This document shows positions 1-53,648 of a stretch of 53,648 nt of DNA, one piece after another. How positions within the stretch are numbered: position 1 is the stretch's first letter; the number at the start of each line of letters is the position of its first letter. The stretch spans positions 1-53,648 of the forward strand of contig JAHYJA010000003.1 in assembly GCA_019429325.1 (NCBI GenBank). The letters run 5' to 3'. The notes under the pieces are model-generated. The model saw nothing but the letters and a program-made list of their open reading frames with translations, ran no database searches and had not been told where the DNA came from. The DNA is from Bacteroidales bacterium. Lineage in GTDB: Bacteria; Bacteroidota; Bacteroidia; Bacteroidales; VadinHA17. The translations under genes and the position numbers were made by a program.

Positions 1-1
1 G

Positions 2-517
2 GCAATGTCTGAACTGCTCGACGTTTTACCTGTCAGTCACCCCGCACGTGAAGAGATCCTCGCTCTTTTCCGCGATCATGCCAGGGGACTGGCTTCTTAC
101 CAGGGAGCCCAGGGTTTCTGGCATCAGCTTATTGACCGGCCTGATTCATATTATGAGACCTCGGCTACTGCGATATTCACCTACTGCATATCGCACGGGA
201 TCAACAAGGGCTGGCTTGATGTGAAGGCTTACGGTCCAATGGCAATACTGGGATGGAATGCAGTACAGACTAAAGTAAATGAGATGGGGCAGGTTGAGGG
301 AACATGCGTCGGGACAGGCATGGCCTTCGATCCGGCATTCTATTACAACCGTCCGGTTAATGTTGCCGCGGCTCATGGCTACGGTCCGGTTATCATGGCA
401 GGAGCTGAGGTAATCAGACTTATGAGGAATTACCAGATTATCATTAACGATTCCGCAGTAATGTTTTATCCCCCGGGGCACGACTGGAAAAAGAATACAT
501 ATTCCCCTGCACCATAA
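2..517 (+). CDS. GH105/GH88 unsaturated rhamnogalacturonyl hydrolase, C-terminal part (5' end outside window)
   Basis: Frame open from the window edge; motifs GFWHQLIDRPDSYYETSATA, VEGTCVGTG and HGYGP are typical of YteR-like GH105. Confidence 0.85.
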   Translation, partial: AMSELLDVLPVSHPAREEILALFRDHARGLASYQGAQGFWHQLIDRPDSYYETSATAIFTYCISHGINKGWLDVKAYGPMAILGWNAVQTKVNEMGQVEGTCVGTGMAFDPAFYYNRPVNVAAAHGYGPVIMAGAEVIRLMRNYQIIINDSAVMFYPPGHDWKKNTYSPAP

Positions 518-568
518 AGATGTACACCCACCGACCCCACAAAGCTTCCGGGGCAAAAAATCACAGCT

Positions 569-3406
569 ATGATTAAAAGACTTCTGTTTTTCGCCGTTTT
601 CTTCACCCAGGTCCTGCACGCTCAGCAGCTTACATGGCCTGAGGTTACCCGCGATTGCAGACCCTGGACACGCTGGTGGTGGCCGGGCAATATTGTCAAT
701 CCTTCAGATATTACACACAACCTGGAGATTTACAAAAACGCGGGTCTTGGGGGTGTAGAGATCACACCCATTTACGGGGTGAAGGGACAGGAAGAGAAGT
801 TCATCGATTTCCTTTCGCCGGAATGGATGAAGATGTTCACTCACACCCTTGAAGAGAGCGAGCGGCTCGATATGGGGGTTGACCTTGCCAATGCCTCGGG
901 ATGGCCATTCGGAGGTCCATGGGTCGGCCCGGAAGATGCCTGCAGGAACATCAATTATAAAACGTATTCCCTGACAGCAGGGAGTAAGCTTGATGAGAGG
1001 ATCGTATTTATCCAGCAACCTCTTGTCAGACCAGTTGGAGTAAGGCCGGATATCTCAAAGCTGATTGATCCGATCAGCAGGAATAAAAATCTTCAGCTCT
1101 ACGCACTCGATCAGATACGATTTGAGAAACCTGTTCCTTTACAGGCACTCATTGCCTATTCAGATGGAGGCGGGTTTGCTGACCTGACCGGCAGGGTCAC
1201 TCCTGCCGGTGAGCTTGACTGGACCGCACCTCCCGGGAAATGGACCCTGTGGGCTCTTTTCCAGGGATGGCACGGCAAGATGGTAGAAAGGGCCGGTCCG
1301 GGCGGAGAAGGTGACGTGATTGATCATTTCTCCGGTCAGGCAATCGATAATTACCTGAATCATTTTGATAAGTCACTCCTGGGTTACGACCTGAGTACCC
1401 TCAGGAGCTGGTTTAACGACTCGTATGAGGTTGATGATGCCTCGGGCCAGGCAGACTGGACAAATGATCTGTTCTATGAGTTCTATATCAGGAGAGGCTA
1501 TGACCTTGGAGAACACCTGCCGGCATTGTTTCAGAAAGATTATCCGGAAAAGAACGCAAGGATACTCTCGGATTACCGGCAGACTGTTTCTGATCTGTTG
1601 CTTGAAAAGTTCACTTCTCACTGGAGCAGGTGGGCAAACAGGCAGGGCAAGCTGACACGCAATCAGGCACACGGTTCTCCGGGTAACATCCTCGACCTTT
1701 ACGCGGCATCGGATATTCCTGAAGCCGAAGGAAATGAAATAACAAGGTTCAAATTCGCCTCTTCCGCATCGAATGTTGTCGGAAAACAATATACTTCATG
1801 CGAGGCGGCAACCTGGCTGAATGAACACTTCATATCAACCCTTTCGGATGTCAGAAAGAGTGCTGATCTCTTTTTCCTGGGAGGGATCAACCACCTCTTC
1901 TACCACGGTACCTGTTATTCGCCACCGGACGAACCCTGGCCCGGATTCCTGTTCTATGCCGCCGTGGAGTTCACACCTGCCAACCCGTTCTGGAATGACT
2001 TCCACACCCTTAATGAGTATATTACACGAGTTCAGTCTTTTCTTCAGCGAGGGAGGCCCGACAATGAAATACTGCTTTATTTCCCCATTTTTGACAAATA
2101 CGCTGATTACGGAAGAGAAATGCTTGAGCATTTCGACGGAATCAGTCCGTTTTACGATGGAACAGCTTTTAAAACTGCTGCCTTAACCATGCTCGAAAAA
2201 GGATATGCCTTTGACTTTATTTCTGACCTCCAGATAACAAACACCGAAGCTGAGAACGGCCTGCTTTTTACAGAAGGGAACACTTACAAAACACTCATTA
2301 TTCCGGAATGTAAATATATTCCCGTCGAAACATTCGCGCATATCCTGAAACTGGCGAGCGACGGAGCTACAATTATATTTTACGGTGATCTCCCTGCAAG
2401 TGTTGCGGGATTTGGCCTCCTTGATGAGAAGAGCAGGGCATTTGAACGCATGAAAGCCTCTGTAAATCTCAATGCTGCAAATAATGCAGATGCATCGGGA
2501 ATAACCTTTGGAAAAGGCAGATTATTAAACGGCAGTAATCTCGAAGGAGTGCTTTCTCTGGCAGGCATAAAGCGGGAATCAATGGCAGACTATGATTTAG
2601 GGTTTGTGAGAAGGGAGTCCAGTACCGGCTTTACATGGTTCATAGTCAATAAAGGAGACAAACAATTCGAAGGCTGGCTCCCCCTGAACAAAAACGTCCG
2701 GTCTGCAGGGATCTTCAATCCGATGACCGGGAATTGCGGAACAGCAGATATCAGGGACGCCGGAAAAGAATCCGCCGAAATATTTATGAGCCTGGCTCAG
2801 GGAGAATCGGTAATAATCGAATCATATCATAATCCTCCTAAAGGTAACCGGTACCCGTTTTTTGTTGCCCTCTCCCCTCCTATTGAAGTCAAAGGCAACT
2901 GGAAGGTTGATTTCAATACAGGCGGACCGGTACTTCCGCCTTCAGTTGAGGTTGCGGAACTAAAATCATGGACAGAGTTCGGGGAAGATGAATACAGGGA
3001 TTACTCGGGAAGCGCCGGATACTTAATCAATTTTACAAGGCCAAAGACCAGGGCAGATACCTGGATGCTTGATATGGGTGATGTAAAAGAGAGTGCAACG
3101 GTAACCCTGAACGGTATGAAGATTGCCTCACTTATTGGTCCGTATTTCCGCTTGATCATTAACAAAAAGCAATTAAAGAAAAACAATACTCTTGAAATTG
3201 TGGTGTCAAACCTCATGGCCAACCGTATAGCATTTATGGACCGTAATAATTTAGAGTGGAAGAAGTTCTATAACATCAATATGGCTGCGAGGTTAAAGCA
3301 GAACAGTAAAAACGGACTGTTTGATGCTTCAGCCTGGGAGCCGATGGAGTCGGGGCTGCTGGGGCCGGTGACTTTGACACCGGTTGTGGAGAGAGGTGAG
3401 AGGTGA
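569..3406 (+). CDS. GH106-family alpha-L-rhamnosidase-like glycoside hydrolase, secreted
   Basis: 945 aa; signal peptide; RPWTRWWWPG, GLGGVEITPIYG, GWPFGGPW, FNDSYEV and C-terminal SGLLGPV. Confidence 0.85.
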   Translation: MIKRLLFFAVFFTQVLHAQQLTWPEVTRDCRPWTRWWWPGNIVNPSDITHNLEIYKNAGLGGVEITPIYGVKGQEEKFIDFLSPEWMKMFTHTLEESERLDMGVDLANASGWPFGGPWVGPEDACRNINYKTYSLTAGSKLDERIVFIQQPLVRPVGVRPDISKLIDPISRNKNLQLYALDQIRFEKPVPLQALIAYSDGGGFADLTGRVTPAGELDWTAPPGKWTLWALFQGWHGKMVERAGPGGEGDVIDHFSGQAIDNYLNHFDKSLLGYDLSTLRSWFNDSYEVDDASGQADWTNDLFYEFYIRRGYDLGEHLPALFQKDYPEKNARILSDYRQTVSDLLLEKFTSHWSRWANRQGKLTRNQAHGSPGNILDLYAASDIPEAEGNEITRFKFASSASNVVGKQYTSCEAATWLNEHFISTLSDVRKSADLFFLGGINHLFYHGTCYSPPDEPWPGFLFYAAVEFTPANPFWNDFHTLNEYITRVQSFLQRGRPDNEILLYFPIFDKYADYGREMLEHFDGISPFYDGTAFKTAALTMLEKGYAFDFISDLQITNTEAENGLLFTEGNTYKTLIIPECKYIPVETFAHILKLASDGATIIFYGDLPASVAGFGLLDEKSRAFERMKASVNLNAANNADASGITFGKGRLLNGSNLEGVLSLAGIKRESMADYDLGFVRRESSTGFTWFIVNKGDKQFEGWLPLNKNVRSAGIFNPMTGNCGTADIRDAGKESAEIFMSLAQGESVIIESYHNPPKGNRYPFFVALSPPIEVKGNWKVDFNTGGPVLPPSVEVAELKSWTEFGEDEYRDYSGSAGYLINFTRPKTRADTWMLDMGDVKESATVTLNGMKIASLIGPYFRLIINKKQLKKNNTLEIVVSNLMANRIAFMDRNNLEWKKFYNINMAARLKQNSKNGLFDASAWEPMESGLLGPVTLTPVVERGER

Positions 3407-3502
3407 GAGGTGAGAGGTGAGCGGGGAGCGCAAAGCGGGGGGCGCAGGGCTCCAGCCTACGCTAAAGCTTCGGCTGGCAAGCAGGGCGCAGAGCACAGGG
3501 CA
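3391..3502 (+). repeat. Composite short tandem repeat tract: (GAGAGGT)x4, degenerate AGGGCGC/AGAGCAC heptamers and a nested 26-bp hairpin
   Basis: GAGAGGT at 3391, 3398, 3405 and 3412; hairpin ccagcc-tacgctaaagcttc-ggctgg at 3452-3477. Confidence 0.9.
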
Positions 3503-3564
3503 AAAACAATGAGTGAACACTTGAATATCCTTGATTAACAATAGACTCAGTAACAATAATTAAA

Positions 3565-4731
3565 ATGAAACAGAACGGTATTACGCGAAGAATTTTTATA
3601 AGAAATTCTGCTGTTGCTACAGCCGGGCTGGTTCTTGCCGGATGCCCCGCTGCATCTGCAACTGCCAGCGGAAACGGCAACAAGCTTCCCCGCTGGAAAG
3701 GTTTCAACCTTCTTGACTTCTTCTCCCCCAATCCTCCGCGGAGTCCGGGAGGAGGCAACAGGACAACCGAAGATGACCTGAAATGGATGGCTGACTGGGG
3801 ATTCGACTTCGTCAGGTTACCAATGGCCTATCCACGTTATCTCAGTTTCGACCGTACAAGGGATATAACAAAAGAGGAGGTTTACAGCTTTGATGAGAAG
3901 GTCCTGGAAGAGGTTGATAACCTCATTTTGATGGCTCATAAATACAAGCTCCACGTGAGCCTCAATCTTCACCGCGGACCGGGATATTGCATCAATGCCG
4001 GCTTCCATGAACCTTATAACCTCTGGAAAGACAAGGAAGCACAGGATGCTTTCAATGCTCACTGGACAATGTGGGCTGAACGTTACAAATCAATTTCTTC
4101 CGACAAGCTCAGCTTTGACCTTCTGAACGAGCCTGCATACATTGAAGATATGAACGATCAGTACGCAAAGAAAGGTCCTGTACCCGGCGACATTTACAGG
4201 AAGGTTGCCGAAGGCGCCTCGGATGCAATTTGGGCAGTCAATAAGGAAAGACTCATCGTTGCAGATGGCAACGGAGGAGGTAACAGCGTTATCCCGGAGA
4301 TTGAAGACCTGGGTCTTGCACAGAGCTGTCGCGGATATCACCCGGGACTGGTCTCTCACTTCCAGGCTTCATGGGTTTGGAAAGATCCCTCACAGGCTCC
4401 CGTACCGGTATGGCCGGGAATTATCGACGACAAATATTATGGAAGGGAATCGCTTGAGGAATTCTATAAGCCATGGATTGAGCTGAAAGAGAGAGGTGTT
4501 GGCGTTCATTGCGGTGAGTGCGGGTGCTACAATAAAACGCCCCATAACGTTTTCCTTGCCTGGTTTGGCGATGTGATAGATATCCTCACAAATGCAGGAA
4601 TAGGTTATGCTCTCTGGAATTTCAGGGGCGATTTCGGTATCCTCGACTCACGTCGCACAGATATCGAATACACCGACTGGTATGGCCATAAGCTCGACAG
4701 CAAACTGCTGGAACTATTGAGAAGATACTAA
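3565..4731 (+). CDS. GH5 (cellulase-family) glycoside hydrolase with Tat signal
   Basis: TRRIFIRN twin-arginine leader; WGFDFVRLP, LNLH, acid/base LLNEP, nucleophile GECG, WNFRG. Confidence 0.85.
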   Translation: MKQNGITRRIFIRNSAVATAGLVLAGCPAASATASGNGNKLPRWKGFNLLDFFSPNPPRSPGGGNRTTEDDLKWMADWGFDFVRLPMAYPRYLSFDRTRDITKEEVYSFDEKVLEEVDNLILMAHKYKLHVSLNLHRGPGYCINAGFHEPYNLWKDKEAQDAFNAHWTMWAERYKSISSDKLSFDLLNEPAYIEDMNDQYAKKGPVPGDIYRKVAEGASDAIWAVNKERLIVADGNGGGNSVIPEIEDLGLAQSCRGYHPGLVSHFQASWVWKDPSQAPVPVWPGIIDDKYYGRESLEEFYKPWIELKERGVGVHCGECGCYNKTPHNVFLAWFGDVIDILTNAGIGYALWNFRGDFGILDSRRTDIEYTDWYGHKLDSKLLELLRRY

Positions 4732-4757
4732 ATGGTATGGAGGCTCAGGGCAAGACT

Positions 4758-4868
4758 GTCTTGCAGGTCATGCAAGTCGTGCAAGTCATGCAAGTCGTGC
4801 AAAATTCCGATTACCGATTACTGATTACTGACTACCAGCTCTTCCCGTCTTCGGTCTTCGGTCTTCTT
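4758..4868. repeat. Composite tandem repeat tract between convergent genes: (GTCnTGCAR)x5, GATTACY-type heptamer x4, GTCTTCG-type heptamer x~3
   Basis: Nonamers at 4758-4802; gattacc gattact gattact gactacc at 4809-4836; cttcccgtcttcggtcttcggtcttc at 4840-4866. Confidence 0.9.
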
Positions 4869-4889
4869 CAAGATAGTGGCAGGGTGTGA

Positions 4890-6746
4890 CTATTTGATCT
4901 TATATACTTCAGAGCCGGCAAGCAGGAAACAACCCAGACCAAAATCCTCGAAATTGGGGACATTATCATATCCAACCGGCTGGCTGTCTTTGGGCTCCTT
5001 GCCTGTGCCCTGAACATAACCAAGAAAGCCGTTCGGATGCACACAGTCGTTTACCAGGCCGTTCCATGCTTTAATAACAACAGGCATGTATTTCTTCTTA
5101 TTCAGCAAGCCATTATTGATCCCCCATGCCATGCCGTAAGTGAACAGTGCCGTTCCGGTAAGCTCTTTACCTCCGAAGTGATCCGGATCGTGAAGGCTCA
5201 CGTTCCAGAAGCCGTCGAATCTCTGGCAGGCAACCAGCGCTTCTGCCATCTCCCTGAAGGTGGTCAGGAATTCGTTCCTGTGCGGACTGTTCTCCGGCAA
5301 AAAATCCAGAGTCCTGACAAATGACGCAAACACCCATCCGTTTCCCCGTGACCAGTAGCAGTTCTTGCCATTGGGTTCCTTGTATGGGGGAACAAAATCC
5401 CTGTCACGCCACCAGAGGTGCTCATCCGGGTTATACAGTCCGTTAGTTCCGTGCCTGGTTTTTGTGAACATGTACATCTCATGCATCCGGTCAAAGTATT
5501 TGTCATCGCTGTAGATTGTTCCAAGCCTGGCAAAAACCGGCATCGCCATGTGAAGGAGATCTATCCAGCTCCAGTCATCAATCTTGCCGGTGGCCATCAT
5601 ATTGTCGATGCAAGCCTTGATATCCCTTATCCTTTCTTCCTTTGAAGGATCCATAAGGTAAAGGTCGATGTAGGTCTGGCCGCAGCACTGATCATCGCCG
5701 TTGCGGGTGGTTATGCCGTTGCGCAGTCCCCACTTGTGATACTCCCCCCACCGTACTGCATAGTCGAGATACGAGGGGTCAGGTTTAAGCCCGTAGAGAG
5801 CCATTAATCCTTCATAATATGTACCGCGGGTCCAGATATTGCTTGGCCGCTCACGCTCGGTGATAATTGTTTTTCCGACGTCAGGCCATTTATCCATAAA
5901 ATATTTGTTCGCCAGAATCATGGCCGTTACAGTTTTTTCCTTCGAAACCAGTTGTGAAGGAAAACGGTTACGGGCATTTCTCAACAGCAGATCTGTGAGG
6001 TTAACGGCTGCCTGCCTGTTCTGGAAGCTCTCCGGAAGCAGATCGTGATCAATATACTCGTTATAAATCCATGGATCACCAACAGCAAAAACATACCCAT
6101 TTCCATATTTTGCCTCGGCCATCAGCACTTTACCGTCCCTGGAGAGAACCGCCCTGGCAGGCCCCGAAATTGCAATATCTGATATCTCCTTCATATATAT
6201 TTTTGAAACTCCTGCAAAAAGAGGATGTTCCGGAAGGTTTGTAATGGCTCCCATCTCCCATTCCCTGCCTGTAACCGGATTAAGGGTAACATGATTAAAC
6301 CTCATGCCGAATTTCGCCATAAGCTTATTGAGATTTGTGAATTCGCAATTGGGGGCATCATTGGCAAGAACCGCGAGTACTCCTCCTTTTTTAACCCATC
6401 CGGCAATTGCCCTGATATCATCGGGCCCTATATAATTAGGTGAATTTGATTCGGTTGTGGTATCAGGATCAACTATTATGTAAACATCCAGGTTCTTCAA
6501 CACTGAAGCATATGGTTTTTCAATGGTTTCAATCGCTGAGCCCCGCGAAGTGAATATCTCACCCCACCTGGAATAACCGCTCCATTCGGTATCGGTCCAT
6601 AAATAATGGAATGCCTGACCGGTTTTAGCATGTGTTTCGCGGTTGAACCAGTTATCGAGCCCGACAACAGGCTGTGACAGCAGATTCTGTATATTAAGCA
6701 GGAAAACAACTGACAACAACGTGAACCTGTAACAACATTTCTTCAT
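4890..6746 (-). CDS. DUF4350-like (GATase-like fold) domain fused to a GH105/GH88 glycoside hydrolase
   Basis: Signal peptide; N-half VGLDNWFNRE..YIIVDPDT..AVGDPWIYNEY; C-half RPSNIWTRGTYYEG, WSWID, YWSRGNGWV, GYVQGTG. Confidence 0.8.
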   Translation of the reverse strand: MKKCCYRFTLLSVVFLLNIQNLLSQPVVGLDNWFNRETHAKTGQAFHYLWTDTEWSGYSRWGEIFTSRGSAIETIEKPYASVLKNLDVYIIVDPDTTTESNSPNYIGPDDIRAIAGWVKKGGVLAVLANDAPNCEFTNLNKLMAKFGMRFNHVTLNPVTGREWEMGAITNLPEHPLFAGVSKIYMKEISDIAISGPARAVLSRDGKVLMAEAKYGNGYVFAVGDPWIYNEYIDHDLLPESFQNRQAAVNLTDLLLRNARNRFPSQLVSKEKTVTAMILANKYFMDKWPDVGKTIITERERPSNIWTRGTYYEGLMALYGLKPDPSYLDYAVRWGEYHKWGLRNGITTRNGDDQCCGQTYIDLYLMDPSKEERIRDIKACIDNMMATGKIDDWSWIDLLHMAMPVFARLGTIYSDDKYFDRMHEMYMFTKTRHGTNGLYNPDEHLWWRDRDFVPPYKEPNGKNCYWSRGNGWVFASFVRTLDFLPENSPHRNEFLTTFREMAEALVACQRFDGFWNVSLHDPDHFGGKELTGTALFTYGMAWGINNGLLNKKKYMPVVIKAWNGLVNDCVHPNGFLGYVQGTGKEPKDSQPVGYDNVPNFEDFGLGCFLLAGSEVYKIK

Positions 6747-6959
6747 TTTGGGATTTTTATAATATTATTAAACCAAAAATAGGAAACATTACTGATGTAT
6801 CAAATTTTCCGTCCGAATTCAGTACCTTATCACCGGATGAAACCTTCATGTTACAAAAACACAAAACAGCATGAAAATAATTTTCAATCATGAAGGTTCC
6901 ACACGAATCACTTAATTTACAACAATATACTAACATTATTTTCATGTGAAATGATTAAT

Positions 6960-6967
6960 TATCTTTG
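6960..6967 (+). promoter_or_regulatory. Bacteroidota sigma-A -7 element (TATCTTTG)
   Basis: Matches TAnnTTTG in an AT-rich intergenic region upstream of the GH43 remnant and DUF1080 genes. Confidence 0.5.
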
Positions 6968-7013
6968 CAATGATAACACCACTTTTCCGCTTTGCAGGAT
7001 AAGGGAAGGACTT

Positions 7014-7245
7014 TGCGGGATCTCCCCCGGAGGAAGGGAAAATGAATGTAAGTTGTGAAATATGTTAATGAGCCCCCTCTCCCGCTGTGCGGGATCTCCC
7101 CCGGAGGAAGGGAAAATGAATGTAAGTTGTGAAATATGTTAATGAGCCCCCTCTCCCGCTGTGCGGGATCTCCCCCGGAGGGGGAGAAAATACTGGAAAG
7201 AATTAGTCTTATTTTCCCCCTGCCAGGGGGAAAAAGAAAGGGGGT
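7014..7245. repeat. 74-bp tandem repeat (2 full copies plus a partial third) built from REP-like GC hairpins
   Basis: Identical units start at 7014, 7088 and 7162; hairpins tcccgc-tgt-gcggga, tctccccc-gga-gggggaga and ttttccccct-gcc-agggggaaaa (7212-7234). Confidence 0.9.
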
Positions 7246-7276
7246 GTTTAATTTAGTACCATAAATAATTAAAACC

Positions 7277-7585
7277 ATGATAAACAGTTACTTCAAAACA
7301 ACCCTGACCATACTCTTCCTTCTTTCAACAACGGAATTCTACAGCCAGGAAATAGTCAATAATTCTATCAGACCCGGCGAGGTATGGCCCGACACCGATG
7401 GAAATCACATTAATGCGCATGGTGGTGGTATAGTGTTTCATGATGGTGTTTACTACTGGTTTGGTGAAGCAAGGCTTCCGGTGGAATGGGAGACAGGGAG
7501 CAGGGCGACGAAGTTCCGCAAGAGCGGAAAAGGGAGCCCGGTGATCAGATGGCATCCCGAATGGAACCCTCATACATACAGGTAA
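7277..7585 (+). pseudogene. GH43 (subfamily 24-like) remnant: N- and C-termini joined after an internal deletion
   Basis: Signal peptide and PGEVWPDTDGNHINAHGGG..YYWFGE (GH43 N-terminus), then directly LPVEWE..PVIRWHPEW (resembles the GH43 C-terminus); only 102 aa. Confidence 0.75.
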
Positions 7586-7632
7586 AAACTATTTAAGTAA
7601 TTTGTACCATTATATAACCTTATCAGAAACAC

Positions 7633-8982
7633 ATGAAAAACCCGGTCTTCATTTTCGCATTTTCTGTCATGCTCATCCTCAACGAATGCAGCAGTGAGAA
7701 GCAGTGGCAATATCTCGTAAAGGATGATCTCAGCCACTGGGAACAACTAAACGGTACAGCTCCCTTTGAACTGATCGATGGGGTGGTTGTCGGTACGACG
7801 GTACTTGCTTCGCCCAACTCCTTTCTATGCACCAAAGAGAATTACGGAGATTTTATCCTGGAATTTGACACATGGTTCGATCCTCAGATGAACTCGGGAG
7901 TACAGATAAGAAGCGAAAGCAGGGCTGATTATCAGAATGGCCGCGTGCACGGTTATCAGGTTGAGATGGATCCTTCCGAACGAGCCTGGTCGGGGGGTAT
8001 CTATGATGAAGCCAGAAGAGGCTGGCTCTATACCCTCGACAATAATCCGGAAGGCAAAAAAGCCCTCAGGGTCGGAGAGTGGAATTACTACAGGGTTGAA
8101 GCCATCGGCAACTCAATAAGAACCTGGATCAACGGGATCCCTTGCGCCGACCTGATTGACGATCTGACCCCGTCGGGGTTCATCGCCCTTCAGGTACATG
8201 GGATCGGAAGAGACTCAACCAGGGTTGGTTTGCAGGTAAAGTGGAAGAATATCAGGATAATAACTGAGAAACTGGAGAAATATACCACTCCATACCAGCC
8301 TGTGATACCTCAATATAGTTTTCTCAATAATGAGCTTACAGAAAGAGAAAAGAAAGAGGGCTGGAAGCTGTTATTTGACGGATCAACACCTTTCGGGTGG
8401 AAGAGTGCAGCCACAGGGGTTTTCCCGGCAGTTGGATGGGAAATAAAAGATGGGACACTGACATTCAATCCTGCTACAAAAGGAAAAGGTGGCGGGGACA
8501 TTGTCACAGTCGATAAATTCAGAAATTTTGAACTTGTTGTCGATTTCAACTACTCCACGGGTGCAAACAGCGGAATAAAATATTTTGTCGATACCGAATC
8601 GGATGGAGGTTCACGGGCATCTATAGGCTGTGAATATCAAATACTTGACGACCGGCTCAATCCTGATGCCCAGGCAGGTATAGCCGGCAACAGGACACTG
8701 GCCGGATTGTATGACCTCATTGCCCCCGGGAATAAAAGGGACAACGGACCAAACCAGTGGAACAGGGCTATAATTATAGTAAACGGACCCAAAGTCCAGC
8801 ACTGGCTGAACGGCCAGCTGACTGTGGAATACGAAAGGGGCACTCCCGGGTGGAGGGAGCTTGTTGCAGGCAGTAAATTCAAAAACTTCCCGGGATTCGG
8901 AGAAGCTGAAGAGGGAAGAATACTTCTGCAGGATCATGGAAACCTTGTATCGTTCAAGAACATAAAGATAAGGGAGATGTAG
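7633..8982 (+). CDS. Tandem DUF1080 (3-keto-disaccharide hydrolase family) protein
   Basis: Two repeats carrying NSGVQIRS/NSGIKYF, GYQVE/EYQILD, WN and G-IALQVH/GRILLQDHG motifs; N-terminal signal. Confidence 0.85.
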   Translation: MKNPVFIFAFSVMLILNECSSEKQWQYLVKDDLSHWEQLNGTAPFELIDGVVVGTTVLASPNSFLCTKENYGDFILEFDTWFDPQMNSGVQIRSESRADYQNGRVHGYQVEMDPSERAWSGGIYDEARRGWLYTLDNNPEGKKALRVGEWNYYRVEAIGNSIRTWINGIPCADLIDDLTPSGFIALQVHGIGRDSTRVGLQVKWKNIRIITEKLEKYTTPYQPVIPQYSFLNNELTEREKKEGWKLLFDGSTPFGWKSAATGVFPAVGWEIKDGTLTFNPATKGKGGGDIVTVDKFRNFELVVDFNYSTGANSGIKYFVDTESDGGSRASIGCEYQILDDRLNPDAQAGIAGNRTLAGLYDLIAPGNKRDNGPNQWNRAIIIVNGPKVQHWLNGQLTVEYERGTPGWRELVAGSKFKNFPGFGEAEEGRILLQDHGNLVSFKNIKIREM

Positions 8983-9060
8983 GTGCGGCGGTACGACGGT
9001 ACGACGGTACGACGGTACGACGGTACGGCGTAGAGGCGCAGGGGCGCAGCGGCGCAGCGG
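8982..9060 (+). repeat. Octamer tandem repeats (CGGTACGA)x4-5 then (GGCGYAGn)x4, directly after the stop codon
   Basis: CGGTACGA at 8989, 8997, 9005 and 9013, variant at 9021; ggcgtaga ggcgcagg ggcgcagc ggcgcagc at 9027-9058. Confidence 0.9.
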
Positions 9061-9068
9061 AATCAAAT

Positions 9069-9168
9069 GGTATGAACCCCAGAGCAAGCTCTGGACTCAA
9101 AAAACGGTGCAAGCACCGAGGAATTATACCTATTTTTCGCGTCCGCCGAAGCTTTACGCGAAGGCGGA
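9069..9168. repeat. REP/MITE-like hairpin cluster: two GCAAGC-capped hairpins plus a copy of the 26-bp hairpin element
   Basis: ccagagc-aa-gctctgg at 9079-9094; cggtgc-aa-gcaccg at 9105-9118; tccgcc-gaagctttacgcgaa-ggcgga at 9142-9168. Confidence 0.7.
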
Positions 9169-9186
9169 TTAAAGGGAAATTTTGAT

Positions 9187-9194
9187 TACCTTTG
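9187..9194 (+). promoter_or_regulatory. Sigma-A -7 element (TACCTTTG)
   Basis: Consensus TAnnTTTG about 45 bp upstream of ATG 9239. Confidence 0.6.
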
Positions 9195-9238
9195 AAAGGA
9201 TAAGTTATTCAGTGGTAACTGTTAAAAATTCTCAGGCT

Positions 9239-9649
9239 ATGAAAAGAATTGCGCTGTTTGTCACAATATCGTGCTGCCTGGTGTTATCATCATGCAGTAA
9301 GGACAAGGAATCTGAAAAATTTAAGTTCCTGACAACACCAACATGGACAACTGAACAGCTTCTGGTAAACGGTGTAAGCGCCGAAGGCCCGGGGGAACTG
9401 CTTGAAGGGTTCAAAGGGGATGCCAGGTTCAATAAAGATGGTACCGGAAATTTCGGAAGTTATTCAGGAACCTGGAGGTTCAGTTCTGATGAATCACAAC
9501 TCATTATTCAGACTCCCGATGTTCCGCTTCCCATCATAACAGATATTATACAGCTGACTGCTTCAAAACTTGAAGTTACAACTGTATTTCCCAACCCGGC
9601 CGATCAGACAAATCCTTACAACATCCGAATGATATTCAAGGCGAAGTGA
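9239..9649 (+). CDS. Lipoprotein, lipocalin-like beta-barrel
   Basis: Start moved to ATG 9239; MKRIALF..LSSC lipobox; F-x-x-DGTG and GTWRF pattern; stop overlaps the next ATG. Confidence 0.7.
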   Translation: MKRIALFVTISCCLVLSSCSKDKESEKFKFLTTPTWTTEQLLVNGVSAEGPGELLEGFKGDARFNKDGTGNFGSYSGTWRFSSDESQLIIQTPDVPLPIITDIIQLTASKLEVTTVFPNPADQTNPYNIRMIFKAK

Positions 9650-11898
9650 TGCGTTTTGCCCTTACTGCTTTTCTGTTGCTCTTGTACTTTACTACCGACG
9701 GTTCTGCCATCGCAGGTACAATATGGGGTAAAGTATATGACAATGAGACCAGGCAACCACTTGCAGGTGTCTATGTAATATGGGGAAGGAACCTTGGTAC
9801 AACCACCGGGGATGATGGCAGTTATGTAATAGCACCAGACTCGGGAAGAGTAAATATCACATTCCAGTTCATCGGATACGAAACTGTTACGAAGAGCGTT
9901 TTCCTGCGGCCAGACGAAGCTATTGAGCTCAATGTGGGGATGGATATGAAAATCAGCGAGATCGATCAGATTGTCATAAGCGCCAACAGAACCGAACAGA
10001 GAATTGCGGAACTGACAGTATCGATGGATGTCATTAAGTCTTCTTTCCTTTCGGAAAATCATATCACCGATGCTCAGGAACTAATCAATAAAACCCCTGG
10101 GATCGAAGTCATTGACGGACAAGCTTCAGTGAGAGGTGGCAGCGGCTTCAGTTACGGTGCGGGAAGCAGGGTGCTTGCACTGATAGACGGTTTACCGATG
10201 GTTTCAGCGGATGCAGGAAACATAAAATGGCAATTCCTTCCTCTTGAAAACCTGTCACAGATAGAGATAATAAAAGGTGCCTCATCGGTACTTTACGGAT
10301 CATCTGCGCTTAACGGAATTATTAATTTCCGGTCATCCGATGCCTCAAACAAGCCTGTCACCCAAATCTTTACAGAGGTCGGGGTTTTCGGCAAACCCAG
10401 GAACAGGGACTGGGTGTGGTGGGATACACCAAGGCTCTTCACAAGCACATCATTTTCACATATCAGGAAACTCGACAATACTGACGTAAGCATTGGCACC
10501 AACCTCCTGATTGATGAAGGCTACAGGCGGCTGAACGGAGAAAAGCTCGGACGGCTCAGTTTAAGGGTGAAACATTTTAGCAAAAAGAAAGAAGGCCTCA
10601 CATACGGGATCAGTCTGAATTCAGGATACACGAAAAAAAAGGATTTTGTGCTCTGGGAGGATGCAGCGTATGGAGCCTTGAAGCAAAGCAGCCTGACCGC
10701 CATCGAGATGCATGGCGATTTTCTTGCTCTCGATCCTTTCATCTCCCTGAAGAAGAGGGATCGTTACAGGCATGATCTTCGGATGCGTATCCAGTCATCA
10801 GGAAACAGGTTCCCCGGGAGTGAGAAAAACAACAGCGACGCTTTTTCGGTCTTTACCGAGTACCAGGGATGGTTCAGAATCAATGAGATGGTGAATATCA
10901 CAGCAGGTTTATCGGAGAATTATATCAATGTAACCTCCAATTTTTTCGGCGATCACTCCGGCCTCAACATAGCCGGATTCACTCAGCTGGAAGTTACCCC
11001 GGTAAAGCGCCTGAAGGCTGTGGCGGGAGTAAGGGTTGAACAGTACTCCCTCGACGGGGATAAAGACAAGATAACCCCGGTGATCAGAACAGGTATTAAC
11101 TACCAGGTTGCAGATTATACGTTTCTAAGAGCATCTTATGGCCAGGGATACAGGTATCCATCGGTGGCAGAGAAACATGCCTCCACCACACTCGGCTCGG
11201 TAATGATATTCCCAAATCCCAACCTGATGCCTGAATCGGGATGGAACGCTGAACTGGGCATCAAACAGGGAATCAGCATAGGTACACTGGCCGGGCAATT
11301 CGATTTCTCTGCATTCCACTCCCGGAACAGCGATCTGATCGAATATGTTTTCAACCTTTACCAGGACCCTGCAACCGGGATCTATAATCTTGGATTCATT
11401 GCAACAAATGTTGAACAATCAAGGATCTACGGGTACGAAACTGAATTTATCGTTACCCGCACAACGGAGAGGTTCAGTACAATTGTCAGCGGAGGCTATA
11501 CATTCATCTATCCTGTTGAGTATAATAAATCATCACAGCAGGCTACCGGTGCATACCTGAAGTACAGAAGAAAACACTCGGGAAAAATCAGTATCCTGAC
11601 AAAATGGAACAAACTTGAATCCGGGTTAAGCATTTATGCCAAATCAAAAATCCTTAACATTGACGACGTATTCCTCAATACGCTTACAAGAGAAGTGATC
11701 CTCCCGGGATTTTACGATTACTGGATGGCCAACAACAAAGGTTATATCACAATTGATTGCAGTGTGGGGTACAGGATAAGTGAACCCCTTACCCTTTCGG
11801 TTGTCGTTAAAAACTTAACAAACACTGAGTATATGGGCCGCCCAGGTGATATCCAGCCGCACAGGAACTTCAGCCTGAGATTGACAGGAAGGTTCTGA
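9646..11898 (+). CDS. TonB-dependent receptor (non-SusC type)
   Basis: Signal peptide, CarboxypepD_reg-like N-domain (GKVYD..FIGYET), plug (IEIIKGASSVLYGSSALNGIIN), C-terminal Phe. Confidence 0.9.
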   Translation: MMRFALTAFLLLLYFTTDGSAIAGTIWGKVYDNETRQPLAGVYVIWGRNLGTTTGDDGSYVIAPDSGRVNITFQFIGYETVTKSVFLRPDEAIELNVGMDMKISEIDQIVISANRTEQRIAELTVSMDVIKSSFLSENHITDAQELINKTPGIEVIDGQASVRGGSGFSYGAGSRVLALIDGLPMVSADAGNIKWQFLPLENLSQIEIIKGASSVLYGSSALNGIINFRSSDASNKPVTQIFTEVGVFGKPRNRDWVWWDTPRLFTSTSFSHIRKLDNTDVSIGTNLLIDEGYRRLNGEKLGRLSLRVKHFSKKKEGLTYGISLNSGYTKKKDFVLWEDAAYGALKQSSLTAIEMHGDFLALDPFISLKKRDRYRHDLRMRIQSSGNRFPGSEKNNSDAFSVFTEYQGWFRINEMVNITAGLSENYINVTSNFFGDHSGLNIAGFTQLEVTPVKRLKAVAGVRVEQYSLDGDKDKITPVIRTGINYQVADYTFLRASYGQGYRYPSVAEKHASTTLGSVMIFPNPNLMPESGWNAELGIKQGISIGTLAGQFDFSAFHSRNSDLIEYVFNLYQDPATGIYNLGFIATNVEQSRIYGYETEFIVTRTTERFSTIVSGGYTFIYPVEYNKSSQQATGAYLKYRRKHSGKISILTKWNKLESGLSIYAKSKILNIDDVFLNTLTREVILPGFYDYWMANNKGYITIDCSVGYRISEPLTLSVVVKNLTNTEYMGRPGDIQPHRNFSLRLTGRF

Positions 11899-11918
11899 AA
11901 AAATAATACATCAAATAA

Positions 11919-14900
11919 ATGAAGACCATGAGACCTAATTTAACCTCGCATCTGATAAATCTGTCCCTGTTAATCGTGGTTCTGATCTCCTGCAGAAAAA
12001 CAGAACCCGGGGAAGTGAGAATAAATAACTTCGCCTCCCTTTCAGCACAATTCAGAGAGCCTTCAAGGGAGTACACAACATCCCCGTTCTTTGTCTGGAA
12101 TGCGGAGATTACAACAGACGAGATCGACCGTTTCATGAATGATTTTAAAAATGCCGGCAGCAGACAGGTATTCGTACATCCCCGGCCCGGACTTATTACC
12201 GAATATCTTTCAGAGAGATGGTTCGAGCTTTTCCGTTTTACTGTCGCGAAAGGCAAGGAGCTTGGTATGGATGTATGGATCTATGACGAGAATTCATATC
12301 CGAGCGGTTTTGCCGGGGGACATGTGCCTGCTGAGATGCCGGAATCCTGGAATCAGGGGCAGGGGCTCAGGATGACGGCATTTGAAATTTTACCCGATAC
12401 AGCAGAAAAATATTTCCTCTGCCTGAGGGAAACGGACGGGAAGTACGTTGATATCACATCAATAGTTAACGAAGAAAAGGGTAAAACAGGAAAATACTTC
12501 CTGTTCTCAAAAAGCTATCATGGGAAATCAGACTGGTACGGAGGTTTTTCATATGTAGATCTTCTTCACCCGGGCGTTACACAGAAATTTATCGATATCA
12601 CAATGGCCGGTTACGAAAAATATGCCGGTGAGGATTTCGGCAAGACAATCCCCGGGGTCTTCACCGACGAACCCCAGATCAATTCACCGGGAGGTATCCG
12701 ATGGACCCCTGACCTGTTTGACATCTTTTCCGAAAAATGGGGTTATGATCTCAAACTTCATCTCCCGCTATTGTATGAGGATACAGGTGACTTCAAGCGG
12801 ATAAGGCATAATTACACTCAGACCCTGCTGCAGCTTTTTATCGACAGATGGGCCAAACCCTGGTATCAGTACTGTGAGGAGAAAGGGCTTAAGTTCACAG
12901 GCCACTACTGGGAGCATGAGTGGCCCAATATGCGTCCCGGAGGAGATAATATGGCAATGTACGCATGGCATCATGTTCCGGGAATAGACATGTTATTCAA
13001 TCAATGGAATGACTCATCCGTCAGGGCACAGTTCGGAAATGTCAGGTCGGTTAAGGAGCTTGCCAGTGCGGCGAACCAGACAGGGCGCCAGAGGACCCTC
13101 AGCGAAACATACGGTGGCTCTGGGTGGGAACTCACCCTTGCAGAAATGAAAAGGAACGGCGACTGGGAATACGCGCTCGGAGTGAATCTGATGAACCAGC
13201 ACCTTACTTACTTCACTCTCGCAGGAGCCAGGAAAAACGATTACCCTCCTTCATTCGATTATCATCAGCCATGGTGGAACTCCTATAAATATATCAACGA
13301 TCACTATGCAAGATTATCACTTGCCCTCTCTTCAGGCAGGCAGGTCAATGACATACTGGTGATTGAGCCTACAACCACCGCCTGGCTATATGACTCATAT
13401 GCAAAGAGAAGCCAGAAAGTAACTGAAACGGGGCAGGCATTTCAGAATTTTATAACCAGGCTCGAAAAAAGCCAGGTTGAATACGACCTCGGATCAGAAA
13501 ATATCATAAAGGATCTGGGATCTGTCAGCAGAGGGAAATTCATCGTCGGACAATCCGGCTATTCAAGAGTAGTGATCCCGCCACTTACAGAAAACCTCGA
13601 CCTGGCCACTTACCAGCTTCTGAGGAAATTTGCCTCCGCGGGCGGAACCATTATTGCCTTTTCGGTGCCGACACTGGTGGAGGGCGCGATAAACGACGAA
13701 CTAATGGAGTTCTTCGATACCAATTCCAAAAGTATCATCTTCGGTGATGAGCTTTCGGATCATTTTATCCGTGAAAATCTCAGCGACCCCTCATTGGAGT
13801 TCACCGATACTGAAGGGGGCTCTCTATACCATCACCGGAGAATTCTTAGCGACGGTCAGGTACTCTTCCTGGTAAACTCAAGTCTTGAGCAGGAGCTGTC
13901 CGGTTCCGTCAGAATTGCAGGAAAAGGAGCAGTGGAATTGAATACACTTACCGGAGAGGTAAATGGTTATCCGTACCAGCCAGAAGGTAAAAGGATTAAC
14001 ATTGAATATTCCCTGCCTCCTGCAGGAAGCCTGCTTCTGTTTATCCCGTCCGCAAGGCAGAACGACCCGGACATACCGCTTAAACCCGTGGACCTTAAGC
14101 CATTGCCCGGTGATTCTCCGCTGACGGTGGCAAAGGACAGGGAGAATGTGCTGATGATTGATTTCTGTGATATCCGGATCGGCGGTGAAGTGATCAGGGA
14201 TCTTCATACATGGCAGGCTGCCGACAGGATTTTCAGACATTACGGGTTTACAAACGGCAACCCCTGGAATACCTCTGTTCAGTACAGGACCCGGACCATT
14301 GACCGCGACACCTTCAGCATTAAATCAGGTTTTACCGCTTCATATTATTTCGAAGTGAAAGAGGTAACTGATTTCTCATCATTCCGCGCGGTCGTGGAAC
14401 GGCCTTATCTCTGGGAAGTAAAAATAAACGGGAAAGAGATCAGGGCTGCGGAGGGCGAGTGGTGGCTCGACAGATCTTTCGGAGTTTTTGATATCGGTGG
14501 ATACGTAAAAGCAGGAAGGAATGTCTTAACGATAACCGCCTCACCCATGAGAATCCATGCTGAAGTGGAACCGGTATTTATTCTCGGGGATTTTTCAATA
14601 GAACCGGCCGAAAAAGGATGGACGATCACCAAAAACAATAATGAACTTACGACAGGTAGCTGGAAAGAACAGGGTCTGCCATTTTATTCGTGGGGAGTGA
14701 CCTACAGCAAGGTGTTCAATATTGATAACCCGGAGGGAACTTTTGAAATCGGATTGGGTGAATGGGAAGGTACTGTAGCAGAGGTTTTTGTAAACGATCA
14801 GCAGGCCGGTATCATAGCATTCCCTCCTTATCGCACCCCTGTTACAGCGTTAATAAAGCCCGGATCCAACAAGGTTGACGTGAGAGTTACCGGAAGCCTT

Positions 14901-15053
14901 AAGAACCTGCTGGGTCCCCATCATAATAATCCGGCACCGGGACTGGTCTCACCGGGATCATGGAGAAATGTAAAGGCTTACCCTTCGGGCAGGGATTACC
15001 AGATGAAAGATTACGGGTTGATGGAGGAGTTTGTGCTCCTGCAGGGGAAATAA
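11919..15053 (+). CDS. Large GH106-like glycoside hydrolase, probable lipoprotein
   Basis: LISC lipobox; PFFVWN, HPRPGL, WIYDENSYPSGFAGG, FTDEP, SETYGGSGW; C-terminal beta-sandwich domains. Confidence 0.75.
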   Translation: MKTMRPNLTSHLINLSLLIVVLISCRKTEPGEVRINNFASLSAQFREPSREYTTSPFFVWNAEITTDEIDRFMNDFKNAGSRQVFVHPRPGLITEYLSERWFELFRFTVAKGKELGMDVWIYDENSYPSGFAGGHVPAEMPESWNQGQGLRMTAFEILPDTAEKYFLCLRETDGKYVDITSIVNEEKGKTGKYFLFSKSYHGKSDWYGGFSYVDLLHPGVTQKFIDITMAGYEKYAGEDFGKTIPGVFTDEPQINSPGGIRWTPDLFDIFSEKWGYDLKLHLPLLYEDTGDFKRIRHNYTQTLLQLFIDRWAKPWYQYCEEKGLKFTGHYWEHEWPNMRPGGDNMAMYAWHHVPGIDMLFNQWNDSSVRAQFGNVRSVKELASAANQTGRQRTLSETYGGSGWELTLAEMKRNGDWEYALGVNLMNQHLTYFTLAGARKNDYPPSFDYHQPWWNSYKYINDHYARLSLALSSGRQVNDILVIEPTTTAWLYDSYAKRSQKVTETGQAFQNFITRLEKSQVEYDLGSENIIKDLGSVSRGKFIVGQSGYSRVVIPPLTENLDLATYQLLRKFASAGGTIIAFSVPTLVEGAINDELMEFFDTNSKSIIFGDELSDHFIRENLSDPSLEFTDTEGGSLYHHRRILSDGQVLFLVNSSLEQELSGSVRIAGKGAVELNTLTGEVNGYPYQPEGKRINIEYSLPPAGSLLLFIPSARQNDPDIPLKPVDLKPLPGDSPLTVAKDRENVLMIDFCDIRIGGEVIRDLHTWQAADRIFRHYGFTNGNPWNTSVQYRTRTIDRDTFSIKSGFTASYYFEVKEVTDFSSFRAVVERPYLWEVKINGKEIRAAEGEWWLDRSFGVFDIGGYVKAGRNVLTITASPMRIHAEVEPVFILGDFSIEPAEKGWTITKNNNELTTGSWKEQGLPFYSWGVTYSKVFNIDNPEGTFEIGLGEWEGTVAEVFVNDQQAGIIAFPPYRTPVTALIKPGSNKVDVRVTGSLKNLLGPHHNNPAPGLVSPGSWRNVKAYPSGRDYQMKDYGLMEEFVLLQGK

Positions 15054-15089
15054 GTCGTGCAGGTCGTGCAGGTCGTGCAGGTCGTGCAG
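15054..15089 (+). repeat. (GTCGTGCAG)x4 perfect nonamer repeat beginning at the base after the TAA stop
   Basis: Read directly; same unit family as 4758-4802. Confidence 0.95.
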
Positions 15090-15238
15090 TCTTTTATGAC
15101 CCTGAGGCGTTGCGCAATAGACAATAAGACATCCTGTATTATCGGTCCGGATTTTTCGAATAGGTTGCAGAAGCCTGCTACAGATGGCTTATATTAGACA
15201 TACTCCTTTAGAACTATTGCATCTTTGAAATTATTTTC

Positions 15239-15246
15239 TACTTTTG
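15239..15246 (+). promoter_or_regulatory. Sigma-A -7 element (TACTTTTG)
   Basis: Consensus match about 100 bp upstream of the FadL-like gene. Confidence 0.55.
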
Positions 15247-15348
15247 ACCCTGCTTCAGATCTTTGAATTATTTAACTGACCATTTTAAAAGGGGAAAGGG
15301 TGTGTTTAACAGCACTTGCTCCCGAGTTTTAAACTTAAAAATTATCCT

Positions 15349-16983
15349 ATGAGAAAATTTTTGATTTCTGTTATCGGAACACTGATTACCGGTAGCATGT
15401 TTGCCGGTGGACTGGTTACCAATACCAATCAGAGTGCGCTCTACACGCGCCTGCAAAGCCGGAATGCCTCAACAGGCATAGATGCTGTTTATTATAACCC
15501 GGCAGGATTAACAAAGCTCGGTGATGGTTTTTTCTTTTCTGTAAACAATCAGACAATCGGACAAACGAGATCTGTCCTCAATAACTACACTTATCTTACT
15601 GGTAGTCCGAAAGAGTATATCGGTACCGTAAGTGCACCATTGTTCCCGAGTGTTTATGCGGCATTCAAAGCCGGGAAATTTGCCGTGTCGGCCGGCTTTA
15701 ATCCGATTGGAGGGGGCGGCGGAGCAACTTATGAAGATGGTTTGCCTTCCTTTGAGATGTCCATTGCCGATCTTGTACCTCTGCTTGTCAGCCGCGGAAT
15801 ACCCGCAACACAATATTCAGCCGACATTTTCTTCGAGGGAACTTCCACATATTTCGGCTATCAGGCCAATGTTTCATATGAGATAAATAAAATGCTCTCT
15901 GTTGCAGCAGGTGTCAGGTATGTAACTGCAAAAAACACCTATAACGGAGCCCTGAAAAGCATTATGGTCAATCCTGCCTATCCTGCATTTGGCGCAGGGT
16001 ACACCGGAGGTATGGTACTTGCAAGTGATTTCTTCGCTTCTGGTGCAACAACCCTTACCGGCTTAGCAGGAGGAGCAACTGCCTTATCAGCGCTTATCGC
16101 CGGCAAAATTGCCGGGGGTGTCGATCCTACAACTCTTCTGACGGATGCGGCTACCAATGGATTAGAGCCCACTCAAATCGGCACAATACAGGCAATTGTT
16201 ACTGCGGCTCAAATGAATCCTGAAGGGATAAACATTGCCACCGCCCAGGCGATTATGACTGCTGCTGCACCGCAGTTCACGGCAAATGCCGGCGCCATGG
16301 CAATGTATTCCGTTGCAACACAAGATATTGAGGTTGATGCTGAACAAACAGGATCAGGTTTTGCACCTATTATCAGCGTTAACATTTCACCTGTTGACAA
16401 CCTCAATATAGCTCTTAGATATGAATTCAAAACCAAGCTTGAACTGACGACTAAAGTATTTGACAACAAAGGTGGTGGCGTATTTACTGATGGCCAGAAG
16501 GTTATTGCCGACATGCCTGCAATGTTTGCTGCCGGTGTTGAGTTCAGACCAATCGACAGGCTGATGGTCACGGGAAGCATGAATGTTTATTTTGACAAGA
16601 ATAATGACTATGACGGAAGTGAATCGTTTGAAGTCGACATGATCAACAAAAACTTCAAAGAATTCGCACTGGGCGCAGAACTCGGGCTGACCAGAAAGAT
16701 ACGTGTCAGTGCAGGCTGGCTTGGTACCTTTACAGGGGTCAATGAATTGTACCAGAACGACCAGAGATACAGCACCAATTCAAATACATTCGGAGGAGGG
16801 CTGGGAATACGCCTCCTGCCGATGGTAGACCTCAATATCGGAGGACAGTACACAATCTATGCCGAAGGCTCGAAAGGATACAACTATATGCTCGGACAGA
16901 TAGCTGTTCCGGTTACGGAGACCTATGACAAAGACACATGGATTATCGGTGCCGGACTTGATTTCTTTTTCGGGAAAAGATAA
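15349..16983 (+). CDS. FadL/OmpP1-family outer-membrane transporter (long-chain fatty acid / hydrophobic compound)
   Basis: Start at ATG 15349; GGLVTNTNQS, DAVYYNPAGL and GGGGA motifs; beta-strand C-terminus. Confidence 0.8.
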   Translation: MRKFLISVIGTLITGSMFAGGLVTNTNQSALYTRLQSRNASTGIDAVYYNPAGLTKLGDGFFFSVNNQTIGQTRSVLNNYTYLTGSPKEYIGTVSAPLFPSVYAAFKAGKFAVSAGFNPIGGGGGATYEDGLPSFEMSIADLVPLLVSRGIPATQYSADIFFEGTSTYFGYQANVSYEINKMLSVAAGVRYVTAKNTYNGALKSIMVNPAYPAFGAGYTGGMVLASDFFASGATTLTGLAGGATALSALIAGKIAGGVDPTTLLTDAATNGLEPTQIGTIQAIVTAAQMNPEGINIATAQAIMTAAAPQFTANAGAMAMYSVATQDIEVDAEQTGSGFAPIISVNISPVDNLNIALRYEFKTKLELTTKVFDNKGGGVFTDGQKVIADMPAMFAAGVEFRPIDRLMVTGSMNVYFDKNNDYDGSESFEVDMINKNFKEFALGAELGLTRKIRVSAGWLGTFTGVNELYQNDQRYSTNSNTFGGGLGIRLLPMVDLNIGGQYTIYAEGSKGYNYMLGQIAVPVTETYDKDTWIIGAGLDFFFGKR

Positions 16984-17006
16984 CCTGTAATATATTCAAC
17001 CACATT

Positions 17007-17037
17007 AAGGGGGATCTGCCAACAGGTCCCCCTTTTT
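17007..17037 (+). terminator. Rho-independent terminator, possibly bidirectional
   Basis: aagggggatctg-ccaa-caggtccccctt followed by a T run, between convergent genes. Confidence 0.8.
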
Positions 17038-17047
17038 ATCGGGGGCA

Positions 17048-17740
17048 TTAGTATCTTATCCCCTGCGAATTAAGGTGTCTTAGTATCATCTCCCGCCGGG
17101 GGATACCTGAGAAGACCAGTTTCCTGTACCATTCGGATGCCAGTGTCTTATTACCCGTCTGCTCAGCCAGCTTTATTATATTAAGGTAAAGCAACCCACC
17201 GGTCATCCTGCTCCCGTCCTCAGCCGCTCTTGCCATTCCAATGAAACTGTCCAGTGCCTGTGATGATTCTCCCTTCCCGTTCAGGGCAAAAGCTTCCTCG
17301 ATGGCATTATTCAGAGCAGGATCAGTAGTGATCCCATAAAATGAGAAACAGTTGTCAGTACAATCCTCAATCAGATCGATCCATCCGGGTTCACTCTGTA
17401 ATGGCGGAAAGGTCAGAATAAAGTCGAGCCGCTCCCCCGGCAGTTTGAATCTATAAACATCGGGGCATACAGGGATCCCGTTTGAGGAGACCAGCTTCAT
17501 TCGGCTCCCGTCAGGACCGACAATGAATGTATTGATATCTGCACAGAAGTACCCGCCGCTTATCCGGTTCTCCAAACTCATAAAAAACGTTGTGGCCAGA
17601 GGAGTTATTTCAATCCTGTTTATCTCCAGCGTTTCATGGCTCTTGAGGGCATAATTGGGCTTATACACAGTTTGCGCCCGTGAAGCCATTGTCAGACTTA
17701 AAATTAACAGTAATTGCAGCAGTATCCATTTTCTTTTCAT
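17048..17740 (-). CDS. Secreted hypothetical protein (beta-rich domain with 4 Cys plus TPR-like C-terminus)
   Basis: 230-aa ORF with signal peptide; F-L-FPPL..IDLIE pattern seen in Bacteroidota periplasmic domains. Confidence 0.65.
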   Translation of the reverse strand: MKRKWILLQLLLILSLTMASRAQTVYKPNYALKSHETLEINRIEITPLATTFFMSLENRISGGYFCADINTFIVGPDGSRMKLVSSNGIPVCPDVYRFKLPGERLDFILTFPPLQSEPGWIDLIEDCTDNCFSFYGITTDPALNNAIEEAFALNGKGESSQALDSFIGMARAAEDGSRMTGGLLYLNIIKLAEQTGNKTLASEWYRKLVFSGIPRREMILRHLNSQGIRY

Positions 17741-17866
17741 TCCGTAGCTTTATTTATTCTCCGGTCATTGCGAGTCCCGTGTAACGGGACGAAGCAATCC
17801 GTGGTTTTATTTATTCTCCGGTCATTGCGAGTCCCGCTAAGCGGGACGAAGCAATCCGTTGCTTTT
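17741..17866. repeat. 57-bp tandem duplication of a GTCATTGCGAG..GAAGCAATC palindromic (REP/RPE-like) element
   Basis: Cores start at 17764 and 17821; inner hairpins gtcccgt-gta-acgggac and gtcccgc-taa-gcgggac. Confidence 0.9.
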
Positions 17867-17879
17867 AGTAAAATTTATC

Positions 17880-18302
17880 TTACCGCCTCCCTGCCCTTTT
17901 GTCTCTCCGTTTACCGGTTCTCCTTGTTCTCTTTTTCAAAAAATCCCTCATATTCCAGATTAAAGATATCAATAATACTGCCAGAAAAGCATAAAGGGTG
18001 ATATTATCAACCAGCATTGCATTTACATCGAGTCCGGTCAGCCGGTCTGTAAGGTACTTTATGTAAGATGACGGGAGACCCGTATTTCCGAGTTTTTCAA
18101 GAACGGCGAAGTGCCAGTCGGTCAGAGGGCAATAACCCATAGTCCCGGTTATCAGCCCCAAAAACAACCAGGAAGAACCTGTCAGTACAAGAGTCACCAT
18201 GTTCAATACCCTTGTTTTTTTCCAGATCCAGCCAAAGAGATTGAAGAAAATAAGTGAGGTGTGAAAAACCACAAAGAACATGTCAAGTATGCGGTAAACC
18301 AT
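17880..18302 (-). CDS. DUF2784-family membrane protein
   Basis: Start taken at ATG 18302; TM helices; GYCPLTDWH motif. Confidence 0.75.
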   Translation of the reverse strand: MVYRILDMFFVVFHTSLIFFNLFGWIWKKTRVLNMVTLVLTGSSWLFLGLITGTMGYCPLTDWHFAVLEKLGNTGLPSSYIKYLTDRLTGLDVNAMLVDNITLYAFLAVLLISLIWNMRDFLKKRTRRTGKRRDKRAGRR

Positions 18303-18427
18303 TATTAAGCTTTTTGATCTCTGCAAATTTCGTTAAAAAAATGATAAAGTCTCCAGGGCTGACAATCAATGTTATAAGGAGAGCCTGATTATATATTGTT
18401 CATTTCCAACAATATATTAAAAAAGTT

Positions 18428-18484
18428 TGTAACAATTTCTTAATTGCTCCTTAACCCCGCTGAAACAGTATCGCCATACCTTCG
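18428..18484 (+). promoter_or_regulatory. Candidate Pho-box array (four direct repeats at 11-bp spacing) plus -7 element TACCTTCG
   Basis: GTAAC 18429, TTAAT 18440, TTAAC 18451, GAAAC 18462; -7-like box at 18477-18484; upstream of a gene run ending in phoB/phoR-like genes. Confidence 0.55.
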
Positions 18485-18534
18485 CCACGGAAAAGAGAAT
18501 ATAAACTTATATCTGATAATCAAATTTTAAAATC

Positions 18535-20004
18535 ATGAAGAAAATCTTTTTTTTATTGCTGATCAGCGTGGTTATTCTTGCCGGTTGCGAGAAGGAGTAT
18601 GAAAAACCGGTAATTACCCCTCCCGGGCTGATTAATGTGGAAATAAATAAATCAGCCGATGTTGTCTTTGCATTTACTGCTGAAGCCGGTTACAAAACAG
18701 CATCAGTGATTGCCACTGGGGGATCTGCCAGTGTTACAACAATGCCGTCTGCCGGCTCAACATCCGGTTCGGTGGTTGTTACCTTCTCAGCATCAAGAGA
18801 ATCAGGTGCAGGTTCGGTTGTTCTGACTTTAACTGATGTTAACGACAATGCAGGGCAGGCAACGGGAGTATTAAACGTTACAGCTGTTCCAACAATATCT
18901 GTTACACAGAACATAAGCTCGAATACCACATGGGAGACCGGCAAGGTATATATTCTTGAAGGCCGTATTGCCGTGATTGACGGAGTTACACTCACAATTG
19001 AGCCAGGGGTGGTTATCAAAGGCCGTGAAGGGACAGGGTCAAATGCAACTGCTCTGCTGGTTGCGCGTGGTGGTAAACTGATTGCAGAAGGAACTGCGTC
19101 CTCCCCTATCATATTTACGAGTATTGCAGACCTGATCCTGCCGGGAGAAATTTCCAGCCCTAATCTTGAGCCGACCGTTCCCGGTCTGTGGGGCGGGGTT
19201 TTAGTACTCGGAAAAGCGCCCATTTCAGCATCCTCAAATGAGATGCAGATTGAAGGGATACCCGTATCTGACCTTAACGGCCGCTATGGTGGAACTGATC
19301 CGCTTGATGATTCAGGAATCATAAAATATTTATCGATACGCCACGGAGGTGCAAACATCGGCGAAGGCAACGAGATCAATGGCTTAACACTCGGCGGTGT
19401 CGGATCAGGTACAATTATTGAGAATGTTGAAGTGATTGCCAACGATGATGATGGCATAGAATGGTTTGGAGGTACGGTTAACGTTAAGAATGCGCTTGTC
19501 TGGAACCCACAAGATGATGCCATAGATACAGATCAGTCATGGGCCGGAACTCTCGATAATTTCATAGTTATCTGCGGTTCGGGCACCGATCATGCTCTTG
19601 AGATTGATGGTCCTGAAGGTACCATGCCGGCAGCCCATACCGTAAAAAATGGCTCGATTAAGGGAAGTCTGGTTGCTGAACCTGGTGATTTCAGGGACGG
19701 AGCAAGAGGGGCCTTTGAGAACATTTACTTCTTCAATTTCCCCGATCCTTCAACCAGCAGTGGCCGTGGAGATCTGACTCTTAGCGGTACAGCAACCCAA
19801 AGCAATTTCGCCGCCGGAATTCTGAGCTTTAACAACCTTCAGATAACTCCTGCCCCGGGGGTCGCTTTAACATCCATTTTCCTGAATGGAACTCACGTCC
19901 ACGCCACTGAAGTGACCCCGGCCACCAGAACAGTCGGAGCCGACAAGTCAGTCTTTGCAGGCTGGACATGGGCCGATGCGGGGAACCAGCTAAATGATTT
20001 TTAA
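18535..20004 (+). CDS. Surface lipoprotein with predicted beta-helix domain (TonB-receptor partner)
   Basis: LAGC lipobox; LTIEPG, WGGV, DDSG, NEINGLTLGGVGSGT and DDGIEWFGG motifs. Confidence 0.8.
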   Translation: MKKIFFLLLISVVILAGCEKEYEKPVITPPGLINVEINKSADVVFAFTAEAGYKTASVIATGGSASVTTMPSAGSTSGSVVVTFSASRESGAGSVVLTLTDVNDNAGQATGVLNVTAVPTISVTQNISSNTTWETGKVYILEGRIAVIDGVTLTIEPGVVIKGREGTGSNATALLVARGGKLIAEGTASSPIIFTSIADLILPGEISSPNLEPTVPGLWGGVLVLGKAPISASSNEMQIEGIPVSDLNGRYGGTDPLDDSGIIKYLSIRHGGANIGEGNEINGLTLGGVGSGTIIENVEVIANDDDGIEWFGGTVNVKNALVWNPQDDAIDTDQSWAGTLDNFIVICGSGTDHALEIDGPEGTMPAAHTVKNGSIKGSLVAEPGDFRDGARGAFENIYFFNFPDPSTSSGRGDLTLSGTATQSNFAAGILSFNNLQITPAPGVALTSIFLNGTHVHATEVTPATRTVGADKSVFAGWTWADAGNQLNDF

Positions 20005-20020
20005 ACCAATATTATCTGTT

Positions 20021-22918
20021 ATGCAATTGTTAAAGTATTTTTTCGCGGGACTTCTTTCAATATTAACCCTGAGCCTCTATTCCCAGGGCGGTTTTATAAG
20101 GGGGACTGTATATGATGACACAAGGGGTGAACCCCTGATCGGAGCTGCCATAGTTGTTGAAGGAACAACCAGGGGAGGATTTGCCGATCTCGATGGTAAG
20201 TTCAGCATAAGCCTTGAGCCAGGTAGTTATAACCTTAAGATCTCTTTTGTCTCTTATGAGACACTGGTAATAAATGATGTAAAAGTGGCTGCTGACAGAG
20301 TTACACTACTTGACAACCTGCGTCTCATTGAAGCTGCCCATGGACTCTCCGAGGTAGTAGTATCAGCCAGCATGGCACGGAATACGGAGGCAGCCATTTT
20401 TACCGTGAGAATGAAATCACCAACAGTTATCGATGGGATATCTGCTGCCGGATTCAGAAAAATCGGCGACTCCGACGCTGCCTCAACCATGAAGCGTGTT
20501 ACTGGAGTAACTGTGGAGGGTGGCAAATACGTCTATGTGCGTGGGCTAGGCGACAGATATACTAAAACCATAGTGAACGGAGTGGATATTCCCGGCCTCG
20601 ACCCCGACCGCAATACAATGCAGATGGATATATTTCCAACAAATGTGATTGATAACATAATGGTCCATAAATCTTTCAGCGCGGAGTTACCTGCCGATTT
20701 CACAGGCGGAGTTATCGACATTGCTACTAAAGACTTTCCCGAGCAGAAAAAGGTATCATTCTCATTAAGCACTGCCTTCAATCCCGATTTTCACTTAAGA
20801 AATGACTTTCTGACATATCCTGGCGGTAAATATGATTTTCTTGGTTTTGATGACGGAACCCGTGCAATCCCGGCAACAACAAATATTCCCTTCTTTGCCG
20901 GTGTAATAGGCGATCCGAATGGTGAGGCCGGCATCCGTTACAGGGAGATCCTCGAAAGTTTTAACCCGACAATGGCTGCCATAAGGCAAAACAGCTTTGT
21001 CGATTATAATCTTGGCACAACTATAGGGAACCAGATCCCCCTGAAGAAGTTCACTCTTGGATATAACGTCGGATTTTCATACAAGAGCAATACAGAGTTC
21101 TACCAGAATGCTGAATACGGCAGATATGGCTTATCATCCAACCCTGATATCAACGAGCTGGATGTGAGGGAGTTTCAGATAGGTGATTTCGGGGTGAAGA
21201 GTGTATTAATGAGCGGAATGGCAGGAGTCGCGTTAAAAACCCGGCAGTCAAAATACCGGTTTAACCTGCTTCATTTGCAAAATGGTGAATCAAAGGCAGG
21301 AATATTTGATTATGAGGGTTCGGAAAAAGGAAGTAATTTCACTGGCCTTCAGCATAACCTTGAATACAACCAGCGTTCCCTTACCAACATTCTGTTAGAC
21401 GGGAAACATATATTCAATGATTCAAAATTTGAGGTGGTCTGGAAAGTTTCACCAACTATATCCGCAATTAAAGATCCGGATACCAGGTTTGTCAGGTATG
21501 TTACAGAAAATCAAACATTAAGAATAAATACTGAAGGTGGTTTTCCTGAAAGGATCTGGAGGGATCTGTCGGAAATGAATATTGCCGGCGTCCTGCACGT
21601 TTCCAAAGACTTTAATCTTAATGGCAATAAATCGAGGTTCAATATGGGAGGAGCATATACCTGGAAGCATCGTGAGTTTATTATCAGGAAATACGCGTTT
21701 AATATCAGGAATGTTCCCCTTACCGGCGATCCGAATGAGATATTCCGGCCTGAGAACCTTTGGCCGCTGAACGGAACTGAGACCATGTTCGGGACAACTT
21801 ATGAAGCTCATTTTATGCCATCAAACCCTAACCAGTTTGATGCAAAATCATCCAATCTGGCAGGTTATATTTCAACTGAACTGTGTGTGTCAAAGAACCT
21901 TAAAACTATTCTGGGCGTCAGGCTTGAGAAATTCAGCCAGTTTTACACGGGTCAGGACCAGCTCGGTATCAATGTTCTGAATAATGATAAGGTACTTGAC
22001 AATGTAAACCTTTTCCCCTCAGTAAACATAATCTACAATGTTTCTGCCCGCCAGAATATAAGATTGTCGTATGCAAAAACCATTGCAAGGCCCTCTTTCA
22101 AAGAATTATCCTACGCGGAGATCGCCGACCCGGTAAGCAACAGAACATTTATCGGTGGAATGTTCAGGGATGCCAACGAAGCTATAGGTGTCGAATACTG
22201 GGATGGTAATCTTGTAAGTACCTTTATCCATAATCTTGATATCAGATGGGAAATGTTCCGGTCAAACGGACAAATGATCTCACTGAGTGGATTCAGTAAG
22301 AAGTTCATACGCCCAATTGAAATTGTCCAGTATGCCACTCAGACCGGGTCGTTTCAGCCACGCAATGTTGGCGACGGACAGGTATTCGGAGCAGAAGTGG
22401 AACTCCGGCAGAATTTCAGCATGATAAGCTCAACGCTAAAGAATTTCAGCCTCTCAACCAATTTTGCCGTTACAAAGTCCGGTATCGGGTTAAGCAAGAC
22501 TGAATTACAATCGAGGATAGAAAATGCACGAAACGGCCAGACAATAGGAAAAAGCAGAGTGATGGCAGGACAGGCTCCATATATCATTAATGCCGGACTA
22601 ACATATGATGGCGGAGAGGATGGGTTCTGGAAAGGTTTTGAGGCAGGGTTGTTTTACAACGTACAGGGCATCACACTTCAATATGTTGGTATCGCTGACC
22701 TTCCTGATATTTATACACTACCTTTTCATAGTCTCAATTTCAACGCCAATAAAAGTTTTGGAAAGGAAAACAGAACCCAGCTTGGGATTAAAATAGACAA
22801 CCTGCTGAACGATAAGAAAGAATCTGTTTTCAGGTCATTTAATGTTACAGATCCTTTTTTCACAAAACTTGAACCCGGAATCACCTTCCACCTCCGTATG
22901 AGCTATGCCCTGTTTTGA
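20021..22918 (+). CDS. TonB-dependent receptor
   Basis: Start at ATG 20021; CarboxypepD_reg-like domain; plug YVYVRGLGDRY..DIFPT..KSFSAELPADFTGG; C-terminal Phe. Confidence 0.9.
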   Translation: MQLLKYFFAGLLSILTLSLYSQGGFIRGTVYDDTRGEPLIGAAIVVEGTTRGGFADLDGKFSISLEPGSYNLKISFVSYETLVINDVKVAADRVTLLDNLRLIEAAHGLSEVVVSASMARNTEAAIFTVRMKSPTVIDGISAAGFRKIGDSDAASTMKRVTGVTVEGGKYVYVRGLGDRYTKTIVNGVDIPGLDPDRNTMQMDIFPTNVIDNIMVHKSFSAELPADFTGGVIDIATKDFPEQKKVSFSLSTAFNPDFHLRNDFLTYPGGKYDFLGFDDGTRAIPATTNIPFFAGVIGDPNGEAGIRYREILESFNPTMAAIRQNSFVDYNLGTTIGNQIPLKKFTLGYNVGFSYKSNTEFYQNAEYGRYGLSSNPDINELDVREFQIGDFGVKSVLMSGMAGVALKTRQSKYRFNLLHLQNGESKAGIFDYEGSEKGSNFTGLQHNLEYNQRSLTNILLDGKHIFNDSKFEVVWKVSPTISAIKDPDTRFVRYVTENQTLRINTEGGFPERIWRDLSEMNIAGVLHVSKDFNLNGNKSRFNMGGAYTWKHREFIIRKYAFNIRNVPLTGDPNEIFRPENLWPLNGTETMFGTTYEAHFMPSNPNQFDAKSSNLAGYISTELCVSKNLKTILGVRLEKFSQFYTGQDQLGINVLNNDKVLDNVNLFPSVNIIYNVSARQNIRLSYAKTIARPSFKELSYAEIADPVSNRTFIGGMFRDANEAIGVEYWDGNLVSTFIHNLDIRWEMFRSNGQMISLSGFSKKFIRPIEIVQYATQTGSFQPRNVGDGQVFGAEVELRQNFSMISSTLKNFSLSTNFAVTKSGIGLSKTELQSRIENARNGQTIGKSRVMAGQAPYIINAGLTYDGGEDGFWKGFEAGLFYNVQGITLQYVGIADLPDIYTLPFHSLNFNANKSFGKENRTQLGIKIDNLLNDKKESVFRSFNVTDPFFTKLEPGITFHLRMSYALF

Positions 22919-23004
22919 TACCATTATTTGCTAATTACTTGTAATTTTACACAATATTGAAGTTCATACCTGAGTGAAGATTAAACCATACTAACAAAAA
23001 GCAC

Positions 23005-23691
23005 ATGGACAAAAAAGGAATAAGGATCCTGATTGTTGACGATGAGGAAGATCTATGCGAGATCCTTCAGTACAATCTCAGCAATGAAGGTTATCAGACA
23101 GAGGTTGCCCATTCGGCCGAAGAGGCAATGAAAAGGTCTCTGGATAAATTCGACCTGATCCTGCTGGATGTTATGATGGGAGCTATGTCGGGGTTCAGAT
23201 TTGCCGACACCCTTCGCAAGGAGCTGGATAATAACGTCCCTATCATCTTCCTGACTGCCAGGGACAAAGAAAACGACATTCTAACCGGATTCAGCCTGGG
23301 CGCCGATGACTACATTGCGAAACCCTTCTCTGTCAATGAACTGACAGCCAGGATCAAGGCAGTCCTTAAGCGGTCAGAGAAAGAAAAAAACAAAATGCAA
23401 GCCATTGTCAAATTCGGGGATATCGAACTCGACACAATGAGGAAACGAGTGATCATCAATGATGAAAAGGTTGATCTCACAAAGAAGGAGTATGAAATAC
23501 TCAAGCTTCTGCTTGAAAATCAGGTCAGGGTATTCTCCAGGGAAGATCTTCTCAAGAGAGTCTGGGGAAACGACGTGATTGTAACGGAACGGACTGTCGA
23601 TGTGAACATAACAAGGTTGAGGACAAAACTCGGCAATTACGGCCGATTACTCAGGAATAAGACAGGGTACGGGTATTTCCTTGAATTCTGA
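23005..23691 (+). CDS. phoB: OmpR/PhoB-family response regulator
   Basis: [27 protein letters not shown]; winged helix [15 protein letters not shown]. Confidence 0.85.
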
Positions 23692-23701
23692 AACTGATAA
23701 G

Positions 23702-25462
23702 ATGATATTTGGAAAATCATTCCGGAACAATCTGTTTCTTTATTATTCAATTGTATTTCTGTTATTTACAGTACTTATCCTGCTTTATCTTTACAAGAGA
23801 GAAAAGGATTATCGCATTGAAGCTCTCAATGATGAACTTAACAATATTACCCTTCTGACAGATAATTATATAAAAGTAAACAGCATTGATAAAAGCAGGG
23901 ATTACCGGAAATTGGATTCACTGATCAGCCTGATCCCTCAGTCTAACCTCCGGATTACTATCGTAAGTCTTTCCGGTGATGTCCTTTTCGACAGTTTCGT
24001 GCATGAATGGACCAAAATGGAAAACCACCTGGAAAGACCGGAAATAACTGAGTCACTCAAAGCTCCGTTCGGAACTGCCATCAGGGGTTCCGAAACAACA
24101 GGCCAGGCATATTATTACTATGCCCGGAACCTTGAAAGATATTTTATTAGGTCAGCCCTCGTTTATGATGTCACCATCGCAAACTTCCTGAAAGCAAAAA
24201 AATTCTTTCTCCTGGTGATATTCCTGTCCTTTATTTCGATTTGGCTTATTATGTTACTGATTACCAACAAGCTGAGCGAATCAATCACTAAACTTAAGGA
24301 TTTTGCATTAAGGGTGGGGAATAATGAACCATTTGATTTCAGGACGAAGTTTCCGAAAAACGAGATAGGAATAATTGGTGAAGAGATTATGACAATCTAT
24401 AATAAACTCCTTCAGACCAAGAATGACCTTGCCATTGAAAAAGAAAAGTTCTTCAATCATCTTGATGCTCTTAATGAAGGAGTGGCATTTTTCTCCCAGG
24501 ACAAGAAAAAGATCTTCAATAACGATCATTTTGTCCATTTCCTGAATATGATTTCGGGTGATCTGAGGATCTTCACTTCAGATTTCAGTGAGATTACCGA
24601 ATTATCACAGGTTACTGATTTTGTTGACAAACATTCAGAATCGGAGATTTCCGTAACGGATCTGCCAAAAATGGAATACCAGGTAAATAAGGACGGCAGA
24701 TTTTTCAGGGTTCAGTGTGTTATTTTCAAGGACAGGAGCTTTGAAGTTATTATCAGCGACATAACCAAAATAGGGAAGAACAAGCTGATTAAGCAGCAAA
24801 TGACTTCAAATATATCTCACGAGCTGAAAACCCCTGTTTCGTCGGTTAAAGGGTATATCGAAACCCTTCTCAACGATCCTGCCATTGAGCCTGAGAAACA
24901 AAAATATTTTCTTGAAAAGGCGCTGGCGCAGGCAGACAGGCTGACAGGGCTGATCAACGATATTTCTGAACTTAACAGGATAGAAGAGGCTGCTGCATCA
25001 TTCAACATTGAAAAGGTAAAGATCAAAAAGATAATAAGGGAAGTGAGGGATAATTTCAAATCGGCGATTGAAGCGAGGAAGATGAAGGTTGAAATTGAGG
25101 TGGGCAGCGAGGTTACCGTAAAAGGGAACAAGTCGCTCATACTATCCGTCTTCCAGAACCTGACTGAAAATGCCATCAATTATGCCGGTGATGATTCAAC
25201 AATCAGAGTGCTGGTTTATAATGAGGATAAGAAATTCTACCACTTCTCCTTCTCGGACGATGGTGTCGGAATCCCCGAGGAACATTTAAACAGGGTATTT
25301 GAAAGGTTCTACAGGATTGATTCAGGACGTTCGAGGAAAAGCGGTGGTACCGGTCTCGGCCTGGCAATTGTTAAAAATGCTATCCTGCTTCATAGAGGAG
25401 AAATACTTGTTAGGAATAAGACAAGTGGCGGGACTGAGTTCCTGTTTTCCCTACCGAAATAA
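23702..25462 (+). CDS. phoR: PhoR-like sensor histidine kinase
   Basis: Two TM helices; [10 protein letters not shown] sensor motif; [18 protein letters not shown]; N, G1, F and G2 boxes ([19 protein letters not shown]). Confidence 0.85.
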
Positions 25463-25466
25463 AAGC

Positions 25467-25504
25467 CTCCGTGGCCCTCTGTGACATCCTTCGTGCCCTC
25501 TGAG
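25467..25504 (+). repeat. Four spaced CTYYGWG heptamers just after the phoR stop
   Basis: CTCCGTG 25467, CTCTGTG 25477, CTTCGTG 25489, CTCTGAG 25498. Confidence 0.65.
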
Positions 25505-25529
25505 TACCGTATTATGTCTCCGTCAGGTC

Positions 25530-26570
25530 TCAGTTGTTTAGATACAGGAGCTTCTGTTTCTTCACGGAGACGCTCCCAATTATTGCTGAATCAGCGAGCC
25601 CTGAAGCATGAAGATCGCTAAGGAGTGCAGAAGTCCGATCTTCAGGAACGCTCATCAGCAGTCCGCCTGAGGTCTGAGCATCACATGCAATCATTTTAAG
25701 GTTATAATCGAGATCTGGTGCAAAAAGCGTGTTTTCCGTTGTATAGTCGAGGTTCCGGAACGCTGCACCGGGTATGCATCCATCTTCCGAAAGCCTGTAG
25801 GTGTTTCCTATAAGAGGGACTTGTTTCATAGAGATATTCAGGCTCACACCACTGGCTGAGGCCATCTTAATGGCATGACCGGCGAGTCCGAAGCCGGTAA
25901 TATCGGTTGCACCCCTGATTTTGTATTTTTTCATCATCTCTGCTGCCGATCTGTTGAGAAGCTTCATCTGCCGTTTCGCTTCTTCCACATCGTCAGGCGA
26001 TGCGATACCCAGTCTCTGGCCGGCGAGTATAATACCGGTTCCGACTGGCTTCGTAAGTACCAGGTAATCATCGGGTCTGACACCGGCGTTGGTTATAATC
26101 TTTTCCGGATGAATGTAACCAACAACTGCCAGTCCGTATTTCGGAGGGAAGTCATCGATTGTATGCCCTCCAATTATTCTTACTCCGGCTTCGGCAGCCT
26201 TATCATAGCCCCCTCTCAGTATTCCGGCATATGCTTCCATGGGCAGCTTCGCGGATGGGAACATCATGATGTTCAAAGCAACAACGGGATCACCTCCCAT
26301 GGCATAAACATCACTGATGGAGTTGGCTGCAGCAATCTGTCCGAATTCATAAGGGTCGCTGCACACAGGAGGGAAGAAATCTGTTGTAAGCACAAGCGCC
26401 AGAGTGTCGTTCACCCTGTAAATACCTGCGTCATCATGCGTATCAATATTCACAAGAATATCCGGATCGTCAGGCAGGGGAAGAAATTTTAGTATTTCCT
26501 CAAGCTGCCGCGGGGATATCTTGGCAGAACAGCCGCCATTTTCAACCATCTGAAGAAGATCAATTTCCAT
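25530..26570 (-). CDS. selD: Selenide, water dikinase (selenophosphate synthetase), Cys form
   Basis: GGCSAK, DDAG, TTDFFPP, ANSISDVYAMGG, GGHT, TDITGFGLAGH, DAQTSGGLL. Confidence 0.95.
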   Translation of the reverse strand: MEIDLLQMVENGGCSAKISPRQLEEILKFLPLPDDPDILVNIDTHDDAGIYRVNDTLALVLTTDFFPPVCSDPYEFGQIAAANSISDVYAMGGDPVVALNIMMFPSAKLPMEAYAGILRGGYDKAAEAGVRIIGGHTIDDFPPKYGLAVVGYIHPEKIITNAGVRPDDYLVLTKPVGTGIILAGQRLGIASPDDVEEAKRQMKLLNRSAAEMMKKYKIRGATDITGFGLAGHAIKMASASGVSLNISMKQVPLIGNTYRLSEDGCIPGAAFRNLDYTTENTLFAPDLDYNLKMIACDAQTSGGLLMSVPEDRTSALLSDLHASGLADSAIIGSVSVKKQKLLYLNN

Positions 26571-26589
26571 TGTCAGAATAAGATAATTG

Positions 26590-27204
26590 TCAGGGCCGGA
26601 TTATCTTTCCTGCAGAGGCCATAGCCTGTGCAATAACAAACATGTTGCTTAAAATGCCTGTCGTGGTTTTTCCTTCCAGCTTATAATAATTAACACAGGT
26701 CGCGCAGACAAGCAACTCCACGCCCATTTTCTCAAGGTCCTTCAGATTCTCAACGACGGGAGATTCTTCAGAAACAAGGATGACACCCTTATTGTAGAAA
26801 ATTATTTTCTCAGGAAGGAGATCCAAGTCCTTTACCGCCTTAATGAAGTTTCCCGCAAGGAGATGTCCGAGTTCATCAGCTCCCTCCCCCATCCGATCGG
26901 AGCTGAAGACAATTATAAAATCACCCTTCGGGAAAGTGTCCGGAGAAGTGCTGCAATAATCCTGCGGTTTGGTAAAGGAACCTGTTTCACTCCGCCGGGT
27001 AATTCTTAAAGTCCATTTACCCTTCTCCTCCGATACCGAGAAATCTGTGTAATTATCTGTAAGAAACCTGGAAAGATTATTGTAAGAGGTCAGGTTATCA
27101 GTAATCACCTCAATTACTTCCTCTGACCCGGCTTCCCTGAGCGCTCTTCTGGTTGCAATCAGCGGCGCCGGGCACTTCTGTCCGCAGGTGTCAACTATTA
27201 TCAT
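26590..27204 (-). CDS. yedF: Sulfurtransferase-like selenium metabolism protein YedF (TusA plus DsrE domains)
   Basis: Start at ATG 27204 (-7 box TACTTTTG at 27230-27223); VDTCGQKCPAP; MGEG..ELG..L, FYNKGV, CATC, SNM. Confidence 0.9.
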   Translation of the reverse strand: MIIVDTCGQKCPAPLIATRRALREAGSEEVIEVITDNLTSYNNLSRFLTDNYTDFSVSEEKGKWTLRITRRSETGSFTKPQDYCSTSPDTFPKGDFIIVFSSDRMGEGADELGHLLAGNFIKAVKDLDLLPEKIIFYNKGVILVSEESPVVENLKDLEKMGVELLVCATCVNYYKLEGKTTTGILSNMFVIAQAMASAGKIIRP

Positions 27205-27270
27205 AAACGGATTAAAATTTCCCAAAAGTACAAAAGAAAAGCTGAAAACTGTAATGAATCTTTTATTATT

Positions 27271-27352
27271 GGGTGCTGGTTACTGCCCGCCGTCGCCAAG
27301 GCTTTGGCGGGTAAAAGTTGCTGGTTGACTGATTACTGATTACTGATTACCC
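27271..27352. repeat. GGTTRCT/GATTACT heptamer tract interrupted by the 26-bp hairpin element
   Basis: gggtgct ggttact g [cccgcc-gtcgccaaggcttt-ggcggg 27286-27311] ..gttgct ggttgact gattact gattact gattacc. Confidence 0.85.
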
Positions 27353-27402
27353 GCTGACAAATAAGATTAAATAACTATTTTTGAATTCTTATTACTAAAA
27401 TC

Positions 27403-28824
27403 ATGAAACAACGTTTTTTAAGTTCTGTTTTACTCTGTTTAATAGGTTTTCCACTCTTTTTGTCTGGTCAGGATAAGGTTGATAAGCAGTCCCTTACCGG
27501 ATCGTGGCTTGGGAGGATCGAAGTGTCGCCAATCTCGCTGAGGATCGTTTTCAACCTGTCGGTGGTCGGGAACGACAGTCTTGTGGCAACCATGGACAGT
27601 CCCGACCAGGGTGTAAAGAATATAAAACTCGGGCCGGTTACTCTTACCGGAAATAATATCAATATCTCGGCCGGTGCAATGCTTGCGGAATACAATGGCA
27701 CGATAAAGAATGATACACTTATCGAGGGCACATGGTCGCAGGCCGGCAGAACCTTTCCCATGAATATTACCCGACTGTTATCTTCCTTTACCCTGAACAG
27801 GCCCCAGGAGCCCAGGCCGCCCTTCCCATACTTATCAGAGGATGTTACCTTTGCCAACGGCAAGTCTGACATACGACTTGCCGGAACACTTACCATTCCC
27901 AGGGGCACCGGACCATTCACCGCAGTAATTCTGATAACCGGGTCAGGTTCCCAGAACAGGGATGAGGAACTGTTGGGGCATAAACCATTTCTGGTTATTG
28001 CCGATCACCTTACACGAAACGGTATTGCCGTACTCCGCTACGATGACAGAGGCGTGGGCCAGTCGCAGGGCTCTCCTTTTAATGCTACCTCGGCTGACCT
28101 GGCGACCGATGCCGAAGCTGGTTTTAACTATCTCAGGACCCGGAGCGAAATAAACTCTGGAAAAATAGGTCTGGCAGGTCACAGCGAAGGTGGGTTTATT
28201 GCTCCCATTGTTGCCTCCGCCAATCCCGATGTTGCCTTTATCATTACCCTGGCCGGACCTGGTGTGACAGGAGAATCATTGCTTCACAGGCAGAACAGGG
28301 ACATCAGTACTATAATGGGGCTCGATGAGAAACAGATCAGGGATAATATTTCCACCAATAAGAAATTGTTTGCTGTTATTAAAAAAGAGACCGACAATGA
28401 CAAGGCAGAGGAAAAAGTAATGGCGACTTATAGAAAGATCCTTAAAAAAAGGAAGGTCCCGGCTGAAGATATTGAAAAGAATGTCAGGGAACTGAGTGTT
28501 TCTTTTGGCAAGTCATCTTACACATGGCTGAGATATTTTATGGTAACCGATCCCGCACCTTTCTGGAAAAAAGTTAGATGCCCTGTACTGGCGCTGAACG
28601 GGGAAAATGATTTACAGGTTGCTGCTGACATCAATCTTCCTGCCATCAGGAAAGCATTGAATGCCGGAGGGAACCGGAATGTAACAATTATCAGCCAGCC
28701 GCGGCTAAACCATCTCTTTCAGGAAAGCGAAACAGGATTGCCCTCTGAATACGGAGAAATTGAAGAGACTTTCTCTCCAGGGGTCCTGAAGATCATGACT
28801 GACTGGATCCTGGGCCTGAACTGA
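27403..28824 (+). CDS. Secreted alpha/beta hydrolase (S9/S15-like esterase or peptidase)
   Basis: Signal peptide; RPQEP, GSGSQNRDE, RYDDRGVG, nucleophile GHSEGG, GENDLQV, LNHLFQ. Confidence 0.9.
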   Translation: MKQRFLSSVLLCLIGFPLFLSGQDKVDKQSLTGSWLGRIEVSPISLRIVFNLSVVGNDSLVATMDSPDQGVKNIKLGPVTLTGNNINISAGAMLAEYNGTIKNDTLIEGTWSQAGRTFPMNITRLLSSFTLNRPQEPRPPFPYLSEDVTFANGKSDIRLAGTLTIPRGTGPFTAVILITGSGSQNRDEELLGHKPFLVIADHLTRNGIAVLRYDDRGVGQSQGSPFNATSADLATDAEAGFNYLRTRSEINSGKIGLAGHSEGGFIAPIVASANPDVAFIITLAGPGVTGESLLHRQNRDISTIMGLDEKQIRDNISTNKKLFAVIKKETDNDKAEEKVMATYRKILKKRKVPAEDIEKNVRELSVSFGKSSYTWLRYFMVTDPAPFWKKVRCPVLALNGENDLQVAADINLPAIRKALNAGGNRNVTIISQPRLNHLFQESETGLPSEYGEIEETFSPGVLKIMTDWILGLN

Positions 28825-29788
28825 TCTCTGCGAGCTTTTTAAGAATGATCCTCCCCCTGGCTTCGATACCTGCTGAGCCTTCACCCTTCAGCATATTTAC
28901 CGAAACTGCAAGCTCGTTGGCAAGATCAGGGTATATTACCGCAAGCCTGTACAGGATCTCCATTGAATAAGCTTTTATTGCAATTGCCGAGAAACCTGAA
29001 TTAAGGGCATTGAAACAGTGGTCAGCAAGCAGACCATGATGATCAGGACGTAGTTCCTGCAGATCAGATAACGACAGAATCCTCAGGAATGAGCGCCGGG
29101 TACTTTCATTCTCCAGCTGGTTAAGCCTTTCAACAATCCCCGACAAGTGAGGTTTGATCATCGTGGGAAACCTGTCGAACAGTTTTGAGAGTGTCCACGA
29201 GGCACGAAATGCAAGTTTACTGTCGGTACTGTAGGAGTATGAGAGCAGTTTCAGGAAGAGACCAGGGTTTTCAGATGCAGATGTCACAATCCACTCTACC
29301 TCCTTTATGCTTATCATGTTGAATATCATATCCCGGAGTTCTGTGTCCTCAACCTGAGGATCAGCATTTTCCTGTACAGACAGTTCTGCCTCGTTACTCC
29401 CATCGATGGCAGAGAGGTATTGCCGGACAACATGAAGATCGGCTTCACAGAAATCTATTGAAGCAAGATCACCGGGCATTACCCATCTGAAGGAGATATG
29501 CTCCGACAGTACCGGTGTTTCATCGAGAGTATCGCAAATATAGGGGATCAGTCTGATCTGCTTGTGACCATAATCATACGAAACCGGCTCAAGCCTGGCC
29601 GAGGTGACTATGCTCATTGACAACTCTTCATCAATTTCCCTTATAATACAATCCTCCTCACCCTCACCGGGGCCAATCTTCCCTCCCGGGAATTCCCATT
29701 TAAAAGGATGACCGGTTTTTTCACCCCTCTGAACAACAAGTACCTCATTGTCCTCATTCCTTATAATTGCACATGTAACGCTTATCAT
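28793..29788 (-). CDS. MutT/NudG-like NUDIX hydrolase fused to an all-helical (HEAT-like) C-terminal domain
   Basis: WEFPGGKIGPGE..REIDEEL Nudix box in the first ~130 aa; C-half with FRASW and IAIKAYSMEIL. Confidence 0.8.
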   Translation of the reverse strand: MISVTCAIIRNEDNEVLVVQRGEKTGHPFKWEFPGGKIGPGEGEEDCIIREIDEELSMSIVTSARLEPVSYDYGHKQIRLIPYICDTLDETPVLSEHISFRWVMPGDLASIDFCEADLHVVRQYLSAIDGSNEAELSVQENADPQVEDTELRDMIFNMISIKEVEWIVTSASENPGLFLKLLSYSYSTDSKLAFRASWTLSKLFDRFPTMIKPHLSGIVERLNQLENESTRRSFLRILSLSDLQELRPDHHGLLADHCFNALNSGFSAIAIKAYSMEILYRLAVIYPDLANELAVSVNMLKGEGSAGIEARGRIILKKLAEISSGPGSSQS

Positions 29789-29797
29789 AACCCGTAG

Positions 29798-30253
29798 TCA
29801 GGTTAAAAGATCTTCATAGAGCGGGATATAGTCAAGAACCCTATATTCCTTCAGTTCGTTATCGTACCGGGCTGCAAAGTGGTGCATTCCGTTAGTCATG
29901 ACAAGGTAAGGCACTTTAAACTGCATGTTGTAGCGGATGACCTGATCAAACACTTCATCGTCCAGTTCTATATTGTCCGATTTGCATTCAATGATCATAA
30001 CAGGTTCTCCCTTGCGGTTATGCACTAAAATATCTGCCCTCCTCTTAAGCTGGTTGTAAATGAAATAATGCTCAATGGCAATAAGTCCGGGCGGATAATT
30101 TCCGCGGTCGATCAGATACTGTACAAAATTCTGCCGGACCCATTCCTCATCGGTAAGCCTGACATATTTCTTCCTCAGGGGATCAAAGATCAGCCGCAGG
30201 CCATCCCTGGTAATTATTCTGAATGAATATTCCGGCAGGCTTAACTCTTTCAA
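29798..30253 (-). CDS. Stand-alone HsdR N-terminal (HSDR_N_2-like) domain protein
   Basis: L-LP-Y, IFD-LRKKYV-LT-EEWVRQ, RADI, IECK, TNG; usual Bacteroidota neighbour of amn/holA. Confidence 0.85.
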   Translation of the reverse strand: MKELSLPEYSFRIITRDGLRLIFDPLRKKYVRLTDEEWVRQNFVQYLIDRGNYPPGLIAIEHYFIYNQLKRRADILVHNRKGEPVMIIECKSDNIELDDEVFDQVIRYNMQFKVPYLVMTNGMHHFAARYDNELKEYRVLDYIPLYEDLLT

Positions 30254-30294
30254 CTTTGTTTTGTACTTTTAAAACCTGTAAATTAAATAAAAAT

Positions 30295-31065
30295 ATGAAA
30301 ACGAAGGAGGAAATAGTAAATAACTGGCTGCCGCGATATACCGGGAAGAGCATTGATTCTTTCGGCAAATATTTCCTTCTGACAAATTTTCTCTATTATA
30401 TCGACCTGTTCGCCAGATGGCATAATGTTGAGATTGAAGGAAAGACCAAGAACTTGCCGAGCGCCACTTCCGACGGCATAACCATCATGAATTTCGGCAT
30501 GGGGAGCCCGAATGCGGCAACGGCAATGGATCTTCTCAGCGCTGTTGCCCCGGAAGCGGTTCTGTTCCTGGGAAAATGCGGCGGGCTTAAAAAGAAGAAT
30601 AAGCTGGGAGACCTTATTCTGCCCATTGCCGCGATCAGAAGTGACGGTACATCAAATGATTACCTTCCACTCGAAGTTCCTGCCTTACCTGCTTTTCAAC
30701 TGCAAAGCGCTATCTCTGCATCAATAATCAAGCATAAGAAAGAGTATTATACCGGCACTGTATATACCACCAACAGAAGAGTCTGGGAATATGACGACAG
30801 GTTCAAGAAATACCTTGTCAAGACGAGAGCCATGGCGATTGATATGGAAACTGCGACAATCTTTACTGTAGGTTTTGCCAATGAGATCCCTACCGGCGCC
30901 CTGCTGCTGGTCTCGGATCAGCCGATGATATCAACCGGCATCAAGACCGAGGCAAGCGACCGCAAAGTAACAAACAAATTTGTTGAGACGCACCTGCGTA
31001 TCGGTATCGATGCATTGAGAGAGATCAAGGACAATAGAATGTCGGTAAAACACCTGAGGTTCTGA
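30295..31065 (+). CDS. amn: AMP nucleosidase
   Basis: Start at ATG 30295; MKTKEEIVNNWLPRYTG, NFGMGSPNAA, FLGKCGGL, TTNRRVWE, DMETAT. Confidence 0.92.
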   Translation: MKTKEEIVNNWLPRYTGKSIDSFGKYFLLTNFLYYIDLFARWHNVEIEGKTKNLPSATSDGITIMNFGMGSPNAATAMDLLSAVAPEAVLFLGKCGGLKKKNKLGDLILPIAAIRSDGTSNDYLPLEVPALPAFQLQSAISASIIKHKKEYYTGTVYTTNRRVWEYDDRFKKYLVKTRAMAIDMETATIFTVGFANEIPTGALLLVSDQPMISTGIKTEASDRKVTNKFVETHLRIGIDALREIKDNRMSVKHLRF

Positions 31066-31067
31066 CG

Positions 31068-32078
31068 ATGGCAATAACTTACGAAGAAATAATTTCTGAC
31101 CTGAAAAAAAGGATCTTCAAGCCGGTATACTTTCTTGCCGGAGAGGAGCCTTATTATATTGACATCATCACTGACTACATAGAGGATAAGGTGCTCCCTG
31201 ATGCCGAGAAAGCTTTTAATCAGATCGTTATATATGGAGATGATACAACCATATATGAAATAATTGAGATCGCCCGCAGATTTCCGATGATGGCCACTCA
31301 CCAGGTCGTCATCGTAAAGGAGGCCCAGTCGTTAAAGAAGATCGATGAGCTTGCTGTTTACCTTGAGAAGCCCTTGTCATCTACGATACTTGTTTTCAAC
31401 TACAAATACAAAACTTTAGACAGACGGACGAAATTCTTCAGAACACTCGAGAGTCAGGCAGTCTATTTTGAATCACCCCGACTGCGGGATTACCAGATCC
31501 CCGGCTGGATAGAAAGATATCTGATGACCAGGGGCATCAAGGCGGATCCCAAGGCAAGCGATATGCTGACGGACTATCTGGGGACAGACCTTCATAAAAT
31601 TGTAAATGAGCTCGACAAGCTGATAATCACCCTTCCGCGGGAGAAACCAGTGATCACCACAGCCCTGATCGAGAAGAATATCGGCATCAGCAAGGATTTT
31701 AACAATTTCGAGCTGCAGAAGGCAATAGGTGAAAAGAACATACTGAAAGCCAACATGATAATCCGCTATTTCGCCAACAACCCGAAGGATAATCCCATAA
31801 CCCTCACTCTTGCTTCTCTCTTTGGTTTTTTCAGCAAACTTCTGACATACCATTATCTTACCGACAAATCAAAAAACAATGTAGCGGCGGCGCTAAAAGT
31901 AAATCCATATTTTGTAAAGGACTATGAATCTGCTGCAATGAAATACAGCGTTTCCAAAACGGTTCAGATCATCAGCTTTCTGCGGACTTACGACATGAGG
32001 TCAAAAGGTTTCGGAGATCCGGGTACACAGGATGGAGATCTTCTTAAAGAATTGATATACAAGATTCTGCATATCTAA
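31068..32078 (+). CDS. holA: DNA polymerase III subunit delta
   Basis: PVYFLAGEEPYYID, FPMM, VIVKEAQ, NELDKL, IGISKDFNNFEL. Confidence 0.95.
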   Translation: MAITYEEIISDLKKRIFKPVYFLAGEEPYYIDIITDYIEDKVLPDAEKAFNQIVIYGDDTTIYEIIEIARRFPMMATHQVVIVKEAQSLKKIDELAVYLEKPLSSTILVFNYKYKTLDRRTKFFRTLESQAVYFESPRLRDYQIPGWIERYLMTRGIKADPKASDMLTDYLGTDLHKIVNELDKLIITLPREKPVITTALIEKNIGISKDFNNFELQKAIGEKNILKANMIIRYFANNPKDNPITLTLASLFGFFSKLLTYHYLTDKSKNNVAAALKVNPYFVKDYESAAMKYSVSKTVQIISFLRTYDMRSKGFGDPGTQDGDLLKELIYKILHI

Positions 32079-32093
32079 AGCAAAACTCTCCGG

Positions 32094-32684
32094 TTAATTC
32101 ATTTCAGGTGATTCGGGAAAATCGGCCCACATCCTGTATTTGTTCTTAAAGCTTCTGAGCACCCTTTTCCAGGTATCAACGCCCCTGTTGTTCATGACGA
32201 CACCCGGGTTGACCTTGAGGATGACCCACGAGTTTTCTTTAAGTTCACGTTCCAGCTGGCCCGCTGACCATCCTGAATAGCCGAGGAAGAACCTGATTTG
32301 TGATTGCTTTATTGATCCTGAACGGATAAGCTTCCTTATTGTATCAATATCGCCTCCCCAGGAAATATCATCGTCAACACCGACGCTTCCCGGAATACGG
32401 TCCCCAAGGCTGTGGAGATAATGCAGAGTATCAGGTGCTACCGGCCCCCCCATGTTGAGGTTCTCATTCCAGCTGTCAAACCCTGCTATGGCATCCGAGA
32501 TCTTAAGGTCGAGCTTCTTGTTGAGAATAAAACCCACCGATCCCTCAGGAGTATGATCCGTAAGATAAACAATGCTTCTGTTAAAAAATGTATCCGGAAG
32601 GAAAGGTTCGGAAATAAGAACCTTGCCTTTCTCCGGGATCTTGTCCTCAGGCAGTATGGTGAATAAATCAAGTTCCGGTTTCAT
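32094..32684 (-). CDS. YqgE/AlgH family protein
   Basis: LISEPFL.D.FF.RS, G.VGFILNK, GGPV, RFFLGYSGWSAGQL..EL, terminal P.MN. Confidence 0.92.
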   Translation of the reverse strand: MKPELDLFTILPEDKIPEKGKVLISEPFLPDTFFNRSIVYLTDHTPEGSVGFILNKKLDLKISDAIAGFDSWNENLNMGGPVAPDTLHYLHSLGDRIPGSVGVDDDISWGGDIDTIRKLIRSGSIKQSQIRFFLGYSGWSAGQLERELKENSWVILKVNPGVVMNNRGVDTWKRVLRSFKNKYRMWADFPESPEMN

Positions 32685-32768
32685 CCATTCAGTTTAACCG
32701 TTACAATTTACGCAAAATTAATATTCCTGAAACTAAACTTTAATGATTTAGCCTGATTAATTCATAAA

Positions 32769-32862
32769 CTTTGTGAACCTTAGTGTAATCCTTTGAGTCC
32801 CTTTGTGGTTAAGGTTTTTTTACCACTAAGTGTCACAAAGGAAAACTCAAAGTAACACAAAG
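32769..32862. repeat. 94-bp symmetric array: four CTTWGWG heptamers facing four inverted copies
   Basis: Left units at 32769, 32779, 32791, 32801; right inverted units at 32824, 32834, 32846, 32856; 10/12/10 spacing in both arms. Confidence 0.85.
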
Positions 32863-32931
32863 GTAAACAATAGGTTAGTAATAAATATGAATAGTAAAGG
32901 TTAGAAAAAAAGTGACCTGCTATTAATAATT

Positions 32932-33013
32932 GGGTTGGAAGTCGGAAGACTGATGCAAGAATAGTTTTCGACTCTCCCCTTCTCCCCCTCTCCCCTTCTT
33001 TCCTTCCGTCTTC
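32932..33013. repeat. GGAAGAC-type heptamers and (YTCTCCCC)x3 octamers
   Basis: ggttggaagtcggaagactg; ctctcccc ttctcccc ctctcccc at 32972-32995; ttccgtcttc. Confidence 0.75.
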
Positions 33014-33089
33014 TTTTGAAAAAAATAACCAAAAACAACATTTCAATTAAATATTATCATAATTTTGCCCCCGTTTTGTTATATCAGCT

Positions 33090-34859
33090 ATGAAAAAAAG
33101 CACTTTACGATTAGTTGGGAGAAAAGCAGTTCTGAGGATACGCGACAGGATGTGTGAAACACCTGAGGAATTGCTGTCGAGTGTAAAGTTCAGGCTGGTC
33201 CTGGATCATTATCTTAAGCATCTCAGCTCACGGAACTCACCCCTGCTCGGAGTTTTTAACGGAACAGGGATTGATGAGAAAAGTGTTGACGATCTGGTGA
33301 AAACCCTTATCCTTCTGGTCAAAAATCAGAACAGAATAATCCCGCATATCTTTGAGGGATCCGCCAGGTTTCTGCATGACCTTCAGCTTTTAAACAATTT
33401 TGTCGAAGCCCTTTACGATTACTGGAGGCATTTTGACCGGTTCATAATTAATGATTCGGAAGGTGACCGCCTGGATAAGAGGCCTTACCGTACCTTCAAT
33501 GAAACCATTGAGCATCTGACTCATCTTATCAGAACTGTTTACCGTCATGTTCAGGAAAACATTACCGGCAGTCGCCCTAATGTTTACCGTCAGGTTCCTG
33601 CCGGAGCAGAGATCGCAGCCATTTCATTACCTGTAAGGATCCCTTTTCCGCATATGAAATACGGGAAGCTGAACTCGGTCCCAATGATCAGGCAGATGCT
33701 AATCTACCCGCCACTGGTCATACAGCAGCCGATGAACAAGCGGACAGGGGAATTCAGGAAAGTGAGCGTTAATCCGCTCGAAATAATTGATCTAAATCCG
33801 GATGACTGGTTATGTTATCCCGTCAGGGCAGGGAAACTGCTTATTCTGGTCTATTTCCACCTTAGCTTTTATGAACTGGGGTTTTCTTTATGTAACCTAT
33901 TTCAGCTTGCCAGCGACTCAGACCTCGAAAAGAGTCCGGACGCAGTCTTTGTTTACGGAGCGCAGGGTGGCGGGCTTGATTCACTTTCTGACTTTCCCAC
34001 TGTTTTCCACGAGGATGAAGAAAACGGGATATTTGTCGGAGCTGTACCGGGAAGGGAGGAATTCGGTTATTTCGGATACCTGAAGAAAATGGTTCTCACT
34101 CTTCATAACTCCCATGTGATAAGATCCGGGAACATGCCCTTCCATGGCGCGATGGTAAAAATCCTTCTGCAGGGTGACAAGGAGGCAACAATCCTGATGA
34201 TCGGAGATACCGGAGCAGGAAAGTCCGAGACACTCGAAGCCTTCCGTGTTCTGGGAGAAAGCCAGATTCGGGAAATGACCATTATTGCAGACGACATGGG
34301 CTCAATTGAGATCGACCCATCAGAATTACCTGTTGGCTATGGAACAGAAACCGGCGCATTCCTTCGTCTGGATGATCTGCAACCAGGATATGCTTACGGC
34401 CACCTCGACAGATCAATCATAATGAATCCCAGTCAGGTCAATGCCAGGATAGTAATTCCCGTGACCCGCTATGAAACCATAATCAAAGGGCACCGGATCG
34501 ATTATATTCTCTATGCCAATAATTACGAGGAGATTGATGACGAACACCCCGTTATTGAAAGATTTGACAATCCCGAAAAGGCTCTTGATATTTTCCGCGC
34601 CGGTGTGGTAATGAGCAAAGGCACAACAACGTCGAGCGGGCTTGTCCACTCCTATTTCGCGAATATCTTCGGCCCCCCCGAGTATAAGGAACTGCATGAT
34701 GCAATTGCAGCGAGATTCTTCGAAAATTTCTTCAGGAATGATGTCTTTGTCGGGCAGATGAGAACCAGGCTTGGAATCCCGGGTCACGAAACCTCCGGCC
34801 CGAGAGAAGCTGCGACTGAGTTACTTAGGATCATAGCGACCGGGTTTCACCGTGAATGA
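33090..34859 (+). CDS. Divergent phosphoenolpyruvate carboxykinase-like P-loop protein
   Basis: GYLKK, PFHGA, GDTGAGKSE, IADDMG, GTETGAF and NAR occur in the order of PEPCK catalytic motifs; -7 box TAATTTTG at 33060. Confidence 0.65.
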   Translation: MKKSTLRLVGRKAVLRIRDRMCETPEELLSSVKFRLVLDHYLKHLSSRNSPLLGVFNGTGIDEKSVDDLVKTLILLVKNQNRIIPHIFEGSARFLHDLQLLNNFVEALYDYWRHFDRFIINDSEGDRLDKRPYRTFNETIEHLTHLIRTVYRHVQENITGSRPNVYRQVPAGAEIAAISLPVRIPFPHMKYGKLNSVPMIRQMLIYPPLVIQQPMNKRTGEFRKVSVNPLEIIDLNPDDWLCYPVRAGKLLILVYFHLSFYELGFSLCNLFQLASDSDLEKSPDAVFVYGAQGGGLDSLSDFPTVFHEDEENGIFVGAVPGREEFGYFGYLKKMVLTLHNSHVIRSGNMPFHGAMVKILLQGDKEATILMIGDTGAGKSETLEAFRVLGESQIREMTIIADDMGSIEIDPSELPVGYGTETGAFLRLDDLQPGYAYGHLDRSIIMNPSQVNARIVIPVTRYETIIKGHRIDYILYANNYEEIDDEHPVIERFDNPEKALDIFRAGVVMSKGTTTSSGLVHSYFANIFGPPEYKELHDAIAARFFENFFRNDVFVGQMRTRLGIPGHETSGPREAATELLRIIATGFHRE

Positions 34860-34860
34860 T

Positions 34861-37257
34861 TCAAGCCTCTTTCATTATTTCATAAACCGCATCGAAAATA
34901 TCCTCAGCGTTCGGTTTTGAAAAATAGTCGCCGTCGGTTGTATACGCGGGACGATGCTCTTTGGCTGTAAGGGTTCGTGGGGGAGAATCAAGAAAATACC
35001 ATGCTCCCTGTTTCTCGAGTACTTCCTGCATCATATAGGCTGTTGTACCTCCCGGAACATCCTCATCAATAAACAGGACCCTGCTCGTCTTTTTAACGGA
35101 TTCCAGAATAATATGGTTGCGGTCAAAAGGAACGAGTGTCTGCACATCGATAAGTTCCGCAGAGATGTTATGCCGGGTCAGCTGGTTCACGGCTTCAGCA
35201 GCTATCCTTACCGTTGAACCATAGGTAACGATGGTTATATCAGTTCCCTCGCTCAGTATCTCAGGTATCCCGAGCTGAATACGGTATTCGCCGATGTTGT
35301 CAGGCATCTTCTCCTTGAGCCGGTATCCGTTAAGAGGCTCAATTACTATTGCAGGGTCCATACCCTCGAGCAGGGTATTATAGAATCCGGCTGCCCTTGT
35401 CATGTCCCTCGGGGTACAGACGTATACTCCCCTGGCTGAATTGATCAGCATGCTCATTGGTGATCCGGAGTGCCAGATACCTTCCAGACGGTGCCCGCGG
35501 GTACTGATAATGACCGGTGCTGACATCCTGCCGGCAGTCCTGTAATGCGTGGTGGCAAGATCATCGCTGAGGGTCTGCAGGGCATACATAAGGTAATCGA
35601 GATACTGGATCTCAGCTATTGGTCTCATACCTCTGAGTGCAAGCCCGATACCCTGTCCGAGAATGGTGGTTTCCCTGATACCGGTGTCGGTTATCCTGAT
35701 CTCCCCGTATTTCTTCTGTAAGCCCTCGAGCGACTGGTTCACTCCTCCTATGTTCCCGGTATCTTCGCCAAAGGTAACGAGCAGGGGATATTTGGCAAAA
35801 AGCCTGTCATAATTGTCCCTGAGTATCTGTCTTCCCGGGACTTCGGGGGAGTTAGCGGACCAGCGTGGTGCAATTGGTTCGACATTAAGAGCCGAGGCCG
35901 GAGTTTCATTATAAAGAAACGTATTGTAGCTTTTTGCCGCGTCTTCATAATTGCGCCTGAGCCACCCCATCAGTTCCTCTCTCAGGTTGTCGGACAGGAG
36001 ACAGGAATTACAGATATTCCTCAATATCTTCCTGGCTGCCATGAAGTTGTCTTTTCTGATTGGTGCAAGGACCTTTTTAAGATCATCGGTTATCTCATCC
36101 ACAGTGGCCTCTTTAGCTTCCTCAGAACATTTGCATTTCCGGTCTCCTATTATTTTTGCCAGGGCATCCCGTTCGACTCTTATAGGATTCTGGAACAATC
36201 CCCAGCTCTTCTTCCGGGCCTCTTTTGCCTCCGCTTCGGCTTCAGCCGCAATCCTGTCCATTTCATCGGGAGTGGCGATCTTCTCGCTTATGATCCATTC
36301 CCTCATTTTCCGTATCGGATCAAATTCCTCTTCCCACTTAAGCCTGTCGCTGGTTTTATACCTCTCGTGCGATCCTGAGGTTGAATGACCAAGCGGCTGG
36401 GTCACCTCCTCGATATGGAACACAACGGGTATATGATCTTTGCGGCAGATGGCTGTCCCCTCCTCATACATCCTGATCAGCCCGGGATAATCCCAGCCTT
36501 TTCCTTTATAGATCAGAATACCCGGGTTACCTGGCTCCGTTTCAAAACCCCTCAGAATATCCGAAATACTGCCTTTAGTAGTCTGGTATTTCTTCGGAAC
36601 AGATATACCATATCCGTCATCATAGACGGAAAGAGCCATAGGAACCTGCAAAACGCCCGCGGCGTTTATAGTTTCCCAGAAATGCCCCTCTGAAGTGCTG
36701 GCATCGCCGATGGAACCGAAAGCAACCTCATTTCCCTTCAAAGAGAATGTTTTGAACTGATGAAGCTCCTTATTCTGGCGGAACAGTTTTGAGGCATAAG
36801 CCAGACCCAGCAGCCTGGGCATCTGTCCGGCTGTGGGAGAAATATCGGACGAAGAGTTCTTCTGTTTTGTCAGATCTCTCCACGATCCGTCGGGGTTGAC
36901 ATTCGGCACAGAGAAATGGTTGTTGAAAACCCTTCCTCCGCTGCCCGGATTAATATCCCTGTCGGTATTGCCGTAGAGCTGGTGAAAAAACTCAACTGCA
37001 TCAAAGAGGCTCATAGCCATCATCCATGTCTGATCCCTGTAATAACCTGATCTCCAGTCTCCATCCTTAAACTGCTTCGCCATCGCGATCTGGGTTATTT
37101 CCTTTCCATCGCCGAAAATTCCGAATTTTGCTTTTCCGGATAACACTTCACGCCGGCCAATAATACTCAGGTTACGGCTCAGGCTGGCAAGCCTGAAATC
37201 AGCAAGTATAAGCTCTTTATCCGCAACAGGCTTTACAGGATTGGTCTTCTGATTCAT
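34861..37257 (-). CDS. 2-oxoacid (probably branched-chain) dehydrogenase E1, fused alpha/beta
   Basis: REVLSGKAKFGIFGDGKE, SGYYRDQT, TPP motif GDASTSEG, GHSTSGSHERYK, FGED, DTGIRE, AEIQYLDY. Confidence 0.92.
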   Translation of the reverse strand: MNQKTNPVKPVADKELILADFRLASLSRNLSIIGRREVLSGKAKFGIFGDGKEITQIAMAKQFKDGDWRSGYYRDQTWMMAMSLFDAVEFFHQLYGNTDRDINPGSGGRVFNNHFSVPNVNPDGSWRDLTKQKNSSSDISPTAGQMPRLLGLAYASKLFRQNKELHQFKTFSLKGNEVAFGSIGDASTSEGHFWETINAAGVLQVPMALSVYDDGYGISVPKKYQTTKGSISDILRGFETEPGNPGILIYKGKGWDYPGLIRMYEEGTAICRKDHIPVVFHIEEVTQPLGHSTSGSHERYKTSDRLKWEEEFDPIRKMREWIISEKIATPDEMDRIAAEAEAEAKEARKKSWGLFQNPIRVERDALAKIIGDRKCKCSEEAKEATVDEITDDLKKVLAPIRKDNFMAARKILRNICNSCLLSDNLREELMGWLRRNYEDAAKSYNTFLYNETPASALNVEPIAPRWSANSPEVPGRQILRDNYDRLFAKYPLLVTFGEDTGNIGGVNQSLEGLQKKYGEIRITDTGIRETTILGQGIGLALRGMRPIAEIQYLDYLMYALQTLSDDLATTHYRTAGRMSAPVIISTRGHRLEGIWHSGSPMSMLINSARGVYVCTPRDMTRAAGFYNTLLEGMDPAIVIEPLNGYRLKEKMPDNIGEYRIQLGIPEILSEGTDITIVTYGSTVRIAAEAVNQLTRHNISAELIDVQTLVPFDRNHIILESVKKTSRVLFIDEDVPGGTTAYMMQEVLEKQGAWYFLDSPPRTLTAKEHRPAYTTDGDYFSKPNAEDIFDAVYEIMKEA

Positions 37258-37413
37258 TTATCTGAGGATTTTTTAACAATAATCAAATATTAAACAAAAT
37301 ATTGCCCGGGTTGTTTAATTTTAAACTCCGGCAAGTATTAACTTTGGGAAGTCCCGTCGGTTAAAACACCGGATAATTGTAAAGGTACAATTTGTAAAAG
37401 AAGAATAGATCTT

Positions 37414-37638
37414 ATGTTCATAAAACTCATAATATTAAGCGCATTAATGGTCCTCCTTGCAGTTGCCGGCCTGGGGATCAGAATCTTACTCAGACCTAAG
37501 GGCAGATTCCCGGAGACACATGTCGGCAAAAATGCGGAGATGAGAAAGCTGGGCATATCATGTGCCAGGAACACGGATGTGGGATGCGTCACCCCGGATG
37601 GTATGCCAGGGTGTGCGTGCGGGAGGAGTGAGTTGTAA
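37414..37638 (+). CDS. Small single-TM protein with Cys-rich tail (possible NqrM analogue)
   Basis: 74 aa; N-terminal TM; GRFPETHVGKN..MRKLGISC; Cys50/58/67/69; -7 box TAACTTTG at 37339. Confidence 0.75.
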   Translation: MFIKLIILSALMVLLAVAGLGIRILLRPKGRFPETHVGKNAEMRKLGISCARNTDVGCVTPDGMPGCACGRSEL

Positions 37639-37726
37639 TTGCGGATTGCGGATTGCGGATTGCGGATTTTGGCGATTGAAGTGAGGTATTCAGTAATCGG
37701 TAATCAGTAATCAGTTAGTCGGTAGT
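37638..37726 (+). repeat. (ATTGCGG)x4 from the stop codon, then RGTAATC heptamers
   Basis: 37638-37665; ggtattc agtaatc ggtaatc agtaatc at 37685-37712 (reverse complement of GATTACY). Confidence 0.9.
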
Positions 37727-37741
37727 ATGCTCATAGCACTA

Positions 37742-38767
37742 TTAAGGGTTCTCTGCGATGTAGTTTCCCAGATTGCCGGTATACCAGGTGCGGAAATTTC
37801 CGGCCTCATCAGAGAATATAAGATAAGCATCAAACTGGGTATTCCTTATTAAGAATTCCCGGGCCCGTTCTATACCCATTACCATGCAGGCAGTCGCAAT
37901 GCCATCCGCCAGTGCGCAGTTTTCAGCTATTATGGTGGCGCTCAGAAGCCTGTCTCTCACAGGATAACCACTTACAGGATCGATGGTGTGCGAGTATTTA
38001 ACGCCCTCTTCAATAATGAATTTTCTGTAGTTGCCTGACGTGGCCAGCGATCTGTCGCTGATCCTGATTACTGCCTGCATATTATAACCCGGGATCAGGT
38101 TATTATCCTCCGGCCTGTCGATGCCTATCCTCCAGTATGCACCGTTCCTTAAGCCTTTGGTCCTCACCTCTCCCCCTATTTCAATCAGATAGCTGTCAAT
38201 CTTTTTTTCATTGAAAAAACCGGCAATAACATCCACGGAGTAACCCTGTGCAATTGCATTGAAATCCATGATGATGCCCGGATCAGCTTTCACAATGCGC
38301 CCGTCCACCAGTTCAACCTTGTTCATCCCGACCAGTCTGATAAGTGAGTCCCGTTTTGTTTCTGTGAAATTTTTCTGAGCATCAGGGCCAAATCCCCAGG
38401 CCTTGACGAGCGGACCAATGGTAACATCAAAAGCTCCTCCGGTGAGTGATGAAATCTCCTTTGACTGGCGGAATACTTCAGAAAAGTACTCATCAACGAT
38501 CACATCCTCATTCCTGTTGATCCTGGAAACGATTGAAGAATCCTGATACAGCGACAATGACATGTCAAAATCAAGCAGGATCTTTTCAACCTCATTTTGC
38601 AGGATCCGGGGATCGAGCTTCCGGTTGTTCTGATAAATTATGCTGTAGGTCGTGCCTTGTGTAAAACCCCTGAAATCAGAATATGGGAACTCCCTGTTTT
38701 TGCAGGAAGAGACGAACAGCAGGAGAGCCGCAATTAGAAAGGATAATGTGCAGGGGTACCGGTTCAT
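37742..38767 (-). CDS. apbE: FAD:protein FMN transferase (lipoprotein)
   Basis: GFTQGTTY, GAFDVTIGPLV..WGFG, DFNAIAQGY, EIGGE, ATSGNYR, HTIDP. Confidence 0.95.
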   Translation of the reverse strand: MNRYPCTLSFLIAALLLFVSSCKNREFPYSDFRGFTQGTTYSIIYQNNRKLDPRILQNEVEKILLDFDMSLSLYQDSSIVSRINRNEDVIVDEYFSEVFRQSKEISSLTGGAFDVTIGPLVKAWGFGPDAQKNFTETKRDSLIRLVGMNKVELVDGRIVKADPGIIMDFNAIAQGYSVDVIAGFFNEKKIDSYLIEIGGEVRTKGLRNGAYWRIGIDRPEDNNLIPGYNMQAVIRISDRSLATSGNYRKFIIEEGVKYSHTIDPVSGYPVRDRLLSATIIAENCALADGIATACMVMGIERAREFLIRNTQFDAYLIFSDEAGNFRTWYTGNLGNYIAENP

Positions 38768-40020
38768 CAGATTCCAAAATCATCAAATGAGACATTTTCT
38801 TCAGGTACACCGAGGCTATGAAGCATATTAACCACCGCATTATTCATAGCGGGCGGACCGCAGAAATAGTATTCGATATCCTCGGGCTCCTCGTGTTTGC
38901 CAAGGTAGTTGTCATATAGCACCCTGTGAATGAAACCGGTATATCCTGTCCAGTTGTCTTCCGGAAGAGGTTCAGACATCGCCAGATTAAAGGTGAAGTT
39001 TGGGAATTTTTTTTCTATCGCCCGGAATTCCTCCTCATAAAAAACTTCTCTGAGCGACCTTGCTCCATACCAGTATGAGACTTTACGGCCGGTTTTCAAT
39101 GTATGGAACAGGTGAAATATATGTGATCTGAGAGGGGCCATCCCCGCTCCGCCCCCGATATAGACCATTTCATTCGTGGTGTTCTTGATATGGAATTCGC
39201 CGTACGGACCTGAGATCATGACTTTATCTCCGGGTTTTCTCGAGAAAATATATGAAGAACAAATTCCCGGAGGCACCCTCAGAAACTGTTTCTTTACATT
39301 GTCCCATGGAGGTGTTGCAATACGGATATTCAGTTTTATCAGGTTCTTTTCCGCAGGATAGTTTGCCATTGAATAAGCACGGTATGTTTCCTCGTTGTTG
39401 TTAATGCCGAGATCCCACATTTTATACTCATCCCAGTCATTTTTAAACTCGTCCTCAATTATAAACTCCCTGAACGACAGTTTATATTTAGGAACATCTA
39501 TCTGGATATACCCGCCCGGGTCAAAATTGAGTTCCTCTCCGTCGGGCAGTCTTACCACAAATTCCTTGATGAATGTTGCAACATTCCTGTTTGATACAAC
39601 TTCACATTCCCATTTTTTTATTCCCAGCACGGATTCTGGAAGGAGAATCGAGAGACTCTCCCTGATTTTGACCTGGCAGGCCAGCCGCCAGTTGTTTAAC
39701 TGTTCCCGGCGTGTAAAGAACCCTGTTTCAGTTGGGAGGATAGATCCTCCTCCCTGAACGATCTGGCATTTGCAGAGTCCGCATGTGCCGCCACCACCGC
39801 ACGCAGAGGGAAGGAATATGTTATTATAGGAAAGGGTGGAAAGAAGATTCGATCCGGTTGATACACTCAGCTGGCGGTCGTTGATTTCAAGAGTAACCTC
39901 TCCCCCCGGTGTCAGCTTATCCCTGGCATAAAGCAGCAGAACCACCAGAAGCAGAATAATTAAAAGGAAGACGACTACACTGTAAAGAATTGTGCTTAAT
40001 GTTGAAATAGCTAAGATCAT
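38767..40020 (-). CDS. nqrF: Na+-translocating NADH:quinone reductase subunit F
   Basis: CGGGGTCGLC..RLACQ 2Fe-2S motif; RAYSMAN, GGGAGMAP, YFCGPP, FDDFG. Confidence 0.97.
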   Translation of the reverse strand: MILAISTLSTILYSVVVFLLIILLLVVLLLYARDKLTPGGEVTLEINDRQLSVSTGSNLLSTLSYNNIFLPSACGGGGTCGLCKCQIVQGGGSILPTETGFFTRREQLNNWRLACQVKIRESLSILLPESVLGIKKWECEVVSNRNVATFIKEFVVRLPDGEELNFDPGGYIQIDVPKYKLSFREFIIEDEFKNDWDEYKMWDLGINNNEETYRAYSMANYPAEKNLIKLNIRIATPPWDNVKKQFLRVPPGICSSYIFSRKPGDKVMISGPYGEFHIKNTTNEMVYIGGGAGMAPLRSHIFHLFHTLKTGRKVSYWYGARSLREVFYEEEFRAIEKKFPNFTFNLAMSEPLPEDNWTGYTGFIHRVLYDNYLGKHEEPEDIEYYFCGPPAMNNAVVNMLHSLGVPEENVSFDDFGI

Positions 40021-40036
40021 ATCCCTGTGTGTTCAA

Positions 40037-40654
40037 TTAGAGTTTAATACCCATAAATCCCATAAATGCGATTGCCATAAGGCCTGTAAGTATGAAAGTT
40101 ATTCCCAAGCCTTTAAGCGGATCCGGCACATTGCTGTAGCGCAGTTTTTCCCTTATAGCAGCAATGCTTACGATAGCCAGGAGCCAGCCGATGCCCGACC
40201 CGAGGCCGAATGCCGTTGCTTCCGCCAGGTTATGGTATTCCCGCTCCTGCATGAAGAGCGACGCACCAAGGATTGCACAGTTAACGGCTATAAGAGGAAG
40301 GAAGATCCCCAGGGAATTATAGAGGGGCGGGCTGACTTTTTCAATTACCATTTCAACAAGCTGAACCATGGCGGCTATCACAGCAATAAAGACAATGAAA
40401 GTAAGGAAGCTCAGGTCAACGTCTGCGAATCCTTCTCCAAGCCACGACAGAGCGCCCTTCTTAAGGATATAGTTTTCAATAAGGAAGTTAACCGGGATGG
40501 TTATCAGTATGACGAATATCACTGCCAGCCCCAGTCCAAGAGATGTCTTCACGGTTTTTGACACTGCAAGGTATGAACACATACCAAGGAAGAATGCAAA
40601 AACCATGTTTTCGACAAAAATTGACTTTACGAATATGTTAAGCAGATTTTCCAT
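40037..40654 (-). CDS. nqrE: Na+-NQR subunit E
   Basis: [35 protein letters not shown]. Confidence 0.97.
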
Positions 40655-40665
40655 ACTTCCTTTTT

Positions 40666-41319
40666 CTAATGTTTCTCAACAAGACTTTTATCGCGGCTCC
40701 GGTGCACCCAGATGATAAGACCCACAACAATAAGCGCCATAGGCGGCAGTATCATCATCCCGTTATCTTCATATCCGATTGAGTAGGCGCCAAGTTTTTC
40801 CATTACCGGGTAATCCATCAGTGTACCCGATCCGAGAAGTTCCCGGAAGAAGGCAACGATAACCAGTATCAGTCCGTACCCTGCACCATTGCCGAGTCCG
40901 TCAAGGAAGGCCTTCCATGGCCTGTTCGCCATGGCGAACCCCTCAAGGCGGCCCATTATGATACAATTGGTGATGATCAGGCCCACAAAAACTGAGAGCT
41001 GTTTGCTCACGTCAAAGGCATATGCTTTCAGTACCTGGTCAACAAGTATTACCAGAGATGCGATCACCACAAGCTGAACGATGATCCTTATTCTTTCCGG
41101 TATCTGTTTTCTGAGTGCGGCAATAACCACGCTTGATATTGCGATGACAAAAACCACCGAAACAGCCATTACCAGGGCTGGCTTAAGCTTAACCGTTATT
41201 GCCAGTGCAGAACAGATGCCAAGCACCTGTACGGTGATGGGATTGTTCCTTCCCAGCGGTTCGGTAAGCAGTTTTACATTTTTTGTCGAGAACAATGGTT
41301 CTCTTTCCCGTTTGCTCAT
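40666..41319 (-). CDS. nqrD: Na+-NQR subunit D
   Basis: [35 protein letters not shown]. Confidence 0.97.
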
Positions 41320-41322
41320 ATC

Positions 41323-42024
41323 TTAATTCCTGTTTCTTAATAAAAAACCATCATACCTGATCAGGCAGTCTGACAACATTTCCTCCAGCGCCTTGCTGGT
41401 AATTGTGCCGCCCGAGATCGCATCAACGCCGTGGGGATTGTCAGGAGTAGTTCCGCCCTTGATAACCCCTATTGAGATGAATTTATCTCCGTCGTAGATT
41501 CTTTTCCCCCTGAACATGTCCTCAAAATCGGCAGTATTGATCTCAGCCCCCAGTCCGGGTGTCTCGCTCTTATGATCGAAGGTAACTCCATAGATAGTGC
41601 TCATATCGGACCTGAGGGATACATAACCCCATATCGGACCCCATAAGCCTTTCCCTTCTACCGGGATGATAATCACCTTTTCGCCATCGTCGGGCAGGGC
41701 GCTGAAGACCGGCAGGTACTGCTTCTCGAGAGGTTTTTTCTGCTCATTCCTGACGACCACGCTGAAAGCATCTATCCCCGGGATTTCTTCTCCATTGTGA
41801 TCGAGGACAAATGACTCTTTCACATATTTAGCGTATAGTTCTTCCGCATCCCTTTTATCAGCCGGCACACCGATCGATTCCAGCATGCTTCTCTTCTTTT
41901 CGATCTCGAGGTTCCTGCTCTGAAGAGGCTGAAGCAACGTAGCCGCAAGCGAAAGAAGGGTAGCTACAATGATCACCATAACCGTGGAGAATATGAAGAT
42001 ATATGTATTGCTGAACTGTTTCAT
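41323..42024 (-). CDS. nqrC: Na+-NQR subunit C
   Basis: GKGLWGPIWGY, HKSETPGLGAEI, FMN site DAISGGTITS. Confidence 0.97.
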   Translation of the reverse strand: MKQFSNTYIFIFSTVMVIIVATLLSLAATLLQPLQSRNLEIEKKRSMLESIGVPADKRDAEELYAKYVKESFVLDHNGEEIPGIDAFSVVVRNEQKKPLEKQYLPVFSALPDDGEKVIIIPVEGKGLWGPIWGYVSLRSDMSTIYGVTFDHKSETPGLGAEINTADFEDMFRGKRIYDGDKFISIGVIKGGTTPDNPHGVDAISGGTITSKALEEMLSDCLIRYDGFLLRNRN

Positions 42025-42028
42025 AACT

Positions 42029-43198
42029 TTACCTGTTGTTTAATGCGACTCTGTTCCGTTTAAGCCTCCTTTTGATATTTGACTGGATAACATAGTGATC
42101 GATAAGCGGAGCGAAAACGTTCATCAGAAGGATGGCCAGCATGACTCCCTCAGGATAGGCGGGGTTGAGCACCCTGAAAATGATTGAGAATATCCCGATC
42201 AACAACCCGTATATCCATTTGCCTCTCTCAGTCTGTGCCCCGCTGACGGGATCAGTGGCCATAAAGACCGCTCCGAATGCAAAGCCTCCCATCACGAAAT
42301 GGTAATATACAGGGAGTTCCATGTAGGGGTTCACGGCAATAAGGTTTAAGAGCAAACCCATTCCCAGCGCCCCTGCAAAAACACTTACAATTACCTTCCA
42401 GCTGCCTATTCCTGTAGCAACAAGTATAAAAGCCCCTATCAGGATAGCAATAGTTGAAGTCTCGCCTACCGATCCGGGGATAGTTCCGATAAACATTTCG
42501 AGGAAGGAGGGGAGCCGGTCAGTCTCCCAGGCGGCCGAAAGGGCCATGGGGGTAGCTCCCGAAAATCCGTCAATTACCTGCTGTCCACCTTTAAGCCCGG
42601 CAATCCAGACCTCATCACCTGTCATCCATCCGGGATAACTGAAAAACAGGAAGGCACGTGCAGTCAGGGCCGGATTAAGGATGTTCATGCCCGGGCCCCC
42701 AAAGATCTCAACTCCGATAATCACGGCAAAAGCTGTTGCAAGGGCAAGCATCCAGAGCGGCACGTCAACAGGCATAATGAGCGGTATAAGCAAGCCTGTT
42801 ACCAGGAACCCCTCATTAATCTCATGCCCGCGTATCTGAGCCGCGGTGAATTCTATTCCCAGGCCCACTACGTAACTCACTACTATCAGTGGCAGGATCT
42901 TAAGGAACCCGAACCAGAAATTCTGGAGAATGCCTGCTTCTATCCCTGTTGCCCTGAAATGCTGCAGTCCGGTGTTATAGGCTCCGAACAGGAGGGCCGG
43001 GATAAGCGCAACAACAACCACTATCATGGTGCGCTTCATGTCGTTGGCATCCCTTACATGTGATCCCTTATGAGTAACTTTGTTGGGAACGAAAATGAAA
43101 GATTCGAAACCCTCAAATACCGACCGCAGCTTAGCCAGCTTTCCACCTTCAGTGAAATGCGGCTTGAGCGTATCCAACTTTTTTCTTAGGAAGTTCAT
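42029..43198 (-). CDS. nqrB: Na+-NQR subunit B
   Basis: HVRD..DMKRTM, NEGFLVTG, NPALTARAF, FMN site DGFSGAT, FMATDPVS, PEGVMLAIL. Confidence 0.97.
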   Translation of the reverse strand: MNFLRKKLDTLKPHFTEGGKLAKLRSVFEGFESFIFVPNKVTHKGSHVRDANDMKRTMIVVVVALIPALLFGAYNTGLQHFRATGIEAGILQNFWFGFLKILPLIVVSYVVGLGIEFTAAQIRGHEINEGFLVTGLLIPLIMPVDVPLWMLALATAFAVIIGVEIFGGPGMNILNPALTARAFLFFSYPGWMTGDEVWIAGLKGGQQVIDGFSGATPMALSAAWETDRLPSFLEMFIGTIPGSVGETSTIAILIGAFILVATGIGSWKVIVSVFAGALGMGLLLNLIAVNPYMELPVYYHFVMGGFAFGAVFMATDPVSGAQTERGKWIYGLLIGIFSIIFRVLNPAYPEGVMLAILLMNVFAPLIDHYVIQSNIKRRLKRNRVALNNR

Positions 43199-43219
43199 AT
43201 AATTAAGTAAGACAGGTTT

Positions 43220-44572
43220 CTAATTCATTTCCCTGATCATAAGCTCCAGCCCGTTCCTCACAATCGACTGTATCTCAATTTTCGACGGGCAGATAAATTC
43301 GCACAGAGCCAGATCCTCTTCAGCCACCTCATAGATCCCCAGGTTCTCCATCAGGTCAATATCCCCGGTAATGATGGCTTTCAGCAATTGCATGGGGTAA
43401 ATGTCCATGGGAAGAACCTTTTCGTAATGTCCGGTAAGGACAAAAGCCCTCTCACCCCCGTGAAAATTAGTATCAAGCCTGTACTCCTTCCTCGGAAAGA
43501 AGCCAGATGCAAACACTCTGTTGAAGCTGTACTTGTTGAATCCGGGGAGAGCCCATCCGAAAAACTCGTAGTAATTTCCCTCAGGAATGACGGTTACCTG
43601 CGAATCATAAAATCCGAGATAACCATCAGATTCAATCTTCGATCCCGTCAAAACGTTGCCGCTGATGAACCTCAGGTCGCCAGGTTTAACATTCTCCTTT
43701 ACCATCGGTGCAACCGAACCACCCGGCAGGATCCTGTAATATTGCGGATTCCTCACCTCCGAACCGGTCAGGGCTACCATCCTTTCAGGATTGTATACCC
43801 CATCATCAAACAACCTGCCGATGGCATAAACGTCCTGGAAATTTACAAACCACACTTTTTCACCTTTGTTCACCGGATCGAGATGATGGATATGAACACC
43901 GACATTGCCGGCAGGATGAGGCCCGGTGAACCAGGAAATTTCCACACCGTCAATTTTCCTGAATAATTCTGAGCCCTGATCCTTCCCGTTCAGGACCAGC
44001 TTTACCTTCCCCTCCGTAAGCCTGCTCAGAGCTGCAATACCGGTATTGAAATACGAGCCTGTGGAATTTTGTGCAATGTATTGATAATCAGGAGCAAGTG
44101 GTGATGTATCAAAACCGGAAATAAACACGGATTTTGGCACATCCGCAGGATTCGCCACAATATGATAGGGACGCTGCCTTATGGCAGGCCACAAGCCCGA
44201 ATTAAGGAGGTGACCGATGATCTTCTCACGGCTGAAGTCTTCCCTTTTTATTCGTCCAAAATCAATAAAATCCTTCCCTTTCTTTTCAACCACTATTTCA
44301 AGCAGTCTCCTGCGGTCTCCTCTTACAATATCTTTTACCTCACCGCTTACGGGTGATGTGAATTTGATTGACGGGTTAACCTTATTCATAAAGAGGGGCG
44401 ATCCGGCCCTGACTTTATCGCCGGGCTTTACGCACAGTTTTGGAACCAGGCCCGGGAAATCAACAGGTTTAACTCCAAAAAACAGAGGATAAACCTCGCC
44501 GGCAAGTATCTTTTCCGGCTTGCCCGGAATTTTCAGATCCAATCCTCTCTTCAGCTTTTTAATTACGGCCAT
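43220..44572 (-). CDS. nqrA: Na+-NQR subunit A
   Basis: Start at ATG 44572 (-7 box TACTTTTG at 44649-44642); KRGLDL, SPVSG, GPHPAGNVG, EEDLALCEFICPSK. Confidence 0.96.
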   Translation of the reverse strand: MAVIKKLKRGLDLKIPGKPEKILAGEVYPLFFGVKPVDFPGLVPKLCVKPGDKVRAGSPLFMNKVNPSIKFTSPVSGEVKDIVRGDRRRLLEIVVEKKGKDFIDFGRIKREDFSREKIIGHLLNSGLWPAIRQRPYHIVANPADVPKSVFISGFDTSPLAPDYQYIAQNSTGSYFNTGIAALSRLTEGKVKLVLNGKDQGSELFRKIDGVEISWFTGPHPAGNVGVHIHHLDPVNKGEKVWFVNFQDVYAIGRLFDDGVYNPERMVALTGSEVRNPQYYRILPGGSVAPMVKENVKPGDLRFISGNVLTGSKIESDGYLGFYDSQVTVIPEGNYYEFFGWALPGFNKYSFNRVFASGFFPRKEYRLDTNFHGGERAFVLTGHYEKVLPMDIYPMQLLKAIITGDIDLMENLGIYEVAEEDLALCEFICPSKIEIQSIVRNGLELMIREMN

Positions 44573-44739
44573 TTCTAAAAAGATATTGTGATAAATTTTC
44601 TGCAATTAAAGTATCCTGGTCTTAGGTATGGTAAAGAACTACAAAAGTAAAAATACCTGACAATATTTTCAGAAAAGTACCTGTTATGTATATACAATTT
44701 TGCACTATTTTTGTCAACAATCTACTAAACTGTCACTTC

Positions 44740-46020
44740 ATGCACTCGTTTCTTGTAATATTGCTGTCATTTTTCTGTCAGTTGTCCGGCCAGTACAATG
44801 ATCAGCAATCTTTCAGCGATAAGGTCTTCGATGGAAAAATAAGGAGTGTACAATTGTATAAGGATGGATGGAACCTTTCCTATCCGGTGATGAAGCTGAA
44901 CGACAGGGAGAGGCTTATTCTGCATTTCGACCTGCTGGCAGATCAGGCAGAAACTTACTATTACACATTTATTCACTGTGATAAGGACTGGAACAGATCC
45001 GACCTGTCCGTTAGCAGTTACATTGAGGGATTCGATGAGAACCAGATAGAGGATTTCAGGTCATCATTCAACACAACTGTAAACTATATTCACTATGAGC
45101 TCGCTTTTCCGAACGAGCGGGTACGTCTTAATCTGTCGGGAAATTATGTGATTGTCGTGTATCCCGGCTTCAATCCTGACAAGCCAGTCCTTACCCGAAG
45201 GTTCATGGTAACTGAAGATGCTGCAGGAATAACCGCTGACCTGCGGAGGCCGCAGATGACTGAAGACAACAACAGGAACCAGCAGGTGCATTTCACAGTC
45301 AGCTTCACAGGCCTCACAATTATTGATCCCTACCGGAACATTTACGCGTCCATCCTTCAGAATGGAAGATGGGACCGGGCCAGGACAAACCTGAAAGCTG
45401 ACCTGACAGGAAATAATGAGCTGAAATATAATTCACTGTCCGACAAGAACATATTTCCCGGGGGGAACGAATTCAGATACTTTGATATACGAAGCATAAG
45501 GTACAAATCTGAATTTATCAGCAGAATAGACTATGTGTTTCCCAATTACAATATTTTGCTTCACCCTTCAGAGAACAGGGAGTTCAAACCTTATTTTTAC
45601 TCCCAGGATTTCAACGGAAAATATGTGATTGCTGTTCAGGAAGGACAGAATCACAATACAGATGCCGACTACGTTAATGTGTTTTTTACCCTGCCGTCAA
45701 AATTCATGCTGTCGGGCGGAGGGGTATATGTAACGGGAGCATTTAACAACTGGAATCAGGATAGCGGGAACCTGATGCGTTACAATCATGATAATCAGGC
45801 ATATGAATGCTCAATAATGCTCAAACAGGGCTGGTATAACTTTGAATACGCTTATCTGAAAGAGGGGACCACCGATGGCAGATCGGATATGTTTGAAGGC
45901 AGTCATTATCAGACTGAGAACGACTACCTGATCCTCATTTATTACAGGAATCCCCGTGACCGTTACGACCGCGTAATCGGTTCAGTTGTAGCAAATACCT
46001 TAAACCGTATATCGGGTTAA
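44740..46020 (+). CDS. DUF5103 protein (type IX secretion system plug)
   Basis: Start taken at ATG 44740 (-7 box TATTTTTG at 44706); HCDKDW..S, SFNT..Y.HY, SGNY, GGNEFRYFD, LKQG.YN, TENDY. Confidence 0.85.
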   Translation: MHSFLVILLSFFCQLSGQYNDQQSFSDKVFDGKIRSVQLYKDGWNLSYPVMKLNDRERLILHFDLLADQAETYYYTFIHCDKDWNRSDLSVSSYIEGFDENQIEDFRSSFNTTVNYIHYELAFPNERVRLNLSGNYVIVVYPGFNPDKPVLTRRFMVTEDAAGITADLRRPQMTEDNNRNQQVHFTVSFTGLTIIDPYRNIYASILQNGRWDRARTNLKADLTGNNELKYNSLSDKNIFPGGNEFRYFDIRSIRYKSEFISRIDYVFPNYNILLHPSENREFKPYFYSQDFNGKYVIAVQEGQNHNTDADYVNVFFTLPSKFMLSGGGVYVTGAFNNWNQDSGNLMRYNHDNQAYECSIMLKQGWYNFEYAYLKEGTTDGRSDMFEGSHYQTENDYLILIYYRNPRDRYDRVIGSVVANTLNRISG

Positions 46021-46529
46021 TGAGCGGGATGATCATCTATCCCATATTGCATCAATATTGTGTGCTTCAGTGTTTTTGTTATTTCAGACATATACTCTTC
46101 AACAGCCCTTACCGAACCGGGCAGAGTGTAGACAAGAGAATTGCCAATAATGCCGGCTACTCCTCCGCTAAGCAGGGCATTTGGTTTGACTGACCCGTAT
46201 TTGACCCTGATAAACTCCATTATACCGGGAATTGCTTTTTTCATAAGTGGGGCAAGCGTTTCGACAGTTATGTCCCTCGGCCCGATGCCTGTTCCGCCTG
46301 TAGTGAAGATTAAATTGAATTCATTCCCGGCCTTTAAAAGCATATTTCGCAAAGTTCCGGCATCATCAGGGATTATGACACTACTGATCTTAAATCTCCA
46401 GTCAATTGAAGTGAAGTATTCAGAAATCTTTTCACAAACCGCGGGACCGCTCCGGTCCTCATATCTCCCGTCAGATGCCCGGTCGCTCAGAGTAACGACA
46501 AGGATCTCAAATCTTTCAGGTAATTTCAT
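46017..46529 (-). CDS. mogA: Molybdopterin adenylyltransferase (MogA/MoaB family)
   Basis: TLSDRA..EDRSG, IPDD, TTGGTGIGPRDIT.E, LPGS. Confidence 0.9.
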   Translation of the reverse strand: MKLPERFEILVVTLSDRASDGRYEDRSGPAVCEKISEYFTSIDWRFKISSVIIPDDAGTLRNMLLKAGNEFNLIFTTGGTGIGPRDITVETLAPLMKKAIPGIMEFIRVKYGSVKPNALLSGGVAGIIGNSLVYTLPGSVRAVEEYMSEITKTLKHTILMQYGIDDHPAH

Positions 46530-46972
46530 TCTTTGATTTTTTCCAAAAGTGATATATTGTCAATAACCATCTTCCGGTCGACCGCCTTGCACATGTCATA
46601 GAGTGTCAGCAACGCAACCGCGACAGAGGTAAGGGCCTCCATCTCCGCGCCTGTTCTCCCGGTGGTGACAACCTCGCTCTCAGCCACTATCCCGGCGCTG
46701 TCTGCTTTCAGGTCGAGCCTTATGTAATCGAGAAGTATGTTATGACAAAGGGGGATTAGTCCCGATGTCATTTTAGCAGCATTGATCCCTGCGATCTGTG
46801 CTACCGTAAGTACATCCCCTTTCTTAAGATTATTGCCGGCTATCAGTTTCAGTGTTTCAGCCGAAAGGCTTATATGCCCGGTTGCCCTGGCTCTCCTCTT
46901 CTGGATTCCCTTATGTCCGACATCAACCATCGAGGCCCTGCCGGAGTTATCAGTATGTGTCAGTTTCTTCAT
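46526..46972 (-). CDS. moaC: Cyclic pyranopterin monophosphate synthase
   Basis: MVDVG.K, KKGDVL..A..AGI.AAK, LIPLCH, TGAEMEAL, YDMCKAVD. Confidence 0.97.
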   Translation of the reverse strand: MKKLTHTDNSGRASMVDVGHKGIQKRRARATGHISLSAETLKLIAGNNLKKGDVLTVAQIAGINAAKMTSGLIPLCHNILLDYIRLDLKADSAGIVAESEVVTTGRTGAEMEALTSVAVALLTLYDMCKAVDRKMVIDNISLLEKIKE

Positions 46973-46978
46973 TTTTTG

Positions 46979-47779
46979 TCAGCCTCCTATATTATAGAAT
47001 TCACCTGTGTTGTTGTTTGCTCCGGCTTCCGGTTTATTTTCGATTGCCAGCCTGAGGGCTTTTTCATAACCAAGCTCCCTTATATCGAATTCTGCCGGGC
47101 TGAAGAGACAAGGCTTGAGCTTACCCTGTGCCGTAAGCCTCAAACGATTGCAAATCAGGCAGTTTCCGCCTGTCCCCCCATCCACAACTGAAAAAAATCC
47201 CCGGCAAAGGTCCATCTGGCGAATATATCTTATTGCCAGATTCTTTTCCCTGCAAAATTCAGCTACTTCCCTGGCATCTTTCTCGTTCCGCGACTCCTTT
47301 ACGACACAGTTGATCTTAACCGGGAACAAGCCTGCATCCGTGGCAGCCCCGATACCCCTCAGAACATCCTTAACCCTCCCGTTTCTTGTGATATATCTGT
47401 ACCTCCGGGGGTCGATGGCATCGAGACTTACATTAACTCTCTGAAGTCCTGCTTGTTTGAGCTCAATTGCATAATTTCCGAGCAGTATCCCGTTGGTAGT
47501 CATCGAAAGATCGGTGATTCCGCTGATTCCGGCAATCATTCCTACAAGGGCCACAATATTTTTTCTGACAAGAGGTTCCCCGCCTGTTATCCTTACCCTG
47601 GAAATCCCATTACTGACAGCGACACGGGTGAACTCCGTAATTTCATCAAATGAGAGTATATCTTCGTGTCTCAGCAGTTTTACTCCTTCCTCCGGCATGC
47701 AGTATCTGCATCTCAGGTTACACCTGTCGGTGACTGAAATACGGAGATAGTCTATATTTCTGTTAAATCTGTCGAACAT
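46979..47779 (-). CDS. moaA: GTP 3',8-cyclase (radical SAM), compact form
   Basis: YLRISVTDRCNLRCRYCM, TGGEPL, C-terminal CxxC-x13-C, terminal IGG. Confidence 0.93.
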   Translation of the reverse strand: MFDRFNRNIDYLRISVTDRCNLRCRYCMPEEGVKLLRHEDILSFDEITEFTRVAVSNGISRVRITGGEPLVRKNIVALVGMIAGISGITDLSMTTNGILLGNYAIELKQAGLQRVNVSLDAIDPRRYRYITRNGRVKDVLRGIGAATDAGLFPVKINCVVKESRNEKDAREVAEFCREKNLAIRYIRQMDLCRGFFSVVDGGTGGNCLICNRLRLTAQGKLKPCLFSPAEFDIRELGYEKALRLAIENKPEAGANNNTGEFYNIGG

Positions 47780-48962
47780 TTACGATCTCCCCTTTTTTAA
47801 TGCTTAATTTCCCGGCAGGCACCTGCATTATGCCATCGGCATGGGTCAGGGATGCAATGTGTGCCGATCCGTGGAATTCTACGGGAGTTACAGATCCCCT
47901 TTTATCAATTATTACCGGGATGCATGCCATGCGGTCAGCAGACTTTCGTGAGTAATCAACTCCTGCCGGGAGGGCTATATCCGCGATGCCGGTGCGACAT
48001 CCCATCATCCTCAGGATCAGCGGGCGGACAAGCAGTTCAAACTGTATGAAGGATGACACCGGGTTGCCCGGCAGGCCAAAAACGAGTGCCGCGGGATGAG
48101 CTCCGAATGTGGTTGGTTTTCCCGGTTGAACGGCTACCCTGGTAAAGAGTATTTTCACCCCGGCCCTCTCCATCACCATCGGCACAAAATCAAATTCTCC
48201 CATTGAAACGCCCCCGGTGATAATAACTATATCATTTTCGATTATTGCCTTTTCAACTATTCTGTATGTTTCTTCTTTATCGTCAGAGGCAATCCCGTAA
48301 AAGGCCGGGACAGCTCCTGCCCTTACGGCCTGTGCGGTGAGCTGATAAGAATTGCTGTCCCTAATCTGTCCGGGAGCAGGTTTATCTGCAGGAACCACAA
48401 GTTCGTTTCCTGAGCTTATGACTGCCAGTGCCGGTCTCTTTCTTGCCAGTACCCGTGTGCAACCCGCTGCAGCCATCACCGCGATATCCTGAGGTTTGAT
48501 AAGCGTACCGGCCTCCAGTACCTGATCTCCGGCCCTGATATCCTCGCCCCGCAACGAAATATTGTTCTTCCCTGACGATCCTCTGAAAATTATTCTGCCC
48601 GAAGGAAGAATTTCCGTATCTTCAACCATAACAACCATATCGCATTCTGCAGGGACCACACTCCCTGTCATAATCTTTGAGCATTGCCTTCTGCCGACAG
48701 GTACTTCCGGCATTTTGCCGGCAGGAATTGTTTCGACGACCTCAAGTTCCGAACCGATGTCTTCCCTTCTGCAGGCGTAACCGTCAACCGCGGACCTGTT
48801 AAAGGGAGGCATGTCGATGTCGCTCAGAACATTTTCAGCCAGAACCCTTCCTGTTGAGCTGTCAAAGAGGATTTCCTCCACACCCGTTTCAAAGGCAGAA
48901 TCCGTGACTATTCTCAGCGCCTCTTCAAACTGTATCATAGGTGAGTCTGTTATACTTTTCAT
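47763..48962 (-). CDS. moeA: Molybdopterin metal insertase
   Basis: PPFNRSAVDGYA, IMTG, SSGNEL, DSNS, GGVSMG.FD, QPGKP, GLPGNPVS. Confidence 0.96.
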   Translation of the reverse strand: MKSITDSPMIQFEEALRIVTDSAFETGVEEILFDSSTGRVLAENVLSDIDMPPFNRSAVDGYACRREDIGSELEVVETIPAGKMPEVPVGRRQCSKIMTGSVVPAECDMVVMVEDTEILPSGRIIFRGSSGKNNISLRGEDIRAGDQVLEAGTLIKPQDIAVMAAAGCTRVLARKRPALAVISSGNELVVPADKPAPGQIRDSNSYQLTAQAVRAGAVPAFYGIASDDKEETYRIVEKAIIENDIVIITGGVSMGEFDFVPMVMERAGVKILFTRVAVQPGKPTTFGAHPAALVFGLPGNPVSSFIQFELLVRPLILRMMGCRTGIADIALPAGVDYSRKSADRMACIPVIIDKRGSVTPVEFHGSAHIASLTHADGIMQVPAGKLSIKKGEIVNVRQI

Positions 48963-48964
48963 AA

Positions 48965-50026
48965 TTATATACGTTCGTCCAGTACTACGGCCGCCCGGGC
49001 AGGGAAAGTTATCCAGACGTCAGACAATTCCCTTGCTTCAAGTTGTTCAAATTCTTCCTGCCTGACATCAACAAAAAATTTCTCACCGGCATCAACCAGG
49101 AGTTCCATCCCATAAACGCAGGGGATAATGTCAGTTATGGTTCCCATAAAGCAGTTGTCATGTTCCCCGCCAGGTTTTTCCCTGAAGACTTTCACATCAT
49201 CGCTCCGTATAATGATGAGGCCCTCACCTGAATGATCGTCCCCCTCTATGTTGAAAACCAGTTTATTAGGGCAGATGGCTTTCCATTTTCCTCTTTCCCG
49301 GGTGAACCGTACCCTGAAAAAATTTCTGATACCCGCATATCGCGCTACGAACTTGTTGACCGGTTTTCTGAAGACCTCGGCAGGCAAACCCTCCTGAATT
49401 ATTCTTCCGTTATGGATAACTCCCGCCCTGGAAGCCAGATTCACAGCTTCCCTGTAATCGTGAGTAACATGTATTATGGTATGTCCGTCCCTGTTAAGCT
49501 TCCTCAGTATACCCTTTATGTCGTCTCTCAGGCTTGCATCTACTGAAGCCATTGGTTCATCAAGGAGCAGGAGCCGGGGTGATGTGATGAGTGTGCGAGC
49601 CAGAGCCACCCTCTGCAGTTCTCCTCCTGACAGGTTTTGTGTGTTGCGGTTCAGGAGATGATCTATGTTCATTCCGGCCGCAATGCCTTTAACTGCTGTG
49701 AATATTGCCTTTCTTCCGGTTTTCCTGGCCATCAGCGGGTATGCTATATTGCCGTATACCGTCATATTGGGAAATATTGCATAATCCTGAAACACCAGGC
49801 CTGTATTTCGTTTCTGAATCTTCCGTTGCGTAATATCCTCATTATCAAGCCAAATATTTCCTGAATCCGGGAATGTCAGGCCGGCAATGAGCTCAAGTAG
49901 CAATGTCTTTCCTGATCCTGACCGCCCCAGGAGTACATAATACTCGCCTTCCCTGATATTGAGGTTTATGTCTGACAGAGCAAACTGGCCAAATCTCTTG
50001 TTAATATTTTCAAGCCTCAGCATCAT
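48965..50026 (-). CDS. wtpC: Tungstate/molybdate ABC transporter ATP-binding subunit
   Basis: GRSGSGKT, LSGGELQR, LLLDEP, HVTHD; C-terminal TOBE-like region. Confidence 0.8.
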   Translation of the reverse strand: MMLRLENINKRFGQFALSDINLNIREGEYYVLLGRSGSGKTLLLELIAGLTFPDSGNIWLDNEDITQRKIQKRNTGLVFQDYAIFPNMTVYGNIAYPLMARKTGRKAIFTAVKGIAAGMNIDHLLNRNTQNLSGGELQRVALARTLITSPRLLLLDEPMASVDASLRDDIKGILRKLNRDGHTIIHVTHDYREAVNLASRAGVIHNGRIIQEGLPAEVFRKPVNKFVARYAGIRNFFRVRFTRERGKWKAICPNKLVFNIEGDDHSGEGLIIIRSDDVKVFREKPGGEHDNCFMGTITDIIPCVYGMELLVDAGEKFFVDVRQEEFEQLEARELSDVWITFPARAAVVLDERI

Positions 50027-50816
50027 CGGTGATTTGAGTTATTTTTTTTCTTCGCGCCACTATGCGGAGCATTATGAAAACCATAAGGGCAACCAGTATA
50101 AAGAGCACTGAAGCCGGGCGCGAATAGCTCAGTCCATATGAGCTGAACCTTTCATATATCAGCACCGGCGCTATCATCGGGTGGTAGGCAACAATAACCA
50201 CCGCTCCGAACTCACTCATTCCCCTGGCGAACATCATTACAAATCCGGTAATAATGCTCTGCCGGGCGAGAGGTATTGATATTGTAAAAAAGACCCTCGA
50301 ACGGCTTGCCCCAAGATTAAGCCCCGCTTTCTCGAGTTTTTCAGGTACGGCAGCAAAGCCGTCGCGGGCAGAGTTAATAAAGAAGGGCAGGCTGACAAAG
50401 GCCATAGCAAGGGCAATTCCCGCGGGGTTGTTTATAAGGTTCAGTCCCATTGCATCGGCTGCCCTGCCCAGTGCTCCGTCGCGTGAGATAAATCCCAGAA
50501 TCGCAATCCCCGCCGCGGTATGTGGCAATACCACAGGCAGATCGATAATGCCCTGCACCACATTTTTAAGGGGGAAGTTACGCCGTGCCATAAACCATGC
50601 CAGCGGAACAGCGCCAAGGGCAGAAATGAAAGTAGCGGCAAATGAGACCCAGAGAGTCAGCCAGATGCTCTGCTGAACCTCCCTGTCGCCTGCTGTCTCA
50701 AAGAAGTCGGACGGAGCTGTGTGAATGAACAACCCTGCCAGGGGAGCCAGGATGAACAACAATACAAGCGAAGATAATATGAGCAGAATCCAGTTAAAAG
50801 GGTTATATCTTATCAT
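50010..50816 (-). CDS. wtpB: Tungstate/molybdate ABC transporter permease
   Basis: Start at ATG 50816; IDLPVVLPHTAAGIAIL, EAA-like loop, ARGMSEFGAVVIVAYHP. Confidence 0.85.
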   Translation of the reverse strand: MIRYNPFNWILLILSSLVLLFILAPLAGLFIHTAPSDFFETAGDREVQQSIWLTLWVSFAATFISALGAVPLAWFMARRNFPLKNVVQGIIDLPVVLPHTAAGIAILGFISRDGALGRAADAMGLNLINNPAGIALAMAFVSLPFFINSARDGFAAVPEKLEKAGLNLGASRSRVFFTISIPLARQSIITGFVMMFARGMSEFGAVVIVAYHPMIAPVLIYERFSSYGLSYSRPASVLFILVALMVFIMLRIVARRKKITQITDDAEA

Positions 50817-50820
50817 CAGA

Positions 50821-51804
50821 CTATAGTGCCGTTTTTGCTGTATCAAAATATTTCTTAAGCTGTTCCGGTATAAGGCCGGGAGTATCGGTTACAGGAGGGA
50901 CCAGCGGTTCCTGTCCGCAATCCCTGAATATCTTCTCTCCTTCCAGGCTCAGCAGGAAGTCAATGAAACTGATTGCTTCCTCTTTCATCGGGGCATCCCT
51001 CAGGATTGTCAGGCTGTAATTGATATAATCACCCTTCACCTGCATCCTCTGGCCGGGGCTTCTTCCGGCTATACCGACCGATACAGATCCGTAGAGATCG
51101 TTCCTGTCCGGATCGGAGAGGTTAATCTCTGAAGGCAGTTCAATGAATCTGAATCCATGTTGTATCGCAACTGATTTATACTGAAACATATAATCAATGG
51201 CTTTCGACTCTGCGAGTGCGATCAGGTCCACCTCTTTCGGACGAATATAATTTTTGTTCTTATTCAAAATCTTTTCTGTCAATCCCGGTTCACCATAATA
51301 GATCTCTGCAAGCTTTACTGCAAGCACCGATCTGTAACCGCAAGGATCGGAATCCGGATCCGACCGTCCGTATATAACATCATCCCTGAGCAGGATATCA
51401 GTCCAGTTTCCTGAGTTTATTACTGATGAATACTCTGATCTGTCAGTGAAGGCTATAACTATCTCGTTGGTAGCAAATTTTATGCTCCAGTCAGCATATT
51501 CGGGAATAAGAAGTTCGTCTATAACAAAATAATCAGCGGAGGCCATTATATCGCATGATTTCTTCAGTTCAGTGATCTTGCGGGCACTAACAAGGCTTCC
51601 TGCAGACTCCAGGAGAATGTTAATGTCCGGATGACTCTTCCGGTACTCCTCCGCCAGCTTTCTGAACGGAACTGAAAGGCTGCCGGCGTGGAAGATTATC
51701 ACGTTCCGTTTCCCACGGCTCTGATTGTTGCAGCCGGACAGCAATAAAAATATAAAAGTCAAAATCAGGATTATCAGACCTGCCCATCTTATTCTATTGT
51801 TCAC
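50821..51804 (-). CDS. wtpA: WtpA-type tungstate/molybdate-binding lipoprotein
   Basis: LSGC lipobox; FHAGSLSVPF, ESAGS, ASADY, DPDSDPCGYR, RPKEVDL, YKSVAIQH; -7 box TACCTTTG at 51853-51846. Confidence 0.9.
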   Translation of the reverse strand: MNNRIRWAGLIILILTFIFLLLSGCNNQSRGKRNVIIFHAGSLSVPFRKLAEEYRKSHPDINILLESAGSLVSARKITELKKSCDIMASADYFVIDELLIPEYADWSIKFATNEIVIAFTDRSEYSSVINSGNWTDILLRDDVIYGRSDPDSDPCGYRSVLAVKLAEIYYGEPGLTEKILNKNKNYIRPKEVDLIALAESKAIDYMFQYKSVAIQHGFRFIELPSEINLSDPDRNDLYGSVSVGIAGRSPGQRMQVKGDYINYSLTILRDAPMKEEAISFIDFLLSLEGEKIFRDCGQEPLVPPVTDTPGLIPEQLKKYFDTAKTAL

Positions 51805-51997
51805 CAGTATATTAAATTAATGATGTAAAATTGAACCGGCTTTATCAAAGGTAGAATTTATTAATAATCTGCACCATGACAATAATCAATAAGTTAAGCC
51901 TTGCCTTAATAATGAAGCATAACCCGGAAGTCAGAATAAAGGAATGTTTCAAATAACAATATTTGTAAATATCTTTATGGCAGAAAATTAACTGACA

Positions 51998-52585
51998 ATG
52001 AGGTTACCGGATATCCAGGACCATCTTCGCAGGTACAGGGTTGGTATTGCAGGTGCCGGAGGGCTCGGTTCAAACTGCGCGGCCGCTCTTGCCAGGTGTG
52101 GTGTCGGGACGCTGGTAATCTCCGATTTTGACCGGATAGAGGAGGGCAATCTAAGTCGCCAGTACTACTTCACCGATCAGGTGGGCATGATGAAAACAAC
52201 AGCCCTGAAAGAGAATCTTGCCCGTATCAATCCTGAGGTATTTGTGATCATCTACCAGAAAAAACTTGACCCTGAGAATATCCCTGTAATATTTTCCGGC
52301 TGTGACGTTATTGTTGAGGCATTCGACAAAGCAGAAATGAAAGAGATGCTCATTGAAACAGTTCAGACATTAATGCCGGGAATACCTCTGGTTGTGGGTT
52401 CAGGACTGGCCGGATGGGGAATGAGCAATGAGATAAGATGCAGGAAGGTCGATGATACATTTTATGTTTGCGGTGATGAATCATCCGAGACAACCGATGA
52501 GATGCCCCCGATGGCTCCCCGCGTTGGCATGGTGGCCAGTATGCAGGCAAATGTTGTGATTGAGATCCTGATGGAGATGAATTAA
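51998..52585 (+). CDS. thiF: Sulfur-carrier adenylyltransferase ThiF (short form)
   Basis: VGIAGAGGLGSN, DFD.IE..NL.RQ, VEAFD, APRV..A..QAN. Confidence 0.9.
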   Translation: MRLPDIQDHLRRYRVGIAGAGGLGSNCAAALARCGVGTLVISDFDRIEEGNLSRQYYFTDQVGMMKTTALKENLARINPEVFVIIYQKKLDPENIPVIFSGCDVIVEAFDKAEMKEMLIETVQTLMPGIPLVVGSGLAGWGMSNEIRCRKVDDTFYVCGDESSETTDEMPPMAPRVGMVASMQANVVIEILMEMN

Positions 52586-52600
52586 AAAGCAAAGTTCCGA

Positions 52601-52804
52601 ATGAAGATATTACTGAACAACAAAACGGAGGAGTTCGATAAAGATACCATGTCTGTATCTGAAATGCTTGAAATCAAAAAATTCTCTTTCCGCATGAGGA
52701 TAGTAAAAATTAACGGGCTCTTCATCCCGAAGGAAAAGTACGACTCAGCATTTATTAAGGATGGAGACAATGTCCAGATGCTTTATCTTATGAGCGGCGG
52801 ATAA
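52601..52804 (+). CDS. thiS: ThiS/MoaD-family sulfur carrier protein
   Basis: 67 aa; VKING, DGD.V, C-terminal GG. Confidence 0.9.
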   Translation: MKILLNNKTEEFDKDTMSVSEMLEIKKFSFRMRIVKINGLFIPKEKYDSAFIKDGDNVQMLYLMSGG

Positions 52805-52830
52805 AAAAAAAGTTGTAGGTTTGCATTATT

Positions 52831-53169
52831 ATGTTAAGGCCAAAGTTCATAGACCGTATACCACCTGTTTTAAGGAACAAATACCTTCTGACATCGGTTA
52901 TATTTATCCTCTGGCTTCTGTTTTTCGACTCAAATAACCTGATTGCCAGATACAAGGAACTGCGGAACCTCAATAAACTACGTGCAGACAGGGAGTATTA
53001 TGCAAACCGGATTGAGGAAGAGCGCCGCAAGCTGCACGAGTTGAAGACCGACAACCGTAATCTTGAGAAGTACGCCAGGGAACAGTACCGTATGAAGAGG
53101 GCCGATGAAGATCTTTATATCGTTGTAACTGCGGCGGAAGACAGAAAGATCAGGAAAAGGACTTATTGA
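52831..53169 (+). CDS. ftsB: FtsB/DivIC septum formation initiator
   Basis: NKY..TM..FFD.N, coiled coil, LEKYAREQY.MK..DED. Confidence 0.9.
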   Translation: MLRPKFIDRIPPVLRNKYLLTSVIFILWLLFFDSNNLIARYKELRNLNKLRADREYYANRIEEERRKLHELKTDNRNLEKYAREQYRMKRADEDLYIVVTAAEDRKIRKRTY

Positions 53170-53648
53170 CTGTCGTATTCAAGAGTCCGGCAAATCATCA
53201 GAAGCCCTGCCGGATCATCAGGAACTGATTTTATTCCCAGGCTGTGAAGCAATTCACGGGCAGATTCAGTAACCGGTACTCTGCTGAGAATATTCATATG
53301 AACAAAATTCAGATATTTTACTGTCCTGAACATATTGAACCAGTTGAAAAATCTTTTTTTGAATGACTGCAAACCGGAAGTATTGGTTTTTATTTCCTTA
53401 ATCCGCCCGCTCCACTCTTTTTCAGCAATGAACGCCCTTACCCCGGATGGGACTTCGCTGTAAATAAAACTGTTCTCTTCTGTGCCATTATTGAAGGCTC
53501 TGTCTATGATACCGAATAATGCCCTGAGTTCCCTGAATCCCCGGAAATTATAAGTAAGAAGGTCCTTCTGATTTTCGCTGACAATTCTTGCGACCACCGG
53601 GCCCGTGCCGAAAGGCACCCTGCCGGATGGCCGGGGTGACGGATAGAC
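53163..53648 (-). CDS. C-terminal part of a probable GT2-like glycosyltransferase (5' end outside window)
   Basis: Frame open to the edge: VYPSPRPSGRVPFGTG..FF.WFN.FR.VKY. Confidence 0.6.
   Translation of the reverse strand, partial: VYPSPRPSGRVPFGTGPVVARIVSENQKDLLTYNFRGFRELRALFGIIDRAFNNGTEENSFIYSEVPSGVRAFIAEKEWSGRIKEIKTNTSGLQSFKKRFFNWFNMFRTVKYLNFVHMNILSRVPVTESARELLHSLGIKSVPDDPAGLLMICRTLEYDSQ

Follow-up and report, generated by a model that had tools for sequence, protein, structure and literature searches.

The analysed window (the whole stretch of 53,648 nucleotides) carries tracts of short units repeated in tandem. All of the tracts listed in an earlier sequence-only reading were present, and they were located with Tandem Repeats Finder, except for the degenerate tract at 25467, which was found as words. 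The stop codon of a GH106-like gene (569-3406) is supplied by the array at 3391..3446, which consists of GAGAGGT (4.4 copies, 3391-3421, plus strand) and an adjoining 14-nt unit (1.9 copies, 3420-3446, plus strand). A REP-like hairpin core (CCAGCC, 14-nt loop, GGCTGG; 3452..3477, unstranded) is accompanied on both sides by CAGGGCN words, which reach position 3501. The convergent gap between a GH5 and a GH88 gene is filled by a composite block (4732..4889, minus strand), within which Tandem Repeats Finder delimited arrays of GTCATGCAA (5 copies, 4758-4802), CCGATTA (4.3 copies, 4807-4836), and GTCTTCG (2.9 copies, 4847-4866). Read on the minus strand, the block runs (AAGACCG)n, linker, (GTAATCR)n, linker, (TGCAYGACY)n, a 15-nt hairpin (4750-4764), and CCTGAGCC.

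The tract at 8982..9060, which begins at the stop codon of the gene 7633-8982, contains CGGTACGA (4.9 copies, 8989-9027, plus strand) next to CGGCGCAG (4.4 copies, 9026-9060, plus strand), and a second window copy of the REP-like hairpin family lies in reverse orientation at 9142..9168 (unstranded). Directly 3' of the stop codon of the gene 11919-15053, four copies of GTCGTGCAG were located (15054-15089, plus strand). The stop codon of a histidine kinase gene is followed by four degenerate CCTYYGWG words (25466..25504, plus strand), a real tract that stays under the threshold of Tandem Repeats Finder. The third window copy of the hairpin (27286-27311, plus strand) and a conserved linker precede an array of ACTGATT (3.3 copies, 27328-27350, plus strand).

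A divergent gap holds a gene-less inverted arm pair of the GxxExxY-cassette type (32769..32875, unstranded), laid out as a CCTTTGTG-type arm ending in GTGGTTAA (32805-32812), a T-rich spacer, and a CACAAAGG-type arm; a Tandem Repeats Finder array (32834-32875) lies within the pair. Its predicted RNA fold has z = -4.06 (0 of 200 shuffles equally stable), and it matches a locus on another contig (C28:9647) closely over more than 130 bp, as judged by eye from the alignment and with no identity figure. The same gap contains TCTCCCCT (3.4 copies, 32973-32999, plus strand), a unit that also opens contig C1. In the tract at 37638..37724, the first base of which is the last base of the stop codon of a 74-aa ORF (37414-37638), ATTGCGG (4.4 copies, 37638-37668, plus strand) is followed after a 16-nt spacer by GGTAATC (5.6 copies, 37685-37724, plus strand). 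These two arrays are quasi-complementary and are predicted to form one hairpin fold (RNA fold z = -3.80, 0 of 200 shuffles equally stable).

The same units had been said to recur at distant positions of the window. This was borne out for GATTACY (4807, 27328, and reversed at 37685) and for GTCNTGCAR (4758 and 15054); for GTCTTCS there is an array at 4847-4866 but only one or two copies at 32940/33005, so that this recurrence is weak, and AGGGMGC at 7495 forms no tract and lies inside an ORF (7277-7585). Contact with a stop codon was found in all five cases named (3391, 8982, 15054, 25467, and 37638), the ORFs concerned ending within the array (569-3406), where the array begins (7633-8982), one base before the array (11919-15053), or four bases before the tract (23681-25462). 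As the same reading had noted, the window holds no candidate for a repeat-making enzyme. No Rfam family reached its gathering score in the window, and the genes adjoining the tracts have no function in common.

Unit vocabulary, placement, and alleles

The tract phenomenon is genome-wide and the window is not special: 7 of 260 tracts lie in it, with about 4 expected from its length. Across the genome 419 arrays of 6-10-nt units were counted, 338 of them intergenic, intergenic DNA making up only 10.2% of the genome. Period 7 is the commonest class (253 of 419 arrays), and the intergenic arrays comprise 224 of period 7, 80 of period 8, and 33 of period 9. Intergenic DNA simulated with Markov models (order 1, 3, and 5) gave 0-1 arrays at periods 7-9 and 0-3 at any period. 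On clustering, the units of 346 intergenic arrays fell into 128 families, against about 296 for letter-shuffled units, and unit families were found to recur beyond chance: 20 have at least five arrays, whereas 500 shuffles gave 0.48 such families on average and 3 at most. Array words of this genome recur in other species and families, and (GTAATCR)3 arrays were found in 26 of 401 Bacteroidota genomes and 16 of 180 genera.

Most tracts are plain direct arrays. The proposition that all tracts are hairpins was rejected, as self-complementarity above 30 shuffles was seen in 29 of 260 tracts and in 26 of 260 array-free gaps. A fixed orientation of the words relative to the upstream gene was only weakly expressed, with 50 of 68 arrays following the majority direction. 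The sense strands are somewhat richer in purines (G>C 75 vs 51, A>T 79 vs 50). For a possible role of the words in ending translation in all three reading frames, the raw counts of units with a stop triplet are 51 of 159 in sense and 36 of 159 in antisense.

The bias towards stop codons was confirmed: in 42 of 113 tracts the first base lies no more than 5 bp past a stop codon, compared with 15.4 expected under uniform placement. When the last 35 bp before the downstream start codon are placed off limits, the expected number rises to 38.5; distances to start codons are approximate, the gene calls having been made with a custom ORF and codon-score caller. Protection of about 35 bp in front of the next start codon is enough to account for the bias, the post-stop position being what remains if this stretch cannot be disturbed, and targeting of stop codons as a separate mechanism was rejected. 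Divergent gaps hold tracts too (36 of 355). The tracts can provide stop codons to genes, as at 29 of the 189 gene 3' ends that face a tract the stop codon lies inside the array.

Composite blocks of arrays and small hairpins recur with their order and linkers kept. The modules and linkers of window positions 4749-4866 are repeated in the same order at C182, C106 (twice), and C188, the block at 4732..4889 being 86-87% identical over 122-125 bp to the two C106 copies, and its 15-nt hairpin occurs at seven loci. When the arrays were masked, 106 of 260 tracts still had at least 18 bp in common with another tract. The hairpin core at 3452..3477 was found with its flanks at 11 other tracts, and the hairpin at 27286-27311 recurs together with its linker at five other tracts. 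The strict pattern of this hairpin family, of which three copies lie in the window, occurs 16 times in the genome and never in coding DNA; an array lies within 40 bp of 9 of these 16 copies, against a background of 8.7%.

Empty and filled alleles were found in the orthologous gaps of relatives, gene junctions differing by the presence or absence of whole blocks. A relative about 92% identical has a gap of roughly 10 bp in place of the 158-bp composite block of the window; contigs of this relative skip window positions 4710-4885 (176 bases) and carry 28 other letters instead. These contigs stem from two runs of two studies, and gain and precise loss are not separable by this comparison, which was made by contigs, the metagenome runs with the window stretch having shares of at most 0.08. 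The site at 4732..4889 is empty in the genomes G015 and G011. Arrays follow the GH5 stop codon in 21 of 72 relatives and belong to 17 word families, and at the junction of an efflux gene the content varies with the species: it may be a cassette, a gene-less arm pair, one half arm, hairpins, or an empty gap.

Arrays also alter copy number and word variant in place. At the end of the GH106-like gene, a GTGAGWG-type array was found in the syntenic relative L079 and a degenerate one in G001; at the site corresponding to 8982..9060, L079 carries some 20 AGGCGYAG units. Orthologous arrays of the window and of L079 keep the word type and differ in copy number and variants, and some arrays have retained one word type in relatives of 74-88% nucleotide identity. 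Such persistent arrays also fit slow evolution in place.

Inverted-array cassettes and the gene-less element

The sequence-only reading had named a link between such tracts and genes for four-helix-bundle (TIGR02436) and GxxExxY proteins. This link proved correct: all nine of these genes in the genome, none of which lies inside the window, are bracketed by inverted arrays, each cassette being flanked by two inverted arrays of one word type. The ORF of the PF05635 / TIGR02436 family lies between inverted repeats in 7 of 7 cases. The four-helix-bundle protein was identified by its matches to PF05635 (E = 4e-29) and PDB 2GSC (E = 1e-9); the GxxExxY protein (PF13366) has a PD-(D/E)XK nuclease fold. 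In congeners, flanks scoring above all 50 shuffles were found at 21 of 27 four-helix-bundle loci and 21 of 25 GxxExxY loci. Among 2344 genes ranked by inverted-flank score, cassette genes took places 1, 2, 3, 6, and 7; the remaining high scorers are ordinary genes (peptidase M1, RNase HII, DUF3109, DUF4252, DDE transposase, and ParE-like toxin), and other cassette cargo was rejected. Two more inverted array pairs (on C169 and C204) surround no ORF of a size that fits the families.

The cassettes examined number about 50 of those found across the genus. Protein clades agree with arm word types, and the complementarity of the arms is kept while the words change. Selection of the arms for a stem in sense RNA was rejected on the grounds that mismatches show no asymmetry (80 G.U-compatible vs 73 A.C, p = 0.63; 41 of 61 cassettes passed the score filter). 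Cassettes with called neighbours lie between candidate protein-coding ORFs and not inside the 23S rRNA gene.

Words of the window tracts recur in such arms: the GTCGTGCAG nonamer also builds the arms at the loci L052, L053, and L057 and in the four-helix-bundle cassette of contig C243, and the CCTYYGWG words (25466..25504) are of the type that forms the downstream arm in GxxExxY cassettes. Exact matches to the cassette-flank words of congeners were obtained for 43 of the genome's own 346 arrays (7.1 expected, maximum 14), and for 192 of the 346 (95 expected) when one mismatch was allowed. No resident cassette with arms matching GTAATCR, AGAGCGT, or GCTGGTT, which are among the commonest words, was found in the assembly, and counts of four-helix-bundle genes did not obviously track those of matching arrays in 18 congeners compared by eye. 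A literature search, with most subscription journals outside its reach, returned no report that ties either protein family to tandem-repeat arms.

The gene-less derivative is a uniform multi-copy element: 15 copies of exactly 103 bp were found, all intergenic and with the termini TAACCRC...GYGGTTA. These 103 bp are an inner palindrome without coding capacity; with the outer inverted repeat, which most members of an alignment of 19 copies and variants carry, the element measures about 150 bp. Convergent gaps, 15% of all gaps, hold ten of its 26 loci, and its gene-carrying relative encodes a GxxExxY protein. Past the outer inverted repeat the aligned flanks show no common duplication, and no transposase of a known family was found with the element. 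For the tracts and cassettes as a whole, no target-site duplication, transposase, or excision product was identified in the comparisons made.

Origin of the tracts

The window tracts are probably the local part of a genome- and genus-wide population of small selfish elements built of 7-9-nt words, and not equipment of the genes next to them, which they do not appear to serve. Delivery of the repeats, for example by mobile cassettes, had been suggested beforehand; arrival as ready-made blocks, or by cassettes from which repeats remain, fits the empty and filled alleles, the uniform gene-less elements, and the half arms at orthologous junctions. Pre-formed DNA elements would be copied to new intergenic sites. 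Solo direct arrays may be decayed or half arms enlarged later by slippage. The cassette proteins, above all the GxxExxY protein with its nuclease fold, may take part in mobility, with the arms working at the DNA level in the manner of terminal inverted repeats.

Long simple sequence repeats are classically explained by replication slippage. As the sole process, with a chance duplication in place that grows by polymerase slippage and a built-in preference for 7-nt steps, slippage would account for the dominance of period 7, for the orthologous arrays that have kept their word type and changed in copy number or variants between the window and L079, and for the majority of tracts being direct arrays without an inverted partner; Mrazek et al. 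2007 put forward slippage at heptamers, according to the summary in PMC4679880. Pure slippage is nevertheless an unlikely explanation, as the vocabulary is small, the composites keep order and non-repeat linkers at unlinked loci, all 103-bp copies have one length, words are shared with other species and families, and near relatives differ by a complete multi-array block (with gain and precise loss not separable). The earlier statement that independent slippage cannot explain the recurring units is upheld by the composites, which keep module order, linkers, and hairpins.

A function in cis on adjacent genes (as terminators, protectors of mRNA 3' ends, elements of translational control, or sites for the four-helix-bundle protein) is quite unlikely. 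The tracts do stand at gene ends, two of those in the window form stable predicted hairpins, sense strands are slightly purine-rich, and arm complementarity outlasts the change of words, which go with the protein clades; a translational role was proposed for TAACTGA repeats by MacGregor 2015 (PMC4679880). Against this, the same junction is empty or holds unrelated words in relatives, the neighbouring genes lack a common function, arm mismatches are free of sense-strand bias, placement is explained without targeting, and no Rfam match was found in the window.

Writing of the repeats by an enzyme, with a polymerase or reverse transcriptase adding templated words at DNA ends or nicks behind genes, would suit the discrete, reused words and the abutting arrays, and proteins of the PF05635 family are similar to Avd, which partners the reverse transcriptases of retroelements (PMC10053308). 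This part of the earlier proposal found no support and is very improbable: the sole reverse transcriptase of the genome is of the group II intron type and was rejected as the writer for its intron maturase domain, no repeat-writing enzyme was found, no candidate gene lies near the tracts, and composite copies have non-repeat linkers and hairpins in common, while the gene-less element is fixed at 103 bp. An artefact of this fragmented metagenome-assembled genome (263 contigs, 38 of whose 526 ends are no more than 60 bp from an array) can be dismissed almost entirely, because tracts and cassettes of the same kinds occur in congeners of 5-10 contigs (G004, G018, and G003) and in contigs of many independent metagenomes.

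To our knowledge, scattered bacterial phyla have for decades been seen to carry heptamer and related short tandem repeats, for which there is no accepted origin. The present genome ties them to testable items, namely inverted-arm cassettes, a uniform gene-less derivative, and mosaic blocks gained or lost whole. Beyond the selfish-element reading of the window tracts, we tentatively suggest that the four-helix-bundle (Avd-like) and GxxExxY cassettes could be an undescribed mobile class, with DNA-level inverted arms made of short tandem words. Its gene-less derivatives and decaying half arms, amplified by slippage, would be the source of the heptamer and other short tandem repeats (STRR and long simple sequence repeats) of Bacteroidota and perhaps of cyanobacteria and other phyla. 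If this link is true, the origin of the repeats becomes a question of a single mobile-element class and of two small, functionally uncharacterised proteins, the first of which, the four-helix-bundle protein, is related to the Avd partner of diversity-generating retroelements, and the reused words reflect cassette lineages and not mutational chance. In practice, the tracts break short-read assemblies and can be mistaken for regulatory sites or CRISPR-like arrays.

Relation to known systems

The tracts share with the long simple sequence repeats (5-11-nt units; Mrazek, Guo and Shah 2007) their nature as intergenic tandem arrays, mostly of heptamers; here, too, arrays exceed chance, heptamers are commonest, and most arrays are noncoding. 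Published heptamer repeats are, like those described here, sporadic across phyla and mixed within a gap, the gaps of relatives being shorter and repeat-free (PMC4679880). The TAACTGA repeats of Beggiatoaceae stand just upstream of start codons (PMC4679880), whereas the present tracts lie mostly behind stop codons. The word of the window differs from TAACTGA by one base in any rotation, and the arrays here, unlike either of these systems, are linked with conserved linker sequences and hairpins, with the arms of cassettes, and with palindromic elements that lack a gene. The STRR sequences of heterocystous cyanobacteria are heptamer families, to which the tracts of the present host, a member of Bacteroidota, are likened in kind and not by sequence.

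REP/BIME mosaics and REPINs with RAYT (Bertels and Rainey 2011, PMC3116915) have in common with the tracts short intergenic palindromes, ordered mosaics, and a location at gene 3' ends, but the main modules here are direct tandem arrays of 7-9 nt and not palindromes. The window hairpin family (16 copies) is, like REP, a repeated short intergenic palindrome; none of the 16 lies within 600 bp of any of the five Y1 matches in the genome, four of which are clear Y1 transposase genes with their own flanking hairpin repeats, the fifth match being weak.

Leptospira and Coxiella are cases of ORF-bearing intervening sequences of the PF05635 type, which lie within a 23S rRNA gene and are cut out of the rRNA. 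In these sequences the same protein family is found between inverted repeats (PMC11270868, PMC10053308), and PF05635 genes inserted between cas genes are described in PMC3936711 with no word on repeats. The present cassettes differ from the intervening sequences in lying between protein-coding genes and in having clade-specific arms made of short-word tandem arrays, and GxxExxY genes are built into cassettes likewise. MITEs are short, uniform elements with terminal inverted repeats, many copies, and no ORF, and BOX-type elements are modular. The 103-bp element departs from MITEs in its internally tandem-repetitive arms and in having a relative that encodes a 125-aa protein of the PD-(D/E)XK fold; with them it shares a uniform length in many copies, inverted repeats, lack of an ORF, intergenic location, and a gene-carrying relative.

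Genome-wide occurrence of the arrays

The window (contig C143) belongs to an assembly of 3.39 Mb (263 contigs, 46% G+C), and in domain content it matches a polysaccharide-degrading member of the Bacteroidota. For gene calling, a home-made routine based on ORFs and codon scores was used (2752 genes, 89.9% coding). The array criteria were a period of 6–10, no fewer than 2.8 copies and a match level of 80% or more. Under these settings 419 non-redundant arrays were obtained (period 7, n=253; period 8, n=91; period 9, n=45), so that the repeat system, which the sequence-only reading had described as window-wide, is not specific to the window. Intergenic DNA, only 10.2% of the genome, contained 338 of the arrays, 65 were coding and 16 lay across a boundary; arrays accounted for 4.1% of intergenic bases. 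The true number must be higher, because 38 of 526 contig ends were located within 60 bp of an array.

Intergenic arrays of periods 7, 8 and 9 numbered 224, 80 and 33, respectively, as compared with 0–1 at periods 7–9 and 0–3 at any period in Markov-simulated intergenic DNA (order 1, 3 or 5). The units of 346 intergenic arrays formed 128 families, versus about 296 with letter-shuffled units; 20 families had at least five members (shuffled mean 0.48, maximum 3), and each of the eight largest was spread over 8–19 contigs. On both comparisons, recurrence of units was therefore unlike that in shuffled DNA; a stop-codon bias and variation among relatives were found as well.

All tracts listed in the sequence-only reading were recovered with Tandem Repeats Finder, and their sequences were also read directly, four CCTYYGWG words in a degenerate run being read at 25467. 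Recurrence of GATTACY (4807, 27328 and, reversed, 37685) and of GTCNTGCAR (4758 and 15054) was real. That of GTCTTCS was weak at 32940/33005, with one or two copies there, and the AGGGMGC site at 7495 had to be discarded since it falls within an ORF. Contact with a stop codon held at all five tracts for which it had been proposed, the array overlapping the stop in two. The observation of the tracts is thus confirmed, and its interpretation, in which an uncharacterised process writes or delivers the repeats, is partly supported.

Positions 1–15053 form a polysaccharide-utilisation-type neighbourhood (two GH88, two GH106-like, GH5, 3-keto-disaccharide hydrolase and TonB-dependent receptor genes) that is syntenic with metagenome locus L079. 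A 74-bp unit is repeated 2.3 times with 100% identity at 7014–7181, in an 886-bp gap upstream of ORF 7277–7585 (no Pfam match); the corresponding interval measures about 1.5 kb in L079. At 17741–17867 a 57-bp unit occurs 2.2 times, every copy with a hairpin (GTCCCG, loop, CGGGAC) inside CATTGCGA...GAAGCAATC; look-alikes were seen in the GH106/GH5 gap of two relatives (G001, G003) and of locus L076. A 74-amino-acid ORF without a Pfam match (37414–37638, plus strand; hydrophobic N-terminus, Cys-rich tail) adjoins the nqr operon and is convergent with apbE.

Placement, composition and turnover of the tracts

Among gaps of at least 40 bp, arrays were present in 111 of 821 tandem, 38 of 169 convergent and 36 of 355 divergent gaps. 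Of the tracts in tandem gaps, 80 were nearer to the upstream stop than to the downstream start and 33 the reverse; the medians were 13 bp to the stop and 59 bp to the start. The tract began no more than 5 bp after the stop in 42 of 113 cases; uniform placement predicts 15.4 (maximum 25, 2000 simulations), and placement barred from the 35 bp that precede the next start codon predicts 38.5 (maximum 50). The bias towards stop codons is real, and targeting is not needed, because the barred interval alone predicts the observed level. The bias would be what remains if ribosome-binding and promoter-proximal DNA has to stay intact. A stop codon was inside the array at 29 of 189 gene 3′ ends facing a tract, and word orientation was weakly biased with respect to the upstream gene.

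Independent slippage is insufficient as an explanation, as had been argued from the sequence, since composite tracts reuse module order, orientation and non-repeat linkers. Their order is (AAGACCG)n, linker, (GTAATCR)n, linker, (TGCAYGACY)n, a 15-nt hairpin and then CCTGAGCC; it was found at 4749–4866 (minus strand) of the window, twice on contig C106 and on C188. Another variant, with a roughly 45-nt unique core, occurred on C17, C120, C204, C210 and C182. After masking of all arrays, 106 of 260 tracts still shared at least 18 bp with another tract. The 26-nt hairpin and flanks of window tract 3391–3500 were common to 11 other tracts, and the hairpin and linker of 27286–27350 to five others. 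The hairpin family had 16 strict-pattern copies in the genome, none in coding DNA, and 9 of these had an array within 40 bp (background 8.7%).

Further mosaics were observed at individual loci. The three-array mosaic of 4749–4866 is present as two adjacent, near-identical copies at C106:89–475. An 800-bp non-coding repeat nest (C169:5300–6350, L146) contains a five-module mosaic in two tandem copies and then, in gene-less form, the period-11 arms found on either side of the C206 four-helix-bundle gene. At L028 (G006:C26) the hairpin family of 3452–3477 is situated within the heptamer array of a four-helix-bundle cassette's downstream arm, which indicates that hairpins of this REP-like family insert into arrays.

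Same-word arrays were found at many non-orthologous places in 18 congeners (coding DNA 70–76% identical to the window) and also in two genomes that belong to other families within the order; (GTAATCR)3 arrays were detected in 26 of 401 Bacteroidota genomes (16 of 180 genera). The GH106-like/GH5 gap was filled differently in G001 and G003, and in G015 (39 bp) and G011 (112 bp) it lacked tandem arrays. Arrays immediately downstream of the GH5 stop were carried by 8 of 10 genomes, including the window's own, each with a different word; G015 and G011 had none. Among metagenome orthologues, an array followed the GH5 stop within 200 bp in 21 of 72 (17 word families) and preceded the start in 15 of 69. 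In a relative about 92% identical (contigs from two runs of two studies), window position 4709 was joined to 4886 via 28 other letters, leaving stop codons about 10 bp apart where the window has a 158-bp three-array block (86–87% identical to the C106 copies); gain and precise loss both fit. L079 (74–88% identical) had the same word types at gene ends near 3391 and 8982; its nonamers after GH5 were degenerate. Some arrays thus persist and change in place.

Cassettes, their inverted arms and the 103-bp element

Seven TIGR02436 (PF05635; the protein tested matched PDB 2GSC) and two GxxExxY (PF13366) genes were identified in the genome, none of them in the window. As the sequence-only reading had proposed, they are flanked by arrays: all nine were bracketed by inverted short tandem words about 0–80 bp from start and stop, the word varying between cassettes. 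When 2344 genes were scored for inverted flank complementarity, cassette genes took ranks 1, 2, 3, 6 and 7; the remaining high scorers were ordinary genes. With one locus per congener genome, inverted complementarity exceeded all 50 shuffles at 21 of 27 four-helix-bundle loci (direct repeats, 4 of 27) and at 21 of 25 GxxExxY loci. GxxExxY arms consisted of CACAAAG-, CACAGAG-, CGCAAAG- or CACGGAG-type words, with TTAACCRC and GYGGTTAA as outer termini at many loci. For four-helix-bundle proteins, word type tracked protein clade (GTCNTGCAG nonamers; AAGACCG/GATGACG heptamers; CCCTGATC); within clades the words drifted and complementarity of both arms was kept. Arm mismatches showed no sense-strand bias (G·U-compatible 80 versus A·C 73, p=0.63; 41 of 61 cassettes), which points to a strand-symmetric constraint at the DNA level and away from an mRNA stem.

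The empty, filled and gene-containing alleles sought among relatives were encountered as a series at the efflux-gene junction of the C243 cassette. The cassette was also present in G040, G041, G015 and G033; gene-less GxxExxY-type arms with intact termini in G045, G038 and a second G041 locus; a half arm in G005; hairpins or arrays in G001 and G013; and only 28–136 bp, with no tandem arrays, in G040b, G004 and G039.

The gene-less derivative of GxxExxY arms is a dispersed element; 15 of its copies measure exactly 103 bp, two measure 101–102 bp and about ten more are partial or expanded. The outer inverted repeat extends it to about 150 bp. Every copy is intergenic, with 10 of 26 in convergent gaps. 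Window 32769–32875 (fold z=−4.06) lies within this word family, with an arm ending in GTGGTTAA, a T-rich spacer and the opposite arm, and aligned closely with the C28 copy. Window 25466–25504 is a lone arm of the GxxExxY word type, 37638–37724 is a quasi-inverted array pair (z=−3.80), and the C243 cassette has the nonamer of 15054 and 4758 as its arm word.

Of the genome's own 346 arrays, 43 matched congeners' cassette-flank words exactly (7.1 expected, maximum 14), and 192 did so with one mismatch allowed (95 expected). The self-complementarity figures count against the view that all tracts are arms: only 29 of 260 tracts exceeded shuffles, not more than array-free gaps (26 of 260). No resident cassette in this assembly had arms matching the commonest heptamers. 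Plain direct arrays may descend from cassette arms.

Candidate enzymes and comparison with known systems

The sole reverse transcriptase match in the genome (C43:16038–17333, equivalent to L001:5039–6334) combined RVT_1 and GIIM domains and was of the group II intron type. Four clear Y1 (IS200-like) transposase genes (C168:426–926, C182:39898–40347, C14:4810–5340 and C36:15172–15684) each lay between their own hairpin repeats in a RAYT/REP-like arrangement; the window's hairpin family adjoined none of the four. With its PD-(D/E)XK nuclease fold (also in an excerpt of PMC3424549), the GxxExxY protein is the most plausible candidate for a mobility factor of its own arms. According to excerpts of the respective papers, PF05635 proteins resemble Avd (PMC10053308), their genes have been noted as insertions between cas genes (PMC3936711), and they occur within rRNA insertions (PMC11270868).

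On balance the tracts are probably modular selfish repeat elements that occupy insertion-tolerant sites and have been reshaped by slippage. Our literature search found no paper tying the PF05635 or GxxExxY families to tandem-repeat arms or solo arrays; the present analysis adds a link that joins the cassettes and the 103-bp element to mosaic blocks and solo tracts. The arrays fit the definition of long simple sequence repeats and are similar to heptamer repeats found in cyanobacteria, Beggiatoaceae and some Bacteroidetes (excerpt of PMC4679880); the mosaic logic of the composite tracts is like that of BIME/REP elements, and the 103-bp element is comparable to MITEs. The cassettes are similar to rRNA intervening sequences that bear an ORF, except that they are located between protein genes.
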